Shown here: positions 1 to 64,000 of the stretch, piece after piece | Position numbering within the stretch: position 1 is the first letter of the stretch | How the letters are laid out: the number at the start of each line of letters is the position of its first letter | Source: Entomortierella parvispora E1425 | Taxonomy: Eukaryota > Fungi > Mortierellomycota | Reading direction: 5' to 3' | Assembly: GCA_020891255.1 (NCBI GenBank) | Contig: BQFW01000008.1 | Coordinates: 682,001 to 746,000, forward strand | Length of the DNA stretch: 64,000 nt | Made by a program: the position numbers and the translations under genes | The notes under the pieces: model-generated | Databases searched by the model: none | What the model was told of the DNA's origin: nothing | Seen by the model: only the letters and a program-made list of their open reading frames with translations

Positions 1-718
1 TTTTGACCAGCATTACATTCCTTTTCTCGACTTCACTCCGCCCACGCTTGTCCACGGACTACGGACTGAAAGAAAAAAGTGAGAGCCAGCAGTTCGTTCC
101 GGTCCCTGCGGTGCCTGTCCACATCGCTGCCCAAGCTCGCCACACATTGGTCTCCTGTCCAATAATAACCCCACACACGCCCCGCCTGCAGCGTCTTTGC
201 TTCTTTTTGCGCAACGGCCTTTTATTAAGCGTCCAGCTGTTTGATTGCCAATTTATTGGTCCAACGGGGGTTCTTCCTTCTCGTCTTTTCTTGGTTTCGA
301 GTCTTTCAGTCTTCCTCCTCTCTCTCTTCTTCCTCTTCATCTCTAGCACTCTCTCCATCCACTCCTTCCGCTCTCCCTCCCACTCTCGCCTCTGGCTCCA
401 CCCACCCGTCTCTCGGATCCACTCACCCTCCAGCAACGCCCACTGGCCACCGTCCTTCCTCTTGCGCTTGACCCTCCACCACAACGAGGCTTTGTCTTGA
501 CACTGTTGTTGTGTTATCTTTGTCTGCTCTCATCCCGGCGCTTCCGTTCATTTATTACTTTTCTTTCCCTCGAGTCGTCTCCCTCGCACAAGCAATTGCA
601 CTGACGGATCTTTTTTGGACACAGGCCTTTTCCTCCCCTGTGTCTCTTTTCTGACGTGAACGTCGAGCAAAAAGCAAGCTTCTTTTTTTTTTTCTTCCTC
701 CTCTTTTTCTTCTTCATC

Positions 719-1273
719 ATGCCTTCTTCTTCCGACTACACCTCGTACTCTCCCAGTTCATCGTCGTCACTCACCATCATTGCATCACCCGCACCCTCTT
801 ACGTCTCGACCCACCTACCCTCGAAACTCAAGGCGTTCTTCAAGTTTGGGAGCAGCGGGAGCAACAACAGCAACCGCAAGTATCTGTCCAAGGACCCGTT
901 TGACCCCCACGCACCGCACCCGCACGACCTGTCCTCTTCCTTGCCCTCGTCTCCTCAAGTTCCGTCCCGTAACAACACCAACCGCAAGTCTGTAAGTACA
1001 ACAGCCCAGGGAAAGCATCCCATCCACGGCAACACCATGACAGGAGCACACCGAGAAAGGGGACAGATGATAGTCAGGACAGACAGGACAGACAGGACAG
1101 ACAGGACAGACAGGACAGACAGGACAGACAGGACAGAGAGACAAAAGACAGGCAGGAACAGCCAACGGCACATCGCGCAAATCGATATTGACCGCACAGT
1201 TCATCCACACGTCGGTGAAACAGACAGCGATCAGGACCCTCGCTCTCAGTTTGTTTCTCCCTTCCTTTCAAGG

Positions 1274-1304
<31 letters not shown>

Positions 1305-3791
1305 GGACTGAAGGGACAAACAGACGACCATGAGTCGCACCCGTCTGCCCATCCATCCATCTCTCTCTTCATGCAAGTCAGCACCCCCCCATCCACCCAC
1401 CCCCTCGCTCTCTTTTTTCTACTTCACTTCTGCTCCACCCCATCCCTCCATGTCAACAAACAGGCCGCATTGCCATCGCGCTACTGTCCCTGTCCCTGTC
1501 CCTGTCCCTGACCCTGACCCAGCTGTCACTGCCCGGAAAAGACGAAAAGACGGAAAATCAAACTATTAATACGTGCACACAGCGAGAAAGAAGCGAAAAG
1601 GAACAAAAAAGGCACCCACTCGGCTGATTCCTTTCTCCACCCACACCCACACCCACTCACTCGCTCACTCGCTCAGCCCATTCCCGCCCATTGTCCTTGC
1701 TCCCCTTCTCTCTCTCATTCTCTCTCTCCTTCTCTCCTTCTCTCATTCAAACAATACCACCGCCATGCAGCTACTAACCTGGTCCCTGTCTCTCGTCCCC
1801 TCCTCCGCGGAATCGACACAGTTCCTTAGACGAGCTGCCTCAACCCCTGCACTGGACGAGCCAAAGCAAAAAGGAAACAAGGGCTCAAGCGCCAACAGTC
1901 ACTTGGGAACCTATAATCCATCCTCACCCGCCGCAAGATCCAACTCGACTCTCAGCTCCACAATGACCGCCACCACAGCCACCACAGCCAACTACCTCAA
2001 CGCCAAGCTCAACGGACTTCACCTCAACATCCCCAATAGTCCCAATGGCTCGACGCTGGATCTGCGACGCGCTGGCAACTTTAGAAGGACATACTCATCA
2101 AACTCTATCAAGAAGCGATCTATTGAGGTGACCCCAAGTAGCTTTGTCAAGATCAGACTTTTAGGCAAAGGCGACGTGGGAAGGGTGTACCTCGTCCGAC
2201 AAAAGGACACGGAGAGGCTGTACGCGATGAAAGGTATTGTCCCCCACGCTGGAGCGATTGCATCCCGTTACCCTTTTTTTTTTTTTTTTTTTGTTCTTTT
2301 TTCTGCAATGTTCTCCCTCCACCTCCAGTAAGGGTTGCATTTCCACGGATCCGATAAGGATCCTTTGATCACTTGCCCTGGCACTAACGTTTGTTATCTG
2401 CCTTTATGGACTAGTCTTGTCAAAGAAGGAGATGATCAAGCGAAACAAGATCAAGCGCGCGTTCGCGGAGCAGGAGATTCTGGCAACATCCAACCATCCC
2501 TTCATTGTCACGCTCTTCCATTCCTTCCAGTCAGAGGACTACCTCTATCTTTGCATGGAGTACTGCATGGGAGGCGAGTTCTTTCGAGGTAAACAGAGGC
2601 GCGCCATCAGACCAGATCTTGAGTTGGGCATGTTGCGCCTGTCCCCGACAGCCATCTAATAGAATGAATGCCCCTGATCTATCACCATAGCCTTGCAAAC
2701 TCGACCTGGAAAATGTCTAAAAGAGGATGATGCCAAGTTTTACGCAGCAGAAGTTATTGCTGCATTAGAATATCTCCATCTGATGGGATTCATTTACCGC
2801 GATCTCAAGCCAGAAAGTACGCTCCTTGCAACCGTTGTTGTGTTTTGCAAGACTGTTCGGGATCTTTTGTTCTAACTATTCAACTATTTTCATGTTTCTT
2901 AGATATTCTCTTACATCAGACTGGTCATATCATGTTGACGGATTTCGACTTGTCAAAACAGTCTTTGCCAGCAGGAGACCCAACAGTGGTCATGAATGCG
3001 ATCCCATCCATGCCGCCGGCAATTGATACCAAAGCGTGCATTGCTGGCTTAAGAACAAACAGCTTTGTGGGCACAGAAGGTACACTGGGAATGAGACTTC
3101 ATCTTGCAGAAAAGATGAAGCGAGGGGGTAGAAGAATATGTTCTAACACAAACTTAATTCCTCGTATCTCGAATAGAATATATTGCACCAGAGGTGATCA
3201 AAGGAACAGGACATACCTCTGCAGTGGACTGGTGGACATTGGGTATTCTCATGTATGAGATGCTCTTTGGTGTTACCCCGTTCAAAGGCAACGATAGAAA
3301 CCAGACTTTTGACGCTGTTCTCCACCGCGACATCCCGTTTCCAGAACACGCGGGATCTCAGACGACCTCAGCACTCTGCAAGGATGTTATTCGAAAGCTT
3401 TTGATAAAGGATGAGCAATTCCGACTAGGATCTGGCGCTGGCGCCAGTGATGTCAAATCGCACGCGTTTTTCAAAACAACCAACTGGGCCCTGCTCCGCC
3501 ACCTGACGCCACCGATTGTTCCGGCGCAGAGCTTCGGAGCGGACGCGATCAACTTCCGAAAGATGCAGGAGAGTATGAGCTTGGATATGGACCACGAGGA
3601 GCTCGTCCTGCAACAACCAGGAACCAAGAACTTGTTTGCGAACTTTAGTTCAGGTACGTGTGCACTTTTCTTCTTGTCAAACGATTCTGTTTGTATTCTC
3701 CCTGAAAACAACGGAAGACTTATCATGTATTCTTGTTTGCACCTTTCTTCTTATAGTCACTCTGCACCATGATGGCGACGATGACATGTAA
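719..3791 (+). CDS. AGC-family Ser/Thr kinase, Nrc-2/Fpk1/Kin82-like (7 exons)
   Basis: Exons 719-991, 1822-2233, 2415-2588, 2691-2816, 2903-3079, 3177-3653, 3757-3791 join in phase at GT-AG sites. Motifs [26 protein letters not shown] (DFD instead of DFG, typical of this subfamily), GTEEYIAPE and VDWWTLG. Confidence 0.92.
1075..1137. repeat. (CAGGACAGA)x7 tandem repeat in kinase intron 1
   Basis: Seven perfect 9-bp units; (GA)n and (CCCTGT)n microsatellites lie in the same intron. Confidence 0.9.
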
Positions 3792-5639
3792 ACAAGCGCA
3801 AAAATCGTCTTTGCTAACACCTTTACGTGCACTGAAGCGAAATAGTGGCGTTCGCAGTCGCGCCATTTAACGATACCATCTTCGACAATACTTTCTTTCC
3901 TTATTTTTTTTTTGCTAAAACCCACTCACCCACCATCTTCCCGCCTTGTACTTTTACAGTCTTTTACCCTTACTATTACCATACCTCAGACTGAACCCAC
4001 TTACACCCCTCTAGCAACTGCATAGTTTCTGAGGCTCATTAAATGGCTCGACTTTTATCCCGAGCTGAAAACATTTTTTCTTTCTTTGTGTTGCTTCCTG
4101 TGAATGTCTTTTGTGACCTCGTGCAACCATTGCAACGGGGTTTTAGGTTCTTTGTGCCTGGAGTAGTCTAGTCAAAAGGTACACAGTATATGAAGAAAAG
4201 ATCTGCAGGTAAGCAACATGTGCGGTACTTTCGGAACCATGGAAGAAAGAAAAAATGCAGGAACGGAGCGATTGGAAAGATGGAAGCGGGTTCACAGGAA
4301 AAAGAGAGAAAAAAAAATTGAGAGCCTTTAACTTTGGGTCGCACTTGGAGGTTTGAGCTCTTTTCGAAGAGATAGATGGACGGAGGGCGAAGAAGAAAAA
4401 GAGGGTGCTCTTCAGCCCTAGCCTTCAACATGGCTGTTCAAAACTTCCGAGGAGAAAAACAAAAACAGCAGAAAAAACAGAAGAAAAAAAAAGAAGGGCT
4501 GATGGTGGGCGAATGGGTTGCCATGCCACCTTGAGGGGCACCCATCTAGAGCGTGGGGATTTTTCATCCTGCACCCTTTTAGTTGTCTTGATCCGGCAAC
4601 ACGGGTCAGGTTCGTGGAAGAAGGGTAGAGGTGGCATGCTGCAGATCACACTTTGGCGGGATCTCTTGTTTTCGCACCAAAAAAAGGAGTCGCTGCTTGA
4701 CAAAGTAGCGAGAAGGGAAGCGCTGGCTTGCTGACGGAATACATTCATTGCCCAATGGCAAAGTCGCGTTGTTCATGGTGCAGATCTTGGGCTGGGCTTT
4801 GAGCACTATTGATACTCATTCGGACTAAACAGGAATATTGTGATTTTGTCATTTTTTTTTTCTTGAGCTGCGGTGCAACAAAACTCCTCCAGGTCCACAG
4901 CATTCGCCCTCAGATGTAGAAGAAAATGGACACGAAACCATATGTGAGGCAAAGTGAACAAGCGCTGGAGCATCTTGGCAAAAAGTTTTTCATTGATCGA
5001 CCCTTCTTGACCATCGGAGTCAGAGCTAAACTAAAGAGTAGAGGCAAATGACCATTCAAAAGGGAGAGCAGCAGGCAGGGTCGACTGTTGGTATGTCAAT
5101 GGCATGAGAGATCGCCTTTTTTTTTACTGCTCCGCCAATGTGCCGCGCTGACACGCCCCCGTTTTTCCCTTCCAATGCTCAATGTCCTTCATGGCTCCAC
5201 CATGAGCCTCAGTCACGGCCTTCGTATTTTCTCACTCATGACCGCTTTGCTCCTCGGGGCGAAAGAGGGGCTGGAGGGTTCTGGTCGTCTGTTCGATTTG
5301 CCCTTCCGTTCTTTGGTTGGTTGGCCAGAGTTTGTTTTGTTGGCAGGACTGGCTGGCGGAGGGTGTCTGTGGGTTTGTTGTTGTCGTGTCAATCCTCTAT
5401 AAAAATGCAGGACTTGTCTGCGTGCCCTTGCATCGCCTCCTTCACATTCCCTTTTTTTCCCAGTCTTTTTTCTCCTTCCTCTCCTTCATTTTTCTTTACT
5501 TCCTTTCTTTCTTTCTTTCCATTTCTTTTTCAACACATATACCCAGCTGACCCGTCTACTCACGTTCCTTGCATTGTTTTTTTCCTCATCATCTCATTCT
5601 CCTCATTGTAACATTCTCCCCATAACATATCCCATCGAC

Positions 5640-7527
5640 ATGACATTGCGCGACAATCTGATCGCCGCCGGCTCCGTCGCCACTTTGGCCCTCTTGGTAA
5701 GCAAAATACCGGACCTTTGCAACGAGCGCACCAACGAAATGTCGTAATGAGCCTCTTTTAAAAATGATGAATGGGACCCTGACCGCTGTTTTTCCTATCT
5801 TCATTCTGCAATCTTTTCGTTTCCTCATAGCTGGCTTCGTTTGTTGGCGTTGACTTTAGCCATCCTCCTCCTCAGCACATATCGCCTGTGACAGGATTCC
5901 CGACCTGGCATCAAGATTATGTCCGTAAGTGTCTTTTCTGCGCCTCCTATTCTCGTATTTGCCACCATGGACATTTCCATCTGCGTCATGGTCCACAGCC
6001 GAAAGCTGATCACCGACTAGCAGGCACAGCCATTTGAAGAAAGGATGTACCGATTTTTGAACATGTGGACAGTGCCTCCTCGGAGAAAAGAATTCCTTTA
6101 GAGCCGTGGCGAAGTAGAGTTGAAGAGGCGCCCGCCACCAAACGAGAATCAGCAAAAGTATGACTCTCAGACTCCAAACAAAAGCTCTTTTTCTTTGCTC
6201 ATCCGAATTTTTTTTGGTTTTTTTTTTTCCATTCCTTTCCATAGATGAGACTCGGGAAGTTACATTCTCTTTCACGCTCTTGGCCCTTCTCTTCAGCACC
6301 GGCGCTGCCTTTGCAGCCCATAGATCCGTCCGTAACCCTTCTCGATCATTGACGGGATTCGTGACCCTTCAGACGGGTATTGAAAATGCGTCGACTCAGA
6401 TCAACCAATTCATTCTTATCTACATTGACGCCACCTGGATCGCTATCATTGCCTATATGTTCTTGGATGTGGGCAAGATCTGGGCTGTGGTTGGCGCTCT
6501 TCACAACTTGCTCGAAGTCGCCCTGTTGATCTTGTTGCAGTCTGGAGGTCGCGTCAACAGCATGTCCTTTGGTCTCTACATGTTCCTGTACGTGTGCGTC
6601 ACGATCCTGTTGAGTGTCTACCTTCAGTGGCCCTTGGACGCCGTCTTTTTCCGCTGGCAGGGACTCTGCTCCGACTTTGGATTGATCGTGGTCTTTGTCA
6701 GGACTTACTTCTCGACCAAGAAGCAGCTCAGTGCCTTTGGATCGCCCGATCGCCACGACCTGCAATTGGCCAAGGCTCAGCAGGCCGCCGACATGTTGGA
6801 GCAACAACAGCTCCAGCAGCAGTTGCACCCAGTGGCCTCGTCCTCCCTCCAATCCGCGACCATGACGCCTCCCGCCTCAGCCGCAGCCTCGCCTGCAGAT
6901 GGACGCCACCACCCTTTGCATCACTTGCACCCCAACTGGAAAAAGTTTGTTGCCCGTGCGCCCTCTCCCGCAGGCAACGGCAGTGACGATTCTGATGCCG
7001 AGAATGCTTCCGCAGGTCTTCCCAGCTCCTTCCGTCATCACCAAGAACGTCGTCAACAACATACCAACTCGACCTTGACCCCCGAATCTGCTCATTCCTC
7101 CCGTCTTGGTGGCGGTGAGACTGTGATCGAGGTGGTCAATCCCTCCACCCATGCCAAGGTCTCGGTCGTGGCCCTGAACAACGATTCCCAGATCTGGGGA
7201 GTACAATGGAAGAACCCTGAGCAGCTGTTGCTGTTGGTCGCTGCGGCCATTTTCCATGTGATTGGTAACTGTGTGACCACGATCTGGATTACCAACCTGT
7301 ACGCGATGGCGGTCTTCCAAATCTCGTACGGTGTATCGTTCCCTCTGTATGCCTACTACCTCTATGTTGACAACCATGCGTTGAGACAAACCAAGGTCTA
7401 CTTGCCCGACTTCAAGAGCAAGGTCAAGAACCTTACGGGTTTCAGCTTGGCTCTCATTGGCGCCACAGCGACGGTCAGGGCTGGACTCTATGTTGCCACC
7501 CAGACTGCCTCCCAGGGATTGCTGTAA
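5640..7527 (+). CDS. Multipass (about 7-8 TM) membrane protein of unknown function; 5' exons uncertain
   Basis: Long open exon ~6245-7527 with hydrophobic segments and a long Q/S/H-rich loop. Putative first exon 5640-5696 ends in GTAAGC; I could not fully phase the intermediate exons. Confidence 0.65.
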
Positions 7528-10028
7528 AACATGTTGGAGCTATAGCCCTACGTAAAGAACATTGAAATTCAAGCAGAACGCTCGGGTTGAATACCTCACA
7601 TCATCAAGCAAAAAAAGTGATATACAAATATGTACAGAAACAATAAAAGCCATCATTCATTCTTGACTGCATTCTGACCCTAGGGTTGAGGCTGAGGGAG
7701 TACAAAACGATGGCTGAGCATCAAGCCAGGGCTCAACCCATTCAATGTCTCGTGACACATATTCTTTTCACAGTTTTTTGCTATCTGACTGCTTCCGTCG
7801 GTTTGATATGATGAAAGGGTGAGAGGGACGCGTCGCTTCGTTCTTGAAGCGATTATCGGCACTTTTGACAGTCTCTTCTTCGCGCCGCCAACCGTTTCGG
7901 AAGAATGTTTCCCGAACCACTTCCGTGGGAGCGTCGCGTCAAAAAAAAAAGATAATCTTACGAATCTAGCGTTACATCAAACCAGGAGAGACAGGGTCCA
8001 AGATCTTGGGACGATGATAATGCACGTAAAACGAGGTACAGGCGAATACAACCGCTGGGTCAATAAACAAACCGCAAGAAAAGAATAGAGCAAAGGGACC
8101 ATCTCATTCAATTGCTTCCTTAATTGAGAGAGCCATTGTCGAATGACCCATTCGCGTTTACTTTCCTAGAGGATGTTGGCCCCATTTGCTTTTTTTTCTT
8201 CTTTTTACAATAACGGACATTGCTCGTTCAGTTCAGTTCAGTTCAGTCAATCCCCCTGACCCTTCGGCCCATTTCCACTCGTTCATCGGATAACCTGATA
8301 ACGGCAGTTTGTGTCCACTGATTAGTTTTGTTTGGCCACTCGCCTTTCGAATCGGGTTAAGGCGGGGTCCACATATCGATGGCTAGAGACCTTTTTCGGC
8401 AAGGCGTTGAGCGAAAGAGGTAGAGACATGGAGGACCCTGTTGACAGAACAATGAAAAGTGAGCTTCTGATTAGATCAATCGTATGTGGTCTTTCTCTCC
8501 ATTGTGGGGGCTCTTCCTTTTTGTCCTCGGTTGTTGACTGGCTATCCCTGCATTCATCGTCATCCATCAACAGAGATATAAACCACTCTTGTCCCTGAAC
8601 AAAAAGCCAGGCCAGCTATTTGGGTGCTCTGGACTCGTGGGGATGTAGATCCTTATCCGCGATGAAAAGGCCATGCAGTGAATAGCCAATACCGTCTCTT
8701 TGGCTTGCAGAAGGTAGCTCAGGCGTCGATTTTTTGCCAGGATGTGTTTGTTTGTGGTATGGATAAACCTGGAGCTGTTGGACAGAAAAAAAAAGATAAC
8801 TTTAACGTGCATGTCGTCTCGGTCCAGTTCAACATTGTTTTCTCAAACTCTCTCCCCACTGTTTTCTTTCCCCGGTCCAATGTTTTCGTTTTCTCGTCGT
8901 TCCTGGACAGGATGTTGGCTGATGGTTAGGATGCTGCTGCGTTTCTGATTTATGATGGCCCATCATCGAAGGCTGCCTGCGAATTTCTTCTCTTGGTCGT
9001 GTGAGGGTCGGAGAAACAGAGTCTGGCAGGAAACACAGCACACCTTAGGATTTTTTTTGTTGCATGCGGGCACAATGGTGTAGCGCCCGATAGCCACTTT
9101 TTTTTTTTACTTTGTCAACCCCTCAACAGAGAGCCGTGGGTCGATATGATAGAGTTCTGACTCTCTTTTGTCCACCACATCCTCTTTGTGTTCTCTTTGC
9201 ACACAGAGCAAGGATCGGATTGGTAGCGGGTCATGTTCAAGGGTCCATGCGCTCTTTCTCTTTCTCCCCAACAGGAACATGCATCTTCCGATCGCGTCTC
9301 GTGTCAAATTGAATCCATTTTATGTTTTATTGCCTTTTCTTCTCCATTTTGCCCATAATCATCCAGCGTCATTCGCTCTCCAATCACAACGTTATCAGTG
9401 AGCATTGTACGACCGCCTTGTGCAGGGCGAGCCTTTTAGTCCGTGGGGGGTTGGGGTACAATCGTAACCTTCATCTCAAAATCTTTGATTTTTGGACAGG
9501 CGAGTTGATTGTTTTTTACCCTGCTGGGAAAATAGGTTAGGTCGCGTTCCTGGATTTCCCTGCATTGGGTTGTAAGGTTCAACGAGACAGGTCAACCCTT
9601 CTTGCTCTCGGACCTTTGGGATGGGGCCTGGTGTAATGGTGATAACGGGCCGTCCAAACGAAAGCGGATGAATGAAGAATGAAATAAGTGAATGAATCCT
9701 TGGCTAATTCAAACAATCTGAACTCTTGGCTGGAGTTAGCCTGATTACCAACGGCATTGCAATTGAATTGTTTGTCAACAGTGGTTAAACACGACAGTGA
9801 GAGTTCAGGGGAAAGGTAACTGGGCCCTTGGGCACTTTTCCCAATGCCTCTTGCCATCCGGGTATAAGTACGACCCTCCAAAGCCGGATTGGGTCCAACT
9901 TCTTTTTTTTCTTTTCTCAACAACCGCCTCTGCCTGTTCAACCAGCCACCTACCCCCCTCTCTCCTTTCCCTTTTCCCTTTCTTCCCCATCGTTCGATCG
10001 AAGAAAAAGTCCAAGACATCTCTTCGCA

Positions 10029-11941
10029 ATGAAGTTTTCCCTCTTCTCATCGTTGGCCGTGGCCTTTGCCATCGCCACCGTCTCGGCCGCGCCAATTGAG
10101 AAACGCGCGACTGACAACAACAAAGTTGTCGGATACTGGGTTCCCTGGGGTGATGTACCCGTCGCTGACCTCGACATGACCCAGTACACCCACATCAACT
10201 AGTAAGTCCTCTCTCCTTTTCTTGTCCCAATGAACCAATTGCTAAAAAAAAACTAGACAAAGGTTTTCTCACATTTTTTTCTTTCTTTCTTAAAATGAAT
10301 AGCGGATTTGCTGTCCTGTACAAGGGTGCGGCTGCTCCTACGACCATCACTTTCGATCGCTACTACGACGGTACACCCATGCGTGCTTTGGTTCAGCAAG
10401 GTAACGCTGCCGGCGTTCCCATTCTGATGTCGATCGGAGGATGGACTGGTTCTCAAACCTTCTCGGATGTGGCCGCTAATGCCTCCATGCGTGCGACCTT
10501 CATCAACAACGCCATGGTCTTTGTCCGCAACAACACTTTGCCACTCTATGCTGACACTCCTGATGGTTGGAACATGGATGGTATCGACATTGACTGGTAT
10601 GTGGAGGGTCTTTTTCCTAATCAAAACTTTTTTTTTGTTTGGGTCGCGTGTTTTCTTGGTCGCGTAATCTAATTTGGCGTGAAATTGTGAACAATAGGGA
10701 GTACCCTGGCCGTGCTGGTGCCATTTGCAACGACTACACCCCTCAGGATGCTGCCAACTACTTGATTCTTTTGCAGGAGTTGCGTGCTCAGATGGATCTC
10801 GAGTTCCCCACCATTCACAAGTACCTGACGGCTGCAGTCCGTGTTCAGCCTTGGGATGGTCCCAACGGCCCCATGAGTGATGTTACGGCCTATGTCCAAT
10901 ATCTTGACTGGATCTGTACGTTCAGAGTTGCATTCAGTCGCTTCATGGCCCTCTTTTCTTTCCCATTGTGGTGCTGACGTTTTTTTTTCAATTTATTTTT
11001 TGTAATGAACCTTTATAGCGATCATGGCTTACGACATTATGGGATCCTGGAGCAACACCACTGGGCCCAATGCTCCCTTCAACAACCCTGATTCTCCCGG
11101 TAACCCATACTCGTTCGTTCAGGCCGTCACTGCCTGGAAGAGCGCCGGCTGGCCCCTGAACAAGATGGTTGTCGGTACCGCTTTCTATGGTCGCTCCTTG
11201 ACCACGACCGTCGACATGGACACCCAGAACCCCGTGACCATGTACGTTCCCCACACCGCCACCACCCCCAAGGGAGGTCCCGCCGACACCAACGACGTCA
11301 ACTTTTACTGCAATGAAGGTGCCGTGTACTCTGGCTTGTGGGAGTGGAAGGAATTGCGCACTGGCCCTCTCGCTGGCGGACCCACGACCCCTGCTGCGGG
11401 TTGGACCCGTTACTGGGACAACGGGACCTCGACGCCCTGGTTGTTCAACGCTGCCACGAGCATGTTCATTTCTTATGATGATATCGAGTCGATGACCATC
11501 AAGGTCAACTATGTCAAGGCTCAAGGTATCCTCGGTGTCATGCTCTGGGACATGTCCTACGATTACAACTCAGAGTTGATCACCGTCTTGAACACGGTCC
11601 ACTGCGGCTCCGACTGCCCTACCCCCCCAGTCCAGTCTTCCTCCTCGCCGGCCCAGCCCACGACCACGGTCGCTGCCACCACCACCCAGGCCCCTGTTAC
11701 CACGACCACCCAGGCTGCTGCTACCACCACCACCGCCCCGGCCTCGCCTTCGTCCACGCCCTCGAACCCCGGCACTGGTCAGTGCGCTGGTGTTGCTCCC
11801 TGGAACGCAGCCACCACCTACGCCACTGCTGGCACCAAGGTCACCTACGGAGGTCATCTCTGGACCAACCAATGGTGGACCCAGGGTGATACCCCCACCA
11901 CGACCGCGTACACTGTCTGGACCGACAACGGCCCCTGCTAA
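10029..11941 (+). CDS. Secreted GH18 chitinase with S/T-rich linker and C-terminal CBM5/12 chitin-binding module
   Basis: Exons 10029-10201, 10303-10596, 10698-10915, 11019-11941 in phase. Signal peptide MKFSLFSSLAVAFAIATVSA, SIGGW, catalytic DGIDIDWEYP, MAYD, and C-terminal PWNAATTY...YGGHLWTNQWWTQG. Confidence 0.95.
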
Positions 11942-12721
11942 ATTGAGAGCGACAAGCGAGAGTGACACCCCTTGCAGCTTGATGTTGCCATGGTAATTTC
12001 CTCTCTCTATTTTGTTTTTCATCTTCTCTTCTGAAATGTCATTGTCATTTATTCTGCTCCTGTTCGTCGATCGAACAGCATGCACTCACCACATAACCTC
12101 AAAATAAAAAAAATAAAAAAAAGGTCGCAGAGCGATATCGTTTTTTATTTTTTCATTTCAAAACTGGTCATGAAAAAAAAAAAAAGAAACGGATTTCAAA
12201 ATGGGTATAAAGACCTCCCGAAAGAAAAGAAAAAAGAGTAGGGCGGACCGGGAGATCTGTACCCCGGAAGGGCAAATCCTTTTTCTTGTGAAGGACTTGA
12301 AACTAATATACAAGGCGAGTTGGGAGGGGTCGAAAATGTGCGCGGAAAATATAATACAACTTTGATCAGACCCCCGGCGGTTTCGGATGATCGGGCGAGA
12401 TGGACCGAAAAAAAAAAGTGGGAGGGAGGAACGATGAAGAGAAGAGAGGAGGGGCTGCGCAGGAAAGACAGCCAAGGGCAAGGATCGCATCACCGACGGA
12501 CGCCGGTCAAGCCTCGAAGACAGAGTCGACCGAGAGTGCAGCAAGGGTGCTCAACCTCTCGTGGCCCCTGCTCTGACCCGTAGATAATGGTCGAGTGGTG
12601 AGAAAAGTGTTGCTGCGAATTCATTGGGCGGGTGCGAGGATAGGCCTTGGTGGCGTTTGTGTGTCGTTGTGAGGAGAAGGCGTCCATGGCGGGTGAAGAT
12701 GAGGTGAAGGTGAAGGGAAGA

Positions 12722-12868
12722 GCAAGGTGCAATCAGGCACAAGAGCAAGGTGCAATCAGGCACAAGAGCAAGGTGCAATCAGGCACAAGAGCAAGGTGCA
12801 ATCAGGCACAAGAGCAAGGTGCAATCAGGCACAAGAGCAAGGTGCAATCAGGCACAAGAGCAAGGTGC
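12722..12868. repeat. 23-bp minisatellite (GCAAGGTGCAATCAGGCACAAGA) x6.4
   Basis: Six perfect contiguous units plus 9 bp, with no spacers. Confidence 0.95.
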
Positions 12869-13369
12869 GACAGTGGGAAGCAGTGAAAACAGTTGGAGGA
12901 TGAGGGAAAGAAGTGAAAAAGAACAAAGGGACGGGTATTTATATGACCACAGGCGGAGAGGGAAAAAAACTAAAAAGGACCTCTCCCGCACAGCGCACAT
13001 CGCATCGTCACTTTTGGCTCACAGCGACAGCCCGGGGCTGGGCAAAGGCGACCTTGTTCTGCTTGGAAAAGCCGACTTTGCCTTTGTTTGTTTGTATGAT
13101 GGACATCCTGGTCGACTGTTGTTCTCTTCCCCTCCAGGGCTGTGTGCCTGTCTTGACTTAATTGCTCTCTATACTGCGAAAGAATCTCCTCAAGCGCCCT
13201 TGATCTATTGTATTCATCTCTCTCAATTGTAACCCTAGATATCTTGACATCAACAGCAGCATGGGATGCAAAAAGACAAGTTTTATTATGTCTGGAGATT
13301 ATTGTACATGAGGATTATGATTAATGGAGGATGGGTATGGCGAGGACTGCTTGCCGGGCTAGATTCCAT

Positions 13370-13576
13370 TTAGAGGACAGAGGGACCGCGGATACCAATG
13401 GCGCCCATGTCCTTGAGAAGCGCGAGCTCAACAGCCTTTTCGCGAGACACTTGCGCACTTTGACTGGAAGCAGATCGGGAGACATCCATAGAGGCACGAG
13501 GGGAGTGGGCTGGGGTCGAGGCAGCAGAGGAGGGCGAAGAGGCGGTCATGTTCTGGGAAGACTTGAAGAGAGACAT
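13370..13576 (-). CDS. Microprotein family, divergent member (68 aa, MSLFKSSQN...STPAHSPRASM...GPSVL)
   Basis: Same N-terminal FK and TPxxSPRxS motifs and the helical SREKAVELA segment; TATAAAA ~140 nt upstream. Confidence 0.75.
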   Translation of the reverse strand: MSLFKSSQNMTASSPSSAASTPAHSPRASMDVSRSASSQSAQVSREKAVELALLKDMGAIGIRGPSVL

Positions 13577-14361
13577 GGTTGTGGTTACTTGTTTTCTTGG
13601 GGGTAGTGGCGGATGTGGTGACGATCGTTTGAGGAGATGGCGAAGAGCTTGCTTGAGGTTTTGTATTATCAAACGAGAGAAGAGAAAATCGAACAGAAGG
13701 AAATGGGTCGACTTTTTATACCTTCTTGCAGCTGCGGGTTCTCTTTCATGCTTATCAATGAGCTTGAACGTAATTCAGGCACCGCTGGCCGTCAAAAGAC
13801 GTTCTGCTCTGCATTGTTGTTGAGCATTGACCCATGCGTTGACTCGGTATGAGGCAATTTGGCTATCAACCGCGCACAAAGGGTTTTCATATCTAGAAGT
13901 TCAGTCGGCAATTGAAGACGCAGAAGGCTCTCGGTGACGTTTTTTTCATTTTTTTTTTTTTTTTTTAGAGTTGAGGACAATCGGCGATGTCCTTTCCTCG
14001 GTTGGATGCAACAAACAAATTGGTCCATGCCATGACGGGTTGCAAGAGATGTTGTCAACTTCGCTAGTGGGCATGAGATGCAGGACATCCATACAGCTGA
14101 GGGGAGGATTCATGGACAACCGCTGATGAAAACAACCCCAGCAATTGAAGGATAGATGCGACATTCTGGAGGACAAGAGACTGGATGACGGTCAAATTCA
14201 AAAGGAAGGTTGATGTAGTTGGCAATGCAGAAAGTGTTGTTTTTATTCACAGTGGGGTATTGCTCATGCAAGATGGTATTGTACAAAAGTGATGATTGAA
14301 ATGCAAGAGGGTATGAAGGGGTTTGACGTGAGGCAATCCTCAGAGAGGAAGAGAGTCCTCT

Positions 14362-14559
14362 TTACATGCGGATGTTGCCGTGGAAGATGGTCGAGCTAGT
14401 AGCACCGAGAGACTTTTCCATGGCAATCTGGATTGCTTGTTCCCTGGTCATCTTGGTGGGCTGGGCTGGGCGAGCTCCATCAACTGAGGAGCGAGGAGTC
14501 TGAGCTGGCGTAGAGGCAGCAGAGGCAGACTGGTTCTTGGACGACTTGAAGAAAGACAT
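14362..14559 (-). CDS. Microprotein family, type A (65 aa, ends STIFHGNIRM)
   Basis: ACAACC-ATG context, TATA box upstream, near-identical to many copies. Confidence 0.85.
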   Translation of the reverse strand: MSFFKSSKNQSASAASTPAQTPRSSVDGARPAQPTKMTREQAIQIAMEKSLGATSSTIFHGNIRM

Positions 14560-15151
14560 GGTTGTAGTTGTTTGCTTGCTTGGGCGAAGGTTGCTGTTGA
14601 GGCGGGTTGTTGTGGCTTGGTTGCTGGCTTGTTGAGTGAAGAGAAGAGGGATGAGCGAGGATGGTCCTTGCATTTATACGAGTGGCCCACGCTTTCTTAA
14701 TCTCGCAGGGTCTTCCAGAAGAAACGCACTTCCATGTTGACTTCCATACTTGGCATCCTTGTGCGTCCCAACCTTGAATTTCTATTTCTTGGCTTTCTCC
14801 GCCTCTGCGGCAACGGCCAAGAGGGACAAAAGAGAGTAAACATTTCATCATTGAGAGCAGCGCGGCAAAAAGCGAAAAGCAAAAATTGAGGGACCGATCT
14901 GGACCCGATGGATTGTTCCTGGAAAAGACGAAGAAAACATGGCCCTTGCTCCAACGAGGGTGCATCCGTGCTGCGGTTGTTCAATTGAGCCAAGATTGGG
15001 ATTGCGGATCGGAGGAGAGAAAAGGTATAAAAGAGATCCTCACCCCCCCCGCTCCTTTTTTTTTCTTCACTCACACAACCAAGCAACAACCAAGCAAACA
15101 ACAACTCGCCTCAACAGCAACCCTCACCCAAGCAAGCAAACAACTACAACC
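14560..15151. promoter_or_regulatory. Bidirectional spacer, short class S
   Basis: TATAAATGCAAGG faces the left gene and TATAAAAGAGATCC the right gene; GCCAAG at 14749, 14788, 14816, 14989. Confidence 0.7.
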
Positions 15152-15349
15152 ATGTCCTTCTTCAAGTCTTCCAAGAACCAGTCTGCCTCTGCTGCTTCGA
15201 CCCCAGCTCAGACCCCTCGCTCTTCAGTTGATGGAGCTCGCCCAGCACAGCCCACCAAGATGACCAGGGAACAAGCAATCCAGATCGCCATGGAAAAGTC
15301 TCTCGGTGCCACCAGCTCGACTGTCTTCCATGGAAACATCCGCCTGTAA
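15152..15349 (+). CDS. Microprotein family, type A (65 aa, ends STVFHGNIRL)
   Basis: Family sequence; protein identical to the copies at 17671 and 25325. Confidence 0.85.
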   Translation: MSFFKSSKNQSASAASTPAQTPRSSVDGARPAQPTKMTREQAIQIAMEKSLGATSSTVFHGNIRL

Positions 15350-15920
15350 AGAGAACTCATTTCTCTCCGAGGATCGCCTCACGTCAAGTCCCAAATCATA
15401 CCCTCTTGCATTCCAACCATCACTTCTGTACAACATCATCTTGCATCGGCAATAGCCCTTCGTGAATAAAAACACCTCTGCATTGCCAACTACAAACCTG
15501 CCTGTTTCGTGTTGAATATGACCTTCATCCAGTCTTTTGCATTTCCGTGATTTTTTTCTCCACAAGTACATCGCATCCACAATCCAATTGCTGCGTGCAA
15601 TCTTCATCCGTGTCTTCCTCATCTCTTCCCTTGGTAATCACATTCACAACCATCGAGTTAATTGAGAGATCTCAACAATGGCACTATGATACTTGAACAG
15701 CAACTGTTCTGTACGTGGCACTTGCATGTCTTTGATATATTTTCCACCTAATGGCTGCCAACACCACCTTGGTCATTTGAGAGAAAGTTTTTTTTTTTTT
15801 TGTGAGATCAAGTCGCACTTTTATTGTTCGGTCTTGAAGATGCAGGATATGGTACAGTTGGTATTAAGAGGTAGATGCAATATGGAGTATTAAGGTGGGA
15901 GAGTCAACTGGTCATCCAAT

Positions 15921-16109
15921 TTAAAGGTGGATGTTGCCAGACATGGCAATGGGGCCAATGGACTTGCTCACGGCCATCTTGATAGCGTCTTCCTTGGTCA
16001 TCTTGGTGGGTTGGGCTGGGCGAGATCCATCAACCGAGGTGCGAGGAGTCTGGGCTGGGGTGGAAGCAGCAGAGGCGGACTGGTTCTTGGAAGACTTGAA
16101 GAAAGACAT
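15921..16109 (-). CDS. Microprotein family, type B (62 aa, ends PIAMSGNIHL)
   Basis: Family sequence; protein identical to the copy at 24561. Confidence 0.85.
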   Translation of the reverse strand: MSFFKSSKNQSASAASTPAQTPRTSVDGSRPAQPTKMTKEDAIKMAVSKSIGPIAMSGNIHL

Positions 16110-16898
16110 GGTTGTGTTTTTTTATTTGTTTGGGTGAGTGGAGGTTGCTGTTGAGGCAGATTTTGTTGCTTGGTTGTTGCTTGGTTGGTTGAGTGAAGAA
16201 AAGAGGAAGGTGGTGGCAGACAGCGTCGTTGTATTTATACAGGATCAACTTCTTCTAAATCCGTCTTGGCCATGGATCCTTCCAGCAAACAGTCGAAGGC
16301 ACTTTGCCTTCTTTCCAATCTTGGCATGCTTGGGTGGTTCGTGTGAATTTCACTCAACCCTAAAAAAAAAACACCGACTCCGCCTGCCGATGGCCGTTGC
16401 GCGCCTCTCCAAAGTCCGCGCAGCACGGATGCCCCCGCACCCGTCGACGTTCGTGCCCAAATCAGTCGCACAACCGACGGCCAAGAACGGGGAGATCATT
16501 TCGAGGGAAAAGGAGGAAGGAAGGGAGAATAAGCATTTCATCATTGAGAGCCACGCAGCAGAAATGAATTTCAGACACCGATCTGACGAGAGATGACCTG
16601 TGAGGCATTTGTCATAGTCGACTCTGCTTCGATGGATTTTTCTGCTGCGACGTTCCTTGGAGAAGGAGGCGGGGTGAACATGGCCCATGCTCAAATGAGG
16701 GGTTCATCCGTGGCGCGGCAGTTCATCTTCACCAAGAATAGTCCCGTGGATCGGGATCACACAAAAGTATAAAGACCTTCATCCCCCTCTCTGGTTTTTT
16801 TTTCTTCACTCACAACAAACATCACTCAGCAACTCCCAAACAACCAAGCAACCAAGCTCTCTCAAGAACTTCCACCCAACCAACCAACAACCATAACC
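16110..16898. promoter_or_regulatory. Bidirectional spacer, long class L
   Basis: TATAAATAC faces the left gene and TATAAAGACC the right gene; GCCAAG at 16265, 16320, 16480. Confidence 0.7.
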
Positions 16899-17087
16899 AT
16901 GTCCTTCTTCAAGTCCTCCAAGAACCAGTCTGCCTCTGCTGCTTCCACCCCAGCCCAGACTCCTCGCACCTCGGTTGATGGATCTCGCCCAGCCCAACCC
17001 ACCAAGATGACCAAGGAAGACGCTATCAAGATGGCCGCGAGCAAGTCTATTGGCCCTATTGCCATGTCTGGCAACATCCACCTTTAA
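16899..17087 (+). CDS. Microprotein family, type B (62 aa)
   Basis: Family sequence with TATA box and A/C-rich leader. Confidence 0.85.
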   Translation: MSFFKSSKNQSASAASTPAQTPRTSVDGSRPAQPTKMTKEDAIKMAASKSIGPIAMSGNIHL

Positions 17088-17670
17088 ATTGGATGACCAG
17101 TTGACTCTCCCACCTTAATACCCCATATTGCATCTACCTCTTAATACCAACTGTACCATATCCTGCATCTTCAAGACCGAACAATAAAGGCGCGACTTGA
17201 TCTCATAAAAAACCCCTTTTTCTCTCAGATGACTAATGTGATGTTGGCAGCCACTACTTGGAAAGTAATGATAAGACATGCAAGTCCCACGTAGAAAACA
17301 ATTACTTTTCACGTATCGTAGTGCTACTGTCGAGATCTCACAATCGCCAATGATTAACTCGATGGTTGAGAATTTGCAGTTACCAAGGGAAGATGAGGAC
17401 GATACGGATGAAGATTGTTTGTAGGCAGCAATTGAATTGTGGATGTGATGCGCCTGTGGAGAAAAAACTCGCGGAGAAGCAAAAGGTTGGAAGAAGGTCA
17501 TATTCCAAATAAAACAGGCTGGTTTGTAGTTGGCAATGCAAGGGTGTTTTTATTCACGAAGGGCTATTGCTCATGCAAGATGATGTTGTACAAAAGTGAT
17601 GGTTGGAATGCAAGCGGGTATGATTTTGGGTCTTGACGTGAGGCGATCCTCGGAGAGAAATGAGTCCTCT

Positions 17671-17868
17671 TTACAGGCGGATGTTTCCATGGAAGACAGT
17701 CGAGCTGGTGGCACCGAGAGACTTTTCCATGGCGATCTGGATTGCTTGTTCCCTGGTCATCTTGGTGGGCTGGGCTGGGCGAGCTCCATCAACTGAAGAG
17801 CGAGGGGTCTGAGCTGGGGTCGAAGCAGCAGAGGCAGACTGGTTCTTGGACGACTTGAAGAAGGACAT
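17671..17868 (-). CDS. Microprotein family, type A (65 aa)
   Basis: Family sequence. Confidence 0.85.
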   Translation of the reverse strand: MSFFKSSKNQSASAASTPAQTPRSSVDGARPAQPTKMTREQAIQIAMEKSLGATSSTVFHGNIRL

Positions 17869-18490
17869 GGTTGTAGTTGTTTGCTTGCTTGGGTGAGGGT
17901 TGCTGTTGAGGCGAGTTGTTGTTGCTTGGTTGTTGCTTGGTTGTGTGAGTGAAGAAAAAAAAGGAGCGGGGGGGGTGAGGATCTCTTTTATACGTTTTCT
18001 CTCCTCCGATCCGCAATCCCAATCTTGGCTCAATTGAACAACCGCAGCACGGATTCATCCTCGTTGGAGCAAGGGCCATGTTTTCTTCGTCTTTTCCAGG
18101 AACAATCCATCGCTTCCAAATGCCTCACTCATCGTTTGTCAGATCGGTCCCTTAATTTTTGCTTTTCGCTTTTTGCCGCGCTGCTCTCAATGATGAAATG
18201 TTTACTCTTTGGCGTCTTTTGTCCCTCTTGGCCGTTGCCGCAGAGGCGGAGAAAGCCAAGAAATAGAAATTCAAGGTTGGGACGCACAAGGATGCCAAGT
18301 ATGGAAGTCAACATGGAAGTGCGTTTCTTCTGGAAGACCCTGGGAGATTAAGAAAGCGTGGGCCACTCGTATAAATGCAAGGACCATCCTCGCTCATCCC
18401 TCTTCTCTTCACTCACACAACCAAGCAACACCAAGCAACAAAATCTGCCTCAACAGCAACCTCCACCCACTCACCCAAACAACTACAACC
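17869..18490. promoter_or_regulatory. Bidirectional spacer class S, inverted relative to 14560-15151
   Basis: Reverse-complement homolog of the first S spacer. Confidence 0.7.
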
Positions 18491-18688
18491 ATGTCTTTCT
18501 TCAAGTCTTCCAAGAACCAATCTGCCTCTGCTGCCTCCACCCCAGCCCAGACTCCTCGCACCTCAGTTGATGGAGCTCGCCCAGCCCAGCCCACCAAGAT
18601 GACCAGGGAACAAGCAATCCAGATTGCCATGGAAAAGTCTCTCGGTGCTACTAGCTCGACCATCTTCCACGGCAACATCCGCATGTAA
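18491..18688 (+). CDS. Microprotein family, type A (65 aa)
   Basis: Family sequence; the 5' leader is of the kind otherwise found on L spacers (mosaic). Confidence 0.85.
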   Translation: MSFFKSSKNQSASAASTPAQTPRTSVDGARPAQPTKMTREQAIQIAMEKSLGATSSTIFHGNIRM

Positions 18689-18931
18689 AGAGGACTCATT
18701 CCTCTCCGAGGACCGCCTCGCGTCTCGTCCCTAATCATACCCTCTTGCATTCCAACCATCATTTTTGTATAATACTTTCTTGCATGATCAATTGCACTCG
18801 TGAATAAACCACTTAGCATTGTCAACCACCAAACACACAAAAAGAGTAATGACGACTATGATATGCATTTCTTTTTAACTACAACGAACGACAAGCAAAC
18901 GAGAGTTTACAGAAGGGTGTACGGTCTGTTG

Positions 18932-20725
18932 CTACCAGCTCAGGAAGAGCGGGTCTCCCTCCATGGTCATACTCATAACTTCACACTTTGAAATGTTCAC
19001 CCGGGGCTTCAAGTATTTTGCAGCTTGGCTATCTAAAACAAACCCTTCCAGTGACTCCAAAAAGAGCCACTCCCTGAGCGCAAACCAGGCTTCTTCCTCG
19101 CTCCAAAGAGCACGTCGGTTGAACGTTCCCTCCAGTATTCGCAGGCGCCGCAGCGCTCGCAGCTGATCAAGGCCGTGCTCTTGAGTCAACATGAGGACGT
19201 GCTGGCGGCATTCGGTGTAGTCTACGTCGTTTGAGTTGTAGGTTTCTGTAAACGGTTCATACACAAAGTCCTCATCAAACGGCAATCGCTCGCGCTGTGT
19301 AAAGGCCATGGCTAGACTCAGTTCTTCGAGCTGAGTTAACGTGGACAGACGTGATAAGAAAGCAGGCTCGGTTCCCCATCGAGTCCCTACGAATGCAAGG
19401 GTCAACTCTTTCATCCGACGACATACCCAAGGTCGATCATCCTCTAAAAAGTTGACGTCCTTGATGTAGTCCGCTTTGAATATCTGGAGATTTGGTAATG
19501 AGCAGAGGATATTTTGGACAGTCTCTCCTGTGAGTTCAGTGCATTGTTGTACGTCCACTTGCGTGAGAGACTCTAAATGATGCGCCACGTCGTCCTGGAA
19601 TAACTTCCAGTGGGATCCATTGAAGTTGGTCGCACTCAGGTCCAGTCCGGCAAGAGATCTGATGGACTGGATGACTTTTCGGAAATCGGCATCATCAAAC
19701 TTGGCCTTAGGGAGTTCAAGACGCTCAAGTCTCTGGAGGCGTTCAGGAGGAAGCTCAGATGCACTGGCCTTTGCCAAAATAGCCATTGGCACATTCTTGT
19801 GTCCTGATTCGTCTTTGATCGTCCATTTCAGCCGTGTCAACTCTGGACTCTTTCGGACCAGGAACAAAGGGAGATTGGCGTAGGCTTCCTCCATCACCTC
19901 GCCCGTGTCCAGATCCAGCTCCTGGATCTTAGTCGGTCCAATATTACTCAAGAGCTCAACAAGTTTCCTGTAAATAGGCGGCTCCCTCCATTTCCTGAGA
20001 TCTTCGTACCAGGTCCTGTACAAGGCCAGTGATCGTAATCTCGACAAAAATTCGCCAAACTCTGTAGCCCATTTTTCGAGCCCAGGGTCCGCCTTTCCTC
20101 CCACCATGTTTAGAATGGATTGCCGGTCCGCAAACATAGCCGCAATGTCCAGTCGTTCCAGTTTTTTGCAGGCAATGATGGCATCCAGGAGCGGGGGAGC
20201 CAAGTACCCGTTGAATGTCAGAGACTTGAGGCAATTGGAGTGGTTGCGGATTAGCCTCACCATGGATTTTTCGGCACGGTTAAACTCGCGCTTGTCCCAC
20301 AAGTTTTCTCCTTCCGGGATACATGAGCTGGATCGTTCGACTTCTAGTTCTTCGAGATTGGGACATATGATATCTTGCCCCGTGGGGAACATGACCGCAT
20401 CCTCCACAGGTAGAATAAGCGTTTTGATATGTGCTGCATGTCTGATGAAGGTGCGGTGAGGAATGGCGACCAATTCGAATGCAATGAAGAGAGAGGTGGT
20501 GCGCCAGATCTTTGGGATGAAGGACTGATGCCAGCAGCGAGAGACACGGATGCATTGAAGGAGGCTGCCTTTGTCGAGGAAAACACCAATGCGCGCGAGA
20601 ATGGCGGGGTTGGCTAGAGGATGAACCTGGACAGCTGATGTACCAACTTGTTGTTGGTTCTGATGAGCCGGTGCGGGTCGAGGACGCATTGGCTCGACCC
20701 CTGGCTGTCGTCGCTTTGGTGGCAT
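18932..20725 (-). CDS. F-box / leucine-rich-repeat (RNI-like) protein, 597 aa, single exon
   Basis: N-terminal F-box-like HPLANPAILARIGVFLDKGSLLQCIRVSRCWHQSFIPKIW, followed by LxxLxL repeats. Confidence 0.8.
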   Translation of the reverse strand: MPPKRRQPGVEPMRPRPAPAHQNQQQVGTSAVQVHPLANPAILARIGVFLDKGSLLQCIRVSRCWHQSFIPKIWRTTSLFIAFELVAIPHRTFIRHAAHIKTLILPVEDAVMFPTGQDIICPNLEELEVERSSSCIPEGENLWDKREFNRAEKSMVRLIRNHSNCLKSLTFNGYLAPPLLDAIIACKKLERLDIAAMFADRQSILNMVGGKADPGLEKWATEFGEFLSRLRSLALYRTWYEDLRKWREPPIYRKLVELLSNIGPTKIQELDLDTGEVMEEAYANLPLFLVRKSPELTRLKWTIKDESGHKNVPMAILAKASASELPPERLQRLERLELPKAKFDDADFRKVIQSIRSLAGLDLSATNFNGSHWKLFQDDVAHHLESLTQVDVQQCTELTGETVQNILCSLPNLQIFKADYIKDVNFLEDDRPWVCRRMKELTLAFVGTRWGTEPAFLSRLSTLTQLEELSLAMAFTQRERLPFDEDFVYEPFTETYNSNDVDYTECRQHVLMLTQEHGLDQLRALRRLRILEGTFNRRALWSEEEAWFALREWLFLESLEGFVLDSQAAKYLKPRVNISKCEVMSMTMEGDPLFLSW

Positions 20726-21342
20726 GGAGGGTGATTGAATGGAATGGTGAATGGAGCATCCAAGAGCATCAAAGAAGAGACAGGAAAAGGGTGAAAAATA
20801 CCCACGCGGTGTCGCGTATCGTCCGTCGCACGCGCCAAGGGTTGATTCGCTCGCGGTCAGTCGGGTCCCGGCCTCTCAGATGTGAATATGGCATGCAGCA
20901 GTTTTATCCACACGCGCGAATTGCAGTTACGGAGTCAGAGGGGACCGTCGGGGGACATGAACATCTTCTACTCCTCTTACCGAGGATAGCGACTACGAGA
21001 CATATGGGAGGGGTCAGGTCACTTTGGTGCCAAGGCAACTCTCTTGGCTCTTTGCCCACGCCAAGGCACATTTTCACAGACAATTCTATCGACCTTCCTC
21101 CCTTCGTTGCTTCTTTTGGGCATCTCCCTCGCGATGCCCCCACTTCCACTCCCAGTACATGCCCAGCAATGCACTACTGTTCCCATGGATCCGGATGCAT
21201 CTCTGGAGGGACAAGACTATAAAAGTAGCGAGCCACCAGCAAATTCAATGGAAAACCATTAACTTCTTTCCTGCAGCAAGCATCACAACCCCGACATCAA
21301 GACCCCTCCTACTCAATTCTCCCTTCCTACAACAGATCAACA

Positions 21343-21570
21343 ATGCTTCTTTCCTGCTGTTGCGGCCCTCAGATGCCTCGCAAGTCCCGCTCTACTACTG
21401 GCCCATCGCACACAACAACACTCTCTTGGAACGGGTCCGGGTCCGAAAGCAGCTGGAGGACGAACGAGACCCGATCTGACGACATTCCCCTGGTGCACAA
21501 AATGCATTCTTCAAGGACAACTAGTTTAGCGTTCTCTACTGGCAAGAGATACAACGTCTTCGAGCGATAA
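21343..21570 (+). CDS. Putative 75-aa small protein with N-terminal CCC (MLLSCCCGPQ...)
   Basis: TATAAAAG ~125 nt upstream, A/C-rich leader, ACAATG context, AATAAA ~45 nt after the stop; no homology evidence. Confidence 0.45.
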   Translation: MLLSCCCGPQMPRKSRSTTGPSHTTTLSWNGSGSESSWRTNETRSDDIPLVHKMHSSRTTSLAFSTGKRYNVFER

Positions 21571-22042
21571 TGAAAAGACGACCGAGTCAGATCAGAGTGA
21601 ATAACTGTCTTCACGAATAAACAAAAACATGCCAGCTACACTATGAAATCAAGGACACAGAGTTACATGGCCTGTCCAACATCATTCTATTCAATGTCGG
21701 CGTCTCCTTGAGTTTCTAGACTCTTAGGTTTGCTCTATGATATTCTTTGATACATGATTTTTTCAGGCCCAACAGGTCAGTAATGAAAACATCCCCAGCA
21801 ATTGAAGGATGGATGCGGCATGCTCTCGGATAAGAGCTCATAGAGAAATAAGAGAAAGGTCAAGGATCATATCAAAAGTCAAACAGGATGGTTTTGTAGT
21901 TGGCAAAGCAAAAAAGTGTTTTATTTTCACGATAGGCTATTGCTCATGCAAGATGGTATTGTACAAAAGTGATGACTGAAATGCAAGAGGGTATGAAGGG
22001 GTTTTGACGTGAGGCAATCCTCAAAGAGGAAGAGAATCCTCT

Positions 22043-22240
22043 TTACATACGAATGTTGCCGTGAAAGATGGTCGAGCGGGTGGCACCGAGAGACTTTTCC
22101 ATGGCAATCTGGATTGCTTGTTCCCTGGTCATCTTGGTGGGCTGGGTTGGGCGAGCTTCATCAACTGAGGAGCGGGGGGTCTGAGCTGGCGTAGAGGCTG
22201 CAGAGGCAGACTGGTTCTTGGACGACTTGAAGAAAGACAT
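22043..22240 (-). CDS. Microprotein family, type A (65 aa, ends RSTIFHGNIRM)
   Basis: Family sequence. Confidence 0.85.
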   Translation of the reverse strand: MSFFKSSKNQSASAASTPAQTPRSSVDEARPTQPTKMTREQAIQIAMEKSLGATRSTIFHGNIRM

Positions 22241-22863
22241 GGTTGTAGTTGTTTGCTTGCTTGGGTGAGGGTTGCTGTTGAGGCGGGTTGTTGTTGCTTG
22301 GTTGTTGCTTGGTTGTGTGAGTGAAGAGAAGAGGGATAAACGAGGATGGTCCTTGCATTTATACGAGTGGCCCACGCTTTCTTAATCTCGCAGGGTCTTC
22401 CAGGAAGAAACGCACTTCCATGTTGACTTCCATACTTGGCATCCTTGTGCGTCCCAACCTTGAATTTCTATTTCTTGGCTTTCTCCGCCTCTGCGGCAAC
22501 GGCCAAGAGGGACAAAAGACGCCAAAGAGTAAACATTTCATCATTGAGAGCAGCGCGGCAAAAAGCGAAAAGCAAAAATTAAGGGACCGATCTGACAAAC
22601 GATGAGTGAGGCATTTGGAAGCGATGGATTGTTCCTGGAAAAGACGAAGAAAACATGGCCCTTGCTCCAACGAGGATGAATCCGTGCTGCGGTTGTTCAA
22701 TTGAGCCAAGATTGGGATTGCGGATCGGAGGAGAGAAAAGGTATAAAAGAGATCCTCACCCCCTGCTCCTTTTTTTTCTTCACTCACACAACCAAGCAAC
22801 AACCATGCAACAACAACTCGTCTCAGCAGCAACCCTCAGCCAAGCACACATACATCTACAACC
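22241..22863. promoter_or_regulatory. Bidirectional spacer class S
   Basis: Homologous to 14560-15151; two outward-facing TATA boxes. Confidence 0.7.
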
Positions 22864-23055
22864 ATATCTTTCTTCAAGTCCTCCAAGAACCAGTCTGCTT
22901 CCGCTGCCTCTACCCCAGCTCAGACTCCCCGCTCCTCCATGGATGCCTCTCGTATCGGTGCACAAAAGATCAAGATGACCAAGGAAGAAGCTATCAAGAT
23001 GGCAGTGAGCAAGTCCATTGGCCCCATTGCCATGTCTGGCAACATCCACCTTTAA
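22864..23055 (+). pseudogene. Microprotein family, type C copy with start codon ATG>ATA
   Basis: ACAACC-ATA-TCTTTCTTCAAG in place of ATG; an out-of-frame upstream ATG at 22805; the rest of the frame is intact to GNIHL-stop. Confidence 0.75.
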
Positions 23056-23578
23056 ATCGGATCGCGAATTGACTCACTCCTTTCATACCCTTCTTGCATC
23101 TATCTCATAATATCCACTGTACCATATCTTGCATCTTCAAGACCGAATAATAAAATCGCAATTTGATCACATACAAAACCCTTCTGCGAACAAGCAACCT
23201 GCAATCCAAGTGATCCTTACTATAAACAGAGATCCTGTGAAGCGGTACAGCTACCAAGTCTACCCAATCGCCCTCTCCAACTCGGTCGTCATGCATGTGC
23301 TTGCTTGCAATTGTAAAGGGAGAATGCATGGACAAACGCTGATGAAAACAACCCCCAACAATTGAAGGATAGATGCGACATTCTTGAGGACAAGAGACTG
23401 GATGAAGGTCAAATTCAAAAGGAAGGTTGAAGTAGTTGGCAATGCAGAAAGTGTTGTTTTTATTCACAGTAGGCTATTGCTCATGCAAGATGGTATTGTA
23501 CAAAAGTGATGATTGAAATGCAAGAGGGTATGAAGGGGCTTGAAGTGAGACGATCCTCGGAGAGGAAGAGAGTCCTCT

Positions 23579-23776
23579 TTACATGCGGATGTTGCCGTGG
23601 AAGATGGCCGAGCGGGTGGCACCGAGAGACTTTTCCATGGCGATCTGGACTGCTTGTTCCCTGGTCATCTTGGTGGGCTGGACTGGGCGAGCTCCATCGA
23701 CTGAGGTACGAGGGGTCTGGGCTGGGGTGGAGGCAGCAGAGGCAGACTGGTTCTTGGGAGACTTGAAGAAAGACAT
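23579..23776 (-). CDS. Microprotein family, type A (65 aa, MSFFKSPK..., ends RSAIFHGNIRM)
   Basis: Family sequence. Confidence 0.85.
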   Translation of the reverse strand: MSFFKSPKNQSASAASTPAQTPRTSVDGARPVQPTKMTREQAVQIAMEKSLGATRSAIFHGNIRM

Positions 23777-24560
23777 GGTTGTAGTTGTTTGGGTGGGTGG
23801 AGGTTGCTGTTGAGGCAGATTTTGTTGCTTGGTTGTTGCTTGGTTGGTTGAGTGAGTAAAGAAAAGAGGAAGGTGGTGGCAGAGAGGGTTGTTGTATTTA
23901 TACTGCATCAGCTTCTTCTAAATCCGTCTTGGCCATGGATCCTTCCAGCAAACAGTCGAAGGCACTTTGCCTTCTTTCCAATCTTGGCATGCTTGGGTGG
24001 TTCGTGTGAATTTCACTCAACCCTAAAAAAAAACACCGACTCCGCCTGCCGATGGCCGTTGCGCGCCTCTCCAAAGTCCGCGCAGCACGGATGCCCCCGC
24101 ACCCGTCGACGTTCGTGCCCAAATCAGTCGCACAACCGACGGCCAAGAACGGGGAGATCATTTCGAGGGAAAAGGAGGAAGGAAGGGAGAATAAGCATTT
24201 CATCATTGAGAGCCACGCAGCAGAAATGAAATTCAGGCACCGATCTGACGAGAGATGACCTGTGAGGCATTTGTCATAGTCGACTCTGCTTCGATGGACT
24301 TTTCTGCTGCGACGTTCCTTGGAGAAGGAGGCGGGGTGAACATGGCCCATGCTCAAATGAGGGGTTCATCCGTGGCGCGGCAGTTCAACTTCACCAAGAA
24401 TAGTCCCGTGGATCGGGATCACACAAAAGTATAAAGACCTTCATCCCCCTCTCTGGTTTTTTTTTCTTCACTCACAACAAACATCACTCAGCAACTCCCA
24501 AACAACCAACCAACCAAGCTCTCTCAAGAACTTCCACCCAACCAACCAACAACCACGACC
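23777..24560. promoter_or_regulatory. Bidirectional spacer class L
   Basis: Near-identical to 16110-16898. Confidence 0.7.
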
Positions 24561-24749
24561 ATGTCCTTCTTCAAGTCCTCCAAGAACCAGTCTGCCTCTG
24601 CTGCTTCCACCCCAGCCCAGACTCCTCGCACCTCGGTTGATGGATCTCGCCCAGCCCAACCCACCAAGATGACCAAGGAAGACGCTATCAAGATGGCCGT
24701 GAGCAAGTCTATTGGCCCCATTGCCATGTCTGGCAACATCCACCTTTAA
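24561..24749 (+). CDS. Microprotein family, type B (62 aa)
   Basis: Family sequence. Confidence 0.85.
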   Translation: MSFFKSSKNQSASAASTPAQTPRTSVDGSRPAQPTKMTKEDAIKMAVSKSIGPIAMSGNIHL

Positions 24750-25324
24750 ATTGGATGACCAGTTGTCTCTCCCACCTTAATACTCCATATTGCATCTACC
24801 TCTTAATACCAACTGTACCATATCCTGCATCTTCAAGACCGAACAATAAAAGCGCGACTTGATCTCACAAAAACCTCTTGACTCGAATGACCAATGTGAT
24901 GTTAGAGGCCATTAGCGGGAAAACATGTCAAAGACATGCAAGTACCGCATAGAAAACAATTGCTGCTCAAGCATCATAGTGCCACTTTTGATATCTCTCA
25001 ATTGCCAATGATTAACTCGATGGTTGTGAATGTGATTACCAAGGGAAGAGATGAGGAAGACACGGATGAAGATTGCACGCAGCAATTGGATTGTGGATGT
25101 GATGTACTTGTGGAGAAAAAAATCACGGAAATGCAAAAGACTGGATGAAGGTCATATTCAAAACGAAACAGGCAGGTTTGTAGTTGGCAATGCAGAGGTG
25201 TTTTTATTCACGAAGGGCTATTGCCGATGCAAGATGATGTTGTACAAAAGTGATGGTTGGAATGCAAGCGGGTATGATTTTGGGTCTTGACGTGAGGCGA
25301 TCCTCGGAGAGAAATGAGTCCTCT

Positions 25325-25522
25325 TTACAGGCGGATATTTCCATGGAAGACAGTCGAGCTGGTGGCACCGAGAGACTTTTCCATGGCGATCTGGATTGCT
25401 TGTTCCCTGGTCATCTTGGTGGGCTGGGCTGGGCGAGCTCCATCAACTGAAGAGCGAGGGGTCTGAGCTGGAGTCGAAGCAGCAGAGGCAGACTGGTTCT
25501 TGGAAGACTTGAAGAAGGACAT
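25325..25522 (-). CDS. Microprotein family, type A (65 aa)
   Basis: Family sequence. Confidence 0.85.
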   Translation of the reverse strand: MSFFKSSKNQSASAASTPAQTPRSSVDGARPAQPTKMTREQAIQIAMEKSLGATSSTVFHGNIRL

Positions 25523-26135
25523 GGTTGTAGTTGTTTGTTTGGGTGAGTGGAAGTTGCTGTTGAGGCGAGTTGTTGTTGCTTGGTTGTTGCTTGGTTGTGT
25601 GAGTGAGGAAAAAAAAAGGAGCAGGGGGTGAGGATCTCTTTTATACGTTTTCTCTCCTCCGATCCGCAATCCCAATCTTGGCTCAATTGATGCACCGCGG
25701 CACGGATGCATCCCTGTTTGAGCAAGGGCCATGTTTTCTTCGTCTTTTCCAGGAACAATCTATCGGGTCCAAATGCCTCAACTCATCGTTTGTCAGATCG
25801 GTCCCTCAATTTTTGCTTTTCGCTTTTTGCCGCGCTGCTCTCAATGATGAAATGTTTACTCTCTTTTGTCCCTCTTGGCCGTTGCCGCAGAGGCGGAGAA
25901 AGCCAAGAAATAGAAATTCAAGGTTGGGACGCACAAGGATGCCAAGTATGGAAGTCAACATGGAAGTGCGTTTCTTCTGGAAGACCCTGGGAGATTAAGA
26001 AAGCGTGGGCCACTCGTATAAATGCAAGGACCATCCTCGCTCATCCCTCTTCTCTTCACTCAACAAGCCAGCAACCAAGCAACAACAACCCGCCTCAACA
26101 GCAACCTTCGCCCAAGCAAGCAAACAACTACAACC
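25523..26135. promoter_or_regulatory. Bidirectional spacer class S, inverted
   Basis: Homologous to 17869-18490. Confidence 0.7.
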
Positions 26136-26333
26136 ATGTCTTTCTTCAAGTCGTCCAAGAACCAGTCTGCCTCTGCTGCCTCTACGCCAGCTCAGACTCC
26201 TCGCTCTTCAGTTGATGGAGCTCGCCCAGCTCAGGCCACCAAGATGAGCAAGGAGGAAGCAATCCAGATGGCCTTGAACAAGTCACTCGGCGGAAATTCC
26301 TCGCCTGTCTTCCATGGCAACATTCGCCTTTAA
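26136..26333 (+). CDS. Microprotein family, type D (65 aa, ends GGNSSPVFHGNIRL)
   Basis: Family N-terminus with a distinct C-terminal half. Confidence 0.85.
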   Translation: MSFFKSSKNQSASAASTPAQTPRSSVDGARPAQATKMSKEEAIQMALNKSLGGNSSPVFHGNIRL

Positions 26334-26656
26334 GCCCACCTACCATGAGCCCCATTGCTCAAACATATACCTTTCCTACACTCTAATGCATGTACAATAA
26401 TCGGAATAAAAAGAAAGAACTCCTGTCTTGCCATCAAACCCTCGATTCTCATGATGCAATTGTAATTCACAACGTAGGAGGGGTTGACAACTCTGCTTGA
26501 AAAAATGGATCAAATGGCAGTTGGTGAATGGATCTTTGGTGTTAAAATAATACTACAACAAAAAGATATATTTTACATGCGATGCGTCAAGAGAGTGAGC
26601 GTCATGCTGGCAATGAAAGAACTGATGGTATCTCGTTAATCTATTTTTCCTTCCAT

Positions 26657-29418
26657 TTACTCCTTGGATCGGGCAGCCGCCTCTGCTGCAGTCTTTGCGT
26701 TGTCCTCCTCAATGAACCTCCTCTCCTCTTCCGATAGCTCAAATGGCACCGCGGATGTCCGGTGGATCTCAGAGATAGGGTAGATCACTGGAGAATCAGC
26801 GGTAATGGATCCTTCGTCCAACACAGAAGATTCTTGCACAGAGTTATCCGAACTCTCGCTCTCCTCCAATGCTGATCTCAAGTGACTATAACCTAGGTCG
26901 GTGGCTGGTCCTCGAGTAGTAGGCTGCCGCTCTTCTTGCTGTAGGGTGGTTGCTGCTTGTGGGTACATGCTCCGACTTGTGTCCCATACTTGCGCCTCTC
27001 GGAGTCTTCGTGTTGTTTGCAGAGCATTGATTCCCTTCATCAGCTCAACTAACAATTCGGCGTGTTTCCTGCGCTGGGGTTCACGAAGGCAAAGTGTTCG
27101 GGCTTTGGCCGCCTTCATCTTCCTGGCCAGATCGCCCTCCATGACAGGTCTAGTCGCGCGCTGTTTGGCCAGAGGTGTTGAGTCTTCAGAGTCGATGTGT
27201 GTTTTTTCAAATTGTTGTGTGATGGTGTCCATGGGGGTGGATTCCGCAGAGTCCTTCCTTGTGGCTTCTGCAACCGCTGCCTCCGCAACCGCTGCCTCTG
27301 CAACCGCCGCCTGACTAGCTCGTGCTCGTCGAATATAGCCCTCGAACTTGGACGCAGATCCTGGACTCGTAGAGGGTGACGCTGTGGCGCTACCGTCATC
27401 AGACTCCTGTTCGCTGGAAAGTTCCTTTGTTTGACCTTGCTTCTTGTCATGAACCGCCACATCAGTTCCTTCGTCAATGGAAAGAGGCGTTTTTGGAACG
27501 TCAGGTGCCGCATCCAAGATCGTTTGTGCATCGGCGGGCGACCTTGATTTCACCTCGACCTTCTTCCTCTGCTTCTGCGGCATCTGCATCAACATCATGC
27601 CAAAAGGCGCATGACTGACCCTTTCTGCGAGTCTTCGCCTTTCTTCGTTTTGTCGCGTCAAGTTGTTCATACTGGTATATGTCCTCGTTTCCGGTGTCGA
27701 CACCGTGGGGAACATGGGCTCCTCCTCGACTTCTTGCTTGATTTCGGGTTTATGCAGTAGCGGAAGTGATACACAGTAAGGATTGTTGAAGCGACTAGAG
27801 AGCATGGCGTTTCTAACAGGAGATGGTCTCCTGACACTGGGTGTCGGTGTCGTAGTGGGCTGATCATCCGAGACATCCCATGGAGATGACTCTGATCCAA
27901 ATGCTGGTGACAGGAGGTATGCATCCTCTGGAAGATCGCCGAAAATGGAAACACCACTTGGTGTCAATGGTCCAGCACTGAACACGTCAGGGGTATCACC
28001 ATAGCCAGTAAACGTCGAGTCCATGGGCTCCAGTTTCGGTCCCTCCAAAAGTTCGGGAAAGAGAGAAGTGTCGAATGCATGGGGCTCAAACACCTCACCG
28101 CTGACATCCTCCAGCAGAGTCGCACAAAATTGATTGAGTTCATTCACTTGATCCCAGTCCTTCATGTCCTGGAATGCGTCCAAGATACTGCTCGTTTTTG
28201 AAGTCTCCTGGTCCAATAACGAGGAAAGTGAGTCCAAGTGGTCCATGATTTCTATAAAAGAGTTGTTGTCATTAATAAAACGGCATGGTCGTAATGGCTT
28301 CTCTATGGTCGAGGATGGAAGAGTGAACGCACCTTTGTTATAGGAGGGTTCGAGTCGTTTCCTTTTGGCCTCGATTGCAAAAAGTTCCAAACTATCTGCT
28401 AGAGCCATGTCAGAGTCGTCGCGCGACCTCTTGGAGGTGATCGGTGACATGAGCTCCTCATATCCATTCAGTGTAAAGTCTCCATAGTATGCTCCAGGAG
28501 TGTTGAAAGTTGGGTTCATCAGCTCCAGTTCCAGATCCTGTGCATTTGGCGAGCTGAAGAGATCCGAGCTGGTGGAGTAGGACGGTGATGCTATGCAATG
28601 CACGAGTAGACGAGGACATGTTAGCAACACGGACAGTGAACGAGACAGGTTGATTCGTGGCATATGCTCATACAAAGACCAGGGTTCCATGACTCTGCGG
28701 TATCTGCGGGAGACAAGGGCATAGTGTATGGTGATAACGAGGCTCTTGGGATCGATGGTGAATGGTCGAGCGTTGTTGGTGGCGTCAAAGGGATGGTGGG
28801 ACAATCATTGGGCTGTAGCAGCTTGACAGGCACGGCTGTTGCTGCTGTGACCTTTTTTGCTTTTTTTCCATGTGGCACAGCAGCAGGGCGAGGGTCGCTG
28901 TCGTCAGTGTCTTCGTCTGGGTCGTGCGTCTTTACATGTTTTCTCAAGTCCTGGGGTCGCTTGAAGGATTTCCCGCAGGTCTATGACGAGCGCAAAAGAG
29001 GACAGAAAGACAGAAGGGCAAACTGAGTGAGTCTCGACGTCATAATGAACATATTACAGACGGGCTGTGGGCAGTAGGAGAACAGTACCTCGCACCGGTG
29101 TGGTTTCAATGAGACGTGGACGCGGAGATGCGAGGTGATATGATCTCTCTTTGTGAATGTGGGTGCCGTGCAGTTCTCCCAGTGGCAGGTCAGGCAGAGG
29201 TTGTGCTTGGCCTTGCGTCCAACGTGGTCGTCCCGGAGGTGAGAGTAGAGCAGCTCGGCATCGTCAAACTTTTGCTGACATGCCTCCCATTGGCAGATGT
29301 AGCTGTCCGAGAAGACGAATGTCGGGGTTGATGGAGTTGGCGAGGGCGAGTCGGCGTCAGTCTTCACGGTGGCCTCGTCCACGGTGACTGTTGGGGTCGA
29401 AAGGCTGTCAGAAGCCAT
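26657..29418 (-). CDS. pacC: PacC/Rim101-family C2H2 zinc-finger transcription factor (~856 aa, 3 exons)
   Basis: Exons 29418-29089, 28980-28674, 28590-26657 in phase. Diagnostic fingers [69 protein letters not shown]. Confidence 0.88.
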
Positions 29419-30209
29419 GCTACGAGACGAGACGTAAGGGGTGTTGGGGTCTAGTGCTTGGACGCAGGTGCTACCAAGGCTTGCCGTTGCGCGCGCGAGA
29501 TGCGGAGATAGAGGGAGAAGAGGGAGAAGAGAGAGAGGAGAGTGCCACGTTGACGAGAAGAATGAAATGAGTGACGACGAGGAAGGTGAACAGAGAAGAT
29601 GCGGGTGGATAGATGAAAGAGAGAGAAAGAGAGAGAAAGAGAGAGGACGAGAGGCGACAAAGGTCTTTAAGAGAACAAGAGAACAAGAGAACAATGAGAA
29701 CGACGAGAAGGAGAAGGGGTCGAGAAGGGGAGCGAGTGACTGTGTGTCTCGACGGTTCCTTCATTCATTGCCTTTTCGAGGCTGCACTTGGCCGCAGCCG
29801 TGTAGCCGTGTGGGTGGGTGGACGAGAAGAGGTCTTGGCGTTTCGCAATTCCGTCTCGTCTTTGTCTACTTTGAACCCCGGTGGTGGCTGTAGTTCGGTC
29901 GTGTGTGGTGTATGTATGCATGTATGTATGAATAGGAGAGAGATGGCTGTTTGTGCTGCCACGTTGCTGTGCCCGTCTGTCTCTCCGTCTGTGTTTCTGC
30001 TTCTCGCTCACTCTCGCTCACTCTCGCAAAGGATATAGGCTTCATAGGCTACATACATGCAGTCTACCAAGGTGCTGTGCCCGTGGGAAGAAGGGACTGG
30101 CTGCAGACAGGTGAGCCCACAGGGGACGATTCTCCCGTCACTTTGCTTCTTCACATGCTGATCGCATGCAATCTCTGCGATATCCTTTTTTTTTTTTGCT
30201 CCGTGTGTA

Positions 30210-30240
<31 letters not shown>

Positions 30241-30501
30241 TCCTCCCCAACGCGTGTCTATGTGTCTGTCTTGCGCATATGCCAATCTCTTCTCTCTTCT
30301 CTCTCTTCCTCTCCACTCCCCCCCAATGTCTCCATTCTTCCTCTCTTGATGCTGCCCCACCTCGACCCCATCCTGCCACCCTTCCATTACCTGCATTATT
30401 AGCTCTTCTCATTCACTCCCCTCCTCTCTTTATATACAACCCCGAAACTCACGCCGAACGACACCCTTTGAACCTCGCTCGAAAAGGCACCTCATTCCAG
30501 C

Positions 30502-33500
30502 ATGAGCAACCGACATTCACCCGTCATCACCCCAGTCATGGACGAGGACTTTGACCTTTCCATCTCTGAAACCAACTTGCCCTTTCCTTACTCGGACCAC
30601 TGCAGCACCGGACCTCCTAGCCTGTACGACTTTGATCAAGACGACGAAGAGTCCTATGAAGACGAGAACGAGGATGTGGCGGATGAAGAAACGGGTGAGA
30701 ACGACGAAGGCACTTCCCGGGGAACCCTTCACAAAGAGGTGCTGGTGGAGGAGGAAGAGGACCAGCATGGGATCACGGAGGGACAGTCGTCACTCCGTGA
30801 TCGACGAGAACGACGAGCCTCCAACAGCCTTCCTGATCAACTCCACAAGCAGCTAAACCTCCTGAACACCTACCCCAGCGAGCCAACGACTATCCTCCGC
30901 GATGATTCTTCCACGTCCCTCAATGCTCCACGACCGCGCCTCGCCCGCCACTCTTTTTCGTTCGATTCCAGCGGTGAATGGCACGATGACGAAGAAGAGG
31001 GCGATGTATCCACAAACGGCCCGACTCCCCACAAAGAGCCAGAACAGCCAGAAGAGAGAGGATTACTCCATACAGTCACCTCGACATGTGCCTCTGTTGC
31101 TTACGCAGTGGGAAAGCATTGGTCCAAGGTAGATATTGTGCTCTGTGAGGCGCCCGGACTACAACCGGATCGACTAAAAGCACGCGTTCTCTCTCTCCAC
31201 TGTTAGAAAATCTACGAGTCCCTCCTCCGATCGAGAGATCCCAAAGCCTATTATACCCATCTCTTGAGTGCCGCCACCAACTATGAACAGTGGGCAGAGG
31301 CCGCAAAAGTCCTTGATCAACTGCAGGGCAAAGACAAGTGGAAGGACGACCCGCGCTCACCCCATTATGACTATGAATTGCTGCAGGAACGCCTCTCACA
31401 ATTAGCAGCCGCAAGAGAGTCAGGAGATGTAGCTCTGATGATCTTCTTGCTCCGCACCTCACTCTCTCGAAATCTCGGAAATGTTGGCCGTGCGCAGGTA
31501 AAAGTCCACTTCTTTCACGATTCCAGTGTATAGATGATCATGCAAACATTCAAACCGACGCTCCTGTTCAATGCTCTAGCTCTATGCCAACACAATCATT
31601 GGCACCAAGCGTTTAATCGAAAACTACAACTCAGAGGTCATTCGTCAGCTCAACATGATCTGTGACTCTGAAAGTGATGACTTTCCTATGGCTGCAAAGC
31701 TCGAGTTTTTCACCCATACCCGACAAGCGTTTGGAAGAACAGCCCTCTTGCTCAGTGGAGGCGCTACGATGGGTACGTCGATGAGATGTATGTAGAAGTG
31801 CATGTGGAAGTGCGTGCACAGTGAACTGACATTGGGTTATTGACGATCCAATCTAGGACTTATCCATATTGGAGTGATCAAGACCTTGCACGAGAACAAG
31901 TTGCTTCCACGAATTATCTCGGGATCGTCTTGTGGATCCATCATCGCTGCCCTCCTTTGCACCAGGACTGACGACGAGATCCCCTCGATGCTTCACTTCG
32001 ACAAGTTCAATTATGTAAGGACATAGCAGACATAGGCACAATGGCACCGCCAAAAGTGGGTTGACTTACCCTGCCACCTCTATTTTAGACAGTATTTCAT
32101 ACAGAAGAGGAGAAGGGCGATATCATGGCTCGTATCTTGCACTTTCTCAAGAATGGTAAGGAGCTGAAATCGAATGTCCGCGGTCGCTTTGCTTCCGAAA
32201 AGAATGTCGTCGAATTAACTCTTTCCGCCGGAAATAACAGGTGCCTTGTTCGATAATCAGGTGTTGAGGGTGGCTCTGAGAGAAAACATTGGCGATGTCA
32301 CCTTCCAGGAGGCCTATAACCGCACAAGGCGCATCCTGAATATCACTGTCAGTACATCGGGAATGTTTGAGATGCCTCGGCTCCTCAACTACCTTACTGC
32401 ACCGAACGTGCTTGTGTGGTCAGCAGTGTAAGCTTTTGCAACTTGTGATGTTTGAGGAATACTGCACCTGACTTCTATCTAATACGGCCTTTAACAACAC
32501 GGAACAGAACAACGTCCTGCGCAGCCCCGTTTGTGTACAATTCTTCTCCTCTCATGGCCAAGGATAAGAATGGCGATGTTGTCGAGTGGAATCCTTCTCG
32601 TATGTATTTGAATATTCGAAATTTGGTGGCAAACCGGACCATGACTTGTCCTGGACTAACATCCAAGCGGAACCGTTTCTTTATCACAGGGTATCATTGG
32701 ATTGACGGCTCCGTTGAAAAGTAAGAAACAAAACCAAGGCCTCTATACCCTCTACCCTCTATTCCTCATACAACTTACCAATATTGCTTGCCTTTCATCG
32801 ATCTTCTTTTAGTGATCTTCCGATGAACAAACTTTCCGAACTTTTCAATGTGAATCACTTCATTGTGTGCCAGGTCAACCCATATATTGTTCCGTTCCTC
32901 CAAAACTCCTTGGCCCGCTCTCCCACAAACCGAGTCCTGGGCTGGTTACTTTATCAGGCACGGTCGGAATTACAGCACCGAATGAACCAGGTAACGAAAA
33001 CTGAGTCTGAAATGGGTGGCCATTTGTTATTAAGGTGAAGCGTGAAGCAGGGTGCTTACCAAGAGCCATATCTCGCATGATGTAGATGACCATGCTCGGG
33101 ATCATGCCTGGATTGATTCAAAAAACGCAGGCAATCATGTCGCAGAGATACTACGGGGACATCACCATCGTGCCTAATCTTGGAGTGGACGATTATCTCA
33201 ACATTGTCTCGAATCCCACCGTTGACTTTTTGGTCGATGCTACTCTGAAAGGAGAAAGAGCTACCTGGCCCAGTAAGTCTCGATTTGTTTATGGATATCA
33301 AACACGATAAGATGAGGTAGGATCCTAGACACTGACTGGCTTCACATTGAATATGTAGAAATATCCATCATCAAGAACCATTGCAGCATCGAGCACTGTA
33401 TTGATGATATCCTCTATCGTCTCCGTCTTCGACGACTGGAGGCTTACCGTGCTTACCCGCCTGTGAACATCACCGTTCCAAAGGCGACAGACAATGTTAC

Positions 33501-34302
33501 AAAGACGAACGGCCATGTGGATCAGAGCGCAGCCAATAGTAGTCTGAGGAACTCAATGTCTGTCTGCTTCGGAACTATTGGGCGATCAAGCTCCTCGCCT
33601 GCATCTCCAACTACCTCAGCTGCACTGGGCATGACACGAGCGATCCCTTCGCCTGACCATTTGAACTTGGACGAGTCGACCAAAAACTTTGGCACTAACG
33701 AGGACAGCAGACCCCCCAAGGCAACAAGTCATCAGGATAGGGGCAACCTTCACTTGGAACTTCCCGATTGCTCAGCCGCATCTGCACAATCCAGTAATCC
33801 TCCTTCCCGAAGAAGTTTGAGTGAGGCCAAGCTTCCTGGATCTGGTTCTTCGACTGTAGCGACTCAGAGACGTCACAGCATTCCTAGCAAGCCACAACCT
33901 CAGATGTCGCCCTCTACAATGATTACAGAAGATCGATCTGGATCTGTCTCGTCGACTTCATCCCCGTCAAGTTCGACCTCTACCACCAGCACCTCGGTTT
34001 CTTCGGTGTTTGTTCAGTCGCCCGTGCTTGAGGAGTCGGACTTATTCCAAGGTCAAGGAAAGTCACCTTACTTGCCATCGCCTTCCTTTACTGCCCTTTC
34101 AGCAGCCAGCTCTCCTGTCCCTTCTGTCGTTCACACCAAGAGCTCCGTTCGCAGTTCAAGGAAGACATCGACATCGTCGTCCTCCTTGCCAGGCTCGGTT
34201 GCTAATGGAGCCGGGTCGTCTTCTTCTTCTTCTTCCTCGGCTAGTTCGGGAGGAACCCGTAGCAAGCGGACCAGAAGAATTCAAATGACAAGCTTGGAAT
34301 GA
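30502..34302 (+). CDS. Patatin-domain triacylglycerol lipase (Tgl3/Tgl4/SDP1-like), multi-exon
   Basis: WAEAA..LDQLQG..KWK N-terminal region, RTALLLSGGATMG, nucleophile motif ISGSSCGS, WIDGSVE, LFNVNHFIVCQVNP, and YYGDITIVP. Confidence 0.9.
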
Positions 34303-34435
34303 AAATAAAAAAAAAGATTCTTGCGATGATTTATTTACAAATGGTATGAAAAATGCTGGATTGAGGTTGGGTATTATTGTGTGTGTGTGTGTGTAGGTTC
34401 GTTCATTTGGTAGAGCGTTCCCTTGGAGGGGGTGC

Positions 34436-34714
34436 TCAGCGCATCCTGGCTACAGTCATGGCCTGCATGTGTCCAACAGTATTCCGCAGGAGGGCGACGT
34501 CCAGGGCGTGATCGTGCGAGATGCTGTTCTTGTAACTGATGGTTGTGAGATCCAAGGCAAGATCTGGAGACAACTGGACCGATGATCTGGGTGTGCTAGG
34601 GGCCGAATGGGCCTTGTTCTGATTCTTCTTTCCGACGGAGGGCGAGGGCGATGGCGATGGCGACGGCGAGGGCGACGACGACAAGTAAGAGGTGACGTTT
34701 TTGAAGAGGGGCAT
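34436..34714 (-). CDS. Microprotein family, divergent member (92 aa, MPLFK...(SP)n...SAPSTPRSSV...ISHDHALDVALL)
   Basis: Shares MxxFK, TPRSS and the helical segment with the 13370 member; head-to-head with 37202. Confidence 0.6.
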   Translation of the reverse strand: MPLFKNVTSYLSSSPSPSPSPSPSPSVGKKNQNKAHSAPSTPRSSVQLSPDLALDLTTISYKNSISHDHALDVALLRNTVGHMQAMTVARMR

Positions 34715-35557
34715 TGCTCTGGTTTTTTTTCTTTCTTTTCTTTCTTGTCACTGATATCGTTCAGCAGCGTGGTGATGAACAGTTGGAATGAAAAGATGGT
34801 GGGACGAGCTCAAATCTCCTTTTCGGTGGTGGGAGAGAGGAGAAAGGCGCAAGTTGAAAAATGAAGAAGTTGCTCGGAAAAGACGAGGGAGAAAAACGAA
34901 GAACGTGGGAAAATCGTATTTTTAGTGATCAGGTATCAGGGAGAGACAAACTGACGGCACCTGGTCAGTGCGGCGATTAGAGTTGTTCTCCTTGATTGGG
35001 TATCTGGGATTGGACCAGCGTGTCAGAAACAAAGGGTGACCAGATCAGGGGCCAGGACCAAGGGTCAGGGTCAACGGTCAGGGAACCGGAGTGTTTTCGT
35101 GCACAGCAGTCTGTTGAAGCATGTGAAGGATTGTCTGTTATCGAAGAAAAAGAACGCACTCAAATGCGAAACCCGTGGACGAACGGATTCAGACTTGAGA
35201 AAGGAACCTGGACGGAACAAGAAAAAAAAAACAAAAGGCCCCCAGTAGATCCCGCCGCCGATCTCGGGAATCCCACAAGGATTTTCTTTTTACAAAATTT
35301 TTTCAAGTCGGAGATGACATGTTTCACGCTTGAAAGGTTTTTCATGTCGTCGATCACATCCTCAACGGTAGAAGCTCATGAAAGAGAAACCCTTATTGTT
35401 CCTGTGTGTCGACAGATGGACCCTGCGTTGGCCGCTTGAAGGCTAGAGACTTTCTGGTCTGTGGAATGTTACTCAATTGATAGTTTGTGTCCGCCAGAAA
35501 AAAAAAAAGGAGAGTGAGGACCCTTTTTTTCATTTTTCTCTTTTTCCCCCTGTTCTT

Positions 35558-36170
35558 ATAGTTGGACTAGTAGAGCGACCGTCGATAAACTGGGCACAAA
35601 CCGGTTGCAACCAGTTGTCAAGCAGAGTACAAACTAGTCGAACTACTAGTTGCTCACAGATTTATTTCACAACTAGTCGCCGCCAGTTGGCAAGCTGGGA
35701 AGAAACTGGTTGTTACTAGTTGCTACTAGCCGAGACTGGTGGGCAGACTGCAGGTTCGTGCCGTAGAATGTGTCACAAGCTACAAGTTGATAAAACTGGG
35801 GACAACTGGTTGCAACCAGTTGTCAAGCAGAGTATAAACTAGTCGCGACCAGTCGAAATGATCGATTGCTCACAGATTTTACTAGTCGCTACCAGTTGTC
35901 CCCAGTTTTATCAACTAGTAGCTTGCGACACATTCTGTGGCGCAGACATGCAGTTTGCCCACCAGTCTCGGCTAGTAGCTACTAGTAACAACCAGTTTCT
36001 TTCCAGCTCGCCAACTGGTAGCGACCAGTTGTTCTATGACCGGGAGGAGATAAATCTGTGAGCAATTGAGCAGTTCGACTGGTCGCGACTAGTTTGTGCT
36101 CAGCTTGGCAACTGGTTGCAACCGATCTGTGCTCAGTTTATCGACCGGTCGCTCAACTGGTCCGACTATG
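35558..36170. mobile_element. Non-coding foldback / MITE-like element (~610 bp imperfect palindrome)
   Basis: Outer arms (GTTGGACTAGTAGAGCGACC..GTCGATAAACTG vs CAGTTTATCGACCGGTCGCTCAACTGGTCCGAC) and inner arms (~35700-35815 vs ~35890-36015) are reverse complements. Rich in ACTAGT/ACCAGT units; TA at both ends. Confidence 0.65.
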
Positions 36171-37201
36171 TAATGGGTTATAGGGGCACAAAGCATGTTG
36201 GAGGGGTGCGGAGCAAATGTTTCCTCCCTTTCCATTACTTGAGCTTACGGCCCATACAGTCAATGGAAGCGGTTGTAAGGGAGAATTCGGGGACATTTTC
36301 GGAACTTTTTTTTTTTTTTTTTTTTCAGATCTCGAAGAGGTGCAGTGACATGTTCCTCCTCTATCCTTCGCATGTGTCAAAGGAAAAGGATTGCCCTTTC
36401 CTTTCGCCCAATAAGGGAGGGATATTACCTAGCTTCCATGCAACGACGATCCTAAATTGAGAAGAGATGGTGGCGTCTGGAGTCAATTTTTCTAGTTTTT
36501 TTTTGTTCCCTCAGCTCCAATGAGTCCATCTACAACAACTCGTACCTCTTTGATGTTCCTGTTTGCTATTTGTCTCAAACGTGGCGACCCGATTTGCGAA
36601 CTCAACATGCATGGACCCTCGATGACGATACTTTCTCGGTAAACACAAAAAGCAAAAACAAATTGTAAAAAAAAAAAAGGGCTGCGGTTCAGCTGCGGCA
36701 GCTCCTAAATACACATGCAGCACACGAAAACGCCAGTTTAACCCTATCCCTTCCTTTTCTGACTCCTGTGGATCAAGGTTCATTCCGTGCAACCCCCTCG
36801 TTTGTGTGTGCTGACAACAACACAGGCTCAATTGCTCCACCCTTTTTTGCAGTGTGTGCAGATCCCGAATCTAGGCCAAAAAAAACCCCAGGGTTCCAGT
36901 GATGCTTGCTGCAATTGGGAAACAGATCCAAGTTTCCTCCCCTTCCTTCTTGGGGTAAGAACTCGAGACGGAGATCCTCTCGTGCGCCAGGGAAACAACA
37001 TTGATGCCTTGGCCAAAGAAAACACAAAGAATAACAAAAGATCACTGTCAATTGACAGACCTTTGCCTATATAAACTCCTATCCCGGCCCCTCTCTGCAT
37101 CATCAACTCTCACAGACTTTACTCTTCCTCTTCCTCCAGTTCCTTAAGAAGAACGCTCGACTCAAAACACAATACCCTCCTGTCATTCTCTCTCCACAGA
37201 A

Positions 37202-37405
37202 ATGTCAGCCTTCAAGAATCTCTTTGGCAAAAAGTCCAACAAGAACAAGACCCCATCCAGTCCTTCAACGGTGCCCCTTACACCCGCAAGCTCCATCCAC
37301 GCAATCCGTGACCGCGACCAAACCGTCCTGTCTCCACAAGAGGTTGCCCATATGATTGCCAAGAAGCATGGCTGCAATTTGTCGACCGCTCCAACGATCC
37401 GATAA
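37202..37405 (+). CDS. Microprotein family, divergent member (67 aa, MSAFKNLFGKK...TVPLTPASSI...LSPQEVAHMIAKK)
   Basis: TATAAA ~130 nt upstream; same motif order as the family. Confidence 0.6.
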   Translation: MSAFKNLFGKKSNKNKTPSSPSTVPLTPASSIHAIRDRDQTVLSPQEVAHMIAKKHGCNLSTAPTIR

Positions 37406-37923
37406 TTATTTTGAGCTCCCTCGCCCCGAAATCGATCGATCTTTTTTTTTTTTCTGATCTGAGCAAGTTGCACGGGCTACAAGCCACGATGTTTTCTCGA
37501 AATTTCTTTGCCTGCGGTCAGGACCAACCCATTATACCCTCCGTCCGAATGGCTGCAAAGAAAACAACGAAGAACAGGACTTTACACCAGTCTTCGAATA
37601 CCAGCGCTTTTCCAATAAAATGCAATTGAGCTTGGTCAAGATGTTGCTCGTTTTTGCGATCTGTGATGCAAGTTTAATGGGTAGTGGGTGATGATACAAT
37701 ACAAATTGTCTGAAGGCAGAAAGGAAAGAGAAGAAAGCGAAAGTAAAAGGGATAAAATAAACTTGCAAATGAATGATACTATGTAGATCTAATGGGAGAG
37801 TGGGGAGAGGGCCTTTCGAGGTAAATAAACGGTATCTATATAGGGACAGGGTAACTACGGAGATGGAGGCCAAAGAGAATGAGAAAAGCCGCAAATAGGA
37901 GGGAAGACCATATAAGCCTAGGT

Positions 37924-40900
37924 CTACCGCTCATGGGTGGCATCCGTCATCTCCTGATCCTCATTGTCATCATCGTCATCATCCCCGTCATCGTCGTTAT
38001 CCTCGCCACCTTCGTTCTCGCCGTCCTTTGAATCGGTGGCCGATCCTGGTGCGGGATTCTGAGCTGCGTTCTTGTTTTGGGTTGTAATTCCTTCTTGTCC
38101 TGGGGAAGTACTCGTGCGCGCACCTCCCGCAGCGGTTACTGTCGCGGGCGAGGTTCCAGCGCCGGATGCCTTTCCGGCCGACTTTTTGGATTTGGAGGAA
38201 GGCTGCGAAGATCCAGAACGGGATCCATTCTTTTTACCTTTGCCTGATCCTCCTCCAGCACCATCATCATCACTATCATCTCCGCCTCCTTTGGTCTGTC
38301 CACCAGGCAAGGTCCTGGCAGCCTCCACAGCCGCAGCACTCAATTCGGTCATTGCAATGGCTCTCTCCACGGCTTCCGATTCCTTGACTGTGGCCATCTT
38401 GACCTCTTCCTGTGGCATGCTCCAAGATTCAATCAGAGTCTTGTCCCCACCCTCCCCAGATTGGATTTGCTTGAAAGGACTGTCCTCGGGCAAGGTAGCG
38501 AACCAGGCCTGCATGGCGTTGGTCATAAAAGCCTGCTGGGCCTTCAGCTGGGCCAACTCCAGATCCCGCTTGGCTACATCGGCCTTGAGATTACAGAGGT
38601 AATCAAACGATTTTTTGAGCAAGAAGACTTTGGAAGGCGACTTCTCCTGGATGTTGGGGATCATTTGACGCAAATCATCAAAGCAGTGCTTGAGAGAGTC
38701 GCGGCGCTTCTGCTCCGCAGCCTTGTGGGATGTCCGACGGAGCTCGATACCAGAATGCAGGTCCGTATTGTACGAAAGTCCAAGGGCACTGTCAACGAGA
38801 AAAGAGGAAACAAATTGATAAAGGGGATTAGCTCGTTAGAAACTGGGTCTGCTTTCCATCCTTTTTCAACACAAGGTGGTATCAACGCCGACGCGAGGAG
38901 GTAGGAGAGACTAGAAACGTACGTGTGGTCGCCATCGAGTATGTTCTGGTAATTGGACTTTGTGGTCAAACGGGCCATGACTTCGTTGGTTGACACTATT
39001 CAAGCAAAAACAAAGAGGGACAATTAACCACTGATTCAAGCAGGATCGCAAACCAGCAACTAGATACAATTGCAAAATGTGTAGATTCTCACCTCCACCC
39101 ATCCAGGGCTTCAAGCTGGGCGAGGCCAGATGGGGCTGTAGCCGGGGAGAGACCAAGAGCTGAGTGCTTCCACGGTGACCTTGAGGCATCAGGGTGGGTT
39201 TAAGTGCAGGAGAGATGAGTGAAAATCCGCTGGCGGGCGGGGGCATCGGGGACATGGTCGATCCGCCTGGCGTGAGGGGGACTTGTCGAGGAGTGGTGGG
39301 CGCCAGGATACCGGAGCCCACAGCAGTATTCCCGTTAGCCTGACGCTTCGTCCCCCGCTTCTGAGTCCCAGTCGAAGAGGACGAAACAGAAGAAGAGGCC
39401 GAGCTGGGCTCTGAATCAACCGCATTCGGAGGGAGAGTGGGCGCTGCTGTTGCCAAATTGGATCCAGGGGCGGCTGCTGACTTTGAGGCCGACGTCGATG
39501 CCTTGGCATGGACGCCAAATTTCGGAGAGGAAGTCGGGGTCGATTCAGACCCAGATCCCGCTCCCAAATTCATCAATGAAGCTGGGGTAACAGGTGCAAG
39601 AGCGGACTTTGGCGACGCTGTAGAAATAGAGGTCGTCGTTGGTCCAGCTAAAGCTGTGGATGAAGGGTCCGATTGGATTGATCCCGTTGTCGCCATCGAC
39701 GCCTCCTGATTGCTGGAAAATCCCTCTATGCTGTTGTTGTTTTCCGACGCAGGCTTGAGAGCTGGCGAGGCCATAACGGGCTGATGGATCGAAAGCTGAT
39801 GCTGACTTTGTGGCTGAACAAGCTGACTTGGTCCAGGGATAAGTTGTCTCGGGGTATTATTGGATTTGCCCTGAGAGGAAGGCAACATCACAGGGGATTG
39901 GGGCGGAGGCATCATGGACGACGCAGGCAGAGCAAAGAGGGCAGGGCTCTTGGGTCCGTTTCGGCTGTTCGGCATGCCCATGGGCGAGGCCGGCATCATC
40001 GACAATTGATGCATGTTTGTAACAAGGCGAGGTGAGGGCGAGGCCTGAGGCAACATTGCCGACTGCGGCTGAGAAGTCGAAATGAGAAGAGGCGAAGGAC
40101 TTGGGCGGTTCGTAGGGAAGTGCATGATCAAGGGCGACGGTGGGGCAATGGATGACGATCTACGATTCGTCTGCTGTTTCCGGAGAGTGGCAGGCGACAT
40201 GGGGCTTGCCATTGGTCTCAATGCGGGCGAGCTCTTGGGAAGAGCTCGAACTGGTCCAATGGCTCGAGGCGAGTTCAAGCCCGTTCCTCTCTCGGCCGTC
40301 TTGTTTCTTTTGATCGGAGGCCGTTGTTGACCGTTGAGGGCAGGAGAGCCTTGGATCTGGAGGAGCTGCTGTTGTTGCTGCTGCTGTTGCTGTTGTTGTT
40401 GTAGCTGTTGCTGCTGCAACATTTCCTGGGTTTGTGCGGGCTGTGTCTGCATCTGCTGCAGTTGGTGCTGAATTTGTTGCTGCTGTGAAGATTGCCCCTG
40501 ATGGAACTGCAATGGCAAGGGAGTGAACGACTGGCCAGAAAAGGAGAGGTAATCGATCGTCGAGGACCTGATCGGCTGCAGAGCTGGAGAGGTCAAGGGC
40601 GAAAAGATCTCATTTGCGGTTGACAGCGCGTGTGGCATATTGGAGAAGGGGTGCGATGGGGTCATTGCTGGGGAGATCAAGGGAGTGAAAAACACCTATT
40701 GCGAGGGCAAGCATACAGGTTTAGGATCGAGTCCTACGGATCTAATGTCTTTCACGCTAAAAAAAAAAAAAGACCTGGCTTACCTCGTCATCGTCAAACT
40801 GATCGGTGATGACCATAGCGGCATCTGAGGTATCGGCTTGGATGCCAAGCGGGGACATGTATTGACTGTAATCCGTGTTGAAGTAGTCGTTATTGTTGGC

Positions 40901-41464
40901 TGGCGTGAGCAATTGCTCTTGTTGAGTTGACTGTTGCTGTTGTTGCTGGAGCTGTTGTTGCTGGAGCTGCTGTTGTTGAAGCTGCTGGTGATGTTGAGTG
41001 TGGAAATGCTGCGTCTTTTGCTGCTGCTGTTGCTGCTGCAACTGCTGCTGTTGTTGCTGCTGTTGTTGTTGCAGAAACAGTTGCTGCTGTTGATGCTGCT
41101 GCTGCAACTGTTGCTGTAATGATTGTCCAACCTTGTCTGGATTTGTCTGGAAAATAGGCGTGGTAGAGGCCGAGGCCAACATATCTGAGGCCATAGAAGT
41201 ATGAAAGTCGAAAGAACTCGAGGTTACTGGATCCTGGTTCATGGGCTCGGTCCCAAATCCGTTGGTTGTGTTGTCCTGGAGCATGAGGTTATGAAGTTCC
41301 TGGTGCTGAGCCTGCTGTTGATTCTGCTGCTGGTTCTGCTGCTGTTGTTGCTGCTGCAGTTGGTGGCGGTTCTGGCCCGTTGCGTCGAACGAGAATTCAT
41401 TCAAAGCAAGGTCCAGTCCGGTCTGATCCAAGCCAACAAAGGAGCCATCAAAGTTGTAGGTCAT
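37924..41464 (-). CDS. bHLH transcription factor, Pho4/NUC-1-like, with polyQ tracts (4 exons)
   Basis: Exons 41464-40784, 40695-39093, 38995-38923, 38788-37924 in phase. Motifs FFTPLISP, FSPLTSPAL, TKSNYQNILDG and basic region RRTSHKAAEQKRRDSLKHCFDDLRQMIP. Confidence 0.85.
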
Positions 41465-43392
41465 CGTGTCTGTATCGTATCTCCTTTGGTGCAGGGGGGT
41501 GTCGACGGGCTGTTGGACAAAGGTCAGGCTCTTTTCAGTCAAATGCCTGTGAACACAAAGAGTCGAATGTGCCTTTCTGGACAGGAGAAAGGGACGAGTT
41601 CCTTCGGTTGGGTGTGGAGTTCCTTCGAGGCAGGCCCTTGTTGATTGAGTCTCGAGCGGGAATAGGAGACCAAAAAGAAAGGGAAAAAAAGGATGAGGGG
41701 ATAAATGTGCGCAATCGATAGAGGGGTGGTCTCTGGATGCACAGTTTGAGGATGCAATCGGACTGATTGTCCAGTGATGAGGCGCCTGTTGACTGGAGGA
41801 GGGAGATGGGATAGCGGCTGTGCTAGGATGGGAATGAAGACAAAGAAGAGAAGAGAAGAGAAGAGAAGAGAAGCGATGCGGAGTGGAGTGTCAGCAAGAG
41901 AGAAGAAAAAGAAAGGGAGACCATACAGACGGACAGAAGAAAATATTTGTCGTGAGGTGCAAGCCCATGTGCAAAATAAGCATTTGAAACCGTCGAACCA
42001 ACCATCTGGCCAGAGCACGACCAGGACCAACCGGGTTTATCTACTATCCGTATCGCATTGCATCGCATCGACCGGATCGTTACTGTATCTACTGTACCTG
42101 TGCAAGAGGAGGATGGCAGTCGATAGGATGTCCTGAGAGTACACCGGTAGATTGTCAACCTGGCGGGATAGGTGTGATGAAGTGCAGATGCAAGAAGGAA
42201 AAAAGAGGAGAAAAGGAAAGAAGAAAGAAAAAATATCTCTCGCGAGTTGTTGCTGCCCATATCCCATTTCGGATCAAATTCAGCGCTGCTCCCTTGCAAA
42301 ATCCTCTTTCTCTCTCCTTGTCCAGATCGCCATGAGCAAAGTTCCTCCTCCGACGCCTGTTCCCCCGCCCAGGGAATCAATTTGGCACTCTCGATCCTTT
42401 GGACAAAATAAGGCAGCAGTTGTTGCTAACTTGGCTCAAAGTTCTCACCAACCCTGCCTCCCTCCCGCACTATTTGTCCACTCACAACTCGATCCGCCCA
42501 CAAATTTATGTTCCCCTCAGTCTATCAACCTTTCACTTTCGCAGTGGAACATTTCCCCGTAGACACAACCTGGCCTCGACAAAGGATCCAGTGCTGATGC
42601 GAGTGATCCACTGTCTTCGATAACGACCCTCTGAGTCTTTCCTTCCCTTCTCCCGCTCGACCACCCCCAGCCAGACCTTTGACTCTCCGGCGCCCTTTTT
42701 TTCACCTTGTCGATGGCCTGTTCGTCTCTCGCTGCTCCTGTCCCCTCCGATCCGCTTTGTGCTTCCACACATCGAACAACACCTCCAACCAATGACCATC
42801 GAGGAATACCCCACATGGAGCAGTCACACTTCTTTTCCTTTTTTTTTTTTTTTGGTCCACTTGCGCGACTCGGTTGGTCTGCCCCAAGAAGTCCACAACT
42901 GAGTGACTGAAGGTGAGAACCCACTTGGTTTTTGACAAAGTGCCGGGCCCCATGTGAGTACTGTACTGTAGCGGTGTTGACCAAAATAACAACATAGCTG
43001 CCGGCGCGTCAATTCCGGGAAAAAAAAGAACCCTAGGCACGGAAGAACCTCATGTCGTTCCTTCCCTCCGAAACAAAGAAACAAGATACTGAAGTCAACG
43101 CCAGCATTATCGCCTCCGCCGCTCTGCAGGGTCATCATTTCAACGCGCTAGTCGTGTCATTTACGCACAACATCGACAACAACCTCAGCACGGACCTAAG
43201 AAAATGAACCAACACACAGAACGACCCTTCTTGCATTCACATCTGAAGATGCTACTTTGTTTCTGAGGATGGAGTGAGGATGAAGTGTTTATTACTCTAT
43301 GCTGTATTGTACAATGGATTCTGCTTTGAAATGAAAGAGGGTATAACAGATGCTAGACGCGTGATGGTCCTTGAAAAGGAAGAGAGTCCCCT

Positions 43393-43590
43393 TTACATGC
43401 GGATGTTGCCATGAAAGATGGTCGAGCTGGTAGCACCGAGAGACTTTTCCATGGCAATCTGGATTGCCTGTTCCCTGGTCATCTTGATGGCCTGAGCTGG
43501 GCGAGGTCCATCAACTGAAGAGCGCGGGGTCTGAGCTGGGGTCGAAGCAGCAGAGGCAGACTGGTTCTTGGAGGACTTGAAGAAAGACAT
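43393..43590 (-). CDS. Microprotein family, type A (65 aa)
   Basis: Family sequence. Confidence 0.85.
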   Translation of the reverse strand: MSFFKSSKNQSASAASTPAQTPRSSVDGPRPAQAIKMTREQAIQIAMEKSLGATSSTIFHGNIRM

Positions 43591-44230
43591 GGTTGTGTTT
43601 GTTTGTGTACTCGGGTGAGGGTTGCTGTTGAGGCGAGTTGTTGTTGCTTGGTTGTTGCTTGCTGGCTTGTTGAGTGAAGAGAAGAGGGATGAGCGAGGAT
43701 GGTCCTTGCATTTATACGAGTGGCCCACGCTTTCTTAATCTCCCAGGGTCTTCCAGAAGAAACGCACCTCCAAGTTGACTTCCATACTTGGCATCCTTGT
43801 GCTTCCCAACCTTGAATTTCCATTTCTTGGCTTTCTCCGCCTCTGCGGCAACGGCCAAGAGGGACAAAGAAGAGTAAACATTTCATCATTGAGAGCAGTG
43901 CGGCAAAAGCGTAAAGCAAAAATTGAGGGACCGATCTGACAAACGATGAGTGAGGCAATTGGACCCGATGGATTGTTCCTGGAAAAGACGAAGAAAACAT
44001 GGCCCTTGCTCCAACGAGGATGCATCCGTGCTGCGGTGCATCAATTGAGCCAAGATTGGGATTGCGGGTCGGAGGAGAGAAAACGTATAAAAGAGATCCT
44101 CACCCCCTGCTCCTTTTTTTTTCCTCACTCACACAACCAAGCAACAACCAAGCAACAACCAAGCAACAACCAAGTAGCAACAACGCGCCTCAACAGCAAC
44201 CCTCACCCAAGAAAACAAACTACTACAACC
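43591..44230. promoter_or_regulatory. Bidirectional spacer class S
   Basis: Homologous to the other S spacers. Confidence 0.7.
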
Positions 44231-44428
44231 ATGTCTTTCTTCAAGTCCTCCAAGAACCAGTCTGCTTCCGCTGCCTCTACCCCAGCTCAGACCCCGCGCT
44301 CTTCAGTTGATGGAGCTCGCCCAGCTCAGGCCACCAAGATGACCAGGGAACAAGCAATCCAGATTGCCATGGAAAAGTCTCTCGGTGCTACTAGCTCGAC
44401 CATCTTCCACGGCAACATCCGCATGTAA
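44231..44428 (+). CDS. Microprotein family, type A (65 aa)
   Basis: Family sequence. Confidence 0.85.
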   Translation: MSFFKSSKNQSASAASTPAQTPRSSVDGARPAQATKMTREQAIQIAMEKSLGATSSTIFHGNIRM

Positions 44429-45021
44429 AGAGGACTCATTTCTCTCCGAGGATCGCCTCACGTCAAGTCCCAAATCATACCCTCTTGCATTCCAACTATC
44501 ATTTTTGTACAATATCATCTTGCATCAGCAATAGCCCTATGTGAATAAAAAAACACATTTGCAATGCCAACTACAAACTAGCCTGTTTTATTTGGAGTAT
44601 GACCTTCCTTCTTCCAACCTTTTGCTATTCCGTGAGTTTTTTCTCCACAAGCACATCACATCCACAATTCAATTGCTGCCTAGAATCTTCATCCGTGACG
44701 TCCTCGTCTCTTCCGTTGGTAACTGCACATTCACAACGGCCGACTTAATCACTAGCGATTGAGACATCTCGACAGTAGAACTATGATACTTGAACAGTAA
44801 TTGTTTTCTACGTGGGACTTGTATGTCTTATCATTGCTTTCCACGTAATGGCTTCCAACACCACATAGGTCATCTGAGACAAAAAAGGTTTGTTTATGAG
44901 ATCAAGTCGCGCTTTTATTGTTCGGTCTTGAAGATGCAGGATATGGTACAGTTGATATTTGATATTAAGAGGTAGATGCAGTATGGAGTATTAAGGTGGG
45001 TGAGTCAACTGGTCATCCAAT

Positions 45022-45210
45022 TTAAAGGTGGATGTTGCCAGACATGGCAATGGGGCCAATGGACTTGCTCACGGCCATCTTGATAGCGTCTTCCTTGGTC
45101 ATCTTGGTGGACTGGGCTGGGCGAGCTGCATCAACTGAGGTGCGAGGGGTCTGAGCTGGGGTCGAGGCAGCAGAGGCGGACTGGTTCTTGGACGACTTGA
45201 AGAAGGACAT
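45022..45210 (-). CDS. Microprotein family, type B (62 aa)
   Basis: Family sequence; mirror of 49275. Confidence 0.85.
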   Translation of the reverse strand: MSFFKSSKNQSASAASTPAQTPRTSVDAARPAQSTKMTKEDAIKMAVSKSIGPIAMSGNIHL

Positions 45211-45959
45211 GGTTATGGTTGTTGGTTGGTTGGGTGGAAGTTCTTGAGAGAGCTTGGTTGCTTGGGAGTTGCTGAGTGATGTTTGTTGTGAGTGAAGAAA
45301 AAAAAACCAGAGAGGAGGGATGAGGGTCTTTATACCTTTGTGTACTCCCGATCCACTGGACTATTCTTGGCGAAGTTGAACTGCCGCGCCACGGGTGATG
45401 CATCCCTCATTTGAGCATGGGCCACGTTCTTCCAGCAGCCTTCTCCAAGGAACGTCGCAGCAGAAAAATCCATCGAAGCAGAGTCGACCAACAACAAATG
45501 CCTCACAGGTCATCTCTCGTCAGATCGGTGCCTGAAATTCATTTCTGCTGCGTGGCTCTCAATGATGAGATGCTTATTTTCCTTTTCCCTTGGCCGTCCG
45601 TTGTGCGACTGATTTGGGCACGAACGTCGACGGGTGCGGGGGCATCCGTGCCGCGCGGACTTTGGAGAGGCGCGCTGCGGCCATCGGCAGGCGGAGTCGG
45701 TGTTTTTTTTAGGGTTGAGTGAAATTCACACGAACCACCCAAGCATGTCATTGATTGGAAAGGAGGCAAAGTGCCTTCGACTGTTTGCTGGAAGGATCCA
45801 TGGCCAAGACGGATTTAGAAGAGGTTGATCCTGTATAAATACAACAACCCTCTCTGCCACCTTTCTCTTTTCTTTACTCACTCAACCAGCCAAGCAACAC
45901 CAAGCAACAAAATCTGCCTCAACAGCAACCTCCACCCACTCACCCAAACAACTACAACC
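45211..45959. promoter_or_regulatory. Bidirectional spacer class L, inverted, with an internal deletion
   Basis: Reverse complement of 48526-49274; ~35-40 bp shorter than the array 1/2 L spacers. Confidence 0.7.
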
Positions 45960-46157
45960 ATGTCTTTCTTCAAGTCTTCCAAGAACCAGTCTGCCTCTGC
46001 TGCCTCCACCCCAGCCCAGACCCCTCGCACCTCAGTCGATGGAGCTCGCCCAGTCCAGCCCACCAAGATGACCAGGGAGCAAGCAGTCCAGATCGCCATG
46101 GAAAAGTCTCTCGGTGCTACCCGCTCGGCCATCTTCCACGGCAACATCCGCATGTAA
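45960..46157 (+). CDS. Microprotein family, type A (65 aa, ends RSAIFHGNIRM)
   Basis: Family sequence; mirror of 48328. Confidence 0.85.
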   Translation: MSFFKSSKNQSASAASTPAQTPRTSVDGARPVQPTKMTREQAVQIAMEKSLGATRSAIFHGNIRM

Positions 46158-46745
46158 AGAGGACTCTCTTCCTCTCCGAGGATGGTCTCACTTCAAGCCC
46201 CTTCATACCCTCTTGCATTTTAATCATCACTTTTGTACAATACCATCTTGCATGAGCAATAGCCTAATGTGAATAAAACAATTCCTGCGTTGCCAACTAC
46301 AAAACCACCCTGTTCGACTGTTGATATGATCCTCGACCTCTCTCTTGCTTTTCTATGAGCTCTTATCCGAGAGCATGCCGCATCCTTCCTTCAGTTGCTG
46401 GGGATGTTTTCATCAGCGGCTGTCCAAGCATCCTCCCTTTGCAATACAAGTACATGCGTCACGACCAAGTTGAAAAGGGCGCTTCAGAGGTCTTGCTAGC
46501 GGCGATGATATACTGAATGAGCAATTGCTTCGTACGCGATGTTCAAGTACTTTTGACAGCGCTCAACGTTGTTATAATAATAAAGACCACCTGGATTGCA
46601 TGTTCGTTCATCGGGAGAAAGGTTTTGTGTGTGATCAAGACGCGATTTTATTGTTTGGTCATGAAGATGCAAGATATGGTACAATGGATATTATGAGATA
46701 GATGCAAGAAGGGTATGAAAGGAGTGAGTCAATTCGCGGTCCGAT

Positions 46746-46937
46746 TTAAAGGTGGATGTTGCCAGACATGGCAATGGGGCCAATAGACTTGCTCACTGCC
46801 ATCTTGATGGCTTCTTCCTTGGTCATCTTGATCTTTTGTGCACCGGTACGAGAGGCATCCATGGAGGAGCGGGGAGTCTGAGCTGGGGTAGAGGCAGCGG
46901 AAGCAGACTGGTTCTTGGAGGACTTGAAGAAGGACAT
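46746..46937 (-). CDS. Microprotein family, type C (63 aa, SMDASRTGAQKIKMTK...GNIHL)
   Basis: Family sequence; mirror of 47548. Confidence 0.85.
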   Translation of the reverse strand: MSFFKSSKNQSASAASTPAQTPRSSMDASRTGAQKIKMTKEEAIKMAVSKSIGPIAMSGNIHL

Positions 46938-47547
46938 GGTCGTGGATGTGTGTTTGCTTGGGTGAGGGTTGCTGCTGAGGCGAGTTGTTGTTACTTGGCT
47001 GTGTGAGTGAGGAAAAAAAAGGAGCAGGGGGTGAGGATCTCTTTTATACCTTTTCTCTCCTCCGACCCGCAATCCCAATCTTGGCTCAATTGATGCACCG
47101 CAGCACGGATGCATCCTCGTTGGAGCAAGGGCCATGTTTTCTTCGTCTTTTCCAGGAACGATCCATCGGGTCCAAATGCCTCACTCATCATTTGTCAGGT
47201 CCCTTAATTTTTGCTTTTCGCTTTTTGCCGCGCTGCTCTCAATGATGAAATGTTTACTCTTTGGCGTCTTTTGTCCCTCTTGGCCGTTGCCGCAGAGGCG
47301 GAGAAAGCCAAGAAATAGAAATTCAAGGTTGGGACGCACAAGGATGCCAAGTATGGAAGTCAACATGGAAGTGCGTTTCTTCCGGAAGACCCTGGGAGAT
47401 TAAGAAAGCGTGGGCCACTCGTATAAATGCAAGGACCATCCTCGCTCATCCCTCTTCTCTTCACTCAACAAGCCAGCAAGCAACAACCAAGCAACAACAA
47501 CTCGCCTCAACAGCAGCCCTCACCCAAGCACACAAACAAACACAACC
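46938..47547. promoter_or_regulatory. Bidirectional spacer class S (inverted), forming the loop of the array 3 palindrome
   Basis: Asymmetric S spacer between two identical genes. Confidence 0.7.
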
Positions 47548-47739
47548 ATGTCTTTCTTCAAGTCCTCCAAGAACCAGTCTGCTTCCGCTGCCTCTACCCC
47601 AGCTCAGACTCCCCGCTCCTCCATGGATGCCTCTCGTACTGGTGCACAAAAGATCAAGATGACCAAGGAAGAAGCCATCAAGATGGCAGTGAGCAAGTCT
47701 ATTGGCCCCATTGCCATGTCTGGCAACATCCACCTTTAA
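47548..47739 (+). CDS. Microprotein family, type C (63 aa)
   Basis: Family sequence. Confidence 0.85.
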   Translation: MSFFKSSKNQSASAASTPAQTPRSSMDASRTGAQKIKMTKEEAIKMAVSKSIGPIAMSGNIHL

Positions 47740-48327
47740 ATCGGACCGCGAATTGACTCACTCCTTTCATACCCTTCTTGCATCTATCTCATAATATCCA
47801 TTGTACCATATCTTGCATCTTCATGACCAAACAATAAAATCGCGTCTTGATCACACACAAAACCTTTCTCCCGATGAACGAACATGCAATCCAGGTGGTC
47901 TTTATTATTATAACAACGTTGAGCGCTGTCAAAAGTACTTGAACATCGCGTACGAAGCAATTGCTCATTCAGTATATCATCGCCGCTAGCAAGACCTCTG
48001 AAGCGCCCTTTTCAACTTGGTCGTGACGCATGTACTTGTATTGCAAAGGGAGGATGCTTGGACAGCCGCTGATGAAAACATCCCCAGCAACTGAAGGAAG
48101 GATGCGGCATGCTCTCGGATAAGAGCTCATAGAAAAGCAAGAGAGAGGTCGAGGATCATATCAACAGTCGAACAGGGTGGTTTTGTAGTTGGCAACGCAG
48201 GAATTGTTTTATTCACATTAGGCTATTGCTCATGCAAGATGGTATTGTACAAAAGTGATGATTAAAATGCAAGAGGGTATGAAGGGGCTTGAAGTGAGAC
48301 CATCCTCGGAGAGGAAGAGAGTCCTCT

Positions 48328-48525
48328 TTACATGCGGATGTTGCCGTGGAAGATGGCCGAGCGGGTAGCACCGAGAGACTTTTCCATGGCGATCTGGACT
48401 GCTTGCTCCCTGGTCATCTTGGTGGGCTGGACTGGGCGAGCTCCATCGACTGAGGTGCGAGGGGTCTGGGCTGGGGTGGAGGCAGCAGAGGCAGACTGGT
48501 TCTTGGAAGACTTGAAGAAAGACAT
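48328..48525 (-). CDS. Microprotein family, type A (65 aa)
   Basis: Family sequence. Confidence 0.85.
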   Translation of the reverse strand: MSFFKSSKNQSASAASTPAQTPRTSVDGARPVQPTKMTREQAVQIAMEKSLGATRSAIFHGNIRM

Positions 48526-49274
48526 GGTTGTAGTTGTTTGGGTGAGTGGGTGGAGGTTGCTGTTGAGGCAGATTTTGTTGCTTGGTGTTGCTTGGCTGGT
48601 TGAGTGAGTAAAGAAAAGAGAAAGGTGGCAGAGAGGGTTGTTGTATTTATACAGGATCAACCTCTTCTAAATCCGTCTTGGCCATGGATCCTTCCAGCAA
48701 ACAGTCGAAGGCACTTTGCCTCCTTTCCAATCAATGACATGCTTGGGTGGTTCGTGTGAATTTCACTCAACCCTAAAAAAAACACCGACTCCGCCTGCCG
48801 ATGGCCGCAGCGCGCCTCTCCAAAGTCCGCGCGGCACGGATGCCCCCGCACCCGTCGACGTTCGTGCCCAAATCAGTCGCACAACGGACGGCCAAGGGAA
48901 AAGGAAAATAAGCATCTCATCATTGAGAGCCACGCAGCAGAAATGAATTTCAGGCACCGATCTGACGAGAGATGACCTGTGAGGCATTTGTTGTTGGTCG
49001 ACTCTGCTTCGATGGATTTTTCTGCTGCGACGTTCCTTGGAGAAGGCTGCTGGAAGAACGTGGCCCATGCTCAAATGAGGGATGCATCACCCGTGGCGCG
49101 GCAGTTCAACTTCGCCAAGAATAGTCCAGTGGATCGGGAGTACACAAAGGTATAAAGACCCTCATCCCTCCTCTCTGGTTTTTTTTTCTTCACTCACAAC
49201 AAACATCACTCAGCAACTCCCAAGCAACCAAGCTCTCTCAAGAACTTCCACCCAACCAACCAACAACCATAACC
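48526..49274. promoter_or_regulatory. Bidirectional spacer class L
   Basis: Mirror of 45211-45959. Confidence 0.7.
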
Positions 49275-49463
49275 ATGTCCTTCTTCAAGTCGTCCAAGAA
49301 CCAGTCCGCCTCTGCTGCCTCGACCCCAGCTCAGACCCCTCGCACCTCAGTTGATGCAGCTCGCCCAGCCCGGTCCACCAAGATGACCAAGGAAGACGCT
49401 ATCAAGATGGCCGTGAGCAAGTCCATTGGCCCCATTGCCATGTCTGGCAACATCCACCTTTAA
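49275..49463 (+). CDS. Microprotein family, type B (62 aa)
   Basis: Family sequence. Confidence 0.85.
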   Translation: MSFFKSSKNQSASAASTPAQTPRTSVDAARPARSTKMTKEDAIKMAVSKSIGPIAMSGNIHL

Positions 49464-50137
49464 ATTGGATGACCAGTTGACTCACCCACCTTGAAACTCC
49501 ATACTGCATCTACCTCTTAATATCAAATATCAACTGTACCATATCCTGCATCTTCAAGACCGAACAATAAAAGCGCGACTTGATCTCATAAACAAACCTT
49601 TTTTCTCTCAGATGACCAATGTAGTGTTGGCAGCCATTAGCTGGGAAGTTATGACCAAGACTTGCAGGTGTCACGCAGAAAACAATAACTCGTCCAGCAT
49701 CATGGTGCCATAGTGCTGCTGTCGACGTCTCTCAATTACCTAGATTAAGTCGGCCGTTGTGAATTTGTGATAATCACGAGAGAGACGAGAACGACATGAT
49801 GATTGTACACAGCACTTGAGTTGTGGATGAGCTGTATCTGTGGAGAAGAGCTCTTGGGAATTCAAATAACTGGATGAAGGTCAAATTGAGACCTCGATGG
49901 GTACATCATGACACTTGAAGGGTGCTTGATTACTGCGTATACTTCTCTTTCGTTTCTTTGACAGCACTTTACAACCAAAACCCCATAGACCCCACATTTC
50001 GATAGAGATAGTTGATGAGATCAAGTCGCGATTTTATTGCTCGGTCTTGAAAATGCAAGGTATAGTACAATTGATGTTATGAGATGCAAGATGGGAGTGA
50101 GCGGGTATGAGATGAGTGGGGCAGTTGGCGGTCCGAT

Positions 50138-50329
50138 TTACAGGCGGATGTTGCCACACAAAGCCATTGAACCAAGAGACTTGTCAATGGCCATCTGAAC
50201 AGCCTGGTCCTTGGTCATCTTGATCTTTTGTGCACCATTGCGGGAGGCATCCATTGAGGAGCGGGGAGTCTGAGCTGGAGTAGAGGCAGCAGAGGCGGAC
50301 TGGTTCTTGGAGGACTTGAAGAAAGGCAT
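50138..50329 (-). CDS. Microprotein family, type E (63 aa, MPFFK...MALCGNIRL)
   Basis: Family sequence. Confidence 0.85.
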   Translation of the reverse strand: MPFFKSSKNQSASAASTPAQTPRSSMDASRNGAQKIKMTKDQAVQMAIDKSLGSMALCGNIRL

Positions 50330-51000
50330 GGCTGTAGTGGTTTGTTTTCTTGGGTGAAGGTTGCTGTGGAGGCGAGTTGTTGTTGCTTGGTTGCGAGTGA
50401 AGAAAAAGAGGCAGCAGGGGGAATGTTATCTCTTTTATACCTTCTCGTGCCTCCGATCCAATCCTGGCCTGATTCAGGTAGCGCCTCGAGTTACCCCGGT
50501 GGGCATGGACCACATCGTCTGTTCCTCTTTCCCGCAGTTCCAAAAAAAAATAACGGCAAAATATCTCAGATCGGCCCTCGAACCTCTTTGCTGCGTGGCT
50601 CTCATATGTTTTCTCTTGGCCGTGAGTTACTTTTGCACGACAGATTTGGACACGAACCCCCCACACATCAAAAGTGGCGCACAAACGGCCAAGAGCGGAG
50701 TGAAAAAAAATTAGCGTTGGGAGAAATAGAAATTCGCGCTGAAAATGAAAAACCAAGCATGCCAAGATAGGAAGGCAATGCCTCGACTTTTCTTCCAGCG
50801 AACCCTTCTGAGGAACACTTCCAAGAAGATCCTTGGTTGGTTGTCAGTTGCATTTCAACATAAATACCGCCACCGTCTTTGCTATTTCTCTTTTCTTCAC
50901 TCACAACCAAGCAACAACCAAGCAACAACCAAGCAACAACCAACCATCAACCATTCGCCTCAGCAGCAACTTTCACCCAAGCAAACAAACTACTATAGCC
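50330..51000. promoter_or_regulatory. Bidirectional spacer, third class (E)
   Basis: TATA-like boxes facing both genes; GCCARG at 50463, 50615, 50688, 50761. Confidence 0.65.
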
Positions 51001-51192
51001 ATGCCTTTCTTCAAGTCCTCCAAGAACCAGTCCGCCTCTGCTGCCTCGACCCCGGCTCAGACTCCTCGCTCCTCCATGGATGCCTCCCGCAGCGGTGCAC
51101 AGAAGATCAAGATGACCAAGGACCAAGCCGTGCAGATGGCCATGGACAGGTCTCTTGGCTCAGCTGCTTTGTGTGGCAACATTCGCCTGTAG
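51001..51192 (+). CDS. Microprotein family, type E (63 aa, ends AALCGNIRL)
   Basis: Family sequence. Confidence 0.85.
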   Translation: MPFFKSSKNQSASAASTPAQTPRSSMDASRSGAQKIKMTKDQAVQMAMDRSLGSAALCGNIRL

Positions 51193-52261
51193 ATTCGATG
51201 ACTCCTCTCAACCTTGAGACTTCCCTACTGCCTTGAAGTGCCTCCCAATACCCAAGCAAACGCTATCTCTGTCGTTTTTGTACAATATCACATCTACATA
51301 ATAATCACTTCCTGCGAATAAAAACTGTGCCCAATCATCACATGCGAAAGTGAAGACCTTTGTTTTAAAGACTTGCATGGAAGGACTAGTGTTCTCACGT
51401 TGCTACGTGGGGTCATCCTATGTTATCGTACCTAGAAACTAGAATTGCACTTGTCCTTTGCCTTCACTGATACTGGCTATCGCGTTGATATCACGTACCC
51501 AGACTCACCAAAGTCGAATCTGCATCTAGTGTTTCGTGATTATTTTGATGTTTATTATATTTTGACAAGTTGTGGCCAGAAGCAGCGGCATCTGGGTACA
51601 TGACCTTCGTTGGCAAATCTCCTCCGTTGTTTCCGTCCATAAGGAGATCAGTGCTCATAGTGTGTGTAGCCTCTACCAGGCGAAAACATGAGGTTTGAAG
51701 ACCTTCCAGGGCCAATTCTTGGGGTCAACACCGCTGTCGATTTAGGTTTCTTCATCTCTGGACTGTTGTGAGAGTCGCCATTGCCGCTGGTCTTGGCCTC
51801 GACGTATTCTGGATCATGATGTATCAAAATCCACTTTTCGTCCTCTCGCGGTTCATGATGGTCTTGGAATGAGGTGTCTTCCTCCGGAGATCTTACTGGC
51901 GGACAGAGGCAGGACATCATTGACTGTTATAGATATAGTGTTTCGAATGGGAGCTGGTTTTTTTTGTCTTGAGGTCGCTGTGGAAAGTGAGCCAGAGAAA
52001 ACGTCTTCATCTTGGACCATTTATATATGTCTTCGGCGCACCCGATCCACAAAAGCGTGCTTTCGTCTCGCGTTCAGATCTCGGCGCTAAGGATCCCAAT
52101 GCATATGATGGACATCCCTGGACATCTTGGTCAACAGAAAAGGGTAGCAGTTGCCCAAAAGAAGCAATGAACATCCGTGTAGAGCTGGACAGGAGGGAGC
52201 GATTGAATCCGTCGACTTTGGGCCTTGGCAATTACGCCACCAACTCGAGGCGGGAAAGCAG

Positions 52262-53282
52262 GAAGCTCTGAACCCAGCCCCTCTTTGCTCACTCCTTCAC
52301 TTCAGAGGGGCTGGGCGCAAATCTCACCCTTTCCTATGGATGACCCAAAATAATTTTTTCGTCCAAAAAAGGAAAAAAAATTCTCTGATAAATAGTGTAA
52401 TTTAAAAACTTTAAATAAATTCACTCTAATAATAATAAAATAGTGAGAGTAATGCCAGCCATGCAGCCATGCCATCGCTCGTCGCCCGGCTTGAATGGGG
52501 TTAATTTCTTCCATTTTTTCATTTTCAATGCCACCACTTTCTTTCATAAACCCCGCGTTCCGATCTTGCATTCAGCTCCTGCCACCTCTTCTTTATACCC
52601 TTCATCTGATTAAATGACAAAGATGGCAAGCAAAAGACCAATCGAGCAGAGGTGAGGAGACGCGTCTCGGGTGTCCATGATGCTCAGAGTCGCCCACGCG
52701 TCCATCTGCTCTATTTTTCTTCATCTCTTCATATTTTCTGTTGTAGTCATGATGCTCTTAGCAAATCTGATCAAGATATCCCGGGAACGCCGAGAAGATC
52801 GCGTAGCACCAAGGTGAGTAGCTTGATGTGGTGCCTGGTGGCCTCTTCCTGGTGTGGCCTCTTCTAACTCTGTGATTTACAATAGGGTGAGGGACGATTT
52901 CGTCTTGATTCCCCAGGTGCTCCTCCGCGAACCCCGCAAACAACACAAACCCCACGAGCACCACGAGCACCACGAACTCCACGAACCCCGCGCACCTCAC
53001 AAACCTTACAAACGCCAAGATTCATACAGTCACCAATTGTGGCCAACCAAGTATGAAAAAAATCGTTAAAAAATATGTGCTGCTCGCGTTTTCTTTTCTA
53101 ACAGATGTATCCACCTCCTCCCATTCATATCGATTAGGGAACTACCAATGGTTCTGGTGCTACCGATATGGCCCAACCTTTACCCTTTGTCATGGAGGCA
53201 CAGGCTCTTTCTCCGACTTCTCAGGCTGCGTACATTGGAGGATCAACGCAATTCAACATTGGAAAAAATTCGACGCCACCCA
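52262..53282 (+). repeat. Left terminal inverted repeat (1021 bp)
   Basis: Reverse complement of 58840-59861 apart from one homopolymer indel; degenerate similarity continues ~190 bp further in. Confidence 0.92.
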
Positions 53283-55529
53283 TCACTGGAGAAGAACCGC
53301 CACGACTCAATGTTGGAGAGAATTTGACGCGATCCAATGTTGGAGAAGAATCGCCGCGACCCAGCAATGCGTCGGAGGAGTTGACGTTCGATCCTTTCTG
53401 TGATAACACTGATGGAGAACCAATCATGACGTGGGGTTCTGATAACTATTATGTAAGAACCCCTTTGAGGAAAAAGTGGTCATCGATGCAGCCATCGTCA
53501 TCAGCTCCTTCTTCACCCGCCAATTCTGTCGGCTCTCCGTTGCAGTCATTCTCGTCACCATCAAATGCGGTTCTTAGCCAACCTTTACCGTTTATACAAA
53601 AAAGCGATGAACGCGAAGACGAGAGTGATGTCCAGGTAAGTCGAGTTTAATTATGAAATGGCGATGTTCTGGACTTGCATTAACTCTCACATTAAAATGC
53701 ATATATGTCTGTAATCTTCATACTGCAGGATCCATTATGTAAAGAGGCTATTCAAGCTTGCCGAAAGCGTTTTCATCACTCACCAAAGGAGGAGCAGCTT
53801 CGTGTTGTCAAACATATATACAACAAGCAGGATTGCTTACTGCTTGCGCCCTGCGGGTGGGGAAAAACACTTGTATTTTCTCTGCCAATGGTGATGTGGA
53901 AGGACAAGATTACGGTCGTCATTTCGCCGTTGATTGCCCTGATGCAGGATCAGATAAAGGTATGCCAGCATACAATATACCAGTCTAACAGGTATACTTT
54001 TTCTAACATATCGCGCAATGCGACCCTGTGTTAATACTCTAGAAACTCAAAGAAAAGGATGTCACTTGTTTGCTACTCTCGACCTACAACGGCAATCGAG
54101 TTAACGACAGTGACATTAAATTAGTTAAGGAGGGACATTACAGAGCTGTGTTCATGTCGCCAGAAGTCATTTTCGGGAAAGGATCTACTGCATGCAAGGT
54201 TCAGGACCTTTGGAACAATAAGTATTGGAAAAGTCAACTATGCTCCATCGTCGTAGATGAAGTCCACTGTGTAGATAAATGGAAAGATTTTCGGCCGTAT
54301 TATTCGCAAATTGGATCATTGCGTGGTAAGGTACCTGGGGTGCCGATCGTAGGCCTGACTGCAACCCTCCCACCCGATTCGCTCCAGGAAATCAAGAATA
54401 GCGTCTTTCTCGCCTCGTCCACCGTTCATGTCATTCGTGTGGATGACATTCGTGATAACATCCAGCTCGAAGTTCATACCTTTTCACTAAGGAATCGAGT
54501 CAGACAACTGGCGAAGTTGCTGGACAATACAAAGACGATTGTCTATTTTGACAGCATCGCACTTCTCAGAGATGTACAGGACAAGTTAAGGCCATTGAGG
54601 CCTGATCTGCGAATGGACGCATTTTTCTCAACCCGCCTTAGTTCTTCCAAGGATAAAGTCCTGCTCAAGTTCATTAATAGCGAGATTGATGTCCTGTTGG
54701 CTACTGATGCCTGCGGCATGGGATGCGATATCTCAGATGTTATCACTGTGTTCCAATATGAGTAAGTTGAAACGTAACTAAGGTTGGACAATGCGGATGA
54801 AATGAGAGACGATCTTACTTACTTCAAGATATTTTCAATGATATGAAGTCTGCCTCACGATTTGACGAGTCTTGTGCAGAGGTTCGGTCGAGCAGCGAGG
54901 GGTCCTGGAACTAAAGGCTTTGGGATCCTCTTGGCGCCTCCAACTACCAGCAGGAAATACAACAAGAGACCTGACATCTTAAATTTCGTTGCCCCCCAAT
55001 TGACAAGGACAAGGACAAGGAAAAGGACAAGGAAAAGGACAAGGACAACAGTCGGAGGAAATGTCGGTGGCATGTGGTGGATGAATATCTAGGGAACAAA
55101 ATATCCTCTCGTACCAAATGTTGTGATGTATGTCTCGGTGAGTCTTGTCGCCGCAAGACGACCGAACTTACTGGTCAAATTGGGCCCGAACTGACTATAC
55201 CAAAGGGGAAGAGCGCGGACAAAGATCAGGATGTAGGGAGGAACAGGTTATTGGAGTGGAGGAAGAACGAGTGCAAAAAATGGACAGGAGAAGAAGTGTC
55301 CTTCGTGGACTTCGAGCTTTGCGTTTTGCCCGATAAAGTACTCGCAAGGTTGTGCTACAAGCTCTTTGCGGCCACCACTACTGAAATGGTGAGGTTGATA
55401 GCTGACAGCTGTGATTTTGTGCCAGTGGATTGCGATCATTTTGAAATGATCGCTGAGGTTGTGGCGAAAGCCCTGGGCGAGATAGAAAGTACGAAAAATG
55501 ATCAAAATTCCTTGGTAGTCGAAGAATAG
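52623..55529 (+). CDS. RecQ-like SF2 helicase of the transposon (one apparent frameshift at 54992-54997)
   Basis: Exons 52623-52651, 52747-52813, 52886-53050, 53138-53635, 53729-53959, 54043-54761, 54849-55529. Motifs APCGWGKT, VISPLIALMQDQ, SPE, DEVH, LTAT, ATDACGMG, QRFGRAAR and Zn-binding CRWH..CCDVC. Confidence 0.85.
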
Positions 55530-55695
55530 CCCATCAATTGACCGAGCCAAGATGACAAGGAGATGGAGTCACTGCTTGCATCTGATGACCCTGCACAACC
55601 AAACATTTACAGCCGGCCGGGCCATTTAACATCGCACGAGCCCAGGTCCCATTCATTCATTCTTCTTTAGTTAGTATTATTATTGTCATAAAATA

Positions 55696-58600
55696 TCATT
55701 CAGCTACAACATGGTCGTTGGCCTCGACTTCCTCCATATCCACAGTATCGTAGCTATCGCTTTTTCTGAGAAAACATGCTATAGCACTCTCTGCCATTTT
55801 GTGCGCGCCAACAGTTTGAAGGTCAACTACCACGGATGGAGAAGGCCGAGTGTCTTGCTTGGATGCCCAAAGGATTCCACAGAACTGGAGATTGTCTCTG
55901 ACAAGCTCAACATCCTCTTTCGTGGATGGTTTTTTGTGAGCAGTGCTGTTGTACTTGGTTTCTATCTCCCGTTCGAAATTACGTGCAATGGTTTGAAATA
56001 TCTCGACGTTTGTTGAGATTTGTTCGCGAAGATAGTCCCAGCTTGCGTTTGGCCCTTTCGCTGCATGAGTGGCTTTGAGGAGGAAGTTGATGATTTCTTG
56101 GTACATGTCCGTTGGCATCCATGCTTGAGGAATGCCTTTAGGGTTCACCAGCATGCTTGAAAGGACCCTGTGTTCCCATTCACGCGTCCACAGGTGGCGC
56201 ATGCCGTGGAGAAAATCGTAGTAGCTCAAGGGCATATTTGGAATTGCCTCCGCCGTGCATCATCAATGCCACGGTTGGTAGCACACATCTTATCCGCCCA
56301 AGATCGCCAGCCTTAATAGCAGCAGAGAGTTCGATGAAAACGATCATGTCTCGGAGGAAGAGAAGAGCATTGATATCTGCTGGAGTGCAGGGCCGGCCAT
56401 TGAGCAAGGGATTGGCATGCTGCAGACTAGCTATGGCGTAAATGACAAGATCAACGAATCTTGTCATGTCAGACTCCACTGAGGTATGAAGATCTTCCCA
56501 GAGTACCATTGACATTGCGTCGAAAACAATCTTCAGCAGTTCACTGGTTGGCTTGTACTCCGGTTTATCCGTGTTAAAGCCTTTACTGGCCAATAGGGAA
56601 ATGAATGATGCAAGTGAGCCTGGGGTATTGGCATCGGCGCCAAGATGTGTCTTGTAGATCGTGGAGCAAAGTGTCATTTGGAGATGGAAGAGCTGAAACG
56701 TAGGATGTACCCAACCAAGACTGCCGAATGGATCCGACTCAACCATGCGGTGTACCTTGAGAGATAAAAGTCTAGAGACAGTCATCTGATCACCGGCCAC
56801 TATGATGTCCCTGGTGGTCTTGCTGAACCATTCATCGCTTAAGCCGAGATCTATCTTTGTTATGTTTTCCAGCACTGCGAGATTTCCGGCAATAGTCGAC
56901 TCATCGATCTTCATGGTTGGCAATGGAAAAGTTTTCGTCTTAACAACCTTCAGTACGTCAATGGCCGGCATGGGAATCACGCAAACACTGGGTGATCGAG
57001 GCAAAAACTGCGAAATGGCAGTCGACAGATGTGTGCGGCAGGCAGCCCTAGTCATGGTGCGGTCGGTGCTTGTGGGGAAAAAAATGCTGGCGCTTGGCTC
57101 TGGCCTGTCCACTCTGAAGCAAACCATTGGGGATGATCGAGGTATTTCAGCACTCCTGGAGCTCCCGAGATTTGAGCTGTCGGGAATCAGAATCACGGTA
57201 GCAGCTGTGCCGTTGTCGAACGTGTCTCTTTTTCCTACTCTCTGGTGATGGTGCCTTGTGGCAATGTTGATGTTGTCGTATACAATGTAAAAGTCGTTGT
57301 TGAGGACTGCCACCTTCACCCTCTCCTGTGCGTCTTTGGTCAAGGCCTTCAATGCCCTGTGAATCTGATCATATGACACGCAAAGTCCAAGAGCCGACAA
57401 AGTCTCTAAAACTCGTCTGGGAGCTCCCAGGCAGTGAAGATAGATGCCCATTACCATCTGAAAAGCATTGCATTGCTGGGATCTCAAGAACATGAGCATA
57501 GCAGAGATGCAGCCACGAACAGAGCTGGGTTTTTCGACCGCGCCTGCGAGCAGGTGTAGCGCTTCCCACAGTTTCTTCATCATTGTTGCCGATGTTGTCA
57601 CTGCCGTTGTTGACGGTGTTATCGCCGTTGCTGTCGATGTCGTTGTCGCCGCTATTGTCGCTGTTGTCGCTGTTGCTCTCGGTGTCGTTCTCACTGTCGT
57701 TGCCGTTGTTGTTGCCTTCGTTTACTCTGGTGCTACCATCGCCACTGTTCGTACCATTTCCCTTGCTAAGCATGCCGTCCAAAAGTCGTGTCAAAAAAGA
57801 AGCTTCGCCGGCGTAAGAGTCGAGAAACCCGTTCCTGAGGATCTTATCGATATTTTCCTCCGACATTCTATTGTGCGGGAATCGGTAGGCTGGGTGTGGG
57901 CCATCGTCACCTACGACGCCGTTCTTGAGGCGATCAAGCTCCCGTTTAGTCCTTGAGACAACGACGTCTACAGCGCTGTTCACAAATGGGGCATCCCATT
58001 CTTTGATCTTGCGTAACTTTTGGCTCCAAATTTTGATAACGCGACGAGGACCGTCTTTGTGATAGAATTGATGAGTCCAGCGCTTGATGTTTTCATCTTG
58101 AGAGTTAAACAGCTTCTCGAAGAAGGCGGGAAGTGAAAGCTGTTGTTCCCTGATGTAGTTAAGAATCATTGCAACTTTGTGGGTAGAGGAATGCTAAAAA
58201 GAAAAAATAATTGTTAGACGCCTGTGGGAGTGACATATTGCTGGTTTCTTTGGACAACCGGTCTTCACATACATGCGGCTTCCTTGTTGATCCGGGCATT
58301 CGATCCTCTCCATTGGTCGCTCTGAGTGTGGGGGGAATCGGGCATGCACATCTATACGTAATTCGTAATTCACTTGAGAGGTAATTCATAAATTACGATA
58401 AGGATGTTTTCGAAACCATGTGCTGAATTTACCTGCAGTGTCGATGAGTTGAACTGCTCCTCCATGTCGGCCGTTAAAGTCCTAATCCTATCACTGAATT
58501 TCACTGCATGTTAGAAATTTGCGTAAACCTGGGGGCAACTAAAGTTGCGACAGGGTAGGCAGGTTGGGGTATCTCATGCTTACGCGAACTGAGGGGTGCT

Positions 58601-59500
58601 CAGATTCCTAGATCGTCGCGAGTTTTTTCTTGTGGGGGTCCTCATGTAATCGTTCCCAGAAACCCATATCATCGGCGTCTCTGTTCGATTACTTCCTAAT
58701 CTCCGAAGCCAGAATGGGCTATCGAATGGCTCTCCATCAGTGTTGTCACAGAAAGGATCGAGCAGAGACTCCTCTGACGCATGCTTGGGTCGCGGTGATT
58801 CATCTCCAATGCTGGGTCGCGGCGACTCTTTTCCAATGTTGGGTGGCGTCGAATTTTTTCCAATGTTGAATTGCGTTGATCCTCCAATGTACGCAGCCTG
58901 AGAAGTCGGAGAAAGAGCCTGTGCCTCCATGACAAAGGGTAAAGGTTGGGCCATATCGGTAGCACCAGAACCATTGGTAGTTCCCTAATCGATATGAATG
59001 GGAGGAGGTGGATACATCTGTTAGAAAAGAAAAACGCGAGCAGCACATATTTTTTAACGATTTTTTTCATACTTGGTTGGCCACAATTGGTGACTGTATG
59101 AATCTTGGCGTTTGTAAGGTTTGTGAGGTGCGCGGGGTTCGTGGAGTTCGTGGTGCTCGTGGTGCTCGTGGGGTTTGTGTTGTTTGCGGGGTTCGCGGAG
59201 GAGCACCTGGGGAATCAAGACGAAATCGTCCCTCACCCTATTGTAAATCACAGAGTTAGAAGAGGCCACACCAGGAAGAGGCCACCAGGCACCACATCAA
59301 GCTACTCACCTTGGTGCTACGCGATCTTCTCGGCGTTCCCGGGATATCTTGATCAGATTTGCTAAGAGCATCATGACTACAACAGAAAATATGAAGAGAT
59401 GAAGAAAAATAGAGCAGATGGACGCGTGGGCGACTCTGAGCATCATGGACACCCGAGACGCGTCTCCTCACCTCTGCTCGATTGGTCTTTTGCTTGCCAT
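55696..59500 (-). CDS. Academ-type transposase (two apparent frameshifts; middle exons uncertain)
   Basis: Motifs RSQQCNAFQ, LGLCVSY, YDNINI..H..QR....FDNGTAAT, GDQMT..R, FHLQM and DMYQEIIN (candidate D-D-E with H). The first exons mirror those of the helicase inside the TIR. Confidence 0.8.
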
Positions 59501-59861
59501 CTTTGTCATTTAATCAGATGAAGGGTATAAAGAAGAGGTGGCAGGAGCTGAATGCAAGATCGGAACGCGGGGTTTATGAAAGAAAGTGGTGGCATTGAAA
59601 ATGAAAAAATGGAAGAAATTAACCCCATTCAAGCCGGGCGACGAGCGATGGCATGGCTGCATGGCTGGCATTACTCTCACTATTTTATTATTATTAGAGT
59701 GAATTTATTTAAAGTTTTTAAATTACACTATTTATCAGAGAATTTTTTTTCCTTTTTTGGACGAAAAAATTATTTTGGGTCATCCATAGGAAAGGGTGAG
59801 ATTTGCGCCCAGCCCCTCTGAAGTGAAGGAGTGAGCAAAGAGGGGCTGGGTTCAGAGCTTC
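58840..59861 (-). repeat. Right terminal inverted repeat (1022 bp)
   Basis: Mirror ORFs sum to 112123 (e.g. 52302+59821, 52652+59471). Confidence 0.92.
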
Positions 59862-60330
59862 GGAAAGCAGTCATGGATTTACATGGCCTTGGCGGCGTCC
59901 TTCTGACACGATCGCGCCAACTGACCGCGGTCAATTGATGTGCCACAGTACTATTGCCACTTTGCCAAGGGATCGATGTCGCAGCGTCGCTCAACCTCCT
60001 TGTCTAGCTATAGCCGACATCATAGCCTGTATTGACCCCTAACAATAAATTGAAAAAAAAAATGAAAAAAAAGGCCAGTGGAGCGTCGATCTCCTTGCGT
60101 GAGAGCTCATCTCATACATGTAGATTACATCGCGATTGCACGGACAGACTTGTGAAGAATATAACTGAGTGTAATGTAGGCTATGCTGTATTTATTTCAA
60201 CTTCTGGTCTGGGAGGTGTTATACAAAGATGAAGGTAGGAGTACAAGGGGTATGGAGGATAGATGAATGCTTGTAGGCTTTGGAGGATGTGCCCTAACCT
60301 GGTTAGAGACACGCCTCATTGTTCAACACT

Positions 60331-60528
60331 CTACATTCTGATGTTGCCGCGCATCATCACACCAGTGCCGACTGCGTTGTTCATAGCAAAGTCAAGGGCT
60401 TGCTCGGGCGTCATCTTCTTGTTGAATGGAATGGGTCGACCAGTGTTAATCGAGGATCGGGGCGTCTGGGCTGGGGTCACTGCAGCAGAGGCGGTCTGGT
60501 TTTTCTTGGAGGACTTGAAGAAAGGCAT
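60331..60528 (-). CDS. Microprotein family, divergent member (65 aa, MPFFKSSKKNQ...MMRGNIRM)
   Basis: Clear family motifs; TATAAAAG upstream at ~60640. Confidence 0.8.
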   Translation of the reverse strand: MPFFKSSKKNQTASAAVTPAQTPRSSINTGRPIPFNKKMTPEQALDFAMNNAVGTGVMMRGNIRM

Positions 60529-61772
60529 GGTTGAGAGACTTGTTTTTGCTTGTTGCTGTTGAGGCTGTTGTTTGCTGTTGAGGCTGTTGTTTGCTGTTGA
60601 ATGGAATGAAGAGTTCTGTAGGCGAGGAACCGGGGCCTTTTATACCTTCCAAGAGCTGGACGTTGCGAGCTGCGGCAATTGCCTGGGCATCCAGGACACA
60701 CGATAGCTTCGCCTGCGGCATATCTCCAACGCTTCCAGAACGAGAAGACATGAATGGACGTCAATGGCATTGGCGGTGCGTTGGCACGGGGATTTTTTTT
60801 TGTTTGTTTTGTTGCCTTCCTTTCTTGGCACACATTTGAGATTTTTGCAACCCTAAAAAGTCTCCGTTGCGCACGAATGTACCAGGGAAATTAAACTTTT
60901 TCTTTTCGGTTTTTCCTGGTCTGGGTGTCTTGGCAGGGTTGGCATGCCGCGGGGGTGGAGGTAAACAAAGTGTCATTGTCATTTAGAGGAGGACTTACAT
61001 CCTGGGTGGTTGAAGTGATCGTCTCCTGCGGAACCGAGATCTCTCGCCGCTGTTCTTCGACTGAATAAAACTGCTACAGGAGAGGGTGGATGACCATCAT
61101 GCTTTGCCAACTTTCCTCCTAGTTTCTGACGTATAGGCAGACTTGGCAGTGGCGAGGGCGATACCGCAAGCGCGCCGCCTTCCGAGCCTTGGCCGCCTGA
61201 TGTGTTGTGCGTACCATCTGGAATGTGCCAGATGCCTTTTTATTTTTGTTTTTACACGCAAAGGCAAATGGGGTAGGAGTAAAAAAAAAAAAACATTCAT
61301 CAATTGAAGTCGACTGGCGGAGGAAAGGGTGGGGAAGCGTGAACAGCAGTTTTCTTCATATTTCATAGTTGATAATATGGTCTGCTTCTGTCTGTAGGTA
61401 CCTTTTTGCTCTTCTTCATCGAGTCGGTAGGATATAGCTCAACAAGTACAGAAGAAAACACACAATAGGGAGACGGCATGCAAAGAAATCCGGAGGCACG
61501 CGTTCCAAACAGGCTGTCAGTTCTTCCGGCATTCTCCATTGCGGTGTGATGCAAATAGAGTGATCTCAATTGCTTGCAACAGAACCAATACAACATTATG
61601 AACACAGTCCCTTCAATTGCTGGTGGCGTGAAAGAGAGCGAATATAATACTTGATATGTTTTTTTTTATTGTCGAAAGGTGGTATGGCCACATGTGGTTT
61701 GTGCGGTGCAGAGCCGTGTCGAAATCAAGTTGACCGAAAGGTGAACTCCGAATGAAGACCTTTCGACCTTTC

Positions 61773-61991
61773 TTAGGCGATGAAAGGTCCCATGCTAGAA
61801 CTTGCCATGTTGTTCTTGGTGAGCAACTCCACAGCTTGCTCGGGTGTCAGCAAGGTCCCATTGGTGGTGGTGGTTTTTGGACAGAGACGCTCCAGCGACG
61901 ACCGAGAAGGGGAGGCCATGGCTCTTGCAGCGGTCGAAGAGTTGCCACATTGTCTCTTGGATGCGGAAGACGAGAACTTAAAGAAAGGCAT
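61773..61991 (-). CDS. Microprotein family, divergent member (72 aa, MPFFKFSSS...LTPEQAVELLTKNNM...GPFIA)
   Basis: MPFFK start, SPSRSSL and TPEQA helix; TATAAG upstream. Confidence 0.7.
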   Translation of the reverse strand: MPFFKFSSSASKRQCGNSSTAARAMASPSRSSLERLCPKTTTTNGTLLTPEQAVELLTKNNMASSSMGPFIA

Positions 61992-63851
61992 GGTACAAAA
62001 GGTATGGCTTTTTTGGCTTCGAAGAAAACGATGTGGTGGGTTGCTTGGTTGAGCGGTGCGTTTAGTTGCTTGGATGGCGGACGAAGAGTGCGGCCGCGGT
62101 CGTCTTATATGCGCAAGCTTGGTGTTGGCCAATACCATCGTCTTCTTGGTTGGCAACAAACCCCCAGCCAGCGCGTGCAATGTACATCACCAAGTGAGGT
62201 AACGCTTTTGCCGAGCAATTAGTAAGGGCCCTTGACCCATGAAAGGACACCAAATCTGACTAAGAACAAATCAGGGGACGGTCAAGACAACGAGGCGTAG
62301 AATACGCGCGTGCTTCCATGGACGTGGAATGCGTCACACAGCACTCTTTTGCCTTCTATAGTTGGCAATCAAAAAATTCAACCTTGCATCCACGCATCGG
62401 TCATCAACTTCCTTTTCGGCAGAGGTTGCCGCCGAGATGTTTTTCCATCATGCCCTTCTCGTAGAGGTATTTTTGATGCAAAATATAGTCCCATTGCTTG
62501 TCTAATACGATGTTTTCGTCGGCATGGTCTAGCCGAGTCGCCATATCTAGAATCGTCTTTTCTTTTTAGAGCTCTCCAGTTGTTTTCAAGCATCTGGGCA
62601 GAATCAAAGATGATCTTCCAGCCAACCAAGGCTAGTTTATTGCAGTTACTCCAGGCAGTTGGGAGAACGCGAGTAACAGTCTGTTGCCCGCGAGTCTTTG
62701 AGATAAGAGTCAGCAATAGAGAATAGTGGCTCAACAATCGGCGGTGCATGTTGAACTGGCGCTCGGCTCTATTCTGATTGATTTTTACAACTGCCTTTCC
62801 GTCCGTCCACTGATCGCCATTCGCCTCCACACGATAGCGTAGACGATTTTTCCCCATCCAAGCGACAAAGCAGAGCACCGTGCAGAGGTGCTGGGACTTG
62901 CTGTTGAATTGGGCGTACTGACCTAAAGAGCGGAGAAATCTCCGATTCAAAAGAAAGGCCTCAAAAAAAGCCTATGGAAAAATCAAAATCATTGGAAAAT
63001 AAGCGTTGGACCAACGGAGGGACCTGCATCGAGCATTCTGTGCGGACTCAAAGGTCCAGAGGAATGGATGGTCCTAAAAGAGGACCCGTTCATATTTGTG
63101 GTTCTGCTTGCTCGCAGCAGGGGATTGCTCGGCTTTCTTCATGGCAGTTGTCACGGAGAGTTGCCACCAGTGCGCCAGTGCGCCACCAAATTTGTAGAAG
63201 AAAAAAGACCCCTCTCACATCGATCAATTGCGACACGCAGGTCAATATCTGCCTTCTTTTGCTTCAAGGTCAGTCTGGTGGATAGCCCATCGTCCTCTCA
63301 AGCATTGTCTGTGACCAGCGCGGGGACATCTGATGCAGATAATCTTTGCGGCAAAATATCCATGCCCCGCTCAAGGTTACTTTCTCCTCAGCCAGCTGGC
63401 GGTGAACGTTCAGCCAAATAGATTTCGAGTCGGGGTAGAAAGGCGCTTGGGACTTTCTAACCCCTGTCATTGGTGATTTCTGCCCAAAGCGTTTTGAACG
63501 TTCAATCTTTTTTTGGGTGGACGGTCCACATCGTCTGGATAGCTTGCACGTTGGAGACTCGGACATCCTTTCTTGGTATTTTTGGGTGGGTGATCCTCCC
63601 CGCAATGGCAAAAGCAAAAAATGACGGCGCATTGACCCAATGCGAAGGTAGATGCGATAAAAACAGGGAAGCCTCTTTTGGTCGCGTCCCCAAATAAATA
63701 CCGGGTCCCTCCCCCTGTCTTTCTCTTCACTCAACAACCAAACACCAAAACCCCCCTCCTCCAACTTCTAACAAGACTCTCTCTCTTTCCTCGTACACTC
63801 AGAGACCTTCACACTTCCTCCACAAACAAAACCCCCTCACACACTCCAGCC

Positions 63852-64000
63852 ATGCCTTCCTTCCTCAAGAACTCCAAGAAGAACAAGACCGCTTCGGCCG
63901 ATAACACCCCTGCTCAGACTCCTCGTACTTCGATCCACTTGTCGAGCCCTTCAGACATGACTGGTATCCTCAATTACAAGACCAACTCTCACAAGCAGAT
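63852..64000 (+). CDS. Microprotein family, divergent member, truncated by the window end (MPSFLKNSKKNKTASADNTPAQTPRTSI...)
   Basis: TPAQTPRTS motif and A/C-rich leader; head-to-head with 61773. Confidence 0.75.
   Translation, partial: MPSFLKNSKKNKTASADNTPAQTPRTSIHLSSPSDMTGILNYKTNSHKQ

Follow-up and report, generated by a model that had tools for sequence, protein, structure and literature searches.

The window analyzed here, a 64-kb stretch of the genome of the soil fungus Entomortierella parvispora E1425, raises the question of whether the short open reading frames (ORFs) repeated along it are genes and, if so, what kind of protein they encode and how their arrangement arose. The initial annotation had described 22 core copies in three arrays and six more divergent copies nearby. 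All of them were recovered by tblastn and profile search of the six-frame translation of the window, giving 28 family copies within 50 kb (22 core copies and 6 diverged singletons; Table 1). Arrays 1 (14362-18688) and 2 (22043-26333) contain 6 core copies each and array 3 (43393-51192) contains 10, with a strictly -,+,-,+ strand order in all three. The core copies are 62-65 aa in length, their C-terminal halves fall into about five subtypes and all end in GNI[RH][LM], as was first noted. The head-to-head spacers range from 592 to 789 nt and the tail-to-tail spacers from 529 to 680 nt. Exactly one core copy, 22864(+), is broken, with ATA replacing ATG, in agreement with the initial count. Each ORF runs without interruption and aligns collinearly with its homologs in other genera, so that the genes lack introns. 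A transposon adjoins array 3, at 52.2-59.9 kb. From the sequence data, the locus probably holds a family of genuine genes, specific to Mortierellaceae, that lack introns, are each transcribed independently and have products of about 6.5-7 kDa; this degree of confidence refers to the best explanation as a whole, that is, the gene family, the protein architecture and the array growth.

Table 1. Family copies, example spacers and palindrome in the window.
Feature	Positions	Strand	Subtype	Length (aa)	Promoter type	Remarks
Diverged singleton	13376..13576	-				profile E = 7e-15
Core copy	14362..14559	-	A	65	I
Shared divergent spacer (example)	14560..15151				I/II	592 nt
Core copy	15152..15349	+	A'	65	II
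Core copy	15921..16109	-	B	62	III
Shared divergent spacer (example)	16110..16898				III/IV	789 nt, outward TATA boxes
Core copy	16899..17087	+	B	62	IV
Core copy	17671..17868	-	A'	65	II
Core copy	18491..18688	+	A	65	I
Core copy	22043..22240	-	A	65	I
Broken core copy	22864..23055	+	D			ATA start, ATG in leader, no canonical AATAAA
Core copy	23579..23776	-	C	65	III
Core copy	24561..24749	+	B	62	IV
Core copy	25325..25522	-	A'	65	II
Core copy	26136..26333	+	A''	65	I
Strongly diverged singleton	34445..34714	-				SP-repeat insertion, weakest member, profile E = 0.005
Diverged singleton	37202..37402	+		67		profile E = 2e-9
Core copy	43393..43590	-	A	65	I
Core copy	44231..44428	+	A	65	II	first half of chimeric model EMPS_05889
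Left palindrome arm	44831..47002					2172 nt, 99%-identical to right arm
Core copy	45022..45210	-	B2	62	IV	left palindrome arm
Core copy	45960..46157	+	C	65	III	left palindrome arm
Core copy	46746..46937	-	D	63	II	left palindrome arm
Palindrome centre	47003-47482					480 nt, non-palindromic
Right palindrome arm	47483..49654
Core copy	47548..47739	+	D	63	I	right palindrome arm
Core copy	48328..48525	-	C	65	III	right palindrome arm
Core copy	49275..49463	+	B2	62	IV	right palindrome arm
Core copy	50138..50329	-	E	63		first half of chimeric model EMPS_05890
Core copy	51001..51192	+	E2	63
Diverged singleton	60331..60528	-	F	65		TATA at -116, AATAAA at +135
Diverged singleton	61776..61991	-		72		profile E = 3e-6
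Diverged copy	63852..64000	+				runs off window end, profile E = 7e-11

A GTATAAA box was located 110-145 nt upstream of the start in 22 of the 23 copies checked, while none was found upstream of copy 51001(+), and AATAAA was present about 72-135 nt past the stop in 22/23. The start context of the copies is ACAACCATG. Their 5' leaders are CA-rich (80% A+C), with 6.8% G vs. 24.7% in the window, and ATG was absent from the leaders of all intact copies and present only in that of 22864(+). Two outward TATAAA boxes per shared spacer had been proposed as a general rule; this applies to 10 of the 11 spacers, the exception being 50329-51001, with one box. In the type I/II example one box lies 114 nt from the left ATG and the other 126 nt from the right one, with one CTTGGCA element at 14749, and the type III/IV example carries a CCAATCTTGGCA element at 16320. 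In each of the six species groups, CTTGGCA occurs in at least 75% of the divergent spacers, and four lineages have the element in the form CC-W3-CTTGG, which resembles a MADS-box site. Codon usage was strongly biased (AAG 99%, TTC 94%, AAC 94%, ACC 77%), with no ATA, GTA, CTA, TTA, GGG or GCG in the codon count of the family, although both these values and the selection statistics below pool paralogs that are not independent.

The homologs formed 164 clusters with a 50% identity cut-off and 230 with a 90% cut-off, and all named hits belonged to Mortierellaceae. The homologs are all classed as 'hypothetical', and no prokaryotic locus was found. Moreover, no Pfam domain was detected among the homologs, nor any Pfam match for the family, which bears out the initial failure to recognise a domain. 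All 158 full-length family domains start with Met, with a usual length of 60-70 aa. The view that such genes are easily missed by annotation was correct in part. Of the four deposited models for this region, each is either lengthened at the N-terminus, starting at an ATG within or beside the TATA box, or a chimera that joins two copies of the same strand; on the other hand, many members are already deposited as 'hypothetical protein', and therefore the family is not wholly unannotated.

The proteins are basic (pI 10-11.6), with a GRAVY of -0.4 to -0.5 and about 5% glycine. They begin with the near-invariant motif M-x-[FL]-F-K-S-x-K-N-x-[ST]-A-S-A-A-x-T-P-A-Q-T-P-R-x-S, which confirms the conservation reported for the first ~25 residues and places S/T at positions 13, 17, 21, and 25. 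The middle part would form one short amphipathic helix (K-M-T-x-[ED]-[EQ]-A-L...), and a fast-evolving tail of 10-15 residues ends the protein. AlphaFold2 predicted disorder plus one helix at residues 39-50 (mean pLDDT 62), so that the protein is modelled as largely disordered. As anticipated, neither a hydrophobic N-terminal segment nor a signal peptide was found, the maximum Kyte-Doolittle value (9-residue window) in the first 20 aa being 0.28. Among array subtypes, the first 26 codons showed dS of 0.24-0.88 and dN of 0-0.06; between subtypes A and D the N-half differed by 7 synonymous and 0 non-synonymous changes (19.3 vs. 55.7 sites). Omega in the C-half was mostly 0.2-0.8. The family genes are thus clearly under purifying selection; from the single broken copy, the initial annotation had argued for selection on dosage and/or diversity.

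Alternating arrays are also present in Dissophora ornata (8 copies, built of two alternating paralog types), Benniella (13 copies) and Gryganskiella (5 copies), with TATA at -108 to -155, and head-to-head pairs of family genes occur in soil metagenome contigs. The divergent pair is therefore the conserved amplification unit. Mortierella sp. GBAus27b carries runs of same-strand copies, and alternation is thus not obligatory. In the tree, copies group by species (6 label changes vs. 30.6 with shuffled labels), and the + and - copies of Dissophora form two separately supported clades. The ancestral unit would be a divergent pair with one shared, asymmetric spacer of ~0.6-0.8 kb and two outward TATA boxes, and the arrays would have grown by duplication of whole pairs, which keeps the strict alternation automatically. 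Most simply, then, this alternation is a by-product of pair duplication, not necessarily selected in itself. In E. parvispora, inverted duplications and a palindrome are superimposed on the pair arrays, and additional growth through inverted segmental duplication may be assumed. The left arm ends 65 nt upstream of the D(-) ATG and the centre is an asymmetric type II/I divergent promoter including both TATA boxes; therefore, the arm-proximal genes share coding sequence without a common promoter.

This organization recalls histone arrays, in which divergent H2A-H2B and H3-H4 pairs with a shared promoter are tandemly repeated. In both, intronless genes for small basic proteins stand head-to-head across a shared spacer of ~0.6-0.8 kb that carries two outward TATA boxes; the pair serves as the repeating unit, and the copies within a species remain similar. 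The amplified, putatively co-regulated microprotein family with histone-like pairs first proposed is supported by selection, by the signals of each copy and by the geometry across genera. Nevertheless, the family has no predicted histone fold and no Pfam match, is limited to one fungal family, and the two genes of a pair usually encode one kind of protein instead of two obligate subunits, Dissophora with its two types being the exception. Multi-copy genes in inverted repeats, with ~99%-identical arms around a unique centre, are also known from the ampliconic palindromes of mammalian sex chromosomes (e.g., human Y P1-P8 and X-linked cancer-testis gene families). Such identity fits arm-to-arm gene conversion preserving the copies, which presumably holds the arms near-identical here. 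In contrast to those palindromes, the present one spans kilobases, not hundreds of kilobases, lies on a fungal chromosome and has the divergent promoter itself as its centre.

With respect to function, the invariant S13-T17-T21-S25 (TPxxTPRxS) segment could tentatively be read, from its sequence pattern and conservation, as a docking motif or as one for multisite phosphorylation of the proline-directed and GSK3 types. The basic R23 disfavours a classical Cdc4/Fbw7 degron. Small heat-stable disordered phospho-regulators such as ARPP-19/ENSA/Igo1, PKI, and PP1 inhibitor-1 and -2 are of similar size and also combine disorder, a short helix and a conserved short S/T-rich motif. However, they are single- or low-copy and share neither sequence similarity nor signature motifs with this multi-copy family, in which phosphorylation is putative.

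Several other explanations must be considered. That the short ORFs merely occur by chance in repeated DNA, in a piece of a transposon or in a misassembled region could be suspected, since this is a dense repeat with palindromes, taken from a Nanopore-based assembly and with a transposon beside array 3. Nevertheless, changes in the N-half are almost all synonymous, at least 10 genera retain the start Met, the length and the motif, and promoter and polyadenylation-type signals accompany each copy. In addition, the array sequence is present in independent DNA runs, its geometry is repeated in assemblies of other species and in metagenomes, and the units have no associated transposase or terminal repeats. 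The selection and conservation data already contradict this scarcely credible reading. A bulk stress or dormancy protectant (a hydrophilin, LEA or conidiation-specific small protein role), flooding cells or spores in cold, drying or sporulation and acting physico-chemically without a specific partner, would agree with a hydrophilic protein of predicted disorder and one helix, and with TATA-type promoters, high copy number and codon bias. UniRef names the chimeric model EMPS_05890 'SMP domain-containing protein', the helix (M/I)T..(E/Q)AL(E) bears a superficial resemblance to the start of the SMP repeat of LEA/SMP seed-maturation-type proteins, which are likewise hydrophilic and disordered, and the nearest named Atlas clusters, at low scores (0.60-0.72), are DUF2406 and Con-8, both small disordered proteins of fungi. 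Yet SMP (PF04927), DUF2406 and Con-8 were unmatched in Pfam even at E <= 10 (32 members and 5 two-copy models), and the SMP label was therefore not reproduced. Glycine is below the usual hydrophilin criterion, and a protectant would have no need for 25 near-invariant residues with dN near 0 at dS of 0.2-0.9. We thus judge this role unlikely.

A targeting or processing signal would also fit the strongly conserved disordered N-terminus. Being rich in Ser, Ala, Lys and Arg and free of acidic residues, it could be a mitochondrial-type presequence (net charge +3 in residues 1-26, no Asp/Glu, many Ser, Thr and Ala), with helix and tail as the mature product; but presequences are normally poorly conserved, here it is the most conserved part, and prolines 18 and 22 and low hydrophobicity speak against an amphipathic targeting helix, which makes organelle targeting improbable. 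Another reading is precursors of processed peptides (RiPPs, pheromones or other signals), in which the invariant N-terminus would be a leader for a processing or export enzyme to recognise and the variable tail, which closes with a short conserved motif such as GNI[RH][LM], GPxIR or GPSLL, the product. The many diversified paralogs and the MADS-box likeness of CC-W3-CTTGG in four lineages point in this direction. The cyclic-peptide precursors of the Amanita MSDIN family are likewise numerous, clustered and confined to one lineage, their very short ORFs combining an invariant N-terminus with a more variable downstream part; there, the hypervariable core has 6-10 residues and prolines on either side. 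However, the present proteins have neither signal peptide nor Kex2-type dibasic repeats, and a conserved helix, not a proline-flanked hypervariable core, lies between leader and tail. C-half omega is below 1, and Pfam scans of the window ORFs of at least 140 aa revealed no prolyl oligopeptidase, UstYa/DUF3328, methyltransferase or other tailoring enzyme. A precursor role is accordingly improbable.

The number of copies, their TATA promoters, their CA-rich leaders poor in G and the strong bias in codon usage would, with somewhat better than even confidence, serve bulk, burst-like production. Under the phospho-regulator reading, which is more tentative but remains the best guess on function, the abundant disordered protein would act intracellularly and, regulated by phosphorylation, would bind a conserved enzyme or adaptor or compete with it.

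The window holds 28 copies of the family, 22 core and six diverged, which were retrieved by tblastn with two of the copies and by a profile search of the six-frame translation. The initial annotation had described 22 core copies in three alternating arrays with six divergent ones nearby, and this set was recovered exactly. The core ORFs code for 62-65 aa, share the C-terminus GNI[RH][LM] and are without introns because they are contiguous and collinear with their homologs. GTATAAA was found 110-145 nt 5' of the ATG in each copy except 51001(+), and AATAAA between +72 and +135 nt past the stop in all but one. This exception, located at 22864(+), is the single broken core copy reported before; it has ATA at the start codon position, an additional leader ATG and no canonical AATAAA, while the interval from TATA box to start is free of ATG in the rest. 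The start context is almost constant (ACAACCATG) and the final 90 nt of the leader are 80% A+C and 6.8% G (window G, 24.7%). From these promoter and AATAAA signals, each copy is predicted to be a self-contained transcription unit of approximately 0.4-0.5 kb. The coordinates of the features are provided in the table.

Features of the family arrays, their flanks and their gene models in the window, with family loci from other assemblies
Feature	Position or locus	Strand	Remarks
Array 1	14362-18688	strictly -,+,-,+	6 core copies
Array 2	22043-26333	strictly -,+,-,+	6 core copies
Array 3	43393-51192	strictly -,+,-,+	10 core copies
Diverged singleton	13376-13576	-	
Diverged singleton	34445-34714	-	
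Diverged singleton	37202-37402	+	
Diverged singleton	60334-60528	-	
Diverged singleton	61776-61991	-	
Diverged singleton	63852-end	+	
CTTGGCA in spacers of the window, examples	14749, 16320, 18293, 22435, 23983, 25940, 43787, 47345, 50760		
CTTGGCA in divergent spacers elsewhere	L001, L002, L005, L006, L008, L009, L010		
In-frame ATG within TATA box	14673	-	same ATG as start of 103-aa model
In-frame ATG within TATA box	18375	+	same ATG as start of 103-aa model
In-frame ATG within TATA box	26022	+	same ATG as start of 103-aa model
In-frame ATG within TATA box	other type I promoters		same ATG as start of 103-aa model
EMPS_05889, chimeric gene model	44231-46157	+	copy spliced to next same-strand copy
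EMPS_05890, chimeric gene model	48328-50329	-	copy spliced to next same-strand copy
GH18 chitinase fragment	11024-11941	+	flank; E = 7e-27
Uninterrupted 597-aa ORF	18932-20725	-	between arrays 1 and 2
C2H2 zinc-finger ORF	28981-29694	-	flank; Zap1_zf1-like match just under Pfam cut-off
DEAD/Helicase_C ORF	54070-54765		inside transposon-like element
DUF6589 ORF	56180-57694		inside transposon-like element
Dissophora ornata locus	L008	strictly -,+ x4	8 copies; period ~1.9 kb
Benniella sp. locus	L009	alternating	13 copies; period ~1.75 kb
Gryganskiella cystojenkinii locus	L010	alternating	5 copies
Mortierella sp. GBAus27b locus	L001	-,+,-,+ at first, then same-strand runs	12 copies in 21 kb

A histone-like geometry, with two outward TATA boxes in the spacer of each pair, had been proposed for the arrays. 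The 11 head-to-head spacers (592-789 nt; tail-to-tail spacers, 529-680 nt) match the divergent-pair arrays of histone genes in the repetition of the pair and in two outward TATAAA boxes, which are present in 10 of them; only the spacer 50329-51001 departs from the proposal, with one box. This geometry is also found in the family loci of three other genera (Dissophora, Benniella and Gryganskiella). Upstream alignment separated the promoters into four types, of which types I and II are invariably paired in one spacer of approximately 590-640 nt and types III and IV in one of approximately 750-790 nt, and both kinds of spacer take turns along every array. The combination of promoter type with coding subtype, that is, with the variant of the C-terminal half, is a mosaic (subtype D has type I at 47548 and type II at 46749), and therefore the exchange breakpoints lie near the start codons. 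In addition, no 7-mer other than CTTGGCA was shared by at least 75% of the divergent spacers in each of the six species groups examined. There is one copy per spacer, at approximately 190-240 nt from one start codon, or more centrally in Dissophora (172-421 nt from the start codons), and frequently within CC-W3-CTTGGCA or a direct or inverted CTTGG repeat. In the window, nine of its 22 matches fall within the 11 spacers, which cover approximately 11% of the sequence; these spacers are paralogous, so it is the recurrence across genera that gives real evidence for the motif as a candidate shared upstream control element. Some of its versions (CC-W3-CTTGG) resemble a MADS-box site.

Family members are real genes under selection and are amplified in pairs that share promoters; the reading of the initial annotation as an amplified microprotein system is supported. 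The comparison of subtypes by dN/dS, which the initial annotation had put forward as a check, was made on codon alignments by the Nei-Gojobori method. In the first 26 codons, dS between array subtypes ranged from 0.24 to 0.88 and dN from 0 to 0.06; subtypes A and D differed there by seven synonymous changes in 19.3 sites and by no non-synonymous change in 55.7 sites. The N-terminal changes being nearly all synonymous, the near-invariance of this part is therefore due to selection on the amino-acid sequence, and not to recent copying or constraint at the DNA level. For the C-terminal 36-40 codons, omega was approximately 0.2-0.8, mostly 0.3-0.5. Purifying selection thus acts on the entire ORF and is relaxed in the tail. 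Codon bias, in figures that pool paralogs and hence copies that are not independent samples, was strong (AAG 99%, TTC 94%, AAC 94%, ACC 77% and CGC 74%), with ATA, GTA, CTA, TTA, GGG and GCG absent from the copies. Such a bias is typical of well-expressed genes.

The encoded protein is small, basic and disordered, and its most constrained part is a 25-residue linear motif rich in S/T-P. Across 186 domains, the family logo reads M-[SPA]-[FL]-F-K-S-[NS]-K-N-[KQ]-[ST]-A-S-A-A-x-T-P-A-Q-T-P-R-x-S-[MVI]-x-x-x-R-P, followed further on by K-M-T-x-[ED]-[EQ]-A-L. The usual length is 60-70 aa and the start Met is present in all 158 full-length domains. Counting from this residue, Ser is conserved at positions 13 and 25 (97% of the family domains each), Thr/Ser at 17 (98%) and 21 (97%), Pro at 18 (96%) and 22 (97%), and Arg at 23 (93%). 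Modelling by AlphaFold2 with the family alignment predicted a chiefly disordered chain with a single 12-residue helix at 39-50 (mean pLDDT 62, pTM 0.25). The proteins have a pI of 10.3-11.6 and a mass of 6.5-7.1 kDa. They have no hydrophobic N-terminal segment and, as the initial annotation had stated, neither a signal peptide nor a recognised domain: hmmscan at E <= 10 of six window copies, five two-copy models and 32 family members gave no Pfam family over its threshold. The weak matches to P33MONOX, Chon_Sulph_att, SUZ and UIM_2 were rejected, since these profiles are of low complexity or very short.

Several class memberships were considered in this regard. A UIM is a helix with a hydrophobic-x-x-Ala-x-x-x-Ser core preceded by acidic residues, in which Ala and Ser are conserved; E. 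parvispora copies fit this pattern (I43-x-x-A46-x-x-x-S50), and UIM_2 gave a single weak match (E = 0.043, 14.4 bits against a cut-off of 21). The identity is not upheld family-wide, position 46 being Leu in 30%, Ala in 28% and Ile in 26% of the domains and position 50 Ser in 37%. Hydrophilins combine more than 6% glycine with high hydrophilicity; the copies are hydrophilic (GRAVY -0.38 to -0.53), yet their glycine content of 5-6% falls under that value. A histone fold needs three helices, of which AlphaFold2 predicted one, and Pfam gave no match to histones. DUF2406 (PF10295) and Con-8 (PF28480) reached Atlas feature scores of 0.60-0.72, below the meaningful level of 0.9, and were not matched in Pfam either. 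LEA/SMP (PF04927) had no match at E <= 10, including the two-copy model EMPS_05890, whose UniRef name, SMP domain-containing protein, could not be reproduced with Pfam-A.

A word-indexed search retrieved 36 relatives. A HMMER profile search of 1.84 billion representatives extended them to 164 clusters at 50% identity, and a second profile, built on the most distant members, to 230 clusters at 90% identity. This search across the fungi, suggested in the initial annotation, returned as named matches only hypothetical proteins of Mortierellaceae, none of them with a Pfam domain, from Mortierella, Linnemannia, Podila, Entomortierella, Dissophora, Benniella, Gryganskiella, Haplosporangium, Lobosporangium, Lunasporangiospora and Actinomortierella. 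The family is therefore confined to one fungal family. In the prokaryote genome collection, none of 129 pattern matches encoded a relative. Of the two long proteins that carry the domain, the kinase model P0156 results from fused annotation, since its family ORF reaches a stop codon after 59 aa, and the same probably holds for P0097 (LRR-like). A genuine longer parent protein was not found among the 1.84 billion representatives; therefore, the family does not appear to derive from some larger protein by truncation. The four sequencing runs that matched 49000-51500 are DNA assemblies of other strains, with longest records of 15-74 kb, and they match only in the conserved N-terminal coding part. 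Searching the literature for TPAQTPR returned a single paper, whose subject, human FACT and MCM in DNA replication, is unrelated. The family is undescribed: it has neither a Pfam family nor a paper, and all its records are hypothetical proteins.

The genome of strain E1425 has been published (PMC8759367), and its stranded RNA-seq is deposited as DRA013164. The suspicion that such short ORFs are poorly handled by annotation was borne out in the four deposited models seen here, two of which are N-terminally extended and two chimeric. The model of 103 aa starts at an in-frame ATG inside the TATA box, TATAAATG (GTATAAATGCAAGG), and therefore its extension is almost certainly untranslated; the one of 109 aa starts at the ATG of CAGTATAAATAC, immediately adjoining its TATA box. 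In both chimeras, the predicted intron encloses a family copy on the opposite strand. On the same contig, approximately 18 gene models downstream, EMPS_05908 (P0220) is a 67-aa member with the C-terminus GNIRI, and therefore the family extends past the window.

With respect to the origin of the arrays, alternation recurs in other species, where the TATA boxes are at -108 to -155, and the short contigs from soil metagenomes repeatedly end within the head-to-head partner. In the maximum-likelihood tree, the - copies and the + copies of Dissophora formed two separately supported clades; therefore, two different paralogs were duplicated together, as a paired unit. In this locus (L008, 3405-10171), each divergent pair consists of two distinct paralog types, in perfect alternation and four repeats, one type being without the STPAQ segment; among the loci seen, only this one suggests a two-component pair. 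Overall, copies grouped by species, with six label changes compared with 30.6 for shuffled labels, as would result from either independent expansions or homogenisation within lineages. The ancestral unit may have been a divergent pair, and arrays would then grow through duplication of whole pairs; in the simplest account, alternation would be kept in this way without selection on alternation itself.

The window itself bears the marks of repeated duplication. Within array 1, 14242-16178 and 18808-16839 form a palindrome of 90% identity; this array is also a direct copy of array 2 (92%), which is in turn an inverted copy of the left part of array 3 (87%). Array 3 contains a further palindrome whose arms (44831-47002 and 47483-49654) are each 2172 nt long, 99% identical and furnished with three genes. 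Its centre of 480 nt is an asymmetric type II/I promoter that includes both TATA boxes, and the arms end 65 nt 5' of both central start codons; thus, the central genes have identical coding sequences and leaders and different promoters. Long near-identical inverted arms, a unique spacer and genes within the arms match an ampliconic palindrome, and we infer gene conversion from arm to arm. Precedents are known for amplified orphan families specific to a lineage, for histone-like pair arrays and for ampliconic palindromes. It is unusual for a fungal family of small proteins to have conserved divergent-pair arrays on which palindromes are superimposed.

The surroundings of the arrays are variable. 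No conserved partner gene was found beside the arrays, the flanks differing between species, and neither the GH18 nor the C2H2 flank gene was found beside those of other species. The 597-aa ORF has an F-box-like N-terminal stretch and, by eye, a leucine-rich-repeat-like periodicity; it lacks a Pfam match, and the LRR-like part of P0097 is unrelated to it. Directly downstream of array 3, a transposon-like element (52262-59861) is bounded by inverted repeats of approximately 1165 nt with 95.6% identity (52262-53425 and 59861-58724). A transposable element is recognised by transposase or reverse-transcriptase coding or by terminal repeats flanking the unit; the family units hold only the small ORF, under purifying selection, and the sole transposon-like genes (DUF6589 and helicase) sit outside the arrays, at 52-59 kb.

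As regards function, copy number, TATA promoters, unstructured leaders and codon bias probably serve bulk, burst-like production. The S/T-P motif may possibly be a multisite phosphorylation or docking segment, a reading suggested by its sequence. Substrates of GSK3 and proline-directed kinases are defined by S/T at every fourth residue, a C-terminal priming site and observed phosphorylation; the S/T spacing at 13, 17, 21 and 25 is present across the family domains, and is that of GSK3-type relay phosphorylation with proline-directed sites. Cdc4/Fbw7 degrons have a loose TPxxS/T pattern in which a basic residue at the position of Arg23 is unfavourable; the motif would fit this loose pattern, though the basic Arg23 speaks against it. 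That the proteins are a bulk protectant in stress or dormancy is rather unlikely, given that SMP, LEA and hydrophilin signatures are all absent and that constraint acts at the level of residues. It seems improbable that the N-terminus is a mitochondrial-type presequence.

We also consider it quite improbable that the family consists of processed-peptide precursors. Fungal RiPPs (MSDIN, dikaritin, borosin) have a hypervariable core between conserved recognition or cleavage sites, a tailoring gene nearby (prolyl oligopeptidase, UstYa/DUF3328 or methyltransferase) and, in the secreted classes, a signal peptide. The copies have neither signal peptide nor hypervariable core: a conserved helix follows the invariant N-terminus, and variation is limited to the last 10-15 residues, with omega <1. 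No tailoring enzyme was found by Pfam in the 20 larger ORFs of the window, a search that spliced genes could escape; these ORFs gave only GH18, helicase, DUF6589, a C2H2 finger and a weak kinase fragment. The more specific proposal of a new class of fungal signalling or processed-peptide precursors, with an invariant 25-residue leader, dedicated Mortierellaceae-specific processing or export machinery and diversified active tails, is highly improbable. If this reading were true, the arrays would be a diversity generator and a dosage device, switched on via the conserved, partly MADS-box-like CTTGGCA element, for instance in mating or in the interaction with endobacteria. Non-genic repeat DNA is contradicted by the selection and conservation data, and its probability is negligible.

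Mortierellaceae rank among the most abundant fungi in soil, and some of them are used in industry to produce lipids or harbour endobacteria. The family is a lineage-defining gene set of this group, with hundreds of members and up to dozens of copies per locus. It is unconnected with every described protein family, yet it is mis-annotated, through starts in or beside the TATA box and two-copy chimeras; NQSASAASTPAQTPR would be a shared, diagnostic tryptic peptide. The locus is a compact natural case in which divergent pairs, tandem and inverted duplication and palindrome homogenisation jointly preserve a family of small proteins in many copies. Should the invariant S/T-P motif turn out to be a phospho-switch or a processing leader, a regulatory or signalling system specific to this lineage would be indicated.
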